This document shows positions 1 through 63,437 of a stretch of 63,437 bases of DNA, in pieces. Position numbers and translations under genes: made by a program. Under the pieces are notes generated by a model, which had not been told where the DNA came from, searched no databases, and saw only the letters and a list, made by a program, of their open reading frames with translations. Each line of letters starts with the position of its first letter. The first letter of the stretch is position 1. The DNA is from a virus (lineage: Duplodnaviria; Caudoviricetes): positions 1 through 63,437 of the IMG/VR virus record IMGVR_UViG_3300028925_005942, one strand, 5' to 3'.

Positions 1-180
1 GAATGCGAATAATCCAATAGCTACAACTATTACTTTTAAAAATATCATAATTTCTTTTTTATTTGTTAATTGTATTGGGGAGGCGACCAAACCCCCCCTC
101 TACTACTCAGGTCTGAAAAATTAAATGCTTTTGCAGGTCTTACCCTATATTTATTATTAATTATTTCCTGAGTATTATTG

Positions 181-312
181 TTAATCTTCTAAGTCCCTAA
201 GAAGTGATAGTAATTTATGCTTTGCTGTATCCACCTTACAGTGACTACCCTGCATTGCTTCTATTGACTCTAGGATTTCCTCAATCCTTTTTATTATTGC
301 TTTATTATCCAT
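181..312 (-). CDS. small hypothetical protein (43 aa, MDNKAIIKRIEEILESIEAM...)
   Basis: Read manually; TAATG overlap with the stop of 312..680. Confidence 0.55.
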   Translation of the reverse strand: MDNKAIIKRIEEILESIEAMQGSHCKVDTAKHKLLSLLRDLED

Positions 313-680
313 TATAGTATTGTCATTATCATTCCTGCATTCTCTTTATCTACCTCATAACCTAAGAAAGATGGGATTACATAGTCACAATTATCTTCCT
401 CTAGCCATTCATATTTCTGCATAAGGTCTAATGGAAGTTGAGCTGCATTTATATAATCAAACTTTCTCTTTGAATCTCTTACAAAGTAAAACCCTATCTT
501 ATATGGTTTCTCCTTACCCTCCAGAAGCTTTAAGAACTCTCCTTTCTTAGCTAGGTACTCAGCCTTAGTGTTTTTAACATACCTCTGTGCTGTTTTAGAG
601 TACACCAAGAACTTCCCAGTCCATTGCTTACTATTTTTGGAGCTAGACACATTACCTGATATCCATATTTCGCTACTCAT
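312..680 (-). CDS. RusA-like Holliday junction resolvase
   Basis: GNVSSSKNS N-terminus, RKFDYIN...DLMQ...EEDN acidic motifs; next to replication genes. Confidence 0.65.
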   Translation of the reverse strand: MSSEIWISGNVSSSKNSKQWTGKFLVYSKTAQRYVKNTKAEYLAKKGEFLKLLEGKEKPYKIGFYFVRDSKRKFDYINAAQLPLDLMQKYEWLEEDNCDYVIPSFLGYEVDKENAGMIMTIL

Positions 681-1179
681 CTAATTCTGTTTTTTTAATT
701 GTATCAATGCCAAAATATCTACTATATTCTTTTCTTGGTATTAATATTAGCTTAGATTGATTATTGTCCCCTCCCATCACTACCTTAAGATTTTTTATAC
801 TCTTCTTGATTAATTTCTTTAACTTGTCTACCTCCATCATCCATACATTATTAGAGGAGATGTTGGGCATATAGTACACCCACCAATCAGACTTAGTAAC
901 AGATAAGCCAGAAGGCTTGCCCTTGAATTCAATCTCAATAGCTATATTACCTGTATCTCTACCGTCAGAGACATAATCATCTGTTTTGACTTCAAACATA
1001 AGGTTTTTGTCGGCTTTTGGAGAGTACATTATTAAATCATAATCTGAGTTCTTACCATTCTTTTCTAAGCCATCAATGATTTCCATACCCTGCATAGCAA
1101 GATATAGTGCTATAATTTTCTCTCCATTCTCACCGAACTCTCTATCTTTTTCTACCTTTTCGTTTCTCCATGTTTCCAT
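673..1179 (-). CDS. PD-(D/E)XK family nuclease
   Basis: GE...YDL...FEVKTD...TGNIAIE...PSGL..TKSDWW pattern. Confidence 0.65.
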   Translation of the reverse strand: METWRNEKVEKDREFGENGEKIIALYLAMQGMEIIDGLEKNGKNSDYDLIMYSPKADKNLMFEVKTDDYVSDGRDTGNIAIEIEFKGKPSGLSVTKSDWWVYYMPNISSNNVWMMEVDKLKKLIKKSIKNLKVVMGGDNNQSKLILIPRKEYSRYFGIDTIKKTELDE

Positions 1180-1227
1180 ACTGCAAATATATGTTTTTTT
1201 GTTAATATAATTATTAAATGTTAATAA

Positions 1228-2991
1228 CTAGTAAGGTAGCCTATCTGAATCTATTTTATTAACCAAGTCATCTAAGGGATACTCTCCATTTTCATAGAAC
1301 CTACCCGATGGTCTATGGTAGTTAAACGTAATAGGAGCTCCTGTAGGGATACCTACAAGCTTTTGAAACTTAATCTTCTGCACATGAATATGAGAAGTAG
1401 TGTCTCTAGGGTCTTTAGGGTTAGGTCTATGGACTGTTATAATATTATCAGCCTTATTATACCAGTTAGCCCCTCCAGAAATCCTATATGCCGTTGGAAC
1501 TTCATTATCCATTGTATTACTACCCGCTACACTCCTCATTGTAATAGGATGAGCAACAACCATAAACTTAACATCATTAGCCTTAGTGAACCTTCTAATC
1601 TTGTTAAGAGTGTTGGCTACGTGATTAGCTTCAGATACTCCCGAATAGTCATGGTCTAATTGATTGTAAGGGTCTATTATAACTCCTTTAATCCCTCTAG
1701 TCCTAACAAGGTACTGAAACCTATCCAACACATTATCTAGTTTAAAGTTATCCTCTGGGTATACTGCAAAGAAATGCTTATTAACAAACTTCATTCCCGC
1801 ATCATACTCATTGATATTCATCCTACTGTCAGCATCAATATCAGATGTTGTACCCACATACATCTCAATAAGAGTTTCATACAACTCATTGATTGGATAA
1901 TTCTCTGGAGAAAACACCCCCCACTTCCATCCATAAAGAATAGCTGAGTTAATCATAATCTGAAAGCAGAAAGATGACTTACCGTGTCCTGGTATCCCTG
2001 TAAACACATCAAATTCAGCAGCTCTAAGTGAGTAGTGTCCATCCAACCCTGCATACCCAGTAGTTAACCCTTTCTCTTTTCCATTGTGATATGAATCCCA
2101 TAGCATTTCTTCTACAGAATCAACTCCAAATACTCCTTCAATAGGATAAGGTCTAGCCCCTTCGTAACACTCGTAAAGCTTTTCCTCACTATGCTTAACT
2201 AAAACATCATTCGCATCCTTACAGTCTTCAGGAAAGTCTATAATCCAAACTCTATCTCTACCAAGCCTTCTACTAAGTTCTTCTAGGAGTCTTCTTCCAT
2301 TAGCATCATTGTCTACTGCGATATATATCTTAGTCTTATTCTCAAAGTACTTGTAACAATTATCTAAGTAAGAAAATTTAGCTTCAACATTTTTAGCATT
2401 AGCATTTGGAGCTCCATCAGGTACTGATACACAGAAATCTAACCCTAGAGCATCAAAAGAAAGCTTATCAAATTCTCCCTCTACTATAATAACCTGTTCT
2501 TTCTCTTTAATATCATCTAAACCATAGAAAACCTTTTCCGCACCAGCCACTTGCTTAAAGTTCTTATCTCCATCTCTATACTTAACATTCACACACTCAC
2601 CATCCTTGAAATAATTAAACCTGATAGTGTTTGCTTCTTTCTGTACTTGCGGCATGTACACCTTCTCTTCTGTTATTTTGTTTTTAATAACGACTTCTTG
2701 AGGTATACCTCTACCCTTAAAATACTTAAGCATTTTATCCGATACATCTGACTTATTGTATGCAGGCTTATTATATTTTATATACTTTTCTCTCATTTTT
2801 TTTTCTATTACCTTCCCAGACCACTCACAGTGATGACATACAAACACTCCGTTCTCTGTGTTTATAGACAAACATGGTTCTGTCTTTTTCTTTCTAGAGG
2901 TAGAACATTTAGGGCAGATGGCTTTTATTTCGTGTGTCCATCTACCCTTATATTCTATCCCGTACTCGTATAATTGCTCTTTTGTTATCAT
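1228..2991 (-). CDS. Twinkle/T7 gp4-like DNA primase-helicase
   Basis: Zn finger (CPKC...CHHC), TOPRIM (IVEGEFD, DNDANG, KDAND), Walker A TGIPGHGKS, SF4 motifs IIDPYN and VAHP. Confidence 0.93.
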   Translation of the reverse strand: MITKEQLYEYGIEYKGRWTHEIKAICPKCSTSRKKKTEPCLSINTENGVFVCHHCEWSGKVIEKKMREKYIKYNKPAYNKSDVSDKMLKYFKGRGIPQEVVIKNKITEEKVYMPQVQKEANTIRFNYFKDGECVNVKYRDGDKNFKQVAGAEKVFYGLDDIKEKEQVIIVEGEFDKLSFDALGLDFCVSVPDGAPNANAKNVEAKFSYLDNCYKYFENKTKIYIAVDNDANGRRLLEELSRRLGRDRVWIIDFPEDCKDANDVLVKHSEEKLYECYEGARPYPIEGVFGVDSVEEMLWDSYHNGKEKGLTTGYAGLDGHYSLRAAEFDVFTGIPGHGKSSFCFQIMINSAILYGWKWGVFSPENYPINELYETLIEMYVGTTSDIDADSRMNINEYDAGMKFVNKHFFAVYPEDNFKLDNVLDRFQYLVRTRGIKGVIIDPYNQLDHDYSGVSEANHVANTLNKIRRFTKANDVKFMVVAHPITMRSVAGSNTMDNEVPTAYRISGGANWYNKADNIITVHRPNPKDPRDTTSHIHVQKIKFQKLVGIPTGAPITFNYHRPSGRFYENGEYPLDDLVNKIDSDRLPY

Positions 2992-3689
2992 TCAAACATT
3001 TCTTTATGTTCATTTCCCGATATATTATCAAAATTAACTTCATTCGCTCCAGTTTTCGAAACTATTTCATCCTCCCATCCCTTATTTCTTAGGAATGTAT
3101 CAGGATTTTTTCTATACTGTTTATCAGGTCTATGTAATTTATACTTAGGTATGTAATTCATACAACTTTTCTTATCTTTAGCTGATAGAGAACTCCACAA
3201 TGATAGTGACTTATCTTTCCCTACCCTCTTATCATATCCCTCCCAGAATTCTTCGAATCCTTCAGGGTTGTTAGCTTTCTTTTTATTTGTTTTGGTAGGA
3301 CTTGTCCCACCAGTTTTATCCTTACTCCATCTGATTTTAGCCCACTCTCTTGCTTTTTCTGTTTTTATATCTCTTTTAGCAAGTCTTTTGTTTAGGGAGT
3401 TAGACCAGAAATGTTCTCCATCGGATTCAAATAGCTCAAATTCTTCTATGCAATCCTTGACAAATTCTTTGATTGTATCAGGGTCACTACATGTTCTCTT
3501 GGCTAATACTCCCCATGTGGATTTTTTAGACATAATTAACTTATACCCTTCCTCCATAGATAGAGTTTCTATAATAATCCAATAGAACCCATACCCTTCA
3601 GCCCCATAGACTGAGAGTAGGGTTTCTATCTTCATATCACTAAACGCTATCGTATCATGTGGAAACCAATACGACTTTGTTTTAGCCAT
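2988..3689 (-). CDS. DUF4373/Lin1244-like phage replication initiator
   Basis: YWFPHD...YGAEGYGFYWIIIETL N-domain; C-terminal FEEFWEGY...RKNPDTFLRNKGWEDE; directly upstream of the helicase. Confidence 0.75.
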   Translation of the reverse strand: MAKTKSYWFPHDTIAFSDMKIETLLSVYGAEGYGFYWIIIETLSMEEGYKLIMSKKSTWGVLAKRTCSDPDTIKEFVKDCIEEFELFESDGEHFWSNSLNKRLAKRDIKTEKAREWAKIRWSKDKTGGTSPTKTNKKKANNPEGFEEFWEGYDKRVGKDKSLSLWSSLSAKDKKSCMNYIPKYKLHRPDKQYRKNPDTFLRNKGWEDEIVSKTGANEVNFDNISGNEHKEMFE

Positions 3690-3691
3690 CT

Positions 3692-3958
3692 TTAGAACGG
3701 TAAGTCATCAGCATCAGCACTAGTAGACTCAGCTGGAGCTTTCTTTTCAGACTCTCTCCATTCCGATGCAGCTACTGCAAAATATTTCTTACCCGTCTTA
3801 CTTTCATTCAGCCACATAGCTAAATTCAATTTAACACCATCCTTGTCGTAGAATGTTCCTGTGTAATCAGGGTGTTTTTCAGACTCTTTCTTTTCATTTT
3901 TGAACATCGCTCCCGTGTTCGGTTTGTTTTCGTATGCCATTGTATTTGTTTTTGACAT
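3692..3958 (-). CDS. putative ssDNA-binding protein (DUF736-like)
   Basis: HPDYTG...LAMW motif and acidic DDLPF tail. Confidence 0.65.
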   Translation of the reverse strand: MSKTNTMAYENKPNTGAMFKNEKKESEKHPDYTGTFYDKDGVKLNLAMWLNESKTGKKYFAVAASEWRESEKKAPAESTSADADDLPF

Positions 3959-3968
3959 TATGCTTACT

Positions 3969-4289
3969 CTAATATTGGTTTTCAGCTTCCCCCGTTTTCC
4001 TAATTTTACTATACATCATTTTAACTTCTCTTTTTCCAAATCCTGTGATGTGATATAAAGCAGTAATACCGTTACCACCCCCTCTCATCATCTCTATCAG
4101 TCTTTTGTCCTTCAGAGCCTTCATACCCTGCTGGATAGTATTATGGCCTAAGGGGATGTCTCTTTTTACTTCTCCCTTAGAGAATGTCTCTGAGTGGTAT
4201 GCATACAATAATATATGCACTACCGAGTATGAGACATCAATTCTATCTGATGTTTCTTTTTGGAACTTTCTAAAATATTTTAAATTCAT
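3969..4289 (-). CDS. winged-helix (MarR-like) DNA-binding protein
   Basis: TIQQGMKALKDKRLIE...YHITGFG wHTH pattern. Confidence 0.6.
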   Translation of the reverse strand: MNLKYFRKFQKETSDRIDVSYSVVHILLYAYHSETFSKGEVKRDIPLGHNTIQQGMKALKDKRLIEMMRGGGNGITALYHITGFGKREVKMMYSKIRKTGEAENQY

Positions 4290-4864
4290 GACTCAATATA
4301 AATTCTCTCAGCATCTGTACCTATACAAATTAATCCTTCATATTCATATAAAACATCATTTACTGAATTCCATCCTTCACCATTTTGCTTAATATCTCCC
4401 TTAAGGTAAAGTCTATTGCCTTTAAGTTCAACTCCATCATGTTTCCATAAGATGTTATTAGCACCTTTATAAGATAAAGGAATGACTGTACCTTTAGTTT
4501 TATGTAGGAAGAAGTGAAGGGTTACATAGGTTTTATTTTCAACTCCTATCAAGTCATTCAGTTCTTTGATGATAGTATTAGCATCAGTAGAATAGTCTAA
4601 GATATCATTCACCTTGTTAATAGCGTGAATTACCGTAGCATGAGTTGCAAATCCTCCCATCTCTCTATACTGCTTAGAGATTAATGTTGATGAACCATTA
4701 TATTCCCCATAATAATGAGCATACCAAAATAAGTGATGTCTAGCATCAATTACAGCCCTTACTCTTGTCTTAGAAAATATCTGCTCTAATGTAACATTAA
4801 AGTACTCAGACATATATACCGATAACTGTTGCATCGATACATCTTTTGTTATTGTTTTTTTCAT
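4286..4864 (-). CDS. protein with DnaA C-terminal (domain IV) HTH
   Basis: YFNVTLEQIFSKTRVRAVIDARH...THATVIHAINKV resembles the DnaA domain IV signature (SxxR..ARQ..DHTTVxHA); no AAA+ domain. Confidence 0.75.
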   Translation of the reverse strand: MKKTITKDVSMQQLSVYMSEYFNVTLEQIFSKTRVRAVIDARHHLFWYAHYYGEYNGSSTLISKQYREMGGFATHATVIHAINKVNDILDYSTDANTIIKELNDLIGVENKTYVTLHFFLHKTKGTVIPLSYKGANNILWKHDGVELKGNRLYLKGDIKQNGEGWNSVNDVLYEYEGLICIGTDAERIYIES

Positions 4865-5637
4865 TATAATATTCCTTTAAAATAATACTCATCTATGTTA
4901 CTACTTTTATCTATAAAGAATTCCTTATATCTATTTAATAGTGCGTTATTTTTTAATCTTCCTGCTCCAACGAAATCCTCACTTGCTTGGTAGATAGCTA
5001 ATCGATATGGAGATGCTTTCTCTATAACAACAAACCAAAAGTCAGTTGCTCCAAAACCATCCAAATACCACGCTGCTTGCCTGTCATACCCATACTTCAT
5101 TGAAGACCTTCTAAAGGCATCTAAAGAGCAATCCTGAGTAGTTTTGATGTCAATAAGAATCTTATCTCCATTGTCATCTATAACAATCATATCAGCCTTA
5201 CCCTTACACTTAACACTTCCATTATCCCAAATCCTAACTGATTCTTTATGAGATTTTTCTAGGAATTTACTTGCTATATCATTGCTATAAATAACATCAG
5301 ACATTTGATTGATAGCATTCCATTCAGACACAGAGATGATAGTTTTTCCCTCATTCTCTAATACGAATTCATCCCAGACCTTACCTCTTCTAGTCTTACC
5401 ATCGTATATTGCTATGTCTGAGTCTACCTTTCCAGGCTCTAGTATTGTTGTATGGAATGCCTTACCAAATGTAAGAGCTGGAGAAGACTCTCCCACTCCC
5501 TCAAAATACTCTCTTAGATGTTGAGGAGACTTTCCTAATTTCCCTAACATACTGTTCGTTAGATATTCTCTATCTGCATAGTAAATATCGTCATCAAGAA
5601 ACTTAATCTCTTGATTTAAAATATCCTCCTCACTCAT
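4864..5637 (-). CDS. exonuclease VIII/RecE-like PD-(D/E)XK nuclease (DUF3799)
   Basis: LTNSML...FGKAFH...CKGKAD...DIKTT...YDRQAAWY...VIEK. Confidence 0.85.
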   Translation of the reverse strand: MSEEDILNQEIKFLDDDIYYADREYLTNSMLGKLGKSPQHLREYFEGVGESSPALTFGKAFHTTILEPGKVDSDIAIYDGKTRRGKVWDEFVLENEGKTIISVSEWNAINQMSDVIYSNDIASKFLEKSHKESVRIWDNGSVKCKGKADMIVIDDNGDKILIDIKTTQDCSLDAFRRSSMKYGYDRQAAWYLDGFGATDFWFVVIEKASPYRLAIYQASEDFVGAGRLKNNALLNRYKEFFIDKSSNIDEYYFKGIL

Positions 5638-6234
5638 CTATAAAGGAGGTAGTGTCGCAAGATTAATAGCAGCGCTAAGTTGTTTATGTTGGATTTTAGT
5701 CATTGTGTAGTCGTTCATTCTCTCACTAACTACCCCATCATTACCAGCCTTGATAGAAGTCATCATTAAACCCATAATAGCTTCAGTCATCTTCTTTTTA
5801 GTTGCCTTAGCTGGTTTAGTAACTTCTTTAGGATTAGATGTAGCATCTGCATCCTTTGTATCATCAATCAAAAACATATTTCCGAGAGTGTATTTCTTTG
5901 AATAACTGCTTGATGAACCAAAAGATTGTGCTATATCCATACCCTTACGGTCAGGGTCTATTCCTGCTGATGAAGTAGATGTAATAACCTCTCCTGTCTC
6001 ATCTATCAATGAAGCTTTTGTAGCTACAAATAAATATCCTCCCAACTCATTTGTTTCTTCTGAGAAAAGTAATATTAGTTTATGCTCCTTTAGGTGAGGC
6101 TTAAGAGCCTCAAGGATATCTTCAGAGCTCCTGTACTTATAACCACCAAAGGAATTCATCTGTCCTTTATGAACCTTTAAGTTTGTTTGTATCATGTTTA
6201 ATTTTTCGTGCAATGTCTTAGTTACTTTTGTCAT
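5638..6234 (-). CDS. ERF-family single-strand annealing protein
   Basis: NSFGGYKYRSSEDILEALKP...AQSFGSSSSYSKKYTLGNMFLIDD. Confidence 0.88.
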   Translation of the reverse strand: MTKVTKTLHEKLNMIQTNLKVHKGQMNSFGGYKYRSSEDILEALKPHLKEHKLILLFSEETNELGGYLFVATKASLIDETGEVITSTSSAGIDPDRKGMDIAQSFGSSSSYSKKYTLGNMFLIDDTKDADATSNPKEVTKPAKATKKKMTEAIMGLMMTSIKAGNDGVVSERMNDYTMTKIQHKQLSAAINLATLPPL

Positions 6235-6388
6235 TTCTTAATCTTTTAATTGTTAATTTTAATTGTTTTACTTCTTCTTCTAGAGCCAGTCTTATCGACC
6301 TCTCCTCATCATAATTCATCATCCACACCCTTGTCGACATGGCTAATTGTTCTGACTGCTGAATGAACAGCTCCTTCATTTTTCCCAT
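6218..6388 (-). CDS. hypothetical coiled-coil protein (start moved to MGKMKELF)
   Basis: The promoter at 6412-6419 lies inside the longer ORF call, so ATG at 6388 is preferred. Confidence 0.6.
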   Translation of the reverse strand: MGKMKELFIQQSEQLAMSTRVWMMNYDEERSIRLALEEEVKQLKLTIKRLRNDKSN

Positions 6389-6459
6389 ATTATTTTGTTT
6401 TAAATTGTATGCAAATATACGGCATCTTTTCATATATATTACAATTGTTAATAACTTTT

Positions 6460-6837
6460 TTAATTGACAGAATCAGTATCCATATCACTTATCATAGCTC
6501 TAGTAAGGGGGTCTAGTCCATCCTCATATAGGTCATCCAAGCCCTTATATTTTTTGAACTCATCCCCCGCAGCTTTAAGGATATTAACAGCTAACTCCAT
6601 GTCATTTGAGCATTCAAAGAGAATGTTTGATAGTGTTTGAAGTCCAGAGATATGGTGCATTACAACATCTTCTCCGTTTAAGTCAAACTCCTCAATCTTT
6701 GCATCTGAATTACTCATTCTAATCATCATGCTATCCAAATGTTTTCTTACTTCGGGAGCAGAGTCCTCAATGAATTTAACCAATCCTTCTTGTAGTTTGG
6801 TTACTTTCTCTATTGTTACCTTTATATCTTTTTTCAT
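6460..6837 (-). CDS. hypothetical protein
   Basis: ORF track, co-oriented with neighbours. Confidence 0.6.
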   Translation of the reverse strand: MKKDIKVTIEKVTKLQEGLVKFIEDSAPEVRKHLDSMMIRMSNSDAKIEEFDLNGEDVVMHHISGLQTLSNILFECSNDMELAVNILKAAGDEFKKYKGLDDLYEDGLDPLTRAMISDMDTDSVN

Positions 6838-6840
6838 ATA

Positions 6841-6904
6841 TTATGTTATATTATCTTATCTTATCTCATCTTATAGCATTGCGTTTGCATATGCATATGC
6901 ATAC
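6841..6904 (-). repeat. iteron-like element copy 1
   Basis: Minus strand GTATGCATATGCATATGCAAACGCAATGCTATAAG followed by ATAAG-type pentamers. Confidence 0.8.
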
Positions 6905-6993
6905 TTTAACCCTGTAAAAGTAGAGATATCATCACTATAACTGCCCATACTATGGTTTTAACTATATATTCCTTAGTCCTCATACTCACTATG

Positions 6994-9900
6994 CTATAGT
7001 GTGATTAGGTGGACTTCATCTGATTCTATCTGTTGGATTAGTATATAATCTGTCTCATTTCTATATCGTTCTAGGAGCAATTCTATTACCTCATGACTCT
7101 CTAAATCTGGAGCATTCTCCCATTCAAAGATACTCATTTCAAATAATTTACTGAACTCATTATGCAATTCAAATGCATCTAAAAATTCTCTTAATGTAAC
7201 ATACTCTTCTTTTCTTTTTGCTAATACCATTTTTGTTTTCTTTTTTTTATTAATAATTATCTAATTGTTCTGATGCTTCTTGTAAATCCTCATACTCCTT
7301 TACTAATGCAAGAAACCTATCTAATAAGTTCTTCCCATTCCCTTTTATTCCAAAGTATTTTTTAACATCAGTAACATACCAATTCCTATGAGGTTTCATA
7401 TTGTTGTTTACATACAACGATATATCTCTTTTTGATACCATTAAATTGTATACTGCCCTGTTCATAGGGTTTCCATTCATCTGAAAGACATTGTCTTGGT
7501 CAAATAATTCATCAGTAAATTGAGTTTTCTGCGCTAACATAGGTAACCCTAGATTAGTCATGATAGTGTATTGTTCTTTTTTATTCATTTTATTTATTTT
7601 TATTATTAATCAAGTAGTACCATATATTCATCAGGATAATTCTTCCTAAACCAAGCTATACCTTTATTCATTAGAGGGTACATACTCATGGCTTCAGCCC
7701 CCATTATTAAATCATACATTGACGCTGAATGAGAGTCGCAATAAATCTCTCCGTAACCCATTCTATTCTGTATAATTTCTCCTTCAGGGTAAATTCTTCC
7801 ATCAAACCATTTAGGTAGTGGAGCGTTCTTGTCTTCTTTATTCATTGACATTATTTATTTCATTTTTAATTTGTTCTTCATCCATTGAAAGTATTTCTTC
7901 CAATAATTCCCCTATACATTGTATAGTTTCTTCTTTTTGACGCTTAACGGCTGTCTCTAAAGCACCATCTGTATAAGGGTCTATACTTACATCATAATCT
8001 TTCATCCATGATGCCATTATTTCTAATCTTTCTTTCATTTAATTATTTTTATTATTCTTCCTTCAATTATTATATTATCATAATGATTACCATCTACATC
8101 ATTATTATTCTCATCAACCCAATGAGGAAGTTTTCTTGGATTGTATGATAGTGTTTCTTCAGCCCAGTAGTGTTTCTGCGTTAAAGTATTCAGCTCATCA
8201 CCCATTAAATCTGCATCAGTATTATACGCCATAATAGACTCACACTCTATCCAAGAACAAACCGTTTTATTTTCCCCATCTTTTATTTTAAGGGCTGTTT
8301 TTTTATTATTCTTGAGGACTGCATTATCTACATCTAAAAGCACATCTTCAGGAGTAAAATAATATAACTCATCAGTATCAATACCTCTGACCTGCCATTT
8401 CATATAATTTTCTCCCTTACCTAGATGATATCTTAATTTATATTTCATGTTTATTATTTTGGTTATCATATAAGAATTCTTGTTCCATTGACATAGTCAA
8501 ACCTATTGACCTTATCTGTTGGCACTTCTCACTTTTTGTTAACTCTTTGTTTCTTTCTACATCTACAAGTTCCTCTATGTAACATGCGATGGCTTCGTTT
8601 AATTCTTCCATATCTATTTATATTTTACATTTAATTGTTTATACATCTGAAAATCCATTCCCGTCTCTTCAAGAATATGTTGCATGTTCTCTCCATCCAC
8701 TTCCCTTTCTTTAATCATTTCTATTATATCCTTAACACCACGAATTCTTAATTCTTTAGTCCTAAGTTCTAATTCCTCTATGTGTTTCATAAAGGCTTTT
8801 ACATAACATGTATCATCTGTATTCATTTCTTCTAAGCGATAGTCATTAAAGTAATTAAACCCATCATCGACTCTATTTATTAGACTTTTATATGTTTTAT
8901 TTTCTGGCTCATTCATAATTTTTTTGGGTATATATTTGTTAGGTTATTTAATAAGTTTTCATATTCATCATACATTTCTACATAATATTCGTGTGCTTCT
9001 TCTTGCATAACCATCTCATTTTGTTTTCCTACTTCATTTGATGGAGCGTAAGTTTCTTGCCCGTAATTCATCTGAGTTATCTGTGTAGCTAATTCATCCA
9101 CTAATTCCATGAATAAATTATGGTCTATATATATTTTATTTTTTTCCATGATAGTATTTGTTAATCTATTAAGTTAATTTCACTAATATGCTCTACATAA
9201 TCCCAGTACACACCTATCTCAGAATGCAACTCTCCAGCTTCTCCTAGCCCTATACAAAAAGCATTGTCATTATCTTCTGACACCTTATGTATATACTCCA
9301 TAATATCCTTACACCAGTCATCTGATTCATACCACTTTGTATATTCAAAAGTATAAAACTTCATCCCATCGTTTTCAATATGTATCTTTAGATAGTTGGT
9401 TGACTTGATAGGGTGGAATTCGTGCTTAATCAATATTTCATCAAACTTATCCGATAATTTACCATACTCTACTCCTATAATTACTTTACTTCTATATCCC
9501 ATTTTATTTAGTTTTAGTTAATTTATTTATAAGTGTCCTCCATATCCATCAGGGCATTGGTATCTCCACTCGCTATCTCCTTTATTATCCATCCCCTCAT
9601 AATCTCCCAACCCACTTCCAAACAGATATTCTGACTTAGCTACTTTATTTGATATTTCCTCAATCCATAGGTCTTCGTTATCTAATATCCAGTCATCTAC
9701 TTGAACATCTTTAGGTACTTCAATTTCTATCTCTGTAAACTTATGATATACACTTCGTTGTTGAATTTTTACTTTCATCTTATTTATTTTTATTGTAATT
9801 ATTAATAAATCCCACTACTGAGTTGTAAGCATGTGCTATGTCTTGATTGCATATACTCTCGTAGATATTTTTGATAGCAGTATTAGATACTTCTTCACTT

Positions 9901-10408
9901 TGCTCTGCCTCTCCGACCAAACACTTTTCTATCACTGGCATTAGCCAATCCCAAGATTTGTGGTAATCTCCCCAAGGTAAACTACCATCTATTTTAGGAT
10001 GTTCAAAATCACCAACATACATAAATTCTGCTATAATTTTATTTTCTTTCATCTTATTTAATTATTAGGGTTGTTAATTGTAGCTATACACTCTAGAACT
10101 GATTGACCTATACTAGCATTTACTTCATAGTCATAATAGCGTACTAGATGGCTCGTGATAGTGTTTCTCATCTCTTCAGTATATCCTACTAACGAATCAA
10201 ATTCATTAGGGTACACTTCATCTAGATAATTATGCATACATTCATACTCTGAGTCTAGCTCGGTATTGAACTTAGACTTAATAAACCCAGCATAAGCAGG
10301 TTTAATGATGTCAAATTGTAGGTCATACTCCATCTTTGAAAAGTCTTTATTGAAACAAACCAATAGTTGGCTGAATAAATATTCACTGTAATTTAATGTT
10401 TTTTCCAT
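6994..10408 (-). CDS. cluster of about 12 small hypothetical early proteins (6994-7230, 7250-7588, 7606-7851, 7838-8038, 8035-8469, 8614-8916, 8913-9149, 9161-9502, 9527-9778, 9780-10052, 10058-10408)
   Basis: Tightly packed co-oriented ORFs with A-rich leaders and overlapping stop/start codons. Confidence 0.7.
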
Positions 10409-10412
10409 TTTT

Positions 10413-10652
10413 TTAAATAGTATTAGTTAGTATCTCGTATTCTGATATTTGCACGGACTTTATTGAGCCATCTCTCTTAAAATACCTAGTAGGTACATTA
10501 ATTTTGTTTGACTTAACATCATATCCATATTTCTTTAGTTCGCATATCCTTGATGCTAGTCTATAACACCCAAATAAATTGATAGCTTCCTTTTGTGTGA
10601 GTTTATTACCTGCTTGTAGGTAATCAATTATATCACTTGTCTGTGTTCTCAT
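10413..10652 (-). CDS. HTH DNA-binding protein
   Basis: IIDYLQAGNKLTQKEAINLFGCYRLASRICELKKYGY. Confidence 0.75.
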   Translation of the reverse strand: MRTQTSDIIDYLQAGNKLTQKEAINLFGCYRLASRICELKKYGYDVKSNKINVPTRYFKRDGSIKSVQISEYEILTNTI

Positions 10653-10653
10653 T

Positions 10654-10992
10654 TTAAATAGTATTTATTATCGTATTAGTTATCAACACTTCTTGTTGAT
10701 TAGCTACTTCTTTTATGCATTCCTTTAATTTACTAAAATACACATCTTCATTATTGTCGGTTATTATTTGTAGTACATAAGTTTTTATAACTGTAAAATC
10801 CTCATCATAAGTTTTTTTCCATCCACCTTGACCCTTCAGTAAAGTATAGCCTGTATGGTGTATTCTTTGTAATTCACCATTTTGATTGGCATACATACCA
10901 TGACTAATTGCATCAGTTATTTTATTGAGAACCTCTGAGCATTCTAATTCATTGTCTATTGAAAAATAGATTGTATATAATTGCTTTTTCAT
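10654..10992 (-). CDS. DUF3574/SAM-lyase-like ferredoxin-fold protein
   Basis: GYTLLKGQGGW...YVLQII...IKEVANQQEVLI resembles the G.T...G.W...QxxVL pattern. Confidence 0.45.
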   Translation of the reverse strand: MKKQLYTIYFSIDNELECSEVLNKITDAISHGMYANQNGELQRIHHTGYTLLKGQGGWKKTYDEDFTVIKTYVLQIITDNNEDVYFSKLKECIKEVANQQEVLITNTIINTI

Positions 10993-10993
10993 A

Positions 10994-11599
10994 TTATTGT
11001 CTATAATTAGTTTTAATTTTTCTGAATGCCTCCCAAGTACTTGATTGTAGTAGTAGTGGAGAGATGTCTATTTTTTTAGCCGTATATTTGAAACAATCCA
11101 CAAAGAAATTGTACTGAACCTTTGTCATTCCTTGATAATCGTCATTATTAGTCCATTTACCAAGACTAACTGATAAAGCGTGTCTATCAATAGTGATATT
11201 TTCGGTATTTGTAGGGTAAAGTATGTTCATATAGAAAGAACTTATCTTAGAGCCATTCAATATACCTAGTATATCAGTATCAGAACCTGATGATGATAGT
11301 ATTCCCTTTGCTTTATCCTCAAATTGTTTCATATGGTGGGACTGTCCTACTGAAATCATTTTTTCAGCACATATCATATTTTGACTCCAAGTTTTTACTG
11401 GAGAAAGTGCAGCGATTACCCCTACACATTTATTTACACTGATATTATACCTACCTGCTAGAGATTTAGCAAAGTTATTAGCATCTCCATACCAATCCCT
11501 TCTATCCTCTTGAGAGGAATTAAAGTAAAAACCAAGAATATTATTCTTAATTTTAGTTCTACTAAGCATTTCGCCCTTGTATATTTGTTTTGTTTTCAT
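10994..11599 (-). CDS. conserved phage protein, possibly HhH DNA glycosylase-like (DUF7178-like)
   Basis: WY...GVIAALSP...W..N...KISSFYMNI...ITIDRHA...LQSSTW. Confidence 0.6.
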   Translation of the reverse strand: MKTKQIYKGEMLSRTKIKNNILGFYFNSSQEDRRDWYGDANNFAKSLAGRYNISVNKCVGVIAALSPVKTWSQNMICAEKMISVGQSHHMKQFEDKAKGILSSSGSDTDILGILNGSKISSFYMNILYPTNTENITIDRHALSVSLGKWTNNDDYQGMTKVQYNFFVDCFKYTAKKIDISPLLLQSSTWEAFRKIKTNYRQ

Positions 11600-11601
11600 A
11601 A

Positions 11602-11679
11602 TTAGTAACCTATATATATTAGTAAAATAAATGCTAGTATTACTAGCAAGAGTTCTTGTATGTTAGATAATTTATACAT
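11602..11679 (-). CDS. small membrane peptide MYKLSNIQELLLVILAFILLIYIGY
   Basis: Read manually; fills the gap between genes; single hydrophobic helix. Confidence 0.55.
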   Translation of the reverse strand: MYKLSNIQELLLVILAFILLIYIGY

Positions 11680-11682
11680 AGT

Positions 11683-11769
11683 TTAATGTATAAAAGGGTT
11701 CATCATAATCATAATAATAAATGCTATTATTACTAGTGCTAGTTGCTGATTGTCTGATAATTTACTCAT
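11683..11769 (-). CDS. small membrane peptide MSKLSDNQQLALVIIAFIIMIMMNPFIH
   Basis: Read manually; similar to the adjacent peptide. Confidence 0.55.
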   Translation of the reverse strand: MSKLSDNQQLALVIIAFIIMIMMNPFIH

Positions 11770-12019
11770 CATATTTTCTTTTAGAATCGGCTTTATCCTC
11801 CTCGTTATTTTCTAGTTTTGTAGCATGATAGTCATTCGCATCTACTTTATCTTCAAACCACTCATCACATTCATCACAAATATATCCTTCAGGTTCAGCA
11901 TGGTCTAAGCAATCTAAATTCATACATATTCCTGAGTCTGATATTTCTGCATCACAGCAATAGCTCGTGGTAGCTGTTTCATAATCTTCCCCACAGCAAG
12001 GGCTTACTAAATTTCCCAT
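11762..12019 (-). CDS. Cys-rich zinc-finger-like hypothetical protein
   Basis: SPCCG...SYCCDA...CMNLDCLDH...CDEC. Confidence 0.6.
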   Translation of the reverse strand: MGNLVSPCCGEDYETATTSYCCDAEISDSGICMNLDCLDHAEPEGYICDECDEWFEDKVDANDYHATKLENNEEDKADSKRKYDE

Positions 12020-12021
12020 AA

Positions 12022-12276
12022 TTATTTATTGTTAGTTTGTTTTATAAATTCTACTACTACTTTGTATAACTCGTCTATGTTACAAGTAAGTAGAGCATCG
12101 TTCAACCTCATATAATCTATAGTGTCTGTGTTTCCAAATCGTTCAAAACACTCTATTACCACAGGCATCAGCCAATCCCAAGAGGTATTGTAAGGAAACT
12201 TATCATTTGTATAGTAGTCGTTTCCATAACCTATACTTGTACCCATAAATTCTGCTATTAGTTTGTTATTTTCCAT
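12022..12276 (-). CDS. hypothetical protein, paralog of 9780..10052
   Basis: Shared NKLIAEFM...SWDWLMPV motifs. Confidence 0.75.
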   Translation of the reverse strand: MENNKLIAEFMGTSIGYGNDYYTNDKFPYNTSWDWLMPVVIECFERFGNTDTIDYMRLNDALLTCNIDELYKVVVEFIKQTNNK

Positions 12277-12278
12277 AA

Positions 12279-14988
12279 TTATTCTTTATTAATATGTATT
12301 TCGTTAATCACTTCTTGGATATCTTCCACATCTTCTAGGTCGTTTATAAACTGAAGTAAGTCTACATTGCCTTTTAAACTGTAATTATCTAGAAATCTAT
12401 TGTAGTTATGCATAGATAAGTCTAGTATCATATCTATTAACTCTTGTGTTAATTTTTCTTCCATAATTTATTTATTTGGTAGGACTTGTCCTACGATGAT
12501 AGTTTTCAAATTCTATTTTTAAGGCATTTTCTTCATTATCTGATAGCCTTAGTAATCCTTGTGCGTATAGATTGTATAATTCAGAAATACTAGGGGTGTA
12601 CCCAAATTTTTCTTCATACCTTTTTATTATTGTTTCCATAATTTATTTTTTGGTAGGACTGTCCTACTGGTTAATAAGCTGAGATAGGTCTTGATTGATG
12701 CTCTTCATAATCAATTCCCATTTTATCAGCAAAATGTTTCTTTAGTTCCTCTCCGATACCATCTAAAATGCTATTGTCATCATCACTCACTTCATCTCTT
12801 TTGGTTTCTCTTCTCAATGTATCATTAACTGCAATACTTCCTAGCATACCACCTCCTAAGTAGTTTTGGTAGGCAGACATTTTCTCTCCCTCAAATCCAA
12901 ATGGAGTTAAGTCAATTTCAATACCACCACCTCTTGATGATAGTTTTTCCCTAATAATTTTAAATTCCATGATTATTGTTTTAAATTAATAATATTCTCT
13001 GTATTTGCGTCATGTATTTCCCAATCAAATAACATAATCATATCTGATAGAGTTAATGACTTAAATTCTTCTTCCTCAAGTCCTCCGTTATCTATTTCGT
13101 GAAAGCTATATAAATCACCTTCAATTTCTTTTAAATCGTCATAGATAATATGCCCTTCAGTACCTCCTTTATAATCGTGTAGTTGATTATCCCATAATTT
13201 ATATTTCTTTTTCATAGTTTTATTATCTTGATATTTCAATTATAGCTTCAGGGTATTCCTCACAAGCCTTTAGGTACGTCTCTACAAATTCTAAGAAATG
13301 TTCGTACATTCCCCAACCATTAGGGGAGTTGAACTGCTTAAAGTGTTCAGGTCTTAGTTTTAAATCCGTTAGCCCTAGTTTAAGTGGAGCTATTATATCT
13401 TTAGCCTTATCCCACTCTGACTCATCAGGTCTCCATAATGCCTTATATAAATCGCATTCATCAGCCATCTTAGTTAGATTATGAGTAGTCCCTCCATCAT
13501 AAATGCACTCAGATTCTTCTTTCCAAGTTTCTCCTTTATTGTAGCTTGTCCATTTCTGAACCCTTAATTCTATATATAAACCCATAATTATTATTTTAAA
13601 TTAAATTCTCCCAAATCATTTCCCCTTCTTTTTCAGTCTCAATCCCATCTTTATATATTTCATCTGATAGGCTATACTTAGTGCTTAGGAAAAAATCTAC
13701 TATCCTTTGCGTTTCTGTATTAGATATACAACCATAAGAAAAAATAGTTTTATCAGCATAACTGATGTACCATATCATTTGTATTGGAGGAAATAATTTA
13801 CCGCTTCCTTTTTGTCCGTGTAATTTAGTTCGGAACGATAATTTAAACCCCTCTTCACTGATAAGGGTATTATCCTGGTAATCTATCCAATTACAATTTT
13901 CTAACTTTACTATAAACTCATTCATATCTTAAAAATTTTAATTAATACTATTTTGGTAGGACTTGTCCTACGACTATTGACCACCAAACCATCCACCTTG
14001 ACAATGTTTCTGCATTGGTCTGCCTGTTCCTACATTGTACTGGGTACTAGCGCATGATGATAGTAATAGGATTATAATTATTAATGTCAGGTAGGCTGTC
14101 CCTACAACTGATGCTGGGTTATTTTCTGCTATTTTTTTCATTATCTTTGTATTTTTAGTCCGTGATTTTCCATATACTCTATCCAACTCATCAACTCATC
14201 AGTATTTTCAAATGTATTTAAACATTCATTGATACTCATATCTGTTGGAAATGGATTTTTATTCTCGTGTCTAAAGTATTGGTATGTATATTCGCCTACC
14301 TTTTCTGCTAAATAATAAGGGTACTGAACAAAACTTCTCACAATACTTGCTCTAATTTCTTTTCCATGTCCAAAGGCGATACTTCTTTTGTCGCACCACT
14401 TTTGTTTTCCTTGTGTACTTCTAATAATTGTAGTCATAATTCTTTTTTAATTTATTAGTATTTTAATTGTTATGATACTGAATGACATTGCTGTTACCAT
14501 CCACCATAGGAATGGTCGTTTACATTTAGTTGCGTCATTACTCCAAAAGTTTACATAATCTTTCATTAATTCTTTTTTCATCTTATTATCTTTAAATTAT
14601 TTCTCGTAGGACTGTCCTACTCGTTTCTTAAAAATTCTTTATCTAATTCCATCTGCATTTTAAAATTAGTATTCTTATTCATTCGACTACTCATAGGGCA
14701 ACTAGAGGTCTCTTGTGTATAGTACTCGGCTCTAGTATTGATTTCATGCACAAGTCCTTCAGGTGTCTTAATAACAAGATATAGCACCCCTCCAATTCTA
14801 TAATGATGTAAATTTCCCTTGCCTCGATTTTTTAGTTTCTTTCCGTTCCATTCCTCGACTATCCAACCCTTATTTTGAGGGATATACGGTGATGATAGTA
14901 TTTTAGTCTTCATTACTTTAGGAGGGCTTATTAATCCTTCAAGGATAAGTAACCTACGGAGTGATTTTTTAAATTCAGATTTTTTCAT
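12279..14988 (-). CDS. cluster of small early ORFs (12279-12464, 12472-12639, 12671-12970, 12973-13239, 13223-13585, 13596-13925, 13974-14186, 14141-14437, 14447-14581, 14617-14988)
   Basis: ORF track plus two manually read ORFs; 13974 ORF has a lipoprotein-like LLSSC motif. Confidence 0.65.
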
Positions 14989-15033
14989 TGCCTTATCTTT
15001 AAATTATTTTGGTAGGACTGTCCTACTAAATTT

Positions 15034-15098
15034 GTAGCCATAAAAGGAATCGAACCTTTAGCACCTATTATTTCAGCACCTTACCAAGTTAACGGCTA
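15034..15098 (-). ncRNA. degenerate tRNA-like element
   Basis: Acceptor-like stem TAGCCGT/ATGGCTA and T-arm AAAGG-TTCGATT-CCTTT; D and anticodon arms weak and short. Confidence 0.4.
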
Positions 15099-15149
15099 GT
15101 TATAAGAGGAATTTCAACCCCTTAGATTATTTGGTTTATCTAGTACTAC

Positions 15150-15605
15150 TTATGAAGCCGATACCTCTAGCATGATACTTTGTGCTAGTACTTTACCTAA
15201 TTGTTGTACTTCTTTTTGTGTCAAATCACAATTTTCGCTAGATAGTAACTCAACAATTTTGTCGAATGTACTTTTTTGACTACTTTTTGAAACATAATCG
15301 ACTAGAGAATATACCTTTGTCGTTCTATCGAATGCTAATTTTAAAGGGTTCAAATTCTCATCTTTAGTTGATACCCTCTTAATTGTCTTATTTAGCGTGT
15401 TAATTCGTTGGTCTTTACCACCTTGTTTGCTAGTAGTGTAGATGAAATTTGCCGTATCTACTAGTACTTTGCCATTCTCATCAGTTAAATTTGATAGGAC
15501 TTGTCCTACTAAACTAGCATTGTGCTTTGTCGCTAGTGTTAAAGTTGATACTAATTGTGCTACATTTGATTTAGGCGTAACTTTCCCATTGATTAATTTG
15601 CTCAT
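15150..15605 (-). CDS. hypothetical protein, first gene of the early leftward operon
   Basis: 151-aa ORF downstream of a -7-like element at 15654-15661. Confidence 0.7.
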   Translation of the reverse strand: MSKLINGKVTPKSNVAQLVSTLTLATKHNASLVGQVLSNLTDENGKVLVDTANFIYTTSKQGGKDQRINTLNKTIKRVSTKDENLNPLKLAFDRTTKVYSLVDYVSKSSQKSTFDKIVELLSSENCDLTQKEVQQLGKVLAQSIMLEVSAS

Positions 15606-15653
15606 AATTTTTGTTTTTTTGTTTTAGTTAAATTCGCTTTGTTAATTATAATG

Positions 15654-15661
15654 CAAGTATA
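15654..15661 (-). promoter_or_regulatory. putative early promoter -7 element (TATACTTG)
   Basis: One mismatch to Bacteroidota TAnnTTTG; about 50 nt upstream of ATG 15605. Confidence 0.5.
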
Positions 15662-15680
15662 CAGGTTTAAAATTAAGTGG

Positions 15681-16012
15681 TAACTAACTGATAATGAGAG
15701 GGTTAAAGCTAACTGCTTGATAATCAAGTACTTATAAGTATATGATAGTGAACCACTTAGCTATTTAGTAAAGTGTAAACATCGATTTTGGAAAATATAT
15801 GGTGTCATGTTGTAACTGCTTGATACTCAATAGGTTACAGAGGTAAAAAAGGTAATGATTATTTCAATTATTGCTAACTACTTGATAACCAATGATATAT
15901 AAGGTGTTGATTATCAATGCTTTAGCTATTTGTCAGTAACTTATTGACATTCTTATTTAGAATGACTATAAATAAGCAATTACTTTGTAAAGTACTGATT
16001 ATCAGGTGGTTA
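15681..16012. repeat. six 25-bp imperfect palindromes TAA-N4-YTGATnnTCAR-N4-TTA
   Basis: 15681-15705, 15710-15734, 15813-15837, 15875-15899, 15900-15924, 15988-16012. Confidence 0.8.
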
Positions 16013-16518
16013 CAGAGGTAAATTAAGTAATTAGCTAGATAAGACTAGGTATAGACTAGGTCTGTAACCCTAGTAGATGAGTTTTAAGGCGTTAACTAGT
16101 GTTTTTGATACTGATATACTGTAAAGAAGTTAGAAGGCTTTAGAAGTCCTTAAATGGATTATTTAGGGTGTGCCTAGAGTATATACTAATATATACTAGA
16201 ATTCCTAATTTTGTGCCAACATTTTATACAATAGTTTTCAACAAAAATAGAAGGGGGATTATCCCTCTCATCTTATGGTCTACCTTAAATAAAGTTTAGT
16301 CTTGTCTAAACATTAGTTTGTATAAACCGAAATCTAAAATTAGTTAAGGCTTAATTATAGATAAGGATTGCCTGAATATGGAAACAACCCCACCCCCCTA
16401 ATTAATTTCGTTTAGGTAAAAGGATTTGTATGGTGCTGTATAGTATATTATCCCACCCCTAAGTATAACTGGAATCTTTAATTAAATTCTCCACTGGTAT
16501 GTGTACTTTTTAACCAAG

Positions 16519-16652
16519 GTATGCATATGCATATGCAAGTGCATTGCTATAAGAATCAATATAGATATATATAGATATATATTATTATTATATAATACTA
16601 TTATATATTACTATATACTTTATATATTAATCTTATATATTAATATATAATA
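16519..16652 (+). repeat. iteron-like element copy 2 followed by an almost pure AT tract
   Basis: GTATGCATATGCATATGCAAGTGCATTGCTATAAG then about 95 nt of TA-rich sequence. Confidence 0.8.
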
Positions 16653-16809
16653 GGAATACAATGAATTAAAAATAAGTTACTGTAAGTGCTGTGTATATTA
16701 TTAGGGGTACCCATATTCACGTGAAGGGTACTGGCTCTGCGTGTAAGGGTGTAACGATATCTCCTTGGTATCAATACCCCCCAGTCTTGTGTGGAGCTCT
16801 TAGATGCAT

Positions 16810-16841
16810 AAAAAAACCCCAGAGGTATTAGCTCCAGGGTT
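16810..16841 (-). terminator. rho-independent terminator
   Basis: Minus strand AACCCTGGAG-CTAATAC-CTCTGGGGTT followed by a T-run, just after the 16846 stop. Confidence 0.75.
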
Positions 16842-16845
16842 ATCA

Positions 16846-17109
16846 TTATCTTTTTGATTTCTTACCTACACACTTCCATCTCTTGCGTGATAAGTTGTTT
16901 GGGGTGTTGGGGTCGTTTTGTTTCTTCTTGGATAATCCCATTTTAATTCCATAGCTTCTGGCACAATAAGCATCTCCCTTGGATGTTCCAGGTTTAACTC
17001 TTGCTCCACCTCCTTTAGCTTTTCCTGCTTGACCGTAACTAACTTTCTTTCCGCTAGCTGTAATCTTTACTTTAGCTTTTCCTTTTCTTGGTGTTCTTTT
17101 AGTAGCCAT
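16846..17109 (-). CDS. small basic phage protein (DUF6321-like)
   Basis: KKVSYGQAG...AYCARS...SRKRWKC; very K/R-rich. Confidence 0.7.
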   Translation of the reverse strand: MATKRTPRKGKAKVKITASGKKVSYGQAGKAKGGGARVKPGTSKGDAYCARSYGIKMGLSKKKQNDPNTPNNLSRKRWKCVGKKSKR

Positions 17110-17176
17110 AAGATGGTTTTTTCTTTTTAACTACCTTCTTTTTAACTACCTTCTTTTTCATTGGTTTATTTTTCAT
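17099..17176 (-). CDS. Lys-rich micro-protein MKNKPMKKKVVKKKVVKKKKPSYGY
   Basis: Read manually; 15-bp tandem repeat; overlaps the next start codon. Confidence 0.6.
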   Translation of the reverse strand: MKNKPMKKKVVKKKVVKKKKPSYGY

Positions 17177-17197
17177 ACTATAATTATTAATTAGTTA

Positions 17198-17479
17198 TTA
17201 CTTTCTGGTTCCTGTTCCAGATGATTTCCTGTTCTTAGGGTAGTTATGACTAGACCCTTTCTTTCTTCCTCCCTCTCCTGCTTTACCTCTGTTTGATTTA
17301 ACTGTTCTACAGACACAATTCGATGGAGCGTTGTTTCTTGGATTACCATCCTTATGATGAACCTCCTTACCAGCAGGGCATTTCTTCTTTCTTGCGGCAG
17401 CATTTCTGGCAGCTCTATCTTTCTTTGCTTTTGTGGAGCTTTGAAATTTCTTATATTCGTCTTTATAATCTCTAGCCAT
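17198..17479 (-). CDS. small basic HNH-like protein
   Basis: RDYKDEY...EVHHKDGNPRNNAPSNC...NR HNH pattern. Confidence 0.75.
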   Translation of the reverse strand: MARDYKDEYKKFQSSTKAKKDRAARNAAARKKKCPAGKEVHHKDGNPRNNAPSNCVCRTVKSNRGKAGEGGRKKGSSHNYPKNRKSSGTGTRK

Positions 17480-17544
17480 TATTTATTGCATTTACAAGGT
17501 TTACTTTTGCACTTCTTACACTTACTTGAACATCCACATCCCAT
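17479..17544 (-). CDS. Cys/Lys micro-protein MGCGCSSKCKKCKSKPCKCNK
   Basis: Read manually; first ORF after the promoter at 17569-17576; TAATG coupling to the HNH gene. Confidence 0.65.
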   Translation of the reverse strand: MGCGCSSKCKKCKSKPCKCNK

Positions 17545-17568
17545 AGTTAAATATTTTTAGTTAGAGTA

Positions 17569-17631
17569 CAAATATAGGTAAATAGTTTTTATTAACAAAC
17601 TAATTTCTTTTAAAATAATTTACTACATTTG
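17569..17631. promoter_or_regulatory. divergent Bacteroidota-type promoters
   Basis: TATATTTG on minus strand (17569-17576), TACATTTG on plus strand (17624-17631), TTATTAACA at 17589-17597. Confidence 0.7.
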
Positions 17632-17655
17632 TATTATAATTTAAAACAAAACAAA

Positions 17656-17910
17656 ATGTCAGAAGAAAAGAAAGGGCCTAATATGATATCTAAAGCTTGG
17701 AATCTAACTAAGGCTGTAACCAAATATGCAGCATACGGATTCAAGACAGTACCCGTATCAGTATACGAAACTAGAATGAAGGAATGTGATAAGTGTGAGC
17801 ATCTAATAAAAGATAAAGGAGCATGCGGAATGTGCGGATGTGACGTAGAACTAAAGGGTCAATGGTCAACTGAGAAGTGTCCAGATAACAGATGGAAAGC
17901 TACAGTATAA
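17656..17910 (+). CDS. Cys-rich protein (DUF6171-like)
   Basis: RMKECDKCEH...CGMCGC...KCPDNRW; ATG 17656 preferred because it lies downstream of the promoter. Confidence 0.65.
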   Translation: MSEEKKGPNMISKAWNLTKAVTKYAAYGFKTVPVSVYETRMKECDKCEHLIKDKGACGMCGCDVELKGQWSTEKCPDNRWKATV

Positions 17911-18185
17911 TGGAGATACCAACAGGACTAATAAGAAAAGTTATAGTTATGGCAGGAGACCGTGATATAACATACGTGAGAGGAAACTCAATAGCTAAGG
18001 GAGCAATTAAAATTGTAGACATCACCTTTGACCAAGCATATTCAATGCAATACAATAAACCTAGATACAATATCTACGTACAAGAGATAAACTCTGAGTT
18101 TACTAGACTATGGAAGTCAATACCAGCAGACCACTGCTTACCAGAATATGAATTAGGCATCGAAACAATTAAAGACAATGATTAA
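17892..18185 (+). CDS. hypothetical protein
   Basis: ORF track, overlaps both neighbours. Confidence 0.6.
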   Translation: MESYSIMEIPTGLIRKVIVMAGDRDITYVRGNSIAKGAIKIVDITFDQAYSMQYNKPRYNIYVQEINSEFTRLWKSIPADHCLPEYELGIETIKDND

Positions 18186-18762
18186 AGGAGTGTTCGGAAG
18201 TATGGTTTTAATAGAGCTAGAGAAAGAAACAGAAGATTCTAAAGTATTAGAGAATGGAACTGAGATATGGTTAGATACAGAGATAGATAGACTATGGCAT
18301 GCAAGGCAAAGCGGTATCGTTAGGTTTGCAGCTACCACATCTACCAAGCGAGTAGAAGATAACATCCAATTAAAAGATGGAGATAAGGTTTACTTCCACC
18401 ACTTTGTGATTAATAGTAAGATTGAATTAGATGGAGAGAAGTTCTACAAGGCAGATGTCAATCAGATATATGCTAAAGAAGATGAGAATGGGAATATCGT
18501 TATGCTCCAGGATTATATCTTTGTGGAGCCAGTCACAAACAGTGACCGCATCAAAACAGATTCAGGTATTACAATAGCACAAGAAGAAGAAATAGAGAAT
18601 GAAGGTATCGTTAGACATATCAATCAGTTCACGGAGAAAGTAATCGAAGTAGCCGTAGGCGATAGAATAGTATTTACAAAGCACTCCAATTACAAAATGA
18701 ATGTGGGAGATAAGAAGTACTATAGAATGAGAGACTACGATACCCTTGCGGTAATAGGATAA
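18178..18762 (+). CDS. tandem GroES-like co-chaperonin
   Basis: Two Cpn10-like halves: ...SGIV...LKDGDKVYF and DYIFVEP...TDSGI...GIV...VAVGDRIVF...YYRMRDYDTLAV. Confidence 0.75.
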   Translation: MIKGVFGSMVLIELEKETEDSKVLENGTEIWLDTEIDRLWHARQSGIVRFAATTSTKRVEDNIQLKDGDKVYFHHFVINSKIELDGEKFYKADVNQIYAKEDENGNIVMLQDYIFVEPVTNSDRIKTDSGITIAQEEEIENEGIVRHINQFTEKVIEVAVGDRIVFTKHSNYKMNVGDKKYYRMRDYDTLAVIG

Positions 18763-18764
18763 AC

Positions 18765-19064
18765 ATGGAAGAGAAGACAGAAATACAAATATACCTAGAG
18801 GAAACTTCGGCATCTCTACTAAGAGCAGCTAAGGCAGGAATAAAAACGCTTATAGCTGAGGTGTCAAGACCTATAGCTGATGATGTTCCAGATGAGAAGC
18901 GTAAGTCAGCCTTAGACTCCAAGAAGAAAGCTTTTATGGATGCACAAGAAATGATGTTAGCTTTAGCTGTACTAGATAGAAGTCTAAAGGGAGAGGTAGA
19001 AGTAGAAGATGACTTAACCGACAGACACTTTAAAAGAGGTGCTGCTGAAAAATTCGCTAAATAA
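18765..19064 (+). CDS. possible terminase small subunit
   Basis: Helical protein upstream of TerL; KKAFMDA...AEKFAK. Confidence 0.4.
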   Translation: MEEKTEIQIYLEETSASLLRAAKAGIKTLIAEVSRPIADDVPDEKRKSALDSKKKAFMDAQEMMLALAVLDRSLKGEVEVEDDLTDRHFKRGAAEKFAK

Positions 19065-19066
19065 TT

Positions 19067-19324
19067 ATGGAAGAGATGGAGAAATATAAAATGCAACAAG
19101 AGATATTAGAGGATACCATGTACTGGTCATACCTACTGATAACAAAACAAATGACTTTTGATGAGTTGTTAGATTCAGATGAAGACTTTGGTTTAATATA
19201 TAATCCAGATGACGAAGACTCTAATTTCGATGAGGCTATTGACACTCTTCTTGACTTTTTCATATACAGGGAAGAGTATGAAAAATGCCAAGACTTGGTT
19301 GACGTGAGAAAATTCTACAAATAA
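19067..19324 (+). CDS. hypothetical acidic protein
   Basis: ORF track; EEYEKC motif. Confidence 0.6.
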   Translation: MEEMEKYKMQQEILEDTMYWSYLLITKQMTFDELLDSDEDFGLIYNPDDEDSNFDEAIDTLLDFFIYREEYEKCQDLVDVRKFYK

Positions 19325-19346
19325 AAAAGGGGCTATCGCCCCTTTT
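19325..19346 (+). terminator. rho-independent terminator (possibly bidirectional)
   Basis: AAAAGGGGC-TATC-GCCCCTTTT. Confidence 0.8.
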
Positions 19347-19381
19347 ATACTTCAGGTCTAGTTTATATACTATTAATTCAC

Positions 19382-19389
19382 TATATTTG
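19382..19389 (+). promoter_or_regulatory. Bacteroidota -7 promoter element TATATTTG (same motif at 23755, 27228, 32956, 42615, 54477)
   Basis: Identical octamer followed by TA in six intergenic gaps just upstream of structural genes. Confidence 0.8.
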
Positions 19390-19406
19390 TAATATTAATT
19401 TAAGTA

Positions 19407-21440
19407 ATGAGCGAAAAGAAAATACAAGGTATAAATATTAGCGTTCCAAAGAAACCAAAACTGAAAGACATAGATGGTTTTAATAGAAGTAAAAAGAATC
19501 AGAAGTGGAAAAGAAATCCAATCCCAGATAATTGGGAAACCTTATCAGCAGCGAAACAGGATAAGTTTATAGAGTTGGAATTCGAGAGAAGGCAGAATGG
19601 TTATTGGTTTATGAATAACGGAGATGCGACATACATAACAGGTGCGCATTATTATTATATGAACTGGTGTAACATTGATATAGGTTATCCAGACTACTGG
19701 GATAGAGATAGAAGATTCTTTATAGTTTGGGATGCAGTAAGAAAGGATGGAGATTGTTTTGGATTAATAATGCCTAAGCACAGAAGACAAGGTGCATCGT
19801 GGAAGGCAGCAGCAATAGTACTACATGATATATCGTTATCATACAATGCTAGTGGTGGAATGTTATCTAAGACAGGTTCGGATGCAAAGAAGCTCTTTGA
19901 CAAGGTTGTTTATATTTTTAGAAAGTTACCTGATTTCTTTCAGCCAATTATTGAAGGTACAGACTCACCGAAGACTGTGCTATCTTTTAAGAAGCCTGGA
20001 GAAAGGATAACTAAAAATAATACCAAGGTAAAGGCCTCGGAAGCTTTAGAGTCTCAGATTGATTGGAGGAATACGAAAAACAATTCCTATGATGGTGAGA
20101 AGTTAAAGACTTTCATATCCGATGAGGGAGGTAAGTGGTTGGAAGCAGATGTATCTAAGAATTGGCAGATTGTGAAGCCAGCCTTATCTCAAGGGAGAAA
20201 GATAATAGGTAAAGCATTTTTACCGTCAACTGTGAATGAGATGAAAGAAGGGGGAGCAGCGTTTAAAGATATTTGGGATGATTCAGACCAAGAGGACATA
20301 GTACTAGGTACTAAAAGAACTCGTTCAGGATTGTTTAGATACTTTACTCCAGCGTATGACGGATTTGAAGGATTCATTGATGAATTTGGAATGTCAGTTG
20401 TAGGAGCTCCAAAGAAAGGAACAAAAGATAAGTATGGAGACTTAATAGATATGGGCTCCAAAGAATACCTATCCAAGATACGAGAAGGATTTAAAAATGA
20501 TACAAATAAGTTAGCGGAACACAAGAGACAATTCCCTTGGACTCCAGAGGAAGCGTTTAGGGTTAATACAGATACATGCTTATTTGATTCAGAAAGAATA
20601 TACCAACAAATAGATTACATCGAAGGAACTGGTGGGGCTATGGTAACGAAAGGAGATTTTAGATGGAAAGACGGAGAGAGAGACTCAAAGGTAGTATGGA
20701 CACCATCAGCAAAAGGAAAGTGGAGTGTTGTTTCTCTGCCTGAAGAAGAAAAGACAAATATAAAGATAAAGAAACATAACGGATGGAGTGCTGGTAATGA
20801 AATGGAATATGTGTCAGGTTGTGACCCGTTTGACCATGATGTTACAACAGACGGTAGAAGGTCGGATGCAGCTGCATATATGTTTAGAAAGTTTACCGCT
20901 CATGACCAGGATAACTCTCATATGTTTGTTGCACAATATATACATAGACCTCCTAAAGCAGAGATGTTTTTTGAAGACATGCTTATGATGTCGATATACT
21001 ATGGAGCTCCGATGTTAGTAGAGAATAACAAGATAGGATTGATACAGTATTTTAAAAGAAGAGGGTATGAAGGATTCTTAATGGCTAGACCTGAATCTAC
21101 ACATACTAAGTTTAGTAGGAAGCAAACAGAGTTTGGAATACCAGCTACAGGTTCAGCAGTAGCAAATGCGATAGTAGATTCCATACAGGCTTACGTATAT
21201 GATTACGTAGGAGTGAATGAGGAAACTGGAGAAGTAGGTAGAGTATTCTTTTATGAACTGTTAAAGGATTGGTTAGGGTTTGATGTAAATAATAGAACTA
21301 AGTTTGATGCGAGTATGGCGAGTGGATTTACTTTGTTAGCATCTCAGAAGCATGTTAAACCGAAAGTAGAAATAAAAAGGACTGCACCTTTTGTGCATAG
21401 ATATAGTAATAATGGTAGGCTATCAAAAAGAATACGATAA
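19407..21440 (+). CDS. terL: terminase large subunit
   Basis: KHRRQGAS Walker A variant, ISDEGGK Walker B, PSTVN, QFPWTPEEAF, GCDPFD nuclease motif, LVENNK, FDASMA. Confidence 0.92.
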   Translation: MSEKKIQGINISVPKKPKLKDIDGFNRSKKNQKWKRNPIPDNWETLSAAKQDKFIELEFERRQNGYWFMNNGDATYITGAHYYYMNWCNIDIGYPDYWDRDRRFFIVWDAVRKDGDCFGLIMPKHRRQGASWKAAAIVLHDISLSYNASGGMLSKTGSDAKKLFDKVVYIFRKLPDFFQPIIEGTDSPKTVLSFKKPGERITKNNTKVKASEALESQIDWRNTKNNSYDGEKLKTFISDEGGKWLEADVSKNWQIVKPALSQGRKIIGKAFLPSTVNEMKEGGAAFKDIWDDSDQEDIVLGTKRTRSGLFRYFTPAYDGFEGFIDEFGMSVVGAPKKGTKDKYGDLIDMGSKEYLSKIREGFKNDTNKLAEHKRQFPWTPEEAFRVNTDTCLFDSERIYQQIDYIEGTGGAMVTKGDFRWKDGERDSKVVWTPSAKGKWSVVSLPEEEKTNIKIKKHNGWSAGNEMEYVSGCDPFDHDVTTDGRRSDAAAYMFRKFTAHDQDNSHMFVAQYIHRPPKAEMFFEDMLMMSIYYGAPMLVENNKIGLIQYFKRRGYEGFLMARPESTHTKFSRKQTEFGIPATGSAVANAIVDSIQAYVYDYVGVNEETGEVGRVFFYELLKDWLGFDVNNRTKFDASMASGFTLLASQKHVKPKVEIKRTAPFVHRYSNNGRLSKRIR

Positions 21441-23725
21441 TGAGTAAAAAACAAATTGGAGGGTATCCAGACCCTCAAGCATCACGAGAAGAGAAGCTAG
21501 AAAATAGTTATGGAGTAGATTATTTTAAAAGAATGTATGGCGAATGGTCTAATGATGAATCAGGTGATGGTTCTCATTCTTCTAAAAACCAGAGATACAA
21601 TAAATGTAGAGAGTATTCCTCAGGAATGCAATCTGTAGAACCATATAAAGAATTGCTAGGAGCTACTGGTGACTCTTCATACTTAAATCTTAACTGGGAG
21701 ATAGTTCCTATCATACCTAAATTCGTTGATGTTATTGTAGGAGGACTTACTAATCAAGAGTATAAAATTAAATGTACTTCTATTGATAAGGTATCTCAAG
21801 ATAAACGCTCTGAAGATAAATTAAAGAAACTCACTAACATGGAGTTGAAGGGGTTTGCTAATGAGATTTCAGGAATGACAGGTATTCCTTTCGATAGAGG
21901 AGTTGAAGACTTGCCAGAAGATGACGCTGCACTTGACCTTTATATGCAATTAGAATACAAACAAGCTGTAGAAATTGCAATGGAAGAAGGTATTGAACTT
22001 GCTTTCTATTTGAATGATTGGGAGGAAATTAAAAAGAGAGTTACTAGAGATATTATTGATATTAATATGGGAGGAACGAAAACATCTGTAGAAGATGGTC
22101 AATTAAGAATAAGATATGTAGACCCTGCAAATCTTATTACATCACACTCTACAAGTCCTGACTTTAACAATATACAACATGCAGGAGAGATAACATACAT
22201 GACTATACAGGAGTTAAAAAAACTAGCAGGAGATACCTTTACTGAAGACGAGTACAATGAAATAGGTAGAAATAATCTTGGTAAGTTTGGTAATGCTAAG
22301 TCAGTAGGTAATAGTCAAGATATATACAATGGCTATGACACAGGCGTATACGATACATTTAAGATAGCAGTATTGGATGGTGTATTTAAGTCTACTGATG
22401 CATTACACTACGAAAAGAAGTCTAATAAATTCGGAGGGTATTCTATTAATAAAAAGAAAACTGGATACAAAGCTCCAAAGAAACCTACATATAAAAGAGA
22501 GCAGATTAAAACTCATGTAGAGAATATATATAAGGGGAGTTGGATTATAGGTACTAACTCTATATATGATTACGGACTAGCAACAAATATACTAAGACCT
22601 AAGTCTAATCTTTCTAGAGTTATACTACCTTACTCTTTATATTCTCCTAATATGAGAAACATGAATAGCAAGGGATTGGTAGAAAGAATGATTCCTTTTG
22701 CTGACCAGATACAACTGTGTCATCTTAAGCTACAACACTTAATGGCTAAATCTAAACCAAAAGGAGCTGCCATTGAATTAGGGGCTATTGAAAATGTAGG
22801 TAAGGGAGATGGAGGTACATTTACTCCTATCGAAGTTCAAGACATCTATCAACAAACAGGTAATCTTTACTATAGAGCTCAATCAGATGATGGGGCTCCA
22901 ACTCAAGTTAATCCAATACAGGAGCTAGGAGGAGGTATAGGAGGTGCTTTACAAGAAATCATTGCTATATACCAATACAACATGCAGATGATAAGAGATG
23001 TTACTGGTATCAATGAAGTGAGAGATGCATCACAACCAGATAAAGAATCTTTAGTAGGTGTTAATAAGATGGCTTTACTTGCATCTAACAATGCAACGAG
23101 ATGGATTAATCAAGCTGTACTATCTATTACTCAGGGAACAGCAACTAGTATTGCCCTAAGAGTTAGTGACTTAGTTAAATACAAAGGAACGTATAAAGGA
23201 TATGTAAGAGCTATTGGTGAATTTAATATGAAGACTATTGAAGTAAGTAAAGATGTTACTATGGCTGACTATGGTATTATGATTGAACCATTACCAGACG
23301 AGGAAGAGAGAGCATTACTAGAAGGTAATATTCAAATGTCTATTCAGCAAGGAGCACTTAGATTAGAAGATGCTATTCTAGTTAGAGGTATTAAAAATAC
23401 TAAACTAGCAAATCAAATGTTAATACTTAGGAGAAAGAAGTACGCTACAGAACAGACTGAAACAGCTAATGCTAATGCTCAAGCTAATGCTCAACAGCAA
23501 CAGCAATCAATAGCAGCTAAGTCTGAATCTGATTCTCAATTAAAGCAAATGGATGCTCAAATTGATATGCAGAGAATGGAAGCTGAATATGAAATGAAAG
23601 AAAGATTTGCTCAAGCAGAGCACGAAAGAAAATTAAAAGAATTAGAATATGGTGGTTCAATAAAATCAGACCACATTGAATTATCTCAGGATGATTCAGA
23701 CCTAGTAAGAAATAGTGTTGCATAA
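21440..23725 (+). CDS. portal protein
   Basis: 761 aa after TerL; LNWEIVPIIPKFVDVIV, IRDVTGINE, Q-rich C-terminal coil. Confidence 0.85.
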   Translation: MSKKQIGGYPDPQASREEKLENSYGVDYFKRMYGEWSNDESGDGSHSSKNQRYNKCREYSSGMQSVEPYKELLGATGDSSYLNLNWEIVPIIPKFVDVIVGGLTNQEYKIKCTSIDKVSQDKRSEDKLKKLTNMELKGFANEISGMTGIPFDRGVEDLPEDDAALDLYMQLEYKQAVEIAMEEGIELAFYLNDWEEIKKRVTRDIIDINMGGTKTSVEDGQLRIRYVDPANLITSHSTSPDFNNIQHAGEITYMTIQELKKLAGDTFTEDEYNEIGRNNLGKFGNAKSVGNSQDIYNGYDTGVYDTFKIAVLDGVFKSTDALHYEKKSNKFGGYSINKKKTGYKAPKKPTYKREQIKTHVENIYKGSWIIGTNSIYDYGLATNILRPKSNLSRVILPYSLYSPNMRNMNSKGLVERMIPFADQIQLCHLKLQHLMAKSKPKGAAIELGAIENVGKGDGGTFTPIEVQDIYQQTGNLYYRAQSDDGAPTQVNPIQELGGGIGGALQEIIAIYQYNMQMIRDVTGINEVRDASQPDKESLVGVNKMALLASNNATRWINQAVLSITQGTATSIALRVSDLVKYKGTYKGYVRAIGEFNMKTIEVSKDVTMADYGIMIEPLPDEEERALLEGNIQMSIQQGALRLEDAILVRGIKNTKLANQMLILRRKKYATEQTETANANAQANAQQQQQSIAAKSESDSQLKQMDAQIDMQRMEAEYEMKERFAQAEHERKLKELEYGGSIKSDHIELSQDDSDLVRNSVA

Positions 23726-23795
23726 AATATGTAGGTATTCTAAATATTTTTTACTATATTTGTATTAATTAAACTTAAAATTAAATTTAAACACA

Positions 23796-24860
23796 ATGTC
23801 AAATAACAGATTTGAAGAGTTAGCTGCAAAAAGCATGGGGATGGATATCGCAGAAGAAGTAGCTCAGGAGGAGACTCCTACACAAGAAACCCAAACAGTT
23901 GAAACAACTACGGAAGAAGTTCCAGAAGTGAATGCAACTGAAGATAGTTCTTTGAAAGAAGATATTACTAATGAAACAGGTGACGAATCAAGTCCTGCTC
24001 CAGAAGTTAGTTTTGAATCCCTATTAGGCGAAAAGTCAGAAGGGAAATACGAAACTTATGAGCAGATTGAAGAAGCGCTTAATTCAGCTAAAGGCAGTTC
24101 AGTAAGTTTTGCTAACGAACAGATAGAAAAACTAAATGAGTATGTTGCTAAAGGCGGGAATGTTTCTGAGTATCTAAGGACTCAAACGGCTAACTATGAA
24201 GAGATGGATGAATCAAGTGTTGTCAAGGCATCAATGAGGTTTAATAACCCCGACCTAGATAATGAAGATATTGATTTATTATTTCAAGATAAGTACAAGC
24301 TAGATGAGGACGAATATACGGATAGTGAAATTAGATTGTCTAAGATTAAATTAAAGCAAGCGTCAAAAATTGCTAAATCTGAACTTATGAAATTTCAAAA
24401 AGAAAACGCAACTCCACAAAATTTTCAAGATGCCGAAGCCGATAAGGTTAAGCTAGAGAATGATGCCAGACAATGGTCTGCAAAGGTTGATGATTCTATT
24501 AAGGAATTTAAAAGTGTTGACTTTGAGATTAACAATAAAGGAGAAACATTTTCTTTTGAGTTAAATGAAAAGGCATTAGATACTGTTTCGCACTCCACCA
24601 AGAATTTAGGCGAATTCTGGAATAGGTATGTTAACGAGGATGGAAGTGAAAATATCACTAAACTAGCTCGTGACATGGCATCTCTAGATAATTTAGATTC
24701 TATCGTTAGGAATGCTTATGCTCAAGGAGCTTCAGGAGGGAAAGAAGATGTCATTAAAGATATCACAAATCCATCTTACAGCCCTGAGAACAGAGGTGAT
24801 TCTGACAAACCTCTTTCTATGGATGCGCAAATTGCTGCTGAACTTAGAAAGAATATGTAA
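23796..24860 (+). CDS. putative capsid scaffolding protein
   Basis: Acidic helical protein between portal and MCP. Confidence 0.6.
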   Translation: MSNNRFEELAAKSMGMDIAEEVAQEETPTQETQTVETTTEEVPEVNATEDSSLKEDITNETGDESSPAPEVSFESLLGEKSEGKYETYEQIEEALNSAKGSSVSFANEQIEKLNEYVAKGGNVSEYLRTQTANYEEMDESSVVKASMRFNNPDLDNEDIDLLFQDKYKLDEDEYTDSEIRLSKIKLKQASKIAKSELMKFQKENATPQNFQDAEADKVKLENDARQWSAKVDDSIKEFKSVDFEINNKGETFSFELNEKALDTVSHSTKNLGEFWNRYVNEDGSENITKLARDMASLDNLDSIVRNAYAQGASGGKEDVIKDITNPSYSPENRGDSDKPLSMDAQIAAELRKNM

Positions 24861-24887
24861 TAATATTAATGCTAAAAAAATAAAAAA

Positions 24888-26255
24888 ATGGCTTATACTA
24901 CAACTCCTGGAATTCCAAGTGCTTTTCAGGTCGCTTCAAGCGAAAATTATGTATCTACACTAAACATTCACCAACCAGAGGTTGCTGAGGATTTCGTGCA
25001 AAGATATGGAGACCAATCTTTAATGGGTTTCTTAGATGCTGTCGGGGCAATGTCTCCAGTTTCACAAAGAAAATTCGAACATTATGAGGATGATTTCTTA
25101 CACCAAAACTTTACTGCTGCCGCTGTAACAATTGCTGCTGCTGGTACTTCAATTACAATGGCTGCTGCTTTTTCATCTACTGGTATTGCGGCTGGTTCAT
25201 ATTTCTTAAGACTTGGGGATATCGTTCAGAACAAATTCGGAGAGATTGCATTATGTACTGTTCGTAGTGCAACTAACGGAACTGCAACATTAGTTCCTTA
25301 TAAGAATGCTGCATGGACTGCAATGGCTGCTGCTGATGTTTATATCATTATCGGTAATGAGCACGAAGAAGGTACTGGTCAACCAGCTGGAATTACTCCA
25401 ACTGCTAACCACTACGAGAACTATACAATGATTATGAAAGACTCTTTCCAAGTTACTGGTTCAGAGGCTACTAATAAAGTATGGTTCAAAGTAAATGATG
25501 CTGCTACTGGTAAATCTGGTTACTTATGGTACTTAAAAGGTGAAGGAGATACTTACAAGCGTTTTAACAACTACTGTGAGACTCAAATGCTTTTAGGTCA
25601 AGTTGCTACAAATACTGTATTACCAGGAACAATTGGTTCAGGAGGTATTTCAGGGACTGAAGGTCTTGTTGACTTCATGAGAAGTGGAAATGTTCAGACT
25701 TATACTGCTGGTACATTTGGTCTTACTCAGTTTGACGCAATGATTAAGAAGTTAGATGCTGCAAAAGGAGCTAAAGAAAATACTATCTGGGCTGGTATTG
25801 ACTTGTCAATGGATATTGATGATTCAATCGCTATTATGGCTGGTATGGCTGCTGGAGGAATTCAGTATGGAGCTTTTAATGGAAACAAAGAATTAGCTGT
25901 TGCTTTTGGATTTAATTCTTTCACTAGAGGTGGTTACACTTTCCATAAGAAAATCTATGATGCTTTAAGTTACTCTCCAATGATGGGTGCTACTGGTTTT
26001 GATTATACTGGAATGGGATTAGTTATTCCTGGTGATTCTGGAAGAGATGCTAAAACTAGAGAAGCTATTCCTTCTTTAAGAGTTCGTTATAAAGAAGCTG
26101 GAGGTTACTCAAGAAAGATGGAGCACTGGTTAACAGGTTCTGCTGGATTAGCTAACCCTACTACTGACGTGGATGAGTTAAGATGTCACTACAGAACTGA
26201 AAGAGGTTTTGAAGGATTTGCAAACAATAGATTCGCACTAATTGAATTAGCGTAG
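24888..26255 (+). CDS. major capsid protein
   Basis: 455 aa, biased codon usage, YLWYLKGE and GFNSFTRGGYTF motifs, followed by a strong terminator. Confidence 0.85.
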   Translation: MAYTTTPGIPSAFQVASSENYVSTLNIHQPEVAEDFVQRYGDQSLMGFLDAVGAMSPVSQRKFEHYEDDFLHQNFTAAAVTIAAAGTSITMAAAFSSTGIAAGSYFLRLGDIVQNKFGEIALCTVRSATNGTATLVPYKNAAWTAMAAADVYIIIGNEHEEGTGQPAGITPTANHYENYTMIMKDSFQVTGSEATNKVWFKVNDAATGKSGYLWYLKGEGDTYKRFNNYCETQMLLGQVATNTVLPGTIGSGGISGTEGLVDFMRSGNVQTYTAGTFGLTQFDAMIKKLDAAKGAKENTIWAGIDLSMDIDDSIAIMAGMAAGGIQYGAFNGNKELAVAFGFNSFTRGGYTFHKKIYDALSYSPMMGATGFDYTGMGLVIPGDSGRDAKTREAIPSLRVRYKEAGGYSRKMEHWLTGSAGLANPTTDVDELRCHYRTERGFEGFANNRFALIELA

Positions 26256-26270
26256 TTTCTACACAATAAT

Positions 26271-26305
26271 AGAGAGGGAGGATTTGTCTCCTCCCTTTCT
26301 TTTTT
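26271..26305 (+). terminator. rho-independent terminator after MCP
   Basis: AGAGAGGGAGGA-loop-TCCTCCCTTTCT followed by a T-run. Confidence 0.8.
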
Positions 26306-26325
26306 ATTAATTAAATTTTAAAAAA

Positions 26326-27150
26326 ATGACAAACAAAAAAAGAAAGCCAGTTGTTTTTCAACTGACGAGAAGGAACGAAAGACCTTCTATTACAGGACAA
26401 AATTATCCTGTAAGTCATAGAATCCCATCTGAAGATGAGGTGTATGACGAAGAAACAGGAAGAAATAGAATGATTAGGTATGCGATTGGTGAACAATCTA
26501 TATACTTAGACGAACAAACATCTGACAATCCTGTATTAGGAGATATCGTTTTCGAAAATGGTATCTTAGTAGTACAATACCAACAAGTAACATTAAGAGA
26601 ATTTCTTCAAGCTTCTAATTGGAATAAATCAAATCCAGATAGAATGACTACTAAGCGTATTATTTATGATGCTTTAGATGGAGAGGTAGACGCTCAGAAG
26701 AATCTTGAAAATCTTGAGGTGGAATTCCATGCGATGGAGTTACTAATGGAGATGGATGCTCAAAAGATGATTGGGTACGCTAGAGCTCTTGGAGTTAATG
26801 TGGATAGAAGTATGTATGAGATTAAGCACGACATGATGGTTATGTCTAAAAATCAACCTCAACTATTCTTAGATGAAATTGCTAATCCAAAAACAGAAAG
26901 AATGCAGGTAATTTTAGAGGCTGAAGACGAAAGAGTCATTGTTGTTAACACAGCAAAGAGACAAGTATTCTGGGGATTCGGAGCTAAAGAAGTTATTACA
27001 ACAGTACCTGTCGGAATAGACCCTAAAGACCATTTTGTAGATTATACATTTGGAGAGGAAGGTCAAGAAGTATTTAAGAAAATAAAGAAAGTATTAGCTG
27101 GAGAAGTTGCACCAACTAAAGAAAAAGTAAAAGCTACAAGTAAAGCGTAG
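26326..27150 (+). CDS. conserved virion-associated protein downstream of MCP
   Basis: RMIRYAIGEQSIYLDEQ...IVFENGIL; position as in crAss-like head modules. Confidence 0.55.
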   Translation: MTNKKRKPVVFQLTRRNERPSITGQNYPVSHRIPSEDEVYDEETGRNRMIRYAIGEQSIYLDEQTSDNPVLGDIVFENGILVVQYQQVTLREFLQASNWNKSNPDRMTTKRIIYDALDGEVDAQKNLENLEVEFHAMELLMEMDAQKMIGYARALGVNVDRSMYEIKHDMMVMSKNQPQLFLDEIANPKTERMQVILEAEDERVIVVNTAKRQVFWGFGAKEVITTVPVGIDPKDHFVDYTFGEEGQEVFKKIKKVLAGEVAPTKEKVKATSKA

Positions 27151-27177
27151 TAATATCTTATATTTTTAATTTGTTTT

Positions 27178-27210
27178 AGAGGGGGTATGTTTATTCATAT
27201 CCCCTTTTTT
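27178..27210 (+). terminator. rho-independent terminator
   Basis: AGGGGGTATG-loop-CATATCCCCT followed by a T-run. Confidence 0.75.
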
Positions 27211-27258
27211 ATATAGATAAATTTCACTATATTTGTATGATTAAAAATTATATAAATT

Positions 27259-30200
27259 ATGATTACTAGTTTAAAACTGGAAGAAGTACATATCCATGCC
27301 TATGATAATTCTTTTGCAACTGATGCTGAAATGCACGGGGGAATTGTGTTTAAATTTGATAATACTAATTATCAAAATAATGGCATTAGCATAACATTAG
27401 AAGATGCATCAGGAAATCTTGTGAGTGCAACGTCTATCTCTTCCTCTGTCACGGGAACTACATTTAATGCTTTCTTTGGTAAGCATAATACTTCTTCAAC
27501 GAATGACAGGCTTTTACCTGGGACTTATACGGCAATTTTTTCTAGTTCAGTAGAATCGACAAGTATGACACATAGATTCTACATTCCTAATAAGACTCAA
27601 TTAGCTGATACATACTACGGGGTTGGTAACGCTTCTATAAAATATATAATAGGTTATGACGCTGTAAATACAACTTGTACAGCGGAAGTTGTATTCCCTA
27701 CAAGTACAGGTATAACTTGGGTTTATGATACGTGGGAAGTTAAGGATGCTGATACTGGATTAATTAGTGCTCCTTCACCTATTGCTGGTTCTGGTGGGGT
27801 AGGTTCAAATACACCATGGTTTCCTATAGAAACTGTTACAACTATAACAGACACTAAATGGGAGGTTCAGAGATTTAGCAATGTTACTGGTAATCCAGCT
27901 CTTGATAATGTATTTGTTTATCAAGATTTTGGATGGGAAGATATATTTGACGCTACAACATGTGGTCTTCCTGTTGTGTGCAGTGAACCTCAGTTTACAA
28001 TATTAAGTACTGGAGATGTTTCTGCCGCAAATGCTAGTGATGGAACGGCTAATATACAAGCAACTTATGCGCAACCAGTTACTTCAACTAATCTTCTATT
28101 CACAGTTACAGGTACGGCTGGAAATGCTTTAAGTCAAAATTATTCTTCTACTTTTCTTGTGTCAGGAACATCTCCTAATTTTCCTATTGAGTATTTAACA
28201 GGATTATACGAAGGAACATATCTAGTTACATGTATAGATGAGAACGGATGTCATACCTCTAGTTCTTTTACAATAGTTGCTATGCCTGTATGGGCATGTA
28301 CAATAAATATGTATCCAATGGAAGCTCCTGGATGTGATTCTACAATGCTTATCGTTGACATCAATACTCACTACGCAGGAACATCTACTTATGAGGTTAT
28401 ATGGACTAACGATGCAGGAACTGTACTTCAAAGTAATGTATATCCTGGTCAACCAGCAAATAATTCTGATTTCTATACAACATTCGTTACTGGAAACTTT
28501 ACTGTGACTGTTAATTTACTTGATTCTCCTTGTATAGGAGTTACTGAAACTTATACTTTTATGCATCCAGTTATCCCTTCTTTTTCTGGAAATCTTATTA
28601 AGACAGATGAAACTATAGCGGGGGCTAATGACGGTACGGCAGAAGTAATAGCTGCACCATCTGGAACAACCTATTTATGGTCTAATGGGGAGACTACATC
28701 GGCAATAACAAATTTAGGCCCTGGGTTATATTCAGTAGCATGTACATGGGGAGGAGGAAAATGTACTGAAGGGTGGTCATTCGAGATTTTAGAGGGAAAA
28801 GCTTATCCAGATGTAGATAATTTAGATATTTGCCTAAATCTAAATACAGGGATGTTTGAATTCACAGATAATAATCATTATATTAGTAATGTACCTGCTC
28901 CATACATAATCTCGATAAATATAGAGCATTCTAATGGAACTACTGCTTATTCAGGGGTATCAGATATAATTATAGATAATCTTGATGCTTCACTCAGAAC
29001 GTATGATTACACTAACCAGTTAGGAGAGAATTTTACTATACCTATTCCTCAGTATAGCGCAAATGATTATATTGATGATATTTATAAAATAACTTTTGAT
29101 TGGAATTTTGAAGGAACATCAATATCACAAGACTCTAAGGTTGTTTATCTTAACGCTTCAGACTTAGATTTATATAACGACTTAACGATAGATGCTACAT
29201 TAACATATAGTTGTGATGGAGATATTGAGAGTAATGATATGACTGACTATAATATATCTACCACTCCATATGCATTTACAAGAACGCATGAATTATTTTC
29301 TCAGTTATCTGCTGGGTCTGCATTAGTATCTACAAGTAATGCTTTTGTAGCTTATGATTTATATTCTGGAGGATGGAGTAATATGATTACTACAGATATA
29401 GTATGGACAGTACCTCCAATCATATCTTCTCCACATAGTTTCTCTGGAGTTTGTTTCAAAAAAACAATCACAGGGTCTGATACGGAATCAGTGAACTGTA
29501 ATATAGACCCATGCGTTATAAATCAATTCATGAAGAACATTAAGAAAAGATATGATGATTCTGTATGTGATAGAGATATAATAAATATAAAGAAAAATAA
29601 AGCTAAATATCAAAGAGCAATAGAGCTAATGGTATTATATAGTACTGGAGATGACTCTCAATGTGGAAGTGATTTTCAAGAGTTATGGGATATACTAGAA
29701 ATAGCTAACCTAGATGATATAACATCATTAAGCTGCTGTGGAGACCCTACGGTCAATAACTCTATGATTGCAGACGGCTCACCTTACTTTTCATCAATAT
29801 CTTGTGATACTGGAGGGGGAGGAACTTATGGGGACGGAGATTCAGGAGGTGGTGGCGGTGGTGGTGGTGGTGGCGGCGGCGGTGGTGGTGGTGGTGGTGG
29901 TGGAGCTTTATGCCCTTGTGATTCTGATACTCCAATGTGGGGTGACGCTGCTCAGATGGCAGGAGATTACGTTGTAGGAGAATCTGTTTGGATTCAAGCT
30001 ACTGATGTTTCAGGAACTATTATGGACTTATGCTTTGAATTATACGAAGTTCCAGGTGGAGGATTTAATACAAATGGCACTGAGGGGGAGAGTCCTTTTG
30101 ATGATGGAGGGGCTTATTGGAATTTCCAACCATGCGGATATAGCAATTCTCTAATATGGGGTTGTACTGACCTTACTTCAGATAACTACGACCCATTAGC

Positions 30201-32256
30201 TACTTTTAATGATGGTTCTTGTATAGCTCCAGTTTGGGGTTGTACTGACCCGCTAGCAGTTAACTATATTGCTGGAGCAGATTTGGATGATGGTTCTTGT
30301 TCTTATGTTTCAGGTTGTGCGACAGGTACTCCTTCTTGGATACAGACAGACCCCCCTCTGAGTCATTACTCTCCTTATGGAGGTGAGTTCGCAGAAGATT
30401 CTACTGGGGGAATTTGGATGTGCGGAAGAAATGCTTGTGGGGCAAGTATGCATGCCTTAAAACTCGCTAAATGGAATACAACTACAGCTTTATGGGAAAA
30501 TCCCTTAGCTATGTGTGATGCGATTGACAACAGTGTGTTTCCATATGCTTCTATGGTTTTTGATAGCAACGATAATATATATGTACAGTATGGAAATTTA
30601 GTTCATAAATATACTGGCTCTTTAGCTGGCGGTGGTACTTGGACTGACATAACTGATGGAACTGATAAACCTTATAATTGGTATCAAAATCACATGAGTG
30701 TTGATTCGTCAGATAATATATATCAAAGTGACATATTGAAATGTATGAAATGGAACGGTACTTCTTGGACTAAAATACTAGAATACGGAGTCGGTAATGG
30801 CATAGGTGACATTAATAATATATGTGAACGTATGCTATGGATTGGTACAGACTTATACATGATTGTTAAAATCGCTGCGGTAGGGGTTAGGTTAGCAAAA
30901 TACAATGGTACTGTATGGAGTCTTGTTGGAGGTGATACTGGAACTAATCTAGGGGGGACAATAAACAGACAGACTACTGACTTAACAAAGGATAGCAATA
31001 ACAATATATATATTATAGGTGTTACGGCAAATGCAAGTATTGCTAGTAATGCGCAATTAACCGTAGCTAAATGGGATGGTAGTTCTTGGTCTATGCTAAA
31101 CTCAACCAATGATTTAATGACACCTACTCAGTATCTATATGATGGTGGTGTTTATGTATGTAAAGAAAGAGTTAGTATTAAGATAACAAGTACTGATGTA
31201 TTAGTAGCAGGTTTTGTTGACAATGGAAGAGATTTAGAGGTGAGGCAGTTAGATTTAAACGCAGGTACATTACAATGGGAATATCTTACTCCTACTGCTT
31301 CCTCTGTCATGACTACTACTCTTGCTGCTATAGTTTTTGTAGATAGTAGTGATGGGATTTGGGTGAAAGGTAATTATCAAGCTACAGTTAATACCTTCTT
31401 CTTAGACCCTTGTGTTCCTGTTCAACCTCCGCCACCTCCTGAACCGTGTACTGGGGTTACACTTATTCCAGATGTTGCCTTTGAGACGAGATTAGACGCA
31501 TATGGCATTGGGAATGGAATTATTGATGGTCAAGTTGAAGATATTTGTTATGTTGACAAAATAAATGTGAATAATTCAGATGGACTAATGTATTGTATTC
31601 CTGGAGATATATTAACCTTATCAGGGATAGAAGATTTTACAGCTTTAAAGGAGTTACTTTGTTTTGCTCATCCCTTGACGGCTGTAGGAGGTGTAGATTT
31701 AACTCAAAATATTTTATTAGAAGTAATAGATTTTCAGTGGACAGGCTTCACTTCTATAGATTTATCTACTTTATCAAACTTATGGAATTTTCTGAAAGCG
31801 GGAGCTGCTTCGGGTTGTGCAGGTTGGCCAGCATCAGACATGAATACGCTAACTTCAATAACATTACCAACGGCAGGAGTATTAACACAATTAATGCTTT
31901 CTTACCAGCCACTAACCAATAGCTCTATAATTAATCTTCCTCTTCAAACGTCTCTTGAAAATCTCTACCTTTATAATAACACAGGAATTACAACTCTTGA
32001 TTTAACTCTTAATACCGCTCTAAAGCTTATACGAGTTTATGGTTGCGGTCTTACTTCTTTAACTATAGGTAATAATATAGATTTAGCGGTTCTTGCTACT
32101 AATACTACTAGTGGGCTTAAGAGATTTAAAGCAACTGCAAATGACGCTAATTTAATAATACACGTAGGGAATGCTGCTGGTAGGGTAGCTCTTGCTCAAT
32201 CATTATTTACAGTGGCTAATGGAAGTATATCACCTGGAACAACTTTTGCAATATAA
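27259..32256 (+). CDS. large mosaic virion adhesin/fibre (SprB-like repeats, GCTD repeats, poly-Gly, beta-propeller-like region, LRR)
   Basis: DETIAGANDGTA...TYLWSNGETTSAITNLGPGLYSV; WGCTDxxxxNY...DDGSC x2; AKWDGSSW-type repeats; LSGIEDFTALKELLC LRR. Confidence 0.7.
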   Translation: MITSLKLEEVHIHAYDNSFATDAEMHGGIVFKFDNTNYQNNGISITLEDASGNLVSATSISSSVTGTTFNAFFGKHNTSSTNDRLLPGTYTAIFSSSVESTSMTHRFYIPNKTQLADTYYGVGNASIKYIIGYDAVNTTCTAEVVFPTSTGITWVYDTWEVKDADTGLISAPSPIAGSGGVGSNTPWFPIETVTTITDTKWEVQRFSNVTGNPALDNVFVYQDFGWEDIFDATTCGLPVVCSEPQFTILSTGDVSAANASDGTANIQATYAQPVTSTNLLFTVTGTAGNALSQNYSSTFLVSGTSPNFPIEYLTGLYEGTYLVTCIDENGCHTSSSFTIVAMPVWACTINMYPMEAPGCDSTMLIVDINTHYAGTSTYEVIWTNDAGTVLQSNVYPGQPANNSDFYTTFVTGNFTVTVNLLDSPCIGVTETYTFMHPVIPSFSGNLIKTDETIAGANDGTAEVIAAPSGTTYLWSNGETTSAITNLGPGLYSVACTWGGGKCTEGWSFEILEGKAYPDVDNLDICLNLNTGMFEFTDNNHYISNVPAPYIISINIEHSNGTTAYSGVSDIIIDNLDASLRTYDYTNQLGENFTIPIPQYSANDYIDDIYKITFDWNFEGTSISQDSKVVYLNASDLDLYNDLTIDATLTYSCDGDIESNDMTDYNISTTPYAFTRTHELFSQLSAGSALVSTSNAFVAYDLYSGGWSNMITTDIVWTVPPIISSPHSFSGVCFKKTITGSDTESVNCNIDPCVINQFMKNIKKRYDDSVCDRDIINIKKNKAKYQRAIELMVLYSTGDDSQCGSDFQELWDILEIANLDDITSLSCCGDPTVNNSMIADGSPYFSSISCDTGGGGTYGDGDSGGGGGGGGGGGGGGGGGGGGALCPCDSDTPMWGDAAQMAGDYVVGESVWIQATDVSGTIMDLCFELYEVPGGGFNTNGTEGESPFDDGGAYWNFQPCGYSNSLIWGCTDLTSDNYDPLATFNDGSCIAPVWGCTDPLAVNYIAGADLDDGSCSYVSGCATGTPSWIQTDPPLSHYSPYGGEFAEDSTGGIWMCGRNACGASMHALKLAKWNTTTALWENPLAMCDAIDNSVFPYASMVFDSNDNIYVQYGNLVHKYTGSLAGGGTWTDITDGTDKPYNWYQNHMSVDSSDNIYQSDILKCMKWNGTSWTKILEYGVGNGIGDINNICERMLWIGTDLYMIVKIAAVGVRLAKYNGTVWSLVGGDTGTNLGGTINRQTTDLTKDSNNNIYIIGVTANASIASNAQLTVAKWDGSSWSMLNSTNDLMTPTQYLYDGGVYVCKERVSIKITSTDVLVAGFVDNGRDLEVRQLDLNAGTLQWEYLTPTASSVMTTTLAAIVFVDSSDGIWVKGNYQATVNTFFLDPCVPVQPPPPPEPCTGVTLIPDVAFETRLDAYGIGNGIIDGQVEDICYVDKINVNNSDGLMYCIPGDILTLSGIEDFTALKELLCFAHPLTAVGGVDLTQNILLEVIDFQWTGFTSIDLSTLSNLWNFLKAGAASGCAGWPASDMNTLTSITLPTAGVLTQLMLSYQPLTNSSIINLPLQTSLENLYLYNNTGITTLDLTLNTALKLIRVYGCGLTSLTIGNNIDLAVLATNTTSGLKRFKATANDANLIIHVGNAAGRVALAQSLFTVANGSISPGTTFAI
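29845..29904 (+). repeat. (GGN)20 trinucleotide tract encoding poly-glycine
   Basis: Direct reading of the GGT/GGC run. Confidence 0.9.
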
Positions 32257-32266
32257 AAAATAATAT

Positions 32267-32935
32267 ATGTCTAGAATAAATCACGATAAAAAAAAGAAAC
32301 AAGGTAGCACAAATGATATCTTTAGAAGCGTAAGCAAAAGTAAACGTATTCGTAAGAAAGTCGGCCATAAAGGTGACTATGCTGTAGTCAAGACTGGTAG
32401 TTCGTTTATAACTTCCGTAGAGACTGGACTAGGAACAGTGGCATCTCCTTTTCTATATACTATTGATGTAGATAGTGGATTAAAATCTAAGTTAGCTTCT
32501 CAAAGAGCTAGTTCTATCACCCTTGATACAGACTCTATACAACAGAGAGCAACACTTGGTAATAATTTATTAGCATTAAATTTAAAAAAGAAGAGTCTAA
32601 AGATAATAGACTTCCAGGCATCTATTAATGCTACTAGTAATGGTATTAATGTTGGTGTTAGTGAATTCGGCAGAAATAATGAATATACATATACTTTATC
32701 GAGCTTAAATAATGTTCTTGACAAAAATAATCACTTTGCAATTATATTCACAAATGAATTAAACCGTATCCCTGTATTGCATTACGGATGTGATAAAGAA
32801 GGATATAACATTGATATAGTATCAATAAGTAAGAAAACAATAGGATTTAAAATAACATACGATAAGATGGATGTAACCAATAGATACCTTTCAAGTCAAG
32901 ATGATTTAGACATTAGCTTTGTCATAGAATGGTAG
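32267..32935 (+). CDS. hypothetical protein
   Basis: ORF track; basic N-terminus. Confidence 0.6.
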   Translation: MSRINHDKKKKQGSTNDIFRSVSKSKRIRKKVGHKGDYAVVKTGSSFITSVETGLGTVASPFLYTIDVDSGLKSKLASQRASSITLDTDSIQQRATLGNNLLALNLKKKSLKIIDFQASINATSNGINVGVSEFGRNNEYTYTLSSLNNVLDKNNHFAIIFTNELNRIPVLHYGCDKEGYNIDIVSISKKTIGFKITYDKMDVTNRYLSSQDDLDISFVIEW

Positions 32936-32984
32936 GTTTATTGGAAGGAATTCATTATATTTGTAATAATTATACACATAAAAC

Positions 32985-34601
32985 ATGGCAATAACATTTG
33001 ATTTACTATTTAATATGGCTTCTAACGAAGTCACTCTTAGCGATACGACTGATTATACAGGGTACACAACACCCGTACATGGGGTGGTTAGTATTGTAAG
33101 TACTACGTTTGGAGCCTTAAACACTCCAGGAACCAATCTTGTTCCTGATATAACGATTGCTTCTGGTGATTTTAGTCCAGCTGGGCAGTCGTCAAGAAAT
33201 TTCTTGGTAACAACAGGTAGTCCATCTCCAGGAACCCCATTCAACGGGGATTGGACTGTAACATACTCTATATACGATGATGCAGGGCAAACAGGATTTG
33301 CAGAATCAGCTATAACTAAATCATTTACCTTTTCTTTTATTGGGATTACTGCTGCACTTTCTATAGTTACATCTAATACTGCGTCTCAAGCTACATCAAC
33401 AGACTCTACAGATTACCTAAATGGAGGGGCATATACTTTAATTGCCGAGGCTAAAACACATTCAATATACGCTCCTCATGGAGCTGTGGATGCAGCAGGA
33501 AATGCTATACCATCTCCAGCAGATACAGGTAGCTCTTCGGTAATAACATACACTGGGATAACTACTGGAGTATGGTCATCAGAAATAACTAATATTTATA
33601 CTGTTGGGCTCAACGGAGGAATGGGGGCTGACAAAACTCACAATGTTAAGAACATAACGCAATTTGATGCGTATGCTGAGGCTAGTAGTACTGTTGGATT
33701 GTGTAATGTTTATTGCTGTTTAAAAGCATTGAACTTAAGGTATGAAGAAGCTAAGTGTATGAATAAATCATTAGCTGAAAACTATAAGAATAAGATAGAA
33801 GATGTGACTAGATTGGTCACTCTTTATAATCAATCTGTGAATTGCGGATTAAATGCAGATGCGGAGGTTTATTTATTGGAGATTATGAATGTGTCTGAAT
33901 GCAATACAGAATGCAATTGTTACGGTAAAGATGAAGGTGGAGGAGATGAAAGGCCACCAGCATTAATTCCTATTACATCAAGCACTTCATCTAAATCATA
34001 TAATTTAGTTGCAGGCTCTTCTGATATGGTAATATCATCAGCAGGTACAGGTTCTTCTGCTAGTCCTGTAGTGTACAATATGAAATTAGGGGCTGGTGTG
34101 AGTGGGGACATTGCTTTTATAGCATCCAACTTAAATAAATCTATTGATAATATAGCTATAATAAAAAAGTCAACCACAAAGATAGAGTCTAAAATAAGCA
34201 CTTTATCTACAGGAGTAAATCAACAAGCTTACAATGTAGAGTTAAATAATTCAACTACAACAGCCACTACCACTCAACTAGTATCAACTACTGGAATATT
34301 TAATAGTGCGGCTTCAACAGTATATAACAACTCAGGATTAGCTAATTTTCTTGATATGAATAATTCATTCACTGTAAGTAATATATACTCATCTACTTTA
34401 ACTAATAATTTGTTTTCTGTAACTCCTACTAGTCATAGTAATAGTAGAGTATCTGTTCAGGTAACTAATAAGACTACGGCTGGTTTAGGTGCGTTCTCCT
34501 TTAGACTTATGGATACAGAAACGAATCAACCTTTAACTAACAAAGAGTTAAATAACTACACAATGCTTTTAAACATAACATTCAGAATAATTATAAAATA
34601 A
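32985..34601 (+). CDS. virion structural protein (fibre/hub candidate)
   Basis: S/T/G-rich; N-terminal half similar to the middle of 27259..32256. Confidence 0.55.
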   Translation: MAITFDLLFNMASNEVTLSDTTDYTGYTTPVHGVVSIVSTTFGALNTPGTNLVPDITIASGDFSPAGQSSRNFLVTTGSPSPGTPFNGDWTVTYSIYDDAGQTGFAESAITKSFTFSFIGITAALSIVTSNTASQATSTDSTDYLNGGAYTLIAEAKTHSIYAPHGAVDAAGNAIPSPADTGSSSVITYTGITTGVWSSEITNIYTVGLNGGMGADKTHNVKNITQFDAYAEASSTVGLCNVYCCLKALNLRYEEAKCMNKSLAENYKNKIEDVTRLVTLYNQSVNCGLNADAEVYLLEIMNVSECNTECNCYGKDEGGGDERPPALIPITSSTSSKSYNLVAGSSDMVISSAGTGSSASPVVYNMKLGAGVSGDIAFIASNLNKSIDNIAIIKKSTTKIESKISTLSTGVNQQAYNVELNNSTTTATTTQLVSTTGIFNSAASTVYNNSGLANFLDMNNSFTVSNIYSSTLTNNLFSVTPTSHSNSRVSVQVTNKTTAGLGAFSFRLMDTETNQPLTNKELNNYTMLLNITFRIIIK

Positions 34602-34602
34602 A

Positions 34603-36141
34603 ATGGCAATAAATAATTTAGGAAACGGTAGTGGATATCTTTATATCACTGATACAAGTAACGGAATATTATCTAACATAGTAAATAATACTACAGGAAG
34701 GAAATCAGTATTAAAGGACGCATTGATAAATGCAACTTTAGCTGATAACTCAACAAGTATTACAAACGACAGAAAATACTTTATTAATACGGCAGGTACT
34801 GAGGGGTCTATAGCAGGAGCTACAGATATAACTAATTATGTTACATCTATAGGTGTGAATAATAGATTCTTAGTGGATGACGCTACAATAGCTACTGGAG
34901 TAATTACTTACACTAGAAAAGGAAGTATTCAAAGACTTAGGGTAGATACACAGGGAGCAGCGTCAACTGACAATGTTTTTCGTATAAGTGAAACCAATGC
35001 GTATACAACAGACGGAGATATTATGATACTTGTAGGTGAAAACACTGCAAGAGTCGTTAGCGCACTGGATAAAGCTTCAGCGGCAGCATCTACAGATAAC
35101 GGAGGGTCAGCGCCTACAGGGGTTGGTATTCTAGCTTTAGATAGCGCTACGGCATTTAGTACTAGTGACGATACTTTTTCTTTAATGTTACAATATAATG
35201 CTGATACGGATATATGGTTTGAAATTAATAGAACTCCAGGTGCAGTTATTACTGATGTTAAGCTTAGAGATGCTGGAATCAATATACCTAAGAAAGGAAC
35301 TAAGTTAATTGCTTCTATAGTTGCAGGTGGTAGTTTTACCCCTACAAACGATACTACATCTGGAATTATCCATGTATCAGGAACTCATGATATTTCTGCT
35401 GGGGCTTATACTATTAACCCTCCTACTGGAGGAACTCCTATAGAGGGGGATGAATTTACTGTAGTATGGGAAGCTAATCTAACTACATCGGGAGTGGTTA
35501 CTGTATTTGGTGCTGTATTAGACTCAGCGAATTACGCAGCAGGAGCTACAGATACAATAGAGATTAAAACAAGATATATCAATGGAGGATGGAAGACAGG
35601 TACTATTGTTAAAGATACTAAAGCTATAACAGCAACTAGAGAGCCAGTAATTAGTAATCCTTCATCCGCAGGTCAGTTTTTAACATCAACAACTGGAGGT
35701 GCTAGAAGTTGGTCGGTAGTTAATACAGGATTAAAGACATTAACCTTTGAATATGATTTCTCTAGACTCGGAGGAACTATTGGTACTATTGAACTTGCAA
35801 CCGCAACTAATGGAAGTGCTATTCCAAGTGGAGCTATTATATCTCCATCAAATAGTGTTATTGAAACGATAACAGCACTTACGGGAGAGGCAGCATGTAC
35901 AATTAAATTAGGAATAATACCAGCGGCAACAGCATCAGGCTCGTTAGCTGTTGATGATGATTATTTCTCTACTGCAATAGCTTTTGATGCCGCTCCTTTT
36001 TCATCTACAAATGGGGTTAAAATATGCTCAGGAAGTATTGGGAAGATTGCAGGTGGTATCGCTACATTGTCTGTAGTTATAGCTGGGGGAGGAATATTGT
36101 CAGGTAAATTTAATATTATCGTAGCTTATTACGAATCATAA
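34603..36141 (+). CDS. putative tail fibre/spike protein
   Basis: T/G/A-rich beta-structure composition, located in the tail module. Confidence 0.5.
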   Translation: MAINNLGNGSGYLYITDTSNGILSNIVNNTTGRKSVLKDALINATLADNSTSITNDRKYFINTAGTEGSIAGATDITNYVTSIGVNNRFLVDDATIATGVITYTRKGSIQRLRVDTQGAASTDNVFRISETNAYTTDGDIMILVGENTARVVSALDKASAAASTDNGGSAPTGVGILALDSATAFSTSDDTFSLMLQYNADTDIWFEINRTPGAVITDVKLRDAGINIPKKGTKLIASIVAGGSFTPTNDTTSGIIHVSGTHDISAGAYTINPPTGGTPIEGDEFTVVWEANLTTSGVVTVFGAVLDSANYAAGATDTIEIKTRYINGGWKTGTIVKDTKAITATREPVISNPSSAGQFLTSTTGGARSWSVVNTGLKTLTFEYDFSRLGGTIGTIELATATNGSAIPSGAIISPSNSVIETITALTGEAACTIKLGIIPAATASGSLAVDDDYFSTAIAFDAAPFSSTNGVKICSGSIGKIAGGIATLSVVIAGGGILSGKFNIIVAYYES

Positions 36142-36152
36142 AAACAAAATAG

Positions 36153-36923
36153 ATGGCTATCAATATTGACGAATTATATAAGTTTGTTCAGTTTGTTGCT
36201 AATAAAGAGCAATCTGGATTCATAAAACCATCGGAGTTCAACTTATCAGTTGATAGGGCTCAGATGCAATTATTTATGGAAAGATATGGAAATCCTGCTG
36301 AGTATCAGCCAGGAAGACCTGTACCTAGAATCGCATATAATCAGACACAGAAAATTTCTGATGATTTAAGAGAGTTTATAGTTAGAGGAACATTTAATGT
36401 ACCTGCAAATGGTATAATGAGCTATCCTTCTAATTATTTACATTTCTCTTCAGCATCATCCTCTTACTTAGATAGTTCTATGTCCATTAAGGATGTTAGT
36501 GAGGATTGCCCTGACTGCAATAAAGCACAAAAAAAGAAAAATATGACCGCTTCTATTATAAATAAAATGGTAAGTATTAGGCATATTGATGATTTTGAAT
36601 TAGCTAATATTCTTGGCTCCTCAATTGTACCTCCTACAAAGGAGTACCCAATACTAACTTTCTATAGCGAAGGAGTTCAATATCACCCTAAAGATATAGG
36701 TTCGGTGGATTTTGTTTACTTAAGAAGACCTCTTAAACCATTATGGTCGTTCACAACACCAGTTTCAAAACCTGTATACGATTCAGCTAATTCTATTGAC
36801 TTAGAATGGCCTGAGCAAGTGTTTAATGAGATTGCAGTAAGAATATTATCTTTTGTAGGTATCAACCTTAGAGAGGCTGATTTAGCTCAATACAGTGACG
36901 GTAAACGACAAACAGGAATATAA
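36153..36923 (+). CDS. tail ring/tubular (head-tail connector) protein
   Basis: INIDELYKFV..VANKEQSGFIKPSEFN...YLRRP...W pattern. Confidence 0.65.
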   Translation: MAINIDELYKFVQFVANKEQSGFIKPSEFNLSVDRAQMQLFMERYGNPAEYQPGRPVPRIAYNQTQKISDDLREFIVRGTFNVPANGIMSYPSNYLHFSSASSSYLDSSMSIKDVSEDCPDCNKAQKKKNMTASIINKMVSIRHIDDFELANILGSSIVPPTKEYPILTFYSEGVQYHPKDIGSVDFVYLRRPLKPLWSFTTPVSKPVYDSANSIDLEWPEQVFNEIAVRILSFVGINLREADLAQYSDGKRQTGI

Positions 36924-37550
36924 ATGGCTACTACAAAAAAACAATTAGCAGAACAAATAATTAGAATACTTAATTCAGGGGATGTGAGTACTGATAATTC
37001 TATAGACCCTAGAGAACTTCTTCTAGCTATAGAACAAGAAAGAGATAGATTAGTTAGATTGAGATTATTCGAATCTATGAAGATGGGTAATCCGACAATA
37101 CCAGGAGATGTTGTATCTGCATTCGATAGTATAAAAATAAAGAAAGACGTAGTAAAGAATTTATTATATTCAGATTTACCAGGACGTGTAATGTCTTTAC
37201 CAGAAGATAAGGGAATAGCTCATGTTAGTTATACAAAAGACCAGTACAATGCTTTTGTTAGAATGCCTAATGGTTCTTTAAGCCTTTACAACGGATTATT
37301 ATCTTCTATGATAGGAGGTAGAGGAGGTTACTGGCTAGAAGGAGATAGATTATATTATAATGATTCGGTTGATGATTGCTGTGGTAACACTGTGATTGTT
37401 AAAATGGTAATGAATTCAGGTGATTTAGACCCTAATGAACCATTTCCAATTCCTTCTGATTTAGAGTCAGAAGTTGTAAAGAATGTTATTTCTTTATATT
37501 CTTTAATGAAACAAGCTCCTAATGATGAACAAAACGATAATATAGAATAA
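36924..37550 (+). CDS. tail ring protein
   Basis: Position; ends with FPIPSDL...DEQND. Confidence 0.5.
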   Translation: MATTKKQLAEQIIRILNSGDVSTDNSIDPRELLLAIEQERDRLVRLRLFESMKMGNPTIPGDVVSAFDSIKIKKDVVKNLLYSDLPGRVMSLPEDKGIAHVSYTKDQYNAFVRMPNGSLSLYNGLLSSMIGGRGGYWLEGDRLYYNDSVDDCCGNTVIVKMVMNSGDLDPNEPFPIPSDLESEVVKNVISLYSLMKQAPNDEQNDNIE

Positions 37551-37551
37551 T

Positions 37552-38289
37552 ATGGCATTAGACACTACATTAAATGAAGTCGTTAAATCTCTCCTAATAC
37601 AACAAGGAGAAACTTCCGAGCATAAGTATATGCAATACTTAGATATCGCTATAAGGGGCTTAAAAGAGCTTACCTTTGATATCTTACAGCAGATTAAAGT
37701 AGCAAGTCTAGACGTGAATAGCAATCTTACTGTGGACTTACCTAAAGACTACGTTAACTATGCGAAAATTGGTATATGTAAGTCTGATGGCAGGATACAT
37801 ACCTTAGGTTTTGATGAGCAAATATGTATAGCTAATAATTTAGATTGTTGTGGAGCTCCAGATTCAAATGGAGGAAGAGGTGCTGAGAATTACTCAGGTA
37901 ACTATAGGAACGGAGAAGCTACTGGAGGTTTATATGGATTAGGAGGAGGACAGAATAAGAATGGATATTACAGGGTAGATAGAGAGAAGAATCAAATTGC
38001 CTTGTCCTCAGACTTAGGGGGCAAGCAACTTATACTTGAATATGTATCTGATGGCTCTAGCGTGAACGGAGAAATGAAGGTTAATGCTATGGCTGAAGAA
38101 GCTTTAAGAGCTTACATATATTGGAAGCTTGTGCAAAGAAGAAATAATGTTCCTCTTCAGGAAAAAGAATCCGCTAGGAGAGATTTTTATAATGAGAAAA
38201 GATTATCAAGAGCTAGAATCGTAAACTTTACTCCTGACCAAGCAAGACAAATCACAAGAAAAAGTTTTAAACAATCTCCTAAATTCTAA
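37552..38289 (+). CDS. tail ring protein
   Basis: AIRGLKELTFD...LPKDYVNY...ILEYVSDG...AEEALRAYI. Confidence 0.6.
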   Translation: MALDTTLNEVVKSLLIQQGETSEHKYMQYLDIAIRGLKELTFDILQQIKVASLDVNSNLTVDLPKDYVNYAKIGICKSDGRIHTLGFDEQICIANNLDCCGAPDSNGGRGAENYSGNYRNGEATGGLYGLGGGQNKNGYYRVDREKNQIALSSDLGGKQLILEYVSDGSSVNGEMKVNAMAEEALRAYIYWKLVQRRNNVPLQEKESARRDFYNEKRLSRARIVNFTPDQARQITRKSFKQSPKF

Positions 38290-38291
38290 AT

Positions 38292-41200
38292 ATGGCTATA
38301 GAGAAAAAGATATTTGCAGGTGGGGGGATGGATATGGATACTGATGAAAGATTCATGGCAAAAACAGACTACAAGAAAGCTGTTAATTGTCGTATTTCTA
38401 AAACAGATGAAGGTAATGATGGTATCGTAGAAAATATTCGCTCTAATTTAAAAAGAACAAATCCACCTATAGATGATGGAGATATTTGTATTGGTACTTA
38501 TGAGGACAAGAGTACTGAATCTGTTATATTTTTTATTTATGCAGCTGACGGTAATCATGGTATATACAGGAGATTAGGAGCTGGAAATATTCAAACAATA
38601 TTACAAGACCCTATACTTAATTTTTCATGGAGGCACTTAGTCACGGGAGTTAATGTAGTAGGCTCTGATGAAGATAAATTTCCTGACGGACTTCTTTATT
38701 GGACAGATGATTATAATCCACCAAGAAAGATTAATATCGATAAAGCTCTGACAAGTGGTTATTCTTTTATTACAGAAACTATTTTAGATGCTATCAAACA
38801 TCCTCCGCAAGAGCATCCTAGAAGTTATGGATTTGTAACAGATTCAAATGTACCTTCTAATCAGTTAAAATCTAAATCATGGCAGTTTAAATATAGATGG
38901 GTATATGATGATGGAGAAAAATCTTCTTGGTCTCCAATTAGTCCTAATTATATTGATACTTCTTTTTCTGCTTACTATAATGATTTCGGCGATACTTCTT
39001 ACGAAAACAATGCTATACCAATTCGTTTTATGTCTGGCTCTGAGACTGTAGCTAGAATACAAATAGCTTCAAGAAACACAAACGGAATAGATGATTTTTT
39101 ATTAATTGCAGACATAGATAAAGTAAGGGTTAATGAATTAGTCACAGCAGGCCCTCCTCCACCAACTTATCTTGGTGAGCTATCACTCCCTTTAGTTCCA
39201 GTATTAGGAGACAATGCTAGTTATTATTTAGTCTTTTATAACAATGGAATATATTCCACTATAGATTCAGTAGAGTCTAATAAATTATATAACGATGTTC
39301 CACATCTAGCTAAAGCACAAGAAATAGTAGATGGAAATATTATTGTATATGGAAATGTCGTATCAGGTCAAACCGTAGATAATGTTGTTGATATTTCTTT
39401 ATCCCCAGGGCATCTAGATGAAAACATATTAAGCGAAAATGTTTCTTCAGTAACTCTACCAGCAATTTCGATGGTAGAGACGATATGGAGTGATTGGGTA
39501 GACCCTTGGGGAGGGATACGGGAAAGAAAATGTAGGTTTAGAGCTTTTTTAAGATGGGAAATAAATGATGTACCATCAACTTGTAATTCTATATATCATC
39601 TTGAAGTTGAAGATGTGATGTTTGGGGGGCTTGTTAATGGTTATCCTGGGATAAACAATCCTCATCTATCAATACTTAATATTAATTTTACATCATCTAT
39701 GCAAGCTACTTCCACAGCAGCAGCAACGGTGGCTAATAATATTGTCGCTGAATTAAATACAGCTTCCAGTTCTGAATTTGATTATAATAATATTCAAGGA
39801 ACTAGAGGGTCATGGGCAGGATACAGCTTTACTGGATTTTTACACAGCACTCACGTCTGGTCAGTAGTTACTTCAGGAGGTACTACATACGTTCAGTTAA
39901 AACTAGAGACAGAAAAGACTCCAGGAAGACTACCTTGGTCAGACTCGGGAGCAGGAACTATCTGGAGTACATATAGGCTTGCGGGGTTTGCTTACCCATC
40001 AGGAGGTTTAGGAGGATATCAATCTAATTGGATACCTTTAAATGGGATGAATTACGTTTCTCAATTCTTAGACAGGTCAGCAGAATTAGCTAATAGTGCT
40101 CACGCTTGGGTAGGACAAAAAATACAGCAAAATACAAGCTTTTATACGTTAAGCGCTACCCATCTTGAATATTATTTGTTTTCTAATCAATGGTTTATTG
40201 ACCAGATTGCTTCAAGTAACGGATGGTTTATGTATACTCCTGGAGGTATCAGTTTTATGGGATATAATTACACAACATCATCTGCATCGGATTATGCAAA
40301 TCTACAAGGGGTTGATTCGGTTAATCCTGAGTATGTAAATATTTATGAAAATTTATGTGCAGGTAAAAATTTCAAAGCTATACATCCTTCATTTAAGACG
40401 GGAGCTAAACACAGATTTGGATTAGTTTATTATGATAGAGGTAATAGGAGCTCTTCCGTAAAGCTAGGAAAAACATCTGAAGTTTACATTCCTAAAACCT
40501 CAGAAACAGTTCCTTCTTACTTTAATACCACTCTAGGAGCTAATACAAATATGTATTCTGGAACTTGGCATATTGACTGGGAAATTAATCATGCTCCACC
40601 TGATTGGGCTACGCATTATCAATGGGTTTACGGAGGGAATACACTTACAGATAGTTTCTTGCAATTTGTTACTGACGGTATATATGATGGGGTGCATGCG
40701 ATGAAGAATAGCGGAAAGGTAATACCAACTACAGGTGTGCCTATATCATCAGGTACTTATGCTAATAATGTTTTAATAGACATAACAAACATAAGGAAAT
40801 TCCAAGAAGGAGAGTCTGGTGAAGTTGTTAAATACAATTTTAAAGAAGGGGATATGCTTAGATTTGTTCTGGATGAAGTATCTCAACCTTCCATCAGCGC
40901 TTCTTTTGAATTCCCTATTGTTGGTGTAGCTGGAGAGCGTGATTTACCTTCAATAATACATTCTGAAACTGGTGCTGCTGGTGCTGACTCTGAATTTGAT
41001 AATAAAGATTTTTTAGTTTTAGCAAGAGAAACAGCACTTACCTCTGGGGGTATTGTTGTTGACCCTGTTGCTGCGATTGCTGTATATAAAAATTACACGC
41101 TAGAAATATACTCACCTAAAAGTGATTTAGAGAATGACGCTATTATTTATAATGAATTTAGCAATGTAGGATATATATATTTCGACCCTGCTACAGGGAC

Positions 41201-42590
41201 TAAGATTCACAGTAGGATACTGACTCCTGGATTGCCAAGTACAGGTCAAGCCCAAATAATAGACCCTATAAACCCCTTAAATAATATTCCAGCAAAGGGA
41301 ACTTTTCTCAATGGAGATGTTTACTATAGATTAAGAAACTCTAAATCTGATGTCATATTCACTCCAGTAGAATCTTTCCATTATTCTGATACTTTTAAAT
41401 CTAATTACTGGAATAAAGGAAGACCTAACGCTGTATTAGAAGATTTTAAAAGAACTAGAAAGCATTCAACTTGCTTATATTCTGAGTCTTACATCCCTAA
41501 TACAAATATAAACGGACTATCTTCTTTCTTCCCTGATGTATCATTCCAGGAGTTTGAAAGAGATTATAATTCAATTCAGAAGTTACATTCTAAAGATAAT
41601 AAATTAATTATTTTTCAAGAAGACAAAGTTTCTCAATCACTAGTAAATAGAAATGTTCTGTATAATATTGATGGAAGTGGAAATGTAGCTACATCCGACT
41701 CTGTATTATCTCAAGCAGTTCCTTACTTGGGTAATTATGGAATAAATAAAAACCCAGAGTCATTTGCTGCTTACGGAAACTCAATCTATTTTACTGATGT
41801 AAAGAGAGGAGGTGTTTTAAGATTAGGGAATGATGGGTTCACTATTATTTCCAACTATAAAATGAAAAATTTCTTTACAGATGCTTTTAAGTCTATCCAA
41901 ACTTTTAAGTCAGGTGCATTTCATAAGATAGTTGGAGTATATGATGTTGCATTTGATGAGTATATAGTATCTCAAGAAGGAGCTTGGAGTCAAAAATTAG
42001 AGCAAGACAAAGATGGTAATTGGGTTTTAGTTAATGATAAGAATGTAATACCGTCATGGACATTAGGATTCTGCGAAGCATCTAATAGATGGAATTCATT
42101 TTATTCTTATATACCTGAAATGATGTGCGCTACTCAAAATGGCTTTGTTTCTTTTGATTGGGGTCAATTATATACTCATAACATATCAGGAACATATTTG
42201 AATGTTAGACAGGAATTAAAAAAATTCAATGACTATAATAAATTCTATGGTGTAGAATATGATTCTGAGTTATGGGTGGTATCTAATGAAGCAGCCTCTA
42301 ATAATAAGATATACAAAGCATTTAGTCAGGAAACGGATGATATATGGGATGTAACTTTTGACAGTCCTAATGGGCAGCAGACAGTTTTACTGCCATCTGA
42401 TTTTGATACTAGAGAAAATATACACTATAGCGATATAATGAATGATGTAAATAGTCCTGGTGGATTAATTGAAGGAGATAGGATGAGAGATGTCACTTTA
42501 CTAGCTAAATTAAAGTTATTTTCTAAGACTCTAACTAGGGTATTTGGGGTGAATTTTAACTTCTCTCCTAGTGAACGAAGCAATAAATAA
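38292..42590 (+). CDS. tail muzzle/stabilization protein
   Basis: GGMDMDTDER N-terminus, LYWTDDYNPPRKIN, FKYRWVYDDGEKS, YGINKNPESFA, W.SFYSYIPE. Confidence 0.75.
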   Translation: MAIEKKIFAGGGMDMDTDERFMAKTDYKKAVNCRISKTDEGNDGIVENIRSNLKRTNPPIDDGDICIGTYEDKSTESVIFFIYAADGNHGIYRRLGAGNIQTILQDPILNFSWRHLVTGVNVVGSDEDKFPDGLLYWTDDYNPPRKINIDKALTSGYSFITETILDAIKHPPQEHPRSYGFVTDSNVPSNQLKSKSWQFKYRWVYDDGEKSSWSPISPNYIDTSFSAYYNDFGDTSYENNAIPIRFMSGSETVARIQIASRNTNGIDDFLLIADIDKVRVNELVTAGPPPPTYLGELSLPLVPVLGDNASYYLVFYNNGIYSTIDSVESNKLYNDVPHLAKAQEIVDGNIIVYGNVVSGQTVDNVVDISLSPGHLDENILSENVSSVTLPAISMVETIWSDWVDPWGGIRERKCRFRAFLRWEINDVPSTCNSIYHLEVEDVMFGGLVNGYPGINNPHLSILNINFTSSMQATSTAAATVANNIVAELNTASSSEFDYNNIQGTRGSWAGYSFTGFLHSTHVWSVVTSGGTTYVQLKLETEKTPGRLPWSDSGAGTIWSTYRLAGFAYPSGGLGGYQSNWIPLNGMNYVSQFLDRSAELANSAHAWVGQKIQQNTSFYTLSATHLEYYLFSNQWFIDQIASSNGWFMYTPGGISFMGYNYTTSSASDYANLQGVDSVNPEYVNIYENLCAGKNFKAIHPSFKTGAKHRFGLVYYDRGNRSSSVKLGKTSEVYIPKTSETVPSYFNTTLGANTNMYSGTWHIDWEINHAPPDWATHYQWVYGGNTLTDSFLQFVTDGIYDGVHAMKNSGKVIPTTGVPISSGTYANNVLIDITNIRKFQEGESGEVVKYNFKEGDMLRFVLDEVSQPSISASFEFPIVGVAGERDLPSIIHSETGAAGADSEFDNKDFLVLARETALTSGGIVVDPVAAIAVYKNYTLEIYSPKSDLENDAIIYNEFSNVGYIYFDPATGTKIHSRILTPGLPSTGQAQIIDPINPLNNIPAKGTFLNGDVYYRLRNSKSDVIFTPVESFHYSDTFKSNYWNKGRPNAVLEDFKRTRKHSTCLYSESYIPNTNINGLSSFFPDVSFQEFERDYNSIQKLHSKDNKLIIFQEDKVSQSLVNRNVLYNIDGSGNVATSDSVLSQAVPYLGNYGINKNPESFAAYGNSIYFTDVKRGGVLRLGNDGFTIISNYKMKNFFTDAFKSIQTFKSGAFHKIVGVYDVAFDEYIVSQEGAWSQKLEQDKDGNWVLVNDKNVIPSWTLGFCEASNRWNSFYSYIPEMMCATQNGFVSFDWGQLYTHNISGTYLNVRQELKKFNDYNKFYGVEYDSELWVVSNEAASNNKIYKAFSQETDDIWDVTFDSPNGQQTVLLPSDFDTRENIHYSDIMNDVNSPGGLIEGDRMRDVTLLAKLKLFSKTLTRVFGVNFNFSPSERSNK

Positions 42591-42640
42591 CTTGCTTTTT
42601 TAATATTAAATAGGTATATTTGTAATATTAAATTTAAGTT

Positions 42641-43204
42641 ATGAGTGAAGTATCTGTAGTTAGCAAGGAATTGAAGCAGGAAATAAGAAGAGTGATATAC
42701 AATATAGAGGAAACTATCTCTAAATCAGAACAAGAAGGGCTCGAGCCTTTCTTTAATGATACAGAAAAATGTCCTTTAACTCATTCGTTTTCAGATGGGA
42801 TATATTGTAGGGAGATAAAAATACCATCAGGTATGGTGATAACAGGAAAGATACATAAACACGAACATCCTAACTACTTAATGTCAGGAGAAGTGTTAGT
42901 TTTAACAGAAGATGGAGGGAGTGAAGTTCTAAAAGGCCCTTTATCAATGATGTCAAAAGGAGGTACTAAGAGAGCTTTATATGCTATAACTGACTTAGTA
43001 TGGACTACAATCCATCACAATCCCACTAATACTAGGGACTTGAAGGAGATAGAAAAAATAGTTATAGCTAAGGATTATGATGAGTACACGAAGTTTGTTA
43101 ACTCTCCTAAACCTATATATTTATCTGTAAGACGTACAGTTGCGGTTACATTTATTGAGAGAGTTGTTAAATGGTTTAAAAAATTAACTAAAAGAACTAA
43201 ATGA
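42641..43204 (+). CDS. cupin-fold protein
   Basis: HSFSDGIYCREIKIPSG...GKIHKHEH...GTKRA...WTTIH. Confidence 0.7.
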   Translation: MSEVSVVSKELKQEIRRVIYNIEETISKSEQEGLEPFFNDTEKCPLTHSFSDGIYCREIKIPSGMVITGKIHKHEHPNYLMSGEVLVLTEDGGSEVLKGPLSMMSKGGTKRALYAITDLVWTTIHHNPTNTRDLKEIEKIVIAKDYDEYTKFVNSPKPIYLSVRRTVAVTFIERVVKWFKKLTKRTK

Positions 43205-43205
43205 T

Positions 43206-43955
43206 ATGAGTTGGATAGCAGCAGGAGTAGCGGTAGTCGGAGGAGGTATAAAAATGTACCAAGGCTATAAGCAAAAAAAAGATGGTCAAGAAATGGAGGA
43301 TGGCTTAAATAAGCCTGACTTTGTCATACCAGAGGAAGCTTTAAAGAATTTATCTATTGCTGAAAAAGAAGCTTACAACGGACTACCTGAAAATCAGAAG
43401 CGAGCTTTCTTAGAGAATCAGCAAAGGACTTCTCAGACTGCCTTAAGAAATTCTTCTGATAGGAGAGGGGGGTTGGGTATTGTATCTCAAGTACAAGGTC
43501 AAGAGAACTTATCTAATAGACAATTATTGATTGACGATACAAAAGCTAGGCAACAAAATATGCAGAGAGCTTCAGACGCTAGGAATGTAATGTCTGATTA
43601 TAAGATGAAAAGATTTGAACATCAATATAATGAATACTCTTCTGATTTAGACTATGCTCGTGGAATCCAAGGAGCTGGGTTACAGAACATGAATACAGCA
43701 ACTAGTGAGATAGCGGGAGGAGTTATGCAGGGAGTTGGAGGAATGAACGCAAACAAACAGGCGGAATTAGATAGAGAGGCTGGGCTATTACCTAGACGAA
43801 TGAATTCTGTCGGCCCTACTAACATGAACATGCCTACTAATAACGTAATACCTAATACTCTATCCACAGTATCAGCTCCTCAATCAACTGCTTCAGCTAA
43901 CTTTGGAGCTCAATTAGATTTTTACAGGTTTCCTTTAAATGGAATAAATCAATAA
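43206..43955 (+). CDS. putative ejection/pilot protein
   Basis: Gly/Ala hydrophobic N-terminus, Q/N-rich coils, located after the muzzle gene. Confidence 0.55.
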   Translation: MSWIAAGVAVVGGGIKMYQGYKQKKDGQEMEDGLNKPDFVIPEEALKNLSIAEKEAYNGLPENQKRAFLENQQRTSQTALRNSSDRRGGLGIVSQVQGQENLSNRQLLIDDTKARQQNMQRASDARNVMSDYKMKRFEHQYNEYSSDLDYARGIQGAGLQNMNTATSEIAGGVMQGVGGMNANKQAELDREAGLLPRRMNSVGPTNMNMPTNNVIPNTLSTVSAPQSTASANFGAQLDFYRFPLNGINQ

Positions 43956-43958
43956 AAC

Positions 43959-45731
43959 ATGGCAATAAAATACGCAGGGACTAATTTAAAAGGATATGGT
44001 AAAGCTCAAGTATACACTCAGAGTAACTTAGTTGAGCAAGCTGCTGGTGTCATAGCTAAACAGGAAGCAAGGAAAAATAAAGCCGCTGCTGCTAAAGCCG
44101 CTGCCGCTAAAGCTAAAAAAGCCGCTGGCAATAAAATGCTAGATGACTTAAACAAAGTTGATTTCTCTAAAGTAAGAGATGCTGAGGTTGGGGTTATTAC
44201 TAACGGTGGAGGAGAGAATCAAACTATTGGAGTTAACGGTATATATAAATTTGCTCAAGAAAACTTAGATGCTATTATCGACCCCTCTGTAGATGGAGGG
44301 AAGGCTAAGATGCAGTTTGAGCAACACAAAACACAATTACAAGGATATATAGTTCAATCTATTAATCAGAAGGGTAGAGATGAAGTTGACTATAAATCTA
44401 TGACTACTAATAATGAGCTCTATACAGAGGAGAATGAAGTAGGTTTAGCTGCACGAAAGAATACTACTATCGGTAGTACTTCATGGAGCACTAGAGATGT
44501 TCTTGACCGCTCAGAAGCTAACGGCCATAGAAACGTAGAGAATGAAGATGGGAGTATGATGTCTGTGCCTACGATTTCAGGGGCAGGTAATTATGAAATT
44601 ACACCTGACGCAAATCTAGAGAGAGAGCTACAGGGTTTAGCTGAAGAGTTGAAGAATAAGAAAAGCACTACTGCCAAGGGAGGTACTTTCTCTATTGGTA
44701 ATGGTAATCTAGCCGTAGAATTTGTTACAGGAGGGAAGTTTGATGAAGCATTAGTCGTTCAAGCAGGTAAAAATATGATGCAAAATCATAAGTGGAATGG
44801 AAAATTAAATGCTGACTTAAAAGAATACCTAGATTCTGGGTATACTGAAGACGAAGCTATTTACGAAATAATGAGACCTTTCCTAGATGAAGACCAATCT
44901 TCTACTATAAAAACTAGCACTGGGAGAAAGTCGAAATCAGGGAATGATGACGTTTCAGCATTAAATACGGATATAGTAATACCTACTGAACCTATGAATA
45001 CGGCTGTTAACATCACTGGAGGGGAGGGTAGTTTACTACTTCCTATAAGTGGGAATCTATCGGGAAGTAATCCTTTTTTCTCTTCAGGTATAGATAAGGG
45101 TGAAGCTTCTCGTGACAAATGGATGGAGTTAGCGGGATTAGAAAAAGATAATCCATATATTGATTACAGTGGAGATACTCCAGCAGTCCAGTACGTTCCT
45201 CAAGGTAACGCTGTAATGGCCTTTTCAAAACCTACTAAAAATGCTAAAAGAACCTTCCAATTTCAATCTCCACCAAATACAAGGCATGTAAGTTCCAGAA
45301 AAGGTAAAAATGGTAAAAATATCCCCCCAGGATTACTCTCAAAATCAGAAATTTTTGACGTATCTCCTACTGACGTGAGAATGATGCGGACAGCTACTGA
45401 AGACATTAAAGTTGGTATGACTGATGAAATGGTGACTGGAAACAAGACATTCAATCTAACTGTAAAGAAAGGAGATTGGATTCCTGAGTGGGTTTTCCAT
45501 TCTACAAATAAAGATATTATTGGTGCTTTAAAATCTAAACCATTTAAGACAAGTCCTTGGCTTATGTCAATAGATGAGCACAAGACATCTAAGCCAACAA
45601 TAGCTGCGGAATTTACTCCTGCATTATTTCAAAAATGGTCTGCATGGATGATTGACAACCAAGAAAATCCGCATCTATATATTGATGCAATGAAGAAAGA
45701 AATTTTTGGAATAGAAGGAAAATCAAAATAA
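43959..45731 (+). CDS. putative internal virion (cargo) protein
   Basis: Position between pilot-like and giant protein; Ala/Lys tract. Confidence 0.5.
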   Translation: MAIKYAGTNLKGYGKAQVYTQSNLVEQAAGVIAKQEARKNKAAAAKAAAAKAKKAAGNKMLDDLNKVDFSKVRDAEVGVITNGGGENQTIGVNGIYKFAQENLDAIIDPSVDGGKAKMQFEQHKTQLQGYIVQSINQKGRDEVDYKSMTTNNELYTEENEVGLAARKNTTIGSTSWSTRDVLDRSEANGHRNVENEDGSMMSVPTISGAGNYEITPDANLERELQGLAEELKNKKSTTAKGGTFSIGNGNLAVEFVTGGKFDEALVVQAGKNMMQNHKWNGKLNADLKEYLDSGYTEDEAIYEIMRPFLDEDQSSTIKTSTGRKSKSGNDDVSALNTDIVIPTEPMNTAVNITGGEGSLLLPISGNLSGSNPFFSSGIDKGEASRDKWMELAGLEKDNPYIDYSGDTPAVQYVPQGNAVMAFSKPTKNAKRTFQFQSPPNTRHVSSRKGKNGKNIPPGLLSKSEIFDVSPTDVRMMRTATEDIKVGMTDEMVTGNKTFNLTVKKGDWIPEWVFHSTNKDIIGALKSKPFKTSPWLMSIDEHKTSKPTIAAEFTPALFQKWSAWMIDNQENPHLYIDAMKKEIFGIEGKSK

Positions 45732-45738
45732 TAATACA

Positions 45739-48700
45739 ATGCCAATAGAAGACTTAGATAATCTCGAACTTAATACAGACGAGTTAGGACAAAATTATTC
45801 AACTGAAGAGGATGCTCCTGAAGTACCTGTTACCGAAGAGGTAGACGTTACTGCTGAGGATGAAACGAAGGTAGATGATATTAAGACTTCTGTAGACACC
45901 CTAACATATAAGTGGAATGGCGTTAAAGGAGATGAGTTAAAACAGTCTCACGCAAATCTGTATGCTACTATGTCAAACCCTAACTTAATCACTAGAGCTG
46001 AAGAAGCAGGGGTAGAGCCAGAAGAATTTCTTTTTAATTTATTTGAAGATGAATTCAATGGAGATAAAGCTAATTTCAAAATAGCTTTAAAGAACATCAA
46101 AAAAGAAACTAACTTAACATTAGAGCATGCAACAAGCGTTGATAAGGACGCTTACTTAGAAGACTTTTTTGGTAAGAATATTACAGCTCCTAAAGAAGGA
46201 GCTATTAAATATAAAGAAGAGGATGGCATATACTCTATGTCTAATGATAAGGGAGAATGGAGTACAATAAATGAACGTACATTTAATTTAGGTAAAAGGA
46301 ACTCACAATACGATTCTAAAAGTAGAGAATATATTAGAGGAGTCGAAGAGGACATAATACCTCCTATTAACAATGATGAAGAAAATTCTACAAAAGGAAT
46401 AACAAGAGAAGAATTTGCTACGGGAATTGTTTTTGCTGAGAATAGTGGTGAGTTTGACTACAAAGCAATTAATCCTAAATCATCTGCTACTGGAGCTTAT
46501 CAGTTCTTGTATGAAAGAGATGAGGTGAAGGCGTATCTTAAGAAAAATTACAGCATAACAACTAGAAAGGGATTTCAAGATAGCGAGGAAGCTCAGGATG
46601 GATTATTAGACTATATGCTTGAAGATAAGCCTGGAAGGTATCCTTTTATGGCTAAATCATTGCAAAAGGACTATAAAGATTTTATACCAGAAACTATAGA
46701 GTACAATCAACTACTTGCATTAGAGCACTTTGCAGGGCATGGTGAGCTTAGAGAATTATTCGCTAGAGTTCGTGATAAAAAGATAACCAAGAAAGAGGTA
46801 TTTGATTTTGTGCCAAAAGGACAAGAGGTTTTAAACTTATCTGTAGGAGAGTATCTTAAAAGATTTAACAAAGGATTTTCTTCTGTAGGAAATGACGAAG
46901 CTATTAATGAGCAGGAATCATTTTTCAATAACCCTCTTATTGCTATTTCAGATGGAATTAATAGTCAATTACCTACAAATGGTGAAGATGCTAATGAAGG
47001 GGCTATTATAGACTCTAGAGAGATATACGAGCAAAGCTTAATAACTTCTAATGAAATATCTCCACTCTTAGATAATAAAATGCCTGCGGGATTTGACTTT
47101 ACTGACGATTTAGATGAGGTGTGGGATAACATGAGTTTATCTGCCATTGAACTAATATCTTCTAATGTTGACGAAAAACTAAATGATGAGAGCGTATTAG
47201 GTGATGAAAAATCTATTCTACAAGCATCTCTTACTAATGAGTCTGATATTGAGGAAATTGCTGAGATGACTGTTAATAATAAAAAACTTAACCTATATAC
47301 TGCTGCTGCTGATGGGATGTTTGCTGATATACTCTCTGTATACGAGTCTGATATTGAGGAGGAGAGAAAGGCTAATCAAGAAGCAACGAACAACGCAAAC
47401 AAAAGAATTAAATCCTCTGGAGTGAATATAATGATGCCAGGAGCAACTACTTCTAGAGAGGTTTCAACTGAAATAGGCACGCCAGATATTATACAATTTA
47501 CAGCTGAAGAATTCTTAACGAAGGATAGGTTTAATAATATACCTCCAGCAATGAAGTTGATTATGGCTGAACGTATTCAAGATTTGTATAATAATAAATT
47601 AAGAGAACCAGAATTTAATAAGAAGAAAGAAGATATGCTAACTTTTTGGGGAGCATCATCTAAAGAAAGTATCGCTACAGAGGTTCAGAATTTCATTGAT
47701 TCATCCGCAGAGAACGGGGAAACTATGAAAGATATTGTAACTAAGGTTAATGAATCATATCCTGTTGAATTAAAGTTAGATGATGCAGGTAAATTAAGTG
47801 TAGAATTTAATGACGAAGAATTATATAATAAAATCGATGGAGAAGCTACTTCTCATGCGAATGAAGTAGTCCCAGGACAGACAAATATAGGTTCGTCAGC
47901 AGAGATGGTTTTAAAGCATGGATTAAATCAAACGATTCCAGGGTATCTTAAATGGGCTCTAACAGGAACTAAAGCATTTTCAATAGTAGGAAGAACACCT
48001 ACAGAGTCTGAAGAATTTAAAAGCTCTATAGTTAGCTTTATAGGAGACCCTACCTTATGGGCAACTGGAGGGATTGTTGGTTTTGCTGGAAAAAAAATAG
48101 GTACGAAATTACTCACAAGGCATTTAGCTAAGTGGGAAACAAGATTAGCAGTTAAATATGGTGATGAAGCTGCAAAGACAACAGTAAATCTAGTAGCTAA
48201 GAGGCAAGCAGCGAAAATAACCGCCCCAATAGCTTCTGGAGCTACTCTAGGGACTTGGAAGTTTAATAACGAAGTTCTTACTCAAAGAGTTCAGAAGTCT
48301 GGATGGGGAGTTAATGATATAGACTACTGGGATAGCATACAAGAAGGAGGAATTGATGCGGTACTAGGAGCTTCGATATTTGGAGTGTCTTCAAAAGTTA
48401 TGGGTAGATTTAAACTTATGGATGAAACTATGGCTTTAAAAGGAAGGTCTCCATTAAGTAGAGGTATGTTAAAGTATGGTGTTGCTCATCCAATAGATTT
48501 AGCAGGACAAACATCTGTATTTGTTGGTGGTGGTGCTGTTCTTCATGGTAATATACCTACAATGCAAGAGGCGGAAGAAACTGCCGTATTCTTATTGTCA
48601 ATGAAGTTTGCCCATGGAGTTCAGAACGGACTATTTACTTATGTAAAAACTGGAAACTTTAAGAAAGGAGAAGGTATGCCTGCAAATTTTTCTCCAATAG

Positions 48701-51700
48701 AGAGAGATATTATTAATGCTAAGTTTAACTTAACAAAACCTAAGGAAAATGCTACTGTAAGTGAAAAGGTAGAGTGGGATAATAACACCTCTAAAGAAAT
48801 AGCTGAGAATAAAGAAATTTTTAATGACCTTTTACACGATAAAACTGTTCCTTTAACATTAAGGTCTAAGGTTTTAATGAGAGAGTTTGGGTTGAAATTA
48901 GGGGTAAATGGAGATACTGATGATAATAAATTCAAAAGAAATAAAAAAGCTAAAGCGCTTGTAACTACAGAAGTTAAGACAATATTCAATGGTGCTAATT
49001 TTGATGTTATAAAGCTTAATGAAAATGGAGAAGTATTAGATGTCGCTAGATTTAAAAACTCTACAGATGCAAATACATTCGCTCAAACTACAGTAAAGAA
49101 CATCTCTGACAACATAGCTAGATTTAATTACAACAATGAAATGTCTCTTGACAATAAGGTTGAGATTGTAGATTATTTAAAAAATGAATTAGGTTCTTCT
49201 CTTAATGAGGTTACAGAAATACTAAATACTACTACACCTACCGAGAGAACTCATAATCAAAATATATTAGTGGAGGCTTTCAAGAGTAAGGTTCAGGAGG
49301 TTTCAGACCTTAATCAACTGAAAATTAAAGAAGAAGCCACGGAAAGTCTTAAAACCAAAGGAGAAGAGGTTACTGAGCAGGCGTTAGAAAATGAGATTAT
49401 TAAGTTAAGGGAATTAAAATCCAAACAGGATGAAGTTATTCTAAAAGGAAGAGTAAAGAAAGAAGGAGAGCAAGAAATACAAGGAAAACAAAAAGCTGAT
49501 AATCAATTACTTAGAAACATAGAGATAGCTCTTAGTAAAGATGGTGATAATCCTATATATGCTACTGAAGAAAGTATATCCTCAATTAATAAAGAGAATC
49601 TAACAGACCATCAGAAAGAAGCTTTAATTGATATTGATAAATCTATAAAAGCATTTAAGAGTTTAGGTCTTGACGTGTATATCCATACTTCTAACAAAGA
49701 ATACATGAAGAGCTCTGGAGAAGCAATAGAGGGGGTTAACATACAAGGACATAGAAACACAAAGACAGGAGATATTCACATGAACATGTCTCACTTAGAT
49801 AAATTAACTACGGCTCATGAAGTTGGTCATCACTTTGGAGAGTTACTTAAAAAAGCTAATCCAGAAAAATATAAGATTGTTGAGGAGGGGGTTTATAAAT
49901 TAATTAGTGAGAACCCAGAGTTCGCTGAGGTTTTAGATTACATTAAGTCAAAAGACGCAGAAGGTAATGACATATATAAAGATATTAGTGAAAAAAAGAA
50001 TGAAGCTTTAGCTGAATATATCGCTAAACTCCAAAAAGGAGACTACACTGTAGAGACTCAGAATAAATTTATTAACGGAGCTAAAATCCAGCTTAATAAA
50101 ATCATGGAAACTCTGAAAATAGATTATAAATTTGAAACTAATAACGAAGTATTAACGTTTTTAGATGGAATAACTAAAAAGATTGACAAAGGAGAGGATA
50201 TTACTAAGAAGGATTTAGGAGTGGGGAAAGAAAAGACTGAGTTTTCCGAACTTCTTACTAAAACTAAAAATGAAAATCCTGATGCATATTGGAGTGTAGG
50301 AGAGGTTAGTCTTGAAGAGGTTAAAAAAGGAACTCTTATAAAAACTGAAGGAGGTCAGGCTATTGTTAAAGCTGATGGAGATATTGTTGGTTTATTTAAG
50401 ACTCCAGGAACTACAGAAAAAGGAGTTGCTGGTAAGTTATTAGATAAAGCTGTTGAGGCTGGAGGAACTAAATTAGATAATTTTGACAATCATTTAACTC
50501 CTATATACGAGAAGGCTGGATTTAGAGTTGTCTCTAGGATGAAATTTAATGAAGAATATGCTCCAGAAGGATGGAATAAAGAAAAGCATGGTACACCAGA
50601 TGTTGTTGCTATGGTTTATGACCCTGCTAAAAAGTTAAAAATAGAAGAGAAGTCTTTCACGGATTACGATAAGGCAATGTCTTATAGAGATTCGCAGATA
50701 AAAGGGGAGGCAATTCAACCAAGAGTATCTAAAGAAAGAGGAAGAGTATTTACTGAAATAGATAATATAATATCTAAAACCAAGAAGAGGTTAACTGAAG
50801 ATGTTAATCCTGAGACTCTAGAGAATAATGCTATATCGTATCTTCAAGAAAGTAAATGGTATGCAGAAGCTACTGATAAGGAGAGAGAGATTGCAGTTGT
50901 AGAGGTTAGAAGTAATCTAGCTATAAAAGAAAAGAAATCTCCTAGTGTAAATAAAGTTTTAGGAAATCCTAAAGAAAATACTGTTGTAATGACAGAGAAG
51001 GTAGCCCTGAAAGAGCAGCTTAAATCTGAAGCAAAGGGAGCTAAAGGAGCTGAAGGGTATATTAAAGAAATAAATACTAAACTTATTGATTATATTAAAG
51101 AATCAGACTTAAAAGATTCTTCTATAGGTAAATCCTTACTTAAGAAAGTAGCTTCTGTTACTAGTGAGAAGGGGTTTGACAATGTTGTTGATGCTTTAGA
51201 GGTAGCTGTAGAGAGACAAACAAGAAGAGATTTAATTGGTAATGTTAGAATTCTAAAGGAAAAAGTAAGAAAGAAGCTTAACAAGGGGGATTATACTAAT
51301 CAATCAGATATAATTAAGGATTTATTAGAAGCTCCATCTCATAAGGTAAAGGATAATGCTATTCTTGGAGAATTAGTCGTTAAGTTAGAGGAATTAAACA
51401 GGAGTAATGTAGCATTGGTTGAACCTAAAAAGATAGAAGAATTAAATAAATCAATATCTGAATTAGTTGCTAAGTCTGAGAAGTCTATACCAACCCAAGA
51501 TTCTTTAGGGGAGTTAGGTGTTGACATCAAGACTAGACTTAAAGGCGAGTTGAAATCAGAATCTACGGAGGAAATTGATACCGTTAAGGGATTGCGTAGT
51601 GATATCTTGCGATTTGAGAGGAATTTAGAGGAATTAAACATAGCAGGTAAACTTTCAGAAGGTCAGTATGAACAATATACTAAGGAATTGAATGAGTTTG

Positions 51701-54453
51701 TTACTAAATTCAAGGGTAAAAGTACTGAGTTTAATAAAGACAGGTTTGAAACAGCTAAAGATATTCTAAAAGAATTAGATACAAGCAAGTTAACGGGTGA
51801 TAATAAAAAAGTTATTGAAGAATTAGTAGATAATGTAATCAATGAAGAGATATTTATAGATGATATGTCTTATGCAGACAACTTATACATTACGGCATTA
51901 GATTTATCTTTTGAGGTAGGTAAGAATAATGAACCCTATATACCAACTCAGGTTATAGCTAAACTAAACAGAAAGGCTTTCGCAGCTAAGAATGCTAAAG
52001 AGATTTCAGATGGTATAGCTAACGGAGTTAAAAAGTTAGGATTGTCTGACATGAGTACTATTGAAATTGAAAATGTATTAGGAAGGCAAAACTTAGCATT
52101 TATAGATGAAGCTGTAGGAACAGGGAAAACTAGCCCTATATATAAGGCTATCGTTAACCCTATAGAAAGAGGTATTAGTGGTTTACTTACAGATGTTAGT
52201 ACTGCTATGTCTACTTTTAATGCAGCTCTAGGGAGAAAGGTTAATGAGAAGACTTCTTTTGATACAGAATATAAGAGAAAAAAAATCAATACAAAGGTTG
52301 GGATGCTCATGATTCAGATGCAAGAGAATAGTGCTTACAGTAAAAGAGATGTTTGGGGATATATATTAGGGAAGGAAAATAGAAAAAAAACATACAAGAA
52401 TAAAGAAACGCCTATTCTTCTTCAAGAGATTTATGATGCCCTTCCAAAGAAGAGAAATGATGAAGGATTATTTGTTGTTGATGTAGAGAAAGCTTATAAA
52501 GGATTATCAGCAAGAGAGAAAAGAGTATTTGATGCGTCAAGAAAAATACTTAATGAATTAGAATCAAAACAAAAGCATATCAACGAGTATAGAGGAATTC
52601 CTTTTAATGCTATTGAGAATTATGTGCCTTTATTGGGTAAATCAGAAACATCAAGAGCAGATGGAGATGGATACACTATATCTGATATGAAAGATAAACC
52701 TTGGGCGGCTAATATGGCTAACTCTAATGTTAAGTTGGCAGCAGACAGAGGTAAGGCTAGAACTTCTAATAACATTAGAATTTACGAACCTAATATTGAG
52801 AGAATATTAACTGATGCTGTTCAGCAGGTTAATAGAGATTACCATCTAACAGATGCCGTTGGTAAAATGGGTGAGACAATTAACCATGTCAAAAATAACT
52901 GGGGAAAAGAAAATGTAGATGGATTAAATATTTTTGCTGATGCAGTTCAAAATAGAATGATAGATGCAGTTAAATTTCAATTTGAAACCACTCCAGGGAC
53001 TATTGCTCAGAAATTTATGGGAGCTACTTATGCCTTTAAACTTGCTAGAACATGGAGAGTTCCAATTGAAATATGCACAGAAGTATATAGAATTAACACT
53101 GCTGTAGGAAATAAGTACTCTCCTGAAATTATAATAAAGTCTGGTTTAGAAAGAATAAATAAAAACTTAATAAACTCTAAAAACAAACTATATAGCTTTC
53201 TTCGTTCTGATACTAAACTAGAGGATTTGTCTTCTGGAGTTAAGTATGACAAAGAATACACTGTATTTGATAAATTACTCCAACAAACAAAAAGTCCATA
53301 CATTCATAAATTTAATAGGTGGCAAATTGAAGGTGCTTATGATATGAATAATGTAATGGCTAATAAAGGGGTTGTAGCGGGAATGGCACAATATGCTTTA
53401 GGATTACCAGATAGAGCTACTATACATATGGCTTGGATGCCTAGATTCATGGCAGAATTCAAGTCAATCACTGGAGAAAAATTCTCTTATGAAAAATATG
53501 CTGAAGACGCTTCATACGGAAAGAATCATAATAAGGCTATATTAGAAGCATCCTCAATAGGAGATAAGGCAGCTCAGATGTATAAAAACACTTCTATGAA
53601 GGGGCAGCAGAGAACAAAGCTTAGAGTATTTAATCCTCTGAAAGGTAAGGATGCATTTAACTATTATGTTGACGCTAAAAGTGCTGCGTCTCCTTACTTA
53701 ACCTACATGTCTACATTTGGAGCTTTAGAGTCGGCTATGTTCAGTAAATCTGTATCTGATTCTTATAATGGAGTCAACTCTAATAAAGGAGACGGAATAA
53801 GAGCTGCTGTTGGTATATTTTCAGCTGGCGTTGGTTATGGACTAATGACTCAAATTGAATACCAGTATGGTTCATACCTTTACAATCAAGCTGTTTATGG
53901 AGAAAGTTCTGAAGAAGCTCAAGCAAAAGCAGCGGAAATAGCTAAGATAATTACTCCTGAAGGTATTGGGTTACAGATTTTAGCGAATGCAGCATTCTTA
54001 AACATAACTAAATTTTCACAAACAGCTAGATTAGTTTCTTTATCGACAGCTGGGTTGATTTCTCAGAATACTGAAAACAAGGAATTAAAAGTTAAATTAG
54101 ATGAATTGACCAATAAGATACTTATGGGAGACCCTATATTAGCTGAAAAATATGGAGATAAAACACAAATATTAAAAGATTTAGTTCCTAATATACATTA
54201 TGGATTAGGAGTTGTCACTGATAATGTAGGAAATATAAATGATTTTGGTGAGTTTTATGATGCAGAGCTTGATAGTGATACAAAACGTGTAGAGTTATGG
54301 AAACTAATTGAGTCTCTTAATGATTTACAAAAACTATATTTCATGACTAAGCATGGTACACAGGTATTTGGACAGAAATATATAGATAAACAAATAAGAA
54401 AAGAACAAGAAATACTAAAGAATAGAGCTATTGGAGATTACAACGATTTATAA
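45739..54453 (+). CDS. 2904-aa polyvalent internal virion protein (lysozyme-like, zincin metallopeptidase, GNAT-like domains)
   Basis: AENSG..AINPKSSATGAYQF; TAHEVGH...NEALAE; DIVGLFK..KGVAGKLLDKAVEAGG.KLDNFD..L..IYEKAGF. Confidence 0.7.
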   Translation: MPIEDLDNLELNTDELGQNYSTEEDAPEVPVTEEVDVTAEDETKVDDIKTSVDTLTYKWNGVKGDELKQSHANLYATMSNPNLITRAEEAGVEPEEFLFNLFEDEFNGDKANFKIALKNIKKETNLTLEHATSVDKDAYLEDFFGKNITAPKEGAIKYKEEDGIYSMSNDKGEWSTINERTFNLGKRNSQYDSKSREYIRGVEEDIIPPINNDEENSTKGITREEFATGIVFAENSGEFDYKAINPKSSATGAYQFLYERDEVKAYLKKNYSITTRKGFQDSEEAQDGLLDYMLEDKPGRYPFMAKSLQKDYKDFIPETIEYNQLLALEHFAGHGELRELFARVRDKKITKKEVFDFVPKGQEVLNLSVGEYLKRFNKGFSSVGNDEAINEQESFFNNPLIAISDGINSQLPTNGEDANEGAIIDSREIYEQSLITSNEISPLLDNKMPAGFDFTDDLDEVWDNMSLSAIELISSNVDEKLNDESVLGDEKSILQASLTNESDIEEIAEMTVNNKKLNLYTAAADGMFADILSVYESDIEEERKANQEATNNANKRIKSSGVNIMMPGATTSREVSTEIGTPDIIQFTAEEFLTKDRFNNIPPAMKLIMAERIQDLYNNKLREPEFNKKKEDMLTFWGASSKESIATEVQNFIDSSAENGETMKDIVTKVNESYPVELKLDDAGKLSVEFNDEELYNKIDGEATSHANEVVPGQTNIGSSAEMVLKHGLNQTIPGYLKWALTGTKAFSIVGRTPTESEEFKSSIVSFIGDPTLWATGGIVGFAGKKIGTKLLTRHLAKWETRLAVKYGDEAAKTTVNLVAKRQAAKITAPIASGATLGTWKFNNEVLTQRVQKSGWGVNDIDYWDSIQEGGIDAVLGASIFGVSSKVMGRFKLMDETMALKGRSPLSRGMLKYGVAHPIDLAGQTSVFVGGGAVLHGNIPTMQEAEETAVFLLSMKFAHGVQNGLFTYVKTGNFKKGEGMPANFSPIERDIINAKFNLTKPKENATVSEKVEWDNNTSKEIAENKEIFNDLLHDKTVPLTLRSKVLMREFGLKLGVNGDTDDNKFKRNKKAKALVTTEVKTIFNGANFDVIKLNENGEVLDVARFKNSTDANTFAQTTVKNISDNIARFNYNNEMSLDNKVEIVDYLKNELGSSLNEVTEILNTTTPTERTHNQNILVEAFKSKVQEVSDLNQLKIKEEATESLKTKGEEVTEQALENEIIKLRELKSKQDEVILKGRVKKEGEQEIQGKQKADNQLLRNIEIALSKDGDNPIYATEESISSINKENLTDHQKEALIDIDKSIKAFKSLGLDVYIHTSNKEYMKSSGEAIEGVNIQGHRNTKTGDIHMNMSHLDKLTTAHEVGHHFGELLKKANPEKYKIVEEGVYKLISENPEFAEVLDYIKSKDAEGNDIYKDISEKKNEALAEYIAKLQKGDYTVETQNKFINGAKIQLNKIMETLKIDYKFETNNEVLTFLDGITKKIDKGEDITKKDLGVGKEKTEFSELLTKTKNENPDAYWSVGEVSLEEVKKGTLIKTEGGQAIVKADGDIVGLFKTPGTTEKGVAGKLLDKAVEAGGTKLDNFDNHLTPIYEKAGFRVVSRMKFNEEYAPEGWNKEKHGTPDVVAMVYDPAKKLKIEEKSFTDYDKAMSYRDSQIKGEAIQPRVSKERGRVFTEIDNIISKTKKRLTEDVNPETLENNAISYLQESKWYAEATDKEREIAVVEVRSNLAIKEKKSPSVNKVLGNPKENTVVMTEKVALKEQLKSEAKGAKGAEGYIKEINTKLIDYIKESDLKDSSIGKSLLKKVASVTSEKGFDNVVDALEVAVERQTRRDLIGNVRILKEKVRKKLNKGDYTNQSDIIKDLLEAPSHKVKDNAILGELVVKLEELNRSNVALVEPKKIEELNKSISELVAKSEKSIPTQDSLGELGVDIKTRLKGELKSESTEEIDTVKGLRSDILRFERNLEELNIAGKLSEGQYEQYTKELNEFVTKFKGKSTEFNKDRFETAKDILKELDTSKLTGDNKKVIEELVDNVINEEIFIDDMSYADNLYITALDLSFEVGKNNEPYIPTQVIAKLNRKAFAAKNAKEISDGIANGVKKLGLSDMSTIEIENVLGRQNLAFIDEAVGTGKTSPIYKAIVNPIERGISGLLTDVSTAMSTFNAALGRKVNEKTSFDTEYKRKKINTKVGMLMIQMQENSAYSKRDVWGYILGKENRKKTYKNKETPILLQEIYDALPKKRNDEGLFVVDVEKAYKGLSAREKRVFDASRKILNELESKQKHINEYRGIPFNAIENYVPLLGKSETSRADGDGYTISDMKDKPWAANMANSNVKLAADRGKARTSNNIRIYEPNIERILTDAVQQVNRDYHLTDAVGKMGETINHVKNNWGKENVDGLNIFADAVQNRMIDAVKFQFETTPGTIAQKFMGATYAFKLARTWRVPIEICTEVYRINTAVGNKYSPEIIIKSGLERINKNLINSKNKLYSFLRSDTKLEDLSSGVKYDKEYTVFDKLLQQTKSPYIHKFNRWQIEGAYDMNNVMANKGVVAGMAQYALGLPDRATIHMAWMPRFMAEFKSITGEKFSYEKYAEDASYGKNHNKAILEASSIGDKAAQMYKNTSMKGQQRTKLRVFNPLKGKDAFNYYVDAKSAASPYLTYMSTFGALESAMFSKSVSDSYNGVNSNKGDGIRAAVGIFSAGVGYGLMTQIEYQYGSYLYNQAVYGESSEEAQAKAAEIAKIITPEGIGLQILANAAFLNITKFSQTARLVSLSTAGLISQNTENKELKVKLDELTNKILMGDPILAEKYGDKTQILKDLVPNIHYGLGVVTDNVGNINDFGEFYDAELDSDTKRVELWKLIESLNDLQKLYFMTKHGTQVFGQKYIDKQIRKEQEILKNRAIGDYNDL

Positions 54454-54507
54454 TAGAACTTGTAATAAAAAAACACTATATTTGTAACACATAAATAATA
54501 AAAAACC

Positions 54508-54783
54508 ATGGCAGATAAACACGATGAATTAGCATTAGGAATGGCTAAACAATTAGTACTAACAGACGCAGATGTAATTATCAACAGACAAGTGTATTAT
54601 ATTGTTGCGGTTACTGATACAGTTTTAACTGGTATAACAATGAATACAGACGCAGCTGGAACTGGTGAGACTATAACTGGCGTTCTAAACGGAAAGACTA
54701 TTGTAGCGGGAAGTCAATTCCCTTTATCAATATCAGCAGCAACAGTTACATCTGGTGAGTGCATTATGTATAGCAAAGTTTAA
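54508..54783 (+). CDS. small beta-rich structural protein
   Basis: ORF with its own promoter at 54477. Confidence 0.55.
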   Translation: MADKHDELALGMAKQLVLTDADVIINRQVYYIVAVTDTVLTGITMNTDAAGTGETITGVLNGKTIVAGSQFPLSISAATVTSGECIMYSKV

Positions 54784-54840
54784 TGCGTTTGCATATGCAT
54801 ATGCATTGCTATAAGATAACATAAGATAACATAAGATAAC
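54783..54840 (+). repeat. iteron-like element copy 3
   Basis: ATGCGTTTGCATATGCATATGCATTGCT followed by (ATAAGATAAC)x3. Confidence 0.85.
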
Positions 54841-54848
54841 ACTATATT

Positions 54849-55538
54849 ATGAAATTAGGAATAAGATTAGGACATCCTAAAGTATCATCAGGATTTTCAC
54901 CAACAGACGCTTCAGACTTATCTTTATGGTATCAGAATGGGGTTGGAGTAACTTCTCGTCAATGGGCGGATTCTTCTGGAAATAATAATACAGCAGACGC
55001 TCCTACAGGGAATGAGCCTACACCAGCAGAAGGAGGTTTTGATTTTGAAAACGACAGTAGCACTACTATTGATTACTTGGACTTTTCTTCATTTGATTTA
55101 ACAGGGGCATTCAGTATGTTTTGGGTAATCAAAATGGAGTCTTACGATAATCAAAACACGCTATTTAGCTCAAACAACTCAAATTTTATTGAACAGCAAT
55201 CAGCCGCTCAAATAAGAATGAAATGTAAAGGAAGTACAACTATATTAGCGTATGGAGGCCCTAATAACTTTTCTACTGGTAGTAAGTTTTTGATGACTGT
55301 AAATAGAGATTCCTCAGGAAATATTTCCACCTATAAAGATGGGGTTTTATTAACTCAGTCTGGTTCTTCAGGAAACCCAAATACAAGCACTCTTACAATA
55401 GATACGCTTGGAGTTAGAGATGATACCGATAGAGCATTTGATGGGATAATGTATGAGTTATTAGTGTATGACTCAGAAAAGACGGGAAGCGAATTAACTA
55501 GTCTTCATAATTATTTAACAACTAAATTTTCTCTGTAA
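54849..55538 (+). CDS. ConA/LamG-like domain virion protein
   Basis: LSLWY...WADSSGNNN...FDGIMYELLVYD...YLTTKF. Confidence 0.7.
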   Translation: MKLGIRLGHPKVSSGFSPTDASDLSLWYQNGVGVTSRQWADSSGNNNTADAPTGNEPTPAEGGFDFENDSSTTIDYLDFSSFDLTGAFSMFWVIKMESYDNQNTLFSSNNSNFIEQQSAAQIRMKCKGSTTILAYGGPNNFSTGSKFLMTVNRDSSGNISTYKDGVLLTQSGSSGNPNTSTLTIDTLGVRDDTDRAFDGIMYELLVYDSEKTGSELTSLHNYLTTKFSL

Positions 55539-56035
55539 TGAGGTATTTTTTACATAACATTGTCAGCCATTTTGGTTTTGATACATTCCACGACTTTACA
55601 ACATCTATGATACACTTCCATCTTTTAAAAGTTACTGCTCCAGTTGGAGTTTGTCTTGGCTTAATGTCTAGTATGTTGGGCTTTGCTGATGCGACATCAT
55701 TAGCCTTCTTTGTAATGGTTTTATTTGAGTTAATCTCAGGTGTTTCTGCCTCAGTATTTGAAGGTAAAAAGATAGAAAGCAGGAAGTTTTCTAGATTTGG
55801 TTTTAAATTATTGACGTGGTTAGTGCTAATGGGAGTGTTAAATTCCTTTAAAAGCCAATATGATTCAGGAGTATTAGGATGGTTGATGAGTACCATGGCT
55901 TCTAGTGTTGTAGGGTATATATTATTTGAATATGTTTTATCAATTGTAGAGAATTTAGAAAGAATTACTGGAAAATCCATTCCATTAAAGAAATTTTTAT
56001 TAGATTTGTTTGATAAATTCATAAACAAAAACTAA
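55538..56035 (+). CDS. holin
   Basis: Several TM helices, SGV.AS...IESRKF, SIVENL; directly upstream of the endolysin. Confidence 0.75.
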   Translation: MRYFLHNIVSHFGFDTFHDFTTSMIHFHLLKVTAPVGVCLGLMSSMLGFADATSLAFFVMVLFELISGVSASVFEGKKIESRKFSRFGFKLLTWLVLMGVLNSFKSQYDSGVLGWLMSTMASSVVGYILFEYVLSIVENLERITGKSIPLKKFLLDLFDKFINKN

Positions 56036-56526
56036 TGAACCGAGAATTAAAGTACCTTGTTATACATTGTACTGCAACACCAGCTGGCAGAGAAGTAACA
56101 GAACAAGACATCAAAGAGTGGCATATGGCAGAGCCACCAAAAGGAAGGGGATGGTCTAAAGTAGGTTACTCCGACTTAATCCATTTAGATGGCACTATGA
56201 CTAACCTAACACCATTCAATCAAGATGGTAGAGTTGACTATTGGGAACTTACTTATGGTTCTTCAGGTATTAATTCAGTATCAAGACATATTGTATACTC
56301 AGGAGGAACATCTAAAGATGGCTATAACGCTAAAGATACAAGAACAAAAGAGCAGACCAAGACAATGGATGCTTATGTACTCTACATGATTAGAAGACAC
56401 CCTGATATTCAAGTAGCAGGTCATAATCAATTTAAAAAGAAGTCATGTCCATCATTCTGTACGGTAGATTACTGCAAATCAATTGGAGTCCCAGGAAAGA
56501 ATATATTCAAAGGGGAACACAAGTAA
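56035..56526 (+). CDS. endolysin, N-acetylmuramoyl-L-alanine amidase (T7 lysozyme-like)
   Basis: LVIHCTAT, RGWSKVGY, GHNQF..KSCPSF zinc amidase motifs. Confidence 0.92.
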   Translation: MNRELKYLVIHCTATPAGREVTEQDIKEWHMAEPPKGRGWSKVGYSDLIHLDGTMTNLTPFNQDGRVDYWELTYGSSGINSVSRHIVYSGGTSKDGYNAKDTRTKEQTKTMDAYVLYMIRRHPDIQVAGHNQFKKKSCPSFCTVDYCKSIGVPGKNIFKGEHK

Positions 56527-56594
56527 AGTTATAAACAAATCCAATTACTATCATTAATTATTAGTATTATTGCATAACAATTAAAAGTTATACA

Positions 56595-57689
56595 ATGAAA
56601 AAAGAAGAAGGAAAAAGACTAAGACTATCCAGAGATGAGGTTGAATTAGTCAATCAGAGTAGAGCTAACTCTCTAGACAATTTTAATGATAACACATCAT
56701 TAGATATCCACCTAGAAGATAGAGGTATTAAGAAGAAAGATGTAGTCTCCGTAAAGCATTGGCAAACAATGAAGGGAGATAACAGATTCTCTGTAGTAAC
56801 TAAAGAAGGAGTCGATAACGAGGACTCAGACATACTAGAGAGAGTTGGAAAATTCATAGAAGAACACTCCCCTCATTACCCTTCGGTAAAGAGATTACAC
56901 AAAGATGATGGTCATTTATTAGTAATTAATCCTGCTGACATTCATGTAGGTAAATATGCTAATGCAAGAGAGACTGGAGAGGAATATAACATGCAGATAG
57001 CCAAAGAAAGGGTTTTAGAGGGGGTACAAGGGCTTATAAACAAATCTAAGGGTTTCCATGTAGATAAGGTATTATTCTGTATTGGTAACGATATTCTCCA
57101 TACGGACTCCGTGCTTTCGGCAACTACTAGAGGTACTTATCAGGACACTGATGGTAAGTGGTGGGAGCATTATGAAGTTGCTTTAGAAATTTATGTAGCT
57201 TGTGTTGAGATGTTAAGAGAGGTAGCTCCAGTAGATGTGGTTCATTCAATGTCTAACCATGATTTCCAGAGTGGATTTCATTTAGCACACGCTTTACAAT
57301 CTTGGTTCAGAAACACTAAAGATGTTGACTTTGATATATCAGTAGCTAATCGTAAGTATTATAGATATTTTTCTAGTCTTATAGGATTAGAACATGGCGA
57401 TGGAGCTAAGATGGATAAGTTACCTATTTTAATGGCACAGGAGCAACCACTACTCTGGGGGGAAACTACTCATAGGTACTGGTATCTACATCATTTACAT
57501 CACAAGATAAAATATAAGTGGCTGGATGCTAAGGATTTCATTGGAGTTACAGTAGAATACATGAGAAGTCCATCATCAGCAGATTCCTGGCATGCAGGGA
57601 AAGGATTTACAGGAACCTTGCGGGCAGTTGAAGGTTTCATTCATGCTAAACAAGGAGGTCAAGTGGCTCGATTAGTACATTACTTTTAA
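56595..57689 (+). CDS. calcineurin-like metallophosphoesterase
   Basis: DIHVG, GNDILH, SNHD, EHGD, HHLHH. Confidence 0.85.
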   Translation: MKKEEGKRLRLSRDEVELVNQSRANSLDNFNDNTSLDIHLEDRGIKKKDVVSVKHWQTMKGDNRFSVVTKEGVDNEDSDILERVGKFIEEHSPHYPSVKRLHKDDGHLLVINPADIHVGKYANARETGEEYNMQIAKERVLEGVQGLINKSKGFHVDKVLFCIGNDILHTDSVLSATTRGTYQDTDGKWWEHYEVALEIYVACVEMLREVAPVDVVHSMSNHDFQSGFHLAHALQSWFRNTKDVDFDISVANRKYYRYFSSLIGLEHGDGAKMDKLPILMAQEQPLLWGETTHRYWYLHHLHHKIKYKWLDAKDFIGVTVEYMRSPSSADSWHAGKGFTGTLRAVEGFIHAKQGGQVARLVHYF

Positions 57690-57719
57690 CATAATAAATA
57701 ATAACAAACAAACAACAAA

Positions 57720-57950
57720 ATGGCAAAAACAATTAAACCAGATTTCTCTATGGCAAACACAATCAATCCAGCAATCGCTGATGCAAGAGACGAAAGAGCA
57801 TCTCAAGAAAGAAAGATGTTAAGAATGGAAGCGCTTAAGACAGCGGCAGGACTTGCTGTAAGTGGTGGAGACGTAGATACTAAAGTAGTTATAGATGCAG
57901 CTAACAATATCTATAATTATTTAGAGAACGGAACAACAATGGTGAAATAA
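57720..57950 (+). CDS. hypothetical protein
   Basis: ORF with A-rich leader. Confidence 0.6.
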   Translation: MAKTIKPDFSMANTINPAIADARDERASQERKMLRMEALKTAAGLAVSGGDVDTKVVIDAANNIYNYLENGTTMVK

Positions 57951-58564
57951 TGAAATCAAATATAAACATCATCGTAGTGTTTATCGTGATGTTAACATCT
58001 ATAGCTATGTGTAATATAGAAAGGCGTGAGTCTATTCAAAATGCACATAACCTTTCTAGTATGGCTGACACTACTAATCATTATAGACACGCATATAAAG
58101 TTAATAAAGAACACATAAATGAACTTAAAATTAATAATGAAGCACTTAGGGAAACTATTAAGGATTACAAAAATGTTAATAATATCACAACCGTTGTTAC
58201 TGTTACGAGCCTTGACACAATATACATTCCTTTTTCTGATACTATTAATTATATTTTCAATACTACTGCCGTGGTTAGTAGTGAGTTCTATAATATCAAT
58301 GCTGCTATTAGTAACGAAGGGCTTCAGATAAATAAGATATCTTTTCCTAATGAGACTTCAATAGTAGTTGGAGATAAAAAGATTAGGGGATTTTTAGGTA
58401 TAACTAAAGGAACTGAGTATGCAATTGGAGTTACTCATACTAACCCTCATATGAAAACTGTTAACCTTCAGCATTACACGATAACAAAAAAGAAGAGGTG
58501 GTACGAAACCACCCCCTTTCTTATTGGTGCTGGACTTATATCAGGAATACTGATAGCCAAATAG
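57950..58564 (+). CDS. membrane-anchored coiled-coil protein, possible spanin
   Basis: N-terminal TM, coiled coil, KKKRW plus hydrophobic C-terminus; near lysis genes. Confidence 0.5.
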   Translation: MKSNINIIVVFIVMLTSIAMCNIERRESIQNAHNLSSMADTTNHYRHAYKVNKEHINELKINNEALRETIKDYKNVNNITTVVTVTSLDTIYIPFSDTINYIFNTTAVVSSEFYNINAAISNEGLQINKISFPNETSIVVGDKKIRGFLGITKGTEYAIGVTHTNPHMKTVNLQHYTITKKKRWYETTPFLIGAGLISGILIAK

Positions 58565-58738
58565 TCTTTCCTAATCGTCAGTCTTTATGTAGATTTGAAG
58601 TTGAAATTGAATTAACTGGTCTATTCTATGATTGTAACTGTAAACCATCAGTGTTAACTAGAGGAGACTTCTTGAGCTAATCCTAGCCATCTACATCTTC
58701 ACACCCTAAGACCTCAGAGTGTTTTTATGCTCCCCTTT

Positions 58739-60944
<2,206 letters not shown>

Positions 60945-60958
<14 letters not shown>

Positions 60959-61199
60959 TAGTTAATCCGCAATCTTGTAATTTTTCTATATTAGTTATCC
61001 TCAATGTAATGTCCTCAGCTCTCTTGTTTATACTTCTTAAAAGCTTACCCATGACCCAAGAGTCATTAAGAGCTTCTGCTGTGGTAGTGCATACTGTGAT
61101 AACCTCTATACTGGAGCTATTAGATTTAGTAGCCCTAAGGGTTTTCTTTCTATTAGACCAATCAAAATCAATTCTTATGTTGTATATCGTCTTCTTCAT
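60945..61199 (-). CDS. hypothetical protein
   Basis: ORF track, coupled to neighbours. Confidence 0.55.
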
Positions 61200-61855
61200 T
61201 AGTATCCTGTTAATAGTGTTAGCACTTCATTTATAGCTGGATGTCTGTGATTATCTTCTAGAATAACTTTAAACACATGCTTACTGTCTGTAATCTTTGC
61301 AACCTCATGTATAGCACTATAGTTTATATCCTTTAAGTCTATCTGCTGTTTGTCTCCGCAAAATATCATTATACTATTTTTACCCAATCTACCTAAAGCC
61401 ATATTGAATTGAGACTTAGTTAAATTCTGGAACTCATCTATAATAACAACAGAGTTCTCAAATGTCCTCCCTCTAAAATGTGATAGTGATACAAGCTCTA
61501 CTTCCTCATCTTCCACCATCTTCTCTATCTTCTCTGGCTTATTGTATACCTTTCTCATGTTGGACATAATAGGGACTAACCATGGCTCCATCTTTTCTTT
61601 TTCACTCCCAGGAAGAAATCCATTATCTTCTGTAGCTATTGTAGGTCTAGTAATAACAATCTTATCATACTGGCGCTTAAAGAATTGGTCAAGAGCTATT
61701 TGAACTGCTAATAGCGTTTTACCTGAACCAGCTCTACCTACAACGAAACTAAAAGCATGACTAAGTATATGTTCTTTAGCTCTCCTTTGTTCTTCTGAAA
61801 GGGATATGTTAAATTTAATATTACCCTTGGGGGGTTTCTTTTCTTTATTCCCCAT
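61199..61855 (-). CDS. phoH: PhoH-family ATPase
   Basis: GRAGSGKT, ITRP, GFLPG, FRGRTF, IIDEFQN, GDxxQIDL, HRH. Confidence 0.93.
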   Translation of the reverse strand: MGNKEKKPPKGNIKFNISLSEEQRRAKEHILSHAFSFVVGRAGSGKTLLAVQIALDQFFKRQYDKIVITRPTIATEDNGFLPGSEKEKMEPWLVPIMSNMRKVYNKPEKIEKMVEDEEVELVSLSHFRGRTFENSVVIIDEFQNLTKSQFNMALGRLGKNSIMIFCGDKQQIDLKDINYSAIHEVAKITDSKHVFKVILEDNHRHPAINEVLTLLTGY

Positions 61856-62131
61856 TTATTTACTTTCTTTCATTTCGTTAACAGCACTGTCTCGACCTTC
61901 TAATACATAATCCATAATAGAATCATATATTAATTCTGGAGTATGGTCTCCAGTAACCTCCATTGATTTGTCTATTTCCTGTTCGTATTGTCTAGATACC
62001 TTTAGCAATCTGTTAAACTTCTGTTTGACATTTCTGGCGTTAGTTCCTTTTAAGGAATGAAGATGCTCCGTAAAACACTTAAACAATGCTAAGGTTATGT
62101 TTATATCTAATAGTTCTATTTTATTTTTCAT
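61856..62131 (-). CDS. hypothetical protein
   Basis: ORF track. Confidence 0.55.
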   Translation of the reverse strand: MKNKIELLDINITLALFKCFTEHLHSLKGTNARNVKQKFNRLLKVSRQYEQEIDKSMEVTGDHTPELIYDSIMDYVLEGRDSAVNEMKESK

Positions 62132-62441
62132 TTCTTATTCTATCTAATTCAAATTCTAAATGGTTAATTGCTTTTTGTATACACTCAACACTTGTCGAAT
62201 GCTTCCTTTTTGCTCGGAGCAAATATGTGGTGGCAGTACCGACATTATAGGATAAATCAAAGTCTTCAATCACTTTACGTGCTTCGTAACCATAAACTCT
62301 TCCAATGTAATAGTTAGGAATCTTATCCTTACTGTAATCTACATCTGATTCTGTTGCTTCGTTCTTAGCGCTGTTTGTAGCACTCATGGTGTATCCATTT
62401 CTCCCTTGTTCGTAATAGTACTTATTATGTTTTTCACTCAT
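62121..62441 (-). CDS. DUF3310-like protein
   Basis: PNYY...YNVGTATTYLLRAKRK...IQKAINHLEFE. Confidence 0.7.
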   Translation of the reverse strand: MSEKHNKYYYEQGRNGYTMSATNSAKNEATESDVDYSKDKIPNYYIGRVYGYEARKVIEDFDLSYNVGTATTYLLRAKRKHSTSVECIQKAINHLEFELDRIRNEK

Positions 62442-62850
62442 ATCTTTATTCTAAATTATTCATTTTATCCTCTAACCTCTTGTTAGCTTTATTTCTTTTA
62501 CTTCCTGTCTTACAGCTAAATAGTATTAGTATTGTAGCTGCCAACAGTATGTAGTATATTATTAGTTCCATATTTATTTATTTAAAAGATTTAGTAACTG
62601 GTTGCTCGTATAAATACGGTCTTCACCGTCATAATTTTCATAGATGCAGGTAAAGTTATCATTTCGCCAAGTCCATAACGACTTGACGTTCTTCTTGATG
62701 TGGTCTTTTAATATCCACTTAATCGTTTTGTATGTTCTTTCTTCTTCTTTCATGTTATTGTTTTTTATTTACATAACTTACTATTATAATTGCAACTACT
62801 GCAAAGATGATATAGTACATTAATATCTTTATGGCCATATCACTACTATA

Positions 62851-63057
62851 TTATTTGTCATCTAACGTATTTATATTATTCATTAGGCTTTCATCTATCT
62901 TCCTTCTATTATTTATTGCGTTGCGAACCGATATTTGTGCCCACATCTCTGCGAAGTCTAGTAGTTGTTCTTCTGTGTATTCTTGGTTCCCTTCTGGGTC
63001 AAATACTGAATTCCATTCATCTATCTCATCTGAGTGTAAATATTCTTTTGCATCCAT
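62851..63057 (-). CDS. hypothetical protein
   Basis: ORF track. Confidence 0.55.
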   Translation of the reverse strand: MDAKEYLHSDEIDEWNSVFDPEGNQEYTEEQLLDFAEMWAQISVRNAINNRRKIDESLMNNINTLDDK

Positions 63058-63075
63058 AATTTATTACGCCTATAA

Positions 63076-63309
63076 TTAGTGAGTAGGGCTTTTCTCTGTT
63101 AATTTTTTAATTCTATCTGATATTTTTTTAGCAATAGCTATTTCTAAATAATCCCTTGAGTATATTAATTTTTTAATAGAATGCAATTCTTTTATTACCA
63201 TTTCACTTGAATATTTATCTATAAATAGTTGTATTTCATAATTTGCTTTTTCTGATACACCAAACTTGTGATGTATTTTTGCCATTTCATCTTGTATATT
63301 AACTTCCAT
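63076..63309 (-). CDS. hypothetical protein
   Basis: ORF track. Confidence 0.55.
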   Translation of the reverse strand: MEVNIQDEMAKIHHKFGVSEKANYEIQLFIDKYSSEMVIKELHSIKKLIYSRDYLEIAIAKKISDRIKKLTEKSPTH

Positions 63310-63437
63310 TTTCTATTCGCCCTTATTAGTGAGAGGGACTTTACTCTGTTTATTTTAATATTAATTTAATCTTTTGCCAAAATGTCATTTGTCTATAATC
63401 CCAATAGAAATTAATCGCTTGTGGTACTCCACTTTGG

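Follow-up and report, generated by a model that had tools for sequence, protein, structure and literature searches.

The window analysed here comprises 63,437 nucleotides of a Caudoviricetes record, from a flavobacterial phage, and contains four promoters in which the motif (G)TTAT(T/A)AACA lies 26–27 nt upstream of a −7 octamer. These promoters had been picked out in a sequence-only reading of the same DNA, and we confirmed them at the same coordinates and in the same orientation (Table 1). At all four the TTG that is usually found as the −33 element, 19–21 nt upstream of the octamer, is absent. AG precedes three of the four boxes, so that the fuller motif reads aGTTATTAACAa. The stop codon of the primase-helicase gene ends in the G of box 1. 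Box 3 is preceded by T instead of G and is positioned between divergent promoters. At a distance of 12 nt from the leftward octamer it covers the upstream region of the HNH promoter; this distance is not conserved, as it amounts to 9 nt in the related phages G001 and G002. We took the genes from 1228 to 6389 to form one operon because of their tight spacing. Behind the operon of promoter 3 come a terminator-like hairpin and then the late terminase promoter. We also confirmed that the late promoters at 19382, 23755, 27228, 32956, 42615 and 54477 have no box; their common motif is cacTATATTTGta.

Table 1. Boxes, octamers and genes of the four promoters, with coordinates in the window.
Feature	Coordinates	Strand	Remarks
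Box 1, GTTATTAACA	1219..1228 (9-mer 1219-1227)	-	conserved in relative L001
-7 octamer, promoter 1, TATATTTG	1184..1191	-	27 nt downstream of box 1
Operon, promoter 1	312..1179	-	168-aa protein (phrog_13596, unknown function), RusA-like resolvase (312..680)
Box 2, GTTATTAACA	6446..6455 (9-mer 6446-6454)	-	orthologous sites in G001, G002
-7 octamer, promoter 2, TATATTTG	6412..6419	-	26 nt downstream of box 2
Operon, promoter 2	1228..6389	-	recombination and replication genes (following rows)
Small ORF		-	promoter 2 operon
ERF recombinase	5638..6234	-	promoter 2 operon
PD-(D/E)XK nuclease	4864..5637	-	promoter 2 operon
DnaA domain-IV protein, 192 aa	4286..4864	-	promoter 2 operon; PF08299 33.5 bits, cut-off 31.5
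106-aa protein		-	promoter 2 operon
SSB-like protein	3692..3958	-	promoter 2 operon
Lin1244_N replication initiation protein	2988..3689	-	promoter 2 operon
Toprim-DnaB primase-helicase	1228..2991	-	promoter 2 operon
Further same-family box, GTTTTCAACA	16234..16243	+	in 1-kb non-coding region
Leftward octamer, TATATTTG	17569..17576	-	ahead of HNH gene (17198..17479); 12 nt from box 3
Box 3, TTATTAACA	17589..17597	+	orthologous sites in G001 (28588), G002 (3007)
-7 octamer, promoter 3, TACATTTG	17624..17631	+	26 nt downstream of box 3
Operon, promoter 3	17656..19324	+	DUF6171 protein, 97-aa, GroES-like (18178..18762), 99-aa and 85-aa proteins
Box 4, GTTATAAACA	56528..56537 (9-mer 56529-56537, TTATAAACA)	+	A at position 5
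Variant -7 octamer, promoter 4, TATTATTG	56565..56572	+	27 nt downstream of box 4
Operon, promoter 4	56595..58564	+	DNA repair exonuclease (phrog_704, E 1e-63), 76-aa and 204-aa proteins of unknown function

We compared the number of matches in the window with the number expected by chance. The 9-mer occurs 9 times, where 4.9 ± 2.2 copies are expected, and at least as many arise in 7 of 100 shuffles; the five copies outside the promoters are all within coding regions and have no octamer 26–27 nt away. For the composite of box, 26 or 27 nt and octamer we found 3 exact copies, and 4 when one octamer mismatch was allowed. The expected numbers are 0.008 and 0.099 under an order-1 Markov model and 0.010 and 0.126 under an order-3 model, and the observed counts were reached in 0 of 1000 simulations for each order. 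The composite is far beyond chance; TTATWAACA alone is not enriched.

The spacing is preserved in related phages. Across the window and five related contigs the distance from TTATWAACA to an exact octamer was 26 nt in eight cases, 27 nt in two, and 15 and 40 nt in one case each. For two sets of three orthologous promoters the boxes are identical at 27/27 positions and the octamers at 24/24 and 22/24, compared to only 43/78 and 42/78 for the spacers. Box and spacing are kept in the five contigs while the spacer drifts.

The same architecture is found in host Bacteroidia. Searching 201 genomes for AGTTATTAACA 12–42 nt upstream of TAnnTTTG we observed 51 matches compared to 29 for the reversed control, and 27 of the 51 lie at 25–28 nt (binomial p 9e-12; 26 of 49 when the unpublished genome G397 is left out). 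The canonical GTTATCCACA gave 27 matches in these genomes, ten of them at 25–28 nt (p 0.0013). In bulk exact boxes are not enriched in hosts: TTATTAACA followed by 26 or 27 nt and the octamer has 42 matches for about 35 in the control across 301 genomes of the phylum, and AGTTATTAACA occurs 3–11 times per host genome for 4–17 in the control. The genes behind the host matches (n = 72) include MraZ (7), the PHP domain of Pol III alpha (6, five with an exonuclease domain), ParA-type proteins (5), the large subunit of ribonucleotide reductase (4) and DnaX (2); one match each precedes SSB, MutS and SMC, identified by their N-termini only. In mraZ promoters sampled blind to the motif, the element is TTATTAACA, TTATCAACA or TTTTCAACA, with differences at positions 3 and 5, the very ones at which the DnaA consensus is degenerate. 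In two genomes the canonical TTATCCACA or TGTGGATAA replaces it at mraZ. The likeness to a DnaA box noted in the sequence-only reading therefore holds and becomes more specific, as hosts carry the box, including its canonical form, equally far from the −7 element. We found no host replication origin in which clusters of the A-type box could be tested.

The classical DnaA box, TTWTNCACA, has C at position 6, whereas the putative Bacteroidia form, TTWTNAACA, has A. In E. coli the recognition helix of DnaA reads DHTTVLHA, with Thr435. This residue belongs to the base-contacting residues of domain IV (PMC5043019). The A-type box is present at mraZ in 13 of 13 genomes with Ala435 compared to 1 of 7 with Ser or Thr435 (Fisher 1.8e-4, kinship ignored). 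Similarly, Ala435 (DHATVLHA) is found in each of the 20 genomes that have A-type box promoters at 25–28 nt, while 5 of the 9 with canonical-box promoters at this distance have Ser or Thr435 (Fisher 0.001, kinship ignored); these counts may represent few independent events, since Ala435 may mark one clade. There are two counter-examples: G009 combines Ser435 with an exact A-type box in its parA promoter, and G042 has Ser435, yet TTATCAACA upstream of mraZ. Furthermore, the DnaA of three Flavobacteriia appears also to use C at position 6, as canonical TT(A/G)TTCACA is found at their dnaA promoters. Overall, the single mismatch to the DnaA box goes with Ala at a base-contacting residue of DnaA.

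That the 4286..4864 product is a stand-alone domain IV is borne out by Pfam and by its fold. The AF2 model (pLDDT 87.3) matches 1j1v_A with a target TM of 0.89 and an rmsd of 1.5 Å over 98 columns. Domain IV spans about residues 8–106; a beta-rich domain at 127–190 gave no significant structural match. Compared with domain IV on the DnaA box in PDB 1j1v and 3pvp, about 100 N-terminal residues superpose, but the phage protein is without domains I–III and carries the beta-rich domain in addition. It has the HATV helix and keeps the equivalents of R399, H434, T436 and H439, whereas those of P423, D433 and T435 are T, T/N/S and A. Its identity to the DnaA C-termini of Flavobacteriia is 30–35%. All relatives covering the region (G001, G002, G003 and G005) have an orthologue, and the recognition helix (H75, A76, V78) is invariant at overall identities down to 29%.

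The explanation that we favour, at slightly better than even chances, is that the DnaA box takes a form specific to this lineage, that host DnaA activates by binding it upstream of the promoter and that the domain-IV protein of the phage binds these boxes too and acts as a modulator. The four sites would be activator-type promoters with a putative DnaA box in place of the −33 element, its 3′ end 26–27 nt ahead of the −7 octamer that the host primary sigma factor recognises; judging from the usual octamer position the box would lie at about −40 to −48. The Ala-bearing recognition helix of Bacteroidia DnaA would read the A at position 6. Most likely host DnaA binds the phage boxes and helps RNA polymerase, presumably activating rather than repressing, as it would at the analogous host promoters of ribonucleotide reductase, Pol III alpha, clamp loader, ParA and MraZ. 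As the same arrangement occurs at host replication and division genes, the phage has probably linked its four operons for replication, recombination and repair to the protein that initiates host replication. These operons would then read the state of host DnaA, and they may form a class of middle genes, as the sequence-only reading had proposed. The phage domain-IV protein would be made from a box-driven operon and should bind these boxes as well because it has the same HATV helix; since it has no ATPase or oligomerisation domains, we propose a modulating role. The protein could compete with DnaA, as promoter feedback or by blocking host sites, or substitute for it.

We consider it unlikely that a conserved non-DnaA host protein binds aGTTWTYAACAa at a helically phased position and activates from there, with the DnaA-box likeness and the residue-435 link as by-products of shared genome ancestry. 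The link was computed without regard to phylogeny, and the host targets are mixed: transketolase (4), GcvP (3) and 2OG oxygenase (3) are also among the 72 genes, and porin-like genes have inverted boxes 38–39 nt from the octamer. Boxes occur at 26–28, 38–40 and 47 nt and in either orientation. Tandem A-type boxes in five genomes exceed the control (23 vs 9) and tandem canonical boxes do not (3 vs 11), which also points to such a protein. However, it would not account for the spacing peak shared by canonical DnaA boxes, their presence at two mraZ promoters in place of the A-type box, the variation at degenerate DnaA-box positions or the one changed base going with one base-contacting residue, and no candidate factor was identified.

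The sequence-only reading had paired the box with the phage domain-IV gene. This pairing was not supported: host genomes with full-length DnaA only (5/5) show the same architecture at core genes. It is thus quite improbable that the phage protein is a dedicated activator of the four promoters with host DnaA uninvolved. Two box-rich jumbo-phage fragments have no PF08299 match in the available 27% and 32% of the genome, the former (G011, 84 kb) with at least five box promoters, and 0.32 Mb of sequence from 25 related phage loci, each with a syntenic domain-IV homologue, contains no box. A dedicated activator would agree with the location of its gene inside a box-driven operon, with the orthologues and their invariant helix and with the domain-IV-like genes adjoining a box promoter in three unrelated phage loci (L171, L119, L154). 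Such co-location could also come from common membership of replication modules, and an activator whose gene lies in the operon it switches on would first have to be expressed by other means.

E. coli UP elements have a proximal and a distal subsite, which the box position and a class one helical turn further upstream would match; the box also stands at strongly expressed genes, e.g. those of porin-like proteins. Direct contact of a UP-like element by the alpha C-terminal domain of host RNA polymerase is nevertheless very improbable: the sequence is conserved at 10/10 positions with fixed G and C, unlike AT-tract UP elements, its position is common to canonical DnaA boxes, it covaries with a DnaA residue and exact host composite copies are rare (about 0.1–0.25 per genome). 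Chance matches in AT-rich intergenic DNA, to which only the unenriched 9-mer could point, are refuted by 0 of 2 × 1000 simulations, by box and spacing being kept while spacers diverge and by the host spacing peak.

With host DnaA as the favoured reader, the nearest parallels are known DnaA-regulated promoters. According to a review (PMC8203912) DnaA regulates ribonucleotide reductase, replisome and cell division genes and can activate by stabilising RNA polymerase; the gene classes at E. coli nrdAB and at RNR, dnaN and ftsZ/ftsL in B. subtilis and Caulobacter overlap with ours, and Bacteroid* has no occurrence in the review. The present candidate promoters differ from these in the A-type box, the fixed 25–28 nt to the Bacteroidota octamer and the missing −33 element, and they are spread across a bacterial class and its phages. 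We found no description of this promoter class in the literature searched. For phage lambda (pR, ori-lambda), the same review gives DnaA-stimulated transcription with contact to the RNA polymerase beta subunit (PMC8203912). The likeness is phage use of host DnaA for transcription serving its own replication. Lambda has its DnaA boxes downstream of the promoter and is not known to encode a DnaA-like protein, whereas here the boxes are upstream, at four promoters, and a domain-IV protein is phage-encoded. In T4 middle promoters a phage activator reads the MotA box jointly with sigma remodelled by AsiA. As in T4, an upstream box replaces the usual element, is joined to the host's downstream element and defines a gene class; unlike the MotA box, this one can be read by a host protein, since it is also at host promoters. 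Class II promoters of the CRP/FNR type in Bacteroidota likewise have an activator site instead of −33 at a fixed distance from TAnnTTTG, but the site is a dimer palindrome and not an asymmetric DnaA-box-type 9–10-mer.

The further box at 16234 has no octamer at 26–27 nt, and its sequence is a variant common at host mraZ promoters. In the origin-like non-coding region of G002, a stretch of 400 nt contains two canonical boxes together with one TTATTAACA and one TTATGAACA.

The four boxes and their octamers (see table below) lie exactly where the sequence-only reading had placed them, with gaps of 27, 26, 26 and 27 nt for promoters 1 to 4. The -7 octamer TAnnTTTG is exact at three of these promoters and has one mismatch at the remaining one, and AG precedes three of the four boxes. 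We compared the motif with the background expected for the window. The bare 9-mer gave 9 matches with 4.9 expected and is not enriched. The composite of box, 26 or 27 nt and octamer is: we observed three exact and four relaxed matches against simulated means of 0.008-0.010 and 0.10-0.13, and none of 2 x 1000 Markov simulations reached the observed counts. In Bacteroidota a primary-sigma promoter is expected to have a -33 TTG about 19-21 nt upstream of the -7 octamer. None of the four box promoters has a TTG at about 19-21 nt, site 2 having one at 22 nt. The fixed spacing and the missing -33 element would fit a class II-like activator site beside the polymerase. The six late promoters share the sequence cacTATATTTGta and, as had been noted, all of them lack the box.

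The window, an IMG/VR record of 63,437 nt, is rated 95% complete, has a G+C content of about 34% and carries its genes in three strand blocks. Its terminase shows 35-39% identity to terminases of Flavobacterium, Cellulophaga and Maribacter phages, and a database search found no near-identical phage record. A Pfam or PHROGs scan covered about 30 of roughly 80 ORFs. The genes behind each of the four box promoters belong to DNA metabolism. Box 3 has divergent promoters on its two sides, and the leftward octamer, ahead of an HNH gene, is 12 nt away; in two relatives this distance is 9 nt and the rightward 26 nt are kept. In one marine metatranscriptome run we found six identical short contigs within the genes behind promoters 1 and 2. 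They give neither starts nor strand and could come from DNA, and are thus no evidence of promoter use.

Features of the window and their coordinates
Feature	Position	Description
Promoter 1	box 1219-1227; octamer 1184-1191	operon: one protein of no assigned function, RusA-like resolvase
Promoter 2	box 6446-6454; octamer 6412-6419	operon: ERF recombinase, PD-(D/E)XK nuclease, domain-IV protein, SSB-like protein, Lin1244_N replication initiation protein, Toprim-DnaB primase-helicase
Promoter 3	box 17589-17597; octamer 17624-17631	short operon, includes GroES-like protein
Promoter 4	box 56529-56537; octamer 56565-56572	operon: DNA repair exonuclease
Domain-IV protein gene	4286..4864 (-)	192 aa
Origin-like region	15606-16639	1034 nt, non-coding; TAACTGCTTGATAATCA-family repeats in both orientations
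Very AT-rich palindromes of the origin-like region	16560-16660	
Palindrome GCATATGCATATGCA	6886-6901; 16522-16537; 54790-54805	each copy precedes (T)GCA(A)TGCTATAAGA and short AT-rich repeats
Short repeat ATAAGATAAC	54810-54845	three copies
Hairpin TAGGAC-TT-GTCCTA	12480-12493; 13957-13970; 15495-15508	perfect; followed by CAAAA, ahead of small early genes
One-base-loop variants of this hairpin	12640-12670; 14438-14450; 15020-15040	
Canonical DnaA box TTATACACA	32970-32978	6 nt downstream of the -7 octamer of late promoter 32956
GC-rich hairpins followed by T runs	19325-19345; 26275-26300; 27180-27215	just upstream of late promoters

We used the primase-helicase as a query and obtained 80 loci, five of them close (94, 78, 76, 67 and 66% identity). 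The spacing proved to be conserved in these relatives: all five close contigs have a box 26-27 nt from a TAnnTTTG-like octamer. In the window and the five relatives the distances from the box to an exact octamer were 26 nt (8 cases), 27 nt (2), 15 nt (1) and 40 nt (1). Across the first 82 loci (0.96 Mb) they peaked at 26 nt (four times) and 27 nt (once), with every other distance occurring at most twice. We compared two sets of orthologous promoters, three in each, and found the box identical at 27/27 positions in both sets and the octamer at 24/24 and 22/24. The corresponding values for the spacer were 43/78 and 42/78, and for the 12 nt upstream 22/36 and 20/36. A box and octamer kept amid diverged flanks are what a functional site leaves behind. 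When k-mers were scanned by position ahead of the octamers of 75 distant primase-related loci, nothing emerged except redundant orthologous promoters, and these loci had no box in common.

The likeness to a DnaA box held in part: eight of nine positions agree with TTWTNCACA, but position 6 is A and not C at all 13 phage-clade sites. Canonical boxes in the window are not enriched (4 observed, 7.4 expected). We examined host mraZ promoters, sampled via the MraZ family and independently of the motif. Beside the MraZ GTGG repeats the element takes the form TTATTAACA, TTATCAACA or TTTTCAACA, varying at positions 3 and 5 only. Positions 3 (A/T) and 5 (any base) are the degenerate positions of the DnaA consensus; at phage site 4, position 5 is A. 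Two genomes carry a canonical TTATCCACA or TGTGGATAA in place of the A-type element. At these promoters (L392-L416, L384 and L387) the DnaA-type box abuts the GTGG array and the -7 element is 28, 38-40 or 47 nt away, distances which in our reading are about one helical turn apart. As the box abuts the MraZ repeats, division-cluster promoters of Bacteroidia seem to combine MraZ and DnaA-type sites.

The spacing was also studied in 201 Bacteroidia genomes without presupposing a distance. Within 12-42 nt of an octamer AGTTATTAACA gave 51 matches compared to 29 for the reversed control; 27 of the 51 fell at 25-28 nt (4, 7, 7 and 9) and every other distance occurred at most three times. The unpublished genome G397 contributes two of these matches (28 and 38 nt), and leaving it out gives 26/49. 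In the same genomes the canonical GTTATCCACA had 27 matches compared to 31 for the control, with 10/27 at 25-28 nt. Canonical and A-type boxes thus have the same spacing peak as well as the same place at mraZ, and they adjoin in the origin-like region of the related contig G002.

The recognition helix of DnaA reads DHATVLHA in Flavobacteriia and DHTTVLHA in E. coli. An excerpt of PMC5043019 reports a base-specific contact for residue 435, which is Thr in most lineages. At mraZ we found an A-type box in 13/13 genomes with Ala435, G102 showing a different arrangement. The seven genomes with Ser or Thr435 had one TTATCAACA, two canonical boxes and in four cases nothing recognisable (Fisher 1.8e-4, without correction for shared ancestry). 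This comparison began from 32 loci, L384 and L387 included, and 12 loci without a called mraZ were left out before the count. The covariation count also leaves out G385, which has no PF08299 match, and G397. Among the promoter matches at 25-28 nt, 20/20 genomes with an A-type box have Ala435, and the nine with a canonical box divide into five Ser/Thr and four Ala (Fisher 0.001, again uncorrected for shared ancestry). The base rate of Ala435 in the random sample was 13/20. G009 and G042 are counter-examples to the link between residue and box; G009 has Ser435 with an exact A-type promoter at parA.

Two other readers of the box were considered. A dimeric factor binding a 4-1-4 palindrome GTTAnTAAC was rejected, as GTTTTCAAC and GTTATCAAC, the variants seen in hosts, lack this symmetry. 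We prefer DnaA to another host factor because of the spacing peak of the canonical box and the covariation with residue 435. The dnaA promoters of three Flavobacteriia carry a canonical TT(A/G)TTCACA. At L388, L390 and L391 this conserved box, with (T/A)ATTTG after it, lies some 100 nt ahead of dnaA; that of L390 is downstream of an octamer. This looks like dnaA autoregulation via a C-type box in Ala435 genomes.

A scan of host genomes, one per species, for AAGTTATTAACA-N26/27-TAnnTTTG gave at least 120 loci. The record titles listed belong to Bacteroidota in 58 of 80 cases, where the phylum of a few family names is our assumption. Among the matches listed, the 72 downstream proteins include seven MraZ, six Pol III alpha PHP domains (five with the exonuclease domain), five ParA-type proteins, four ribonucleotide reductase large subunits, four transketolases, three GcvP, three 2OG oxygenases and two DnaX. 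SSB, MutS and SMC occur once each, assigned from their N-termini only. As far as an excerpt of PMC8203912 goes, this gene set matches DnaA-regulated genes elsewhere; some of the targets are unrelated to replication. When overall frequency was tested in hosts, no enrichment emerged, so exact sites are few per genome; the 'phylum' sample in these tests included lineages with TTGACT-type promoters. Tandem A-type boxes occurred 23 times in five host genomes compared to 9 in the control, and tandem canonical boxes 3 times compared to 11. In a Flavobacterium sp. (L344 in G006, ~1214160 and 1214930-1214970) two porin-like beta-barrel genes have inverted boxes 38-39 nt upstream of TAAATTTG, and one of them has three tandem boxes (TTATCAACA, TTATTAACA, TTATCAACA).

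The protein encoded in the promoter 2 operon was confirmed as a DnaA domain IV: its residues 18-85 match PF08299 (Bac_DnaA_C) with 33.5 bits (cut-off 31.5, E 4.2e-08). The AF2 model (pLDDT 87.3) consists of domain IV and a beta domain and nothing else, and aligns with E. coli domain IV in complex with DNA (1j1v_A) at E 2.9e-4, a target TM of 0.89 and an rmsd of 1.5 A over 98 columns. Neither Pfam matches nor the model showed an AAA+ domain III (PF00308) or N-terminal DnaA domains in the 192 residues. The base-contacting residues of E. coli domain IV are 399, 423, 432-435 and 438-439 according to an excerpt of PMC5043019. The phage protein keeps the equivalents of R399, H434 and H439, and also of T436; R432, D433, T435 and P423 are changed. 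It has Ala at the position equivalent to 435 and 30-35% identity to the C-termini of Flavobacteriia DnaA. Orthologues in the related contigs G001, G002, G003 and G005 are 29-73% identical, with H75, A76 and V78 of the recognition helix invariant. Residues 127-190 form a conserved, beta-rich C-terminal domain (invariant W140, H142, G149, Y153, W165, Y173, E174 and C180), for which structural comparison gave no significant match, Tudor- or chromo-like matches being weak and non-significant; this domain might serve to bind a partner.

The pairing of box and domain-IV gene, as originally put forward, is not supported as a rule. The gene sits in a box-driven operon and its orthologues occur in box-bearing contigs. 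A word-based search detected just two close homologues, and a profile of the five orthologues identified weaker, syntenic homologues in 25 of the 75 distant primase-related loci. GTTATTAACA is absent from these 25 loci (0.32 Mb) as well as from the other 50 (0.57 Mb). The gene thus has a wider distribution than the box, and five of five host genomes have the architecture with DnaA as their sole PF08299 protein.

Viral contigs were scanned for GTTATTAACA-N26/27-TAnnTTTG, giving at least 120 loci. Among the matches listed most are chance occurrences inside genes, and about 20, from unrelated Bacteroidota-like phages, look like true promoters, that is AT-rich intergenic sequence with a gene start after it. 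The fragment G011 (27% complete) has 13 boxes compared to 4 in the control and at least five promoters with 26-nt spacing; PF08299 was not found in its 84 kb (27% of the genome). PF08299 genes are present in G013 (98% complete) and in G015, in which one such gene stands directly behind a box promoter. The 72-kb fragment G014 comes from a larger phage (32% complete; L352-L355) and has 16 GTTATTAACA compared to none in the control, 14 of them on one strand, and no PF08299 match was found in this 32% of the genome. Its boxes belong to a repeated unit, cTTATTTGcaaaaaGTTATTAACAat, in which an octamer-like TTATTTG comes just before the box; tRNA-like 3' ends on the opposite strand adjoin two of the copies. 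In G014 the box is thus put to another use.

In all likelihood we are dealing with a DnaA box in its Bacteroidia form, placed where an activator touches RNA polymerase. Host DnaA would be its simplest binder, since the architecture occurs in genomes in which DnaA is the sole PF08299 protein (5/5). The phage domain-IV protein has the same recognition helix, and its gene is itself in a box-driven operon; it is probably a modulator that binds these sites too, and may compete with DnaA, replace it or serve the phage origin. A role of DnaA in transcription control is known from a few model bacteria. In the proposed mechanism, Bacteroidia DnaA with Ala in place of the base-contacting Thr435 would read the shifted box TTWTNAACA and, bound some 44 bp ahead of the start at a fixed site, would activate transcription in a class-II-like manner. 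Its regulon would comprise genes that serve replication, segregation and division (ribonucleotide reductase, Pol III alpha, DnaX, SSB, ParA and MraZ). Phages would place the same box ahead of their replication operons and so have them timed by the host initiator, and their domain-IV-only mimics would take over or shut off DnaA-bound sites. Taken as a whole, that an Ala435 DnaA reads TTWTNAACA and activates a regulon while phages copy the box and encode mimics, the account is tentative and in our judgement falls somewhat short of probable.

In the literature searched we found no description of the box variant, the promoter class or a Bacteroidota DnaA box or regulon. If true, the reading offers a testable one-residue/one-base change of specificity in a universally conserved initiator, a mechanism coupling phage replication genes to the host replication state and a testable function for stand-alone domain-IV proteins, which are common in Bacteroidota phage replication modules. 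Promoter engineering in Bacteroidota would also gain an activator site that is compact and portable, and DnaA regulons and origins would become predictable in gut Bacteroidales and marine Flavobacteriia. Origin finders for these groups at present assume E. coli boxes, according to an excerpt of PMC4755523.

No host origin was located: perfect TTATCCACA is neither clustered nor enriched in three host genomes, and none of 23 loci has a box cluster near dnaA. The same excerpt states that oriC in Bacteroidetes is commonly far from dnaA. The 1034-nt non-coding region of the window resembles a replication origin. Its counterpart in G002 (1-900) shares the iterons and holds two perfect TGTGGATAA, one TTATTAACA and one TTATGAACA. 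Two canonical and two A-type boxes lie there within 400 nt, beside the shared iterons.

Several other elements were observed. A tRNA proposed at 14989-15149 was wrong, as ARAGORN reported none and there were no Rfam matches. The three copies of the palindrome GCATATGCATATGCA compare to 0 expected, and it is absent from G001 and G002. The TAGGAC-TT-GTCCTA hairpin may serve the early genes as an operator or as an RNA element. A matching hairpin, CGGACTTGTCCG, occurs four times in G001, and in one case it separates two tandem boxes from an octamer. A protein bound at the canonical box behind late promoter 32956 would block transcription from it. With a hairpin and T run before them, the late operons seem to be separate terminator-promoter units.
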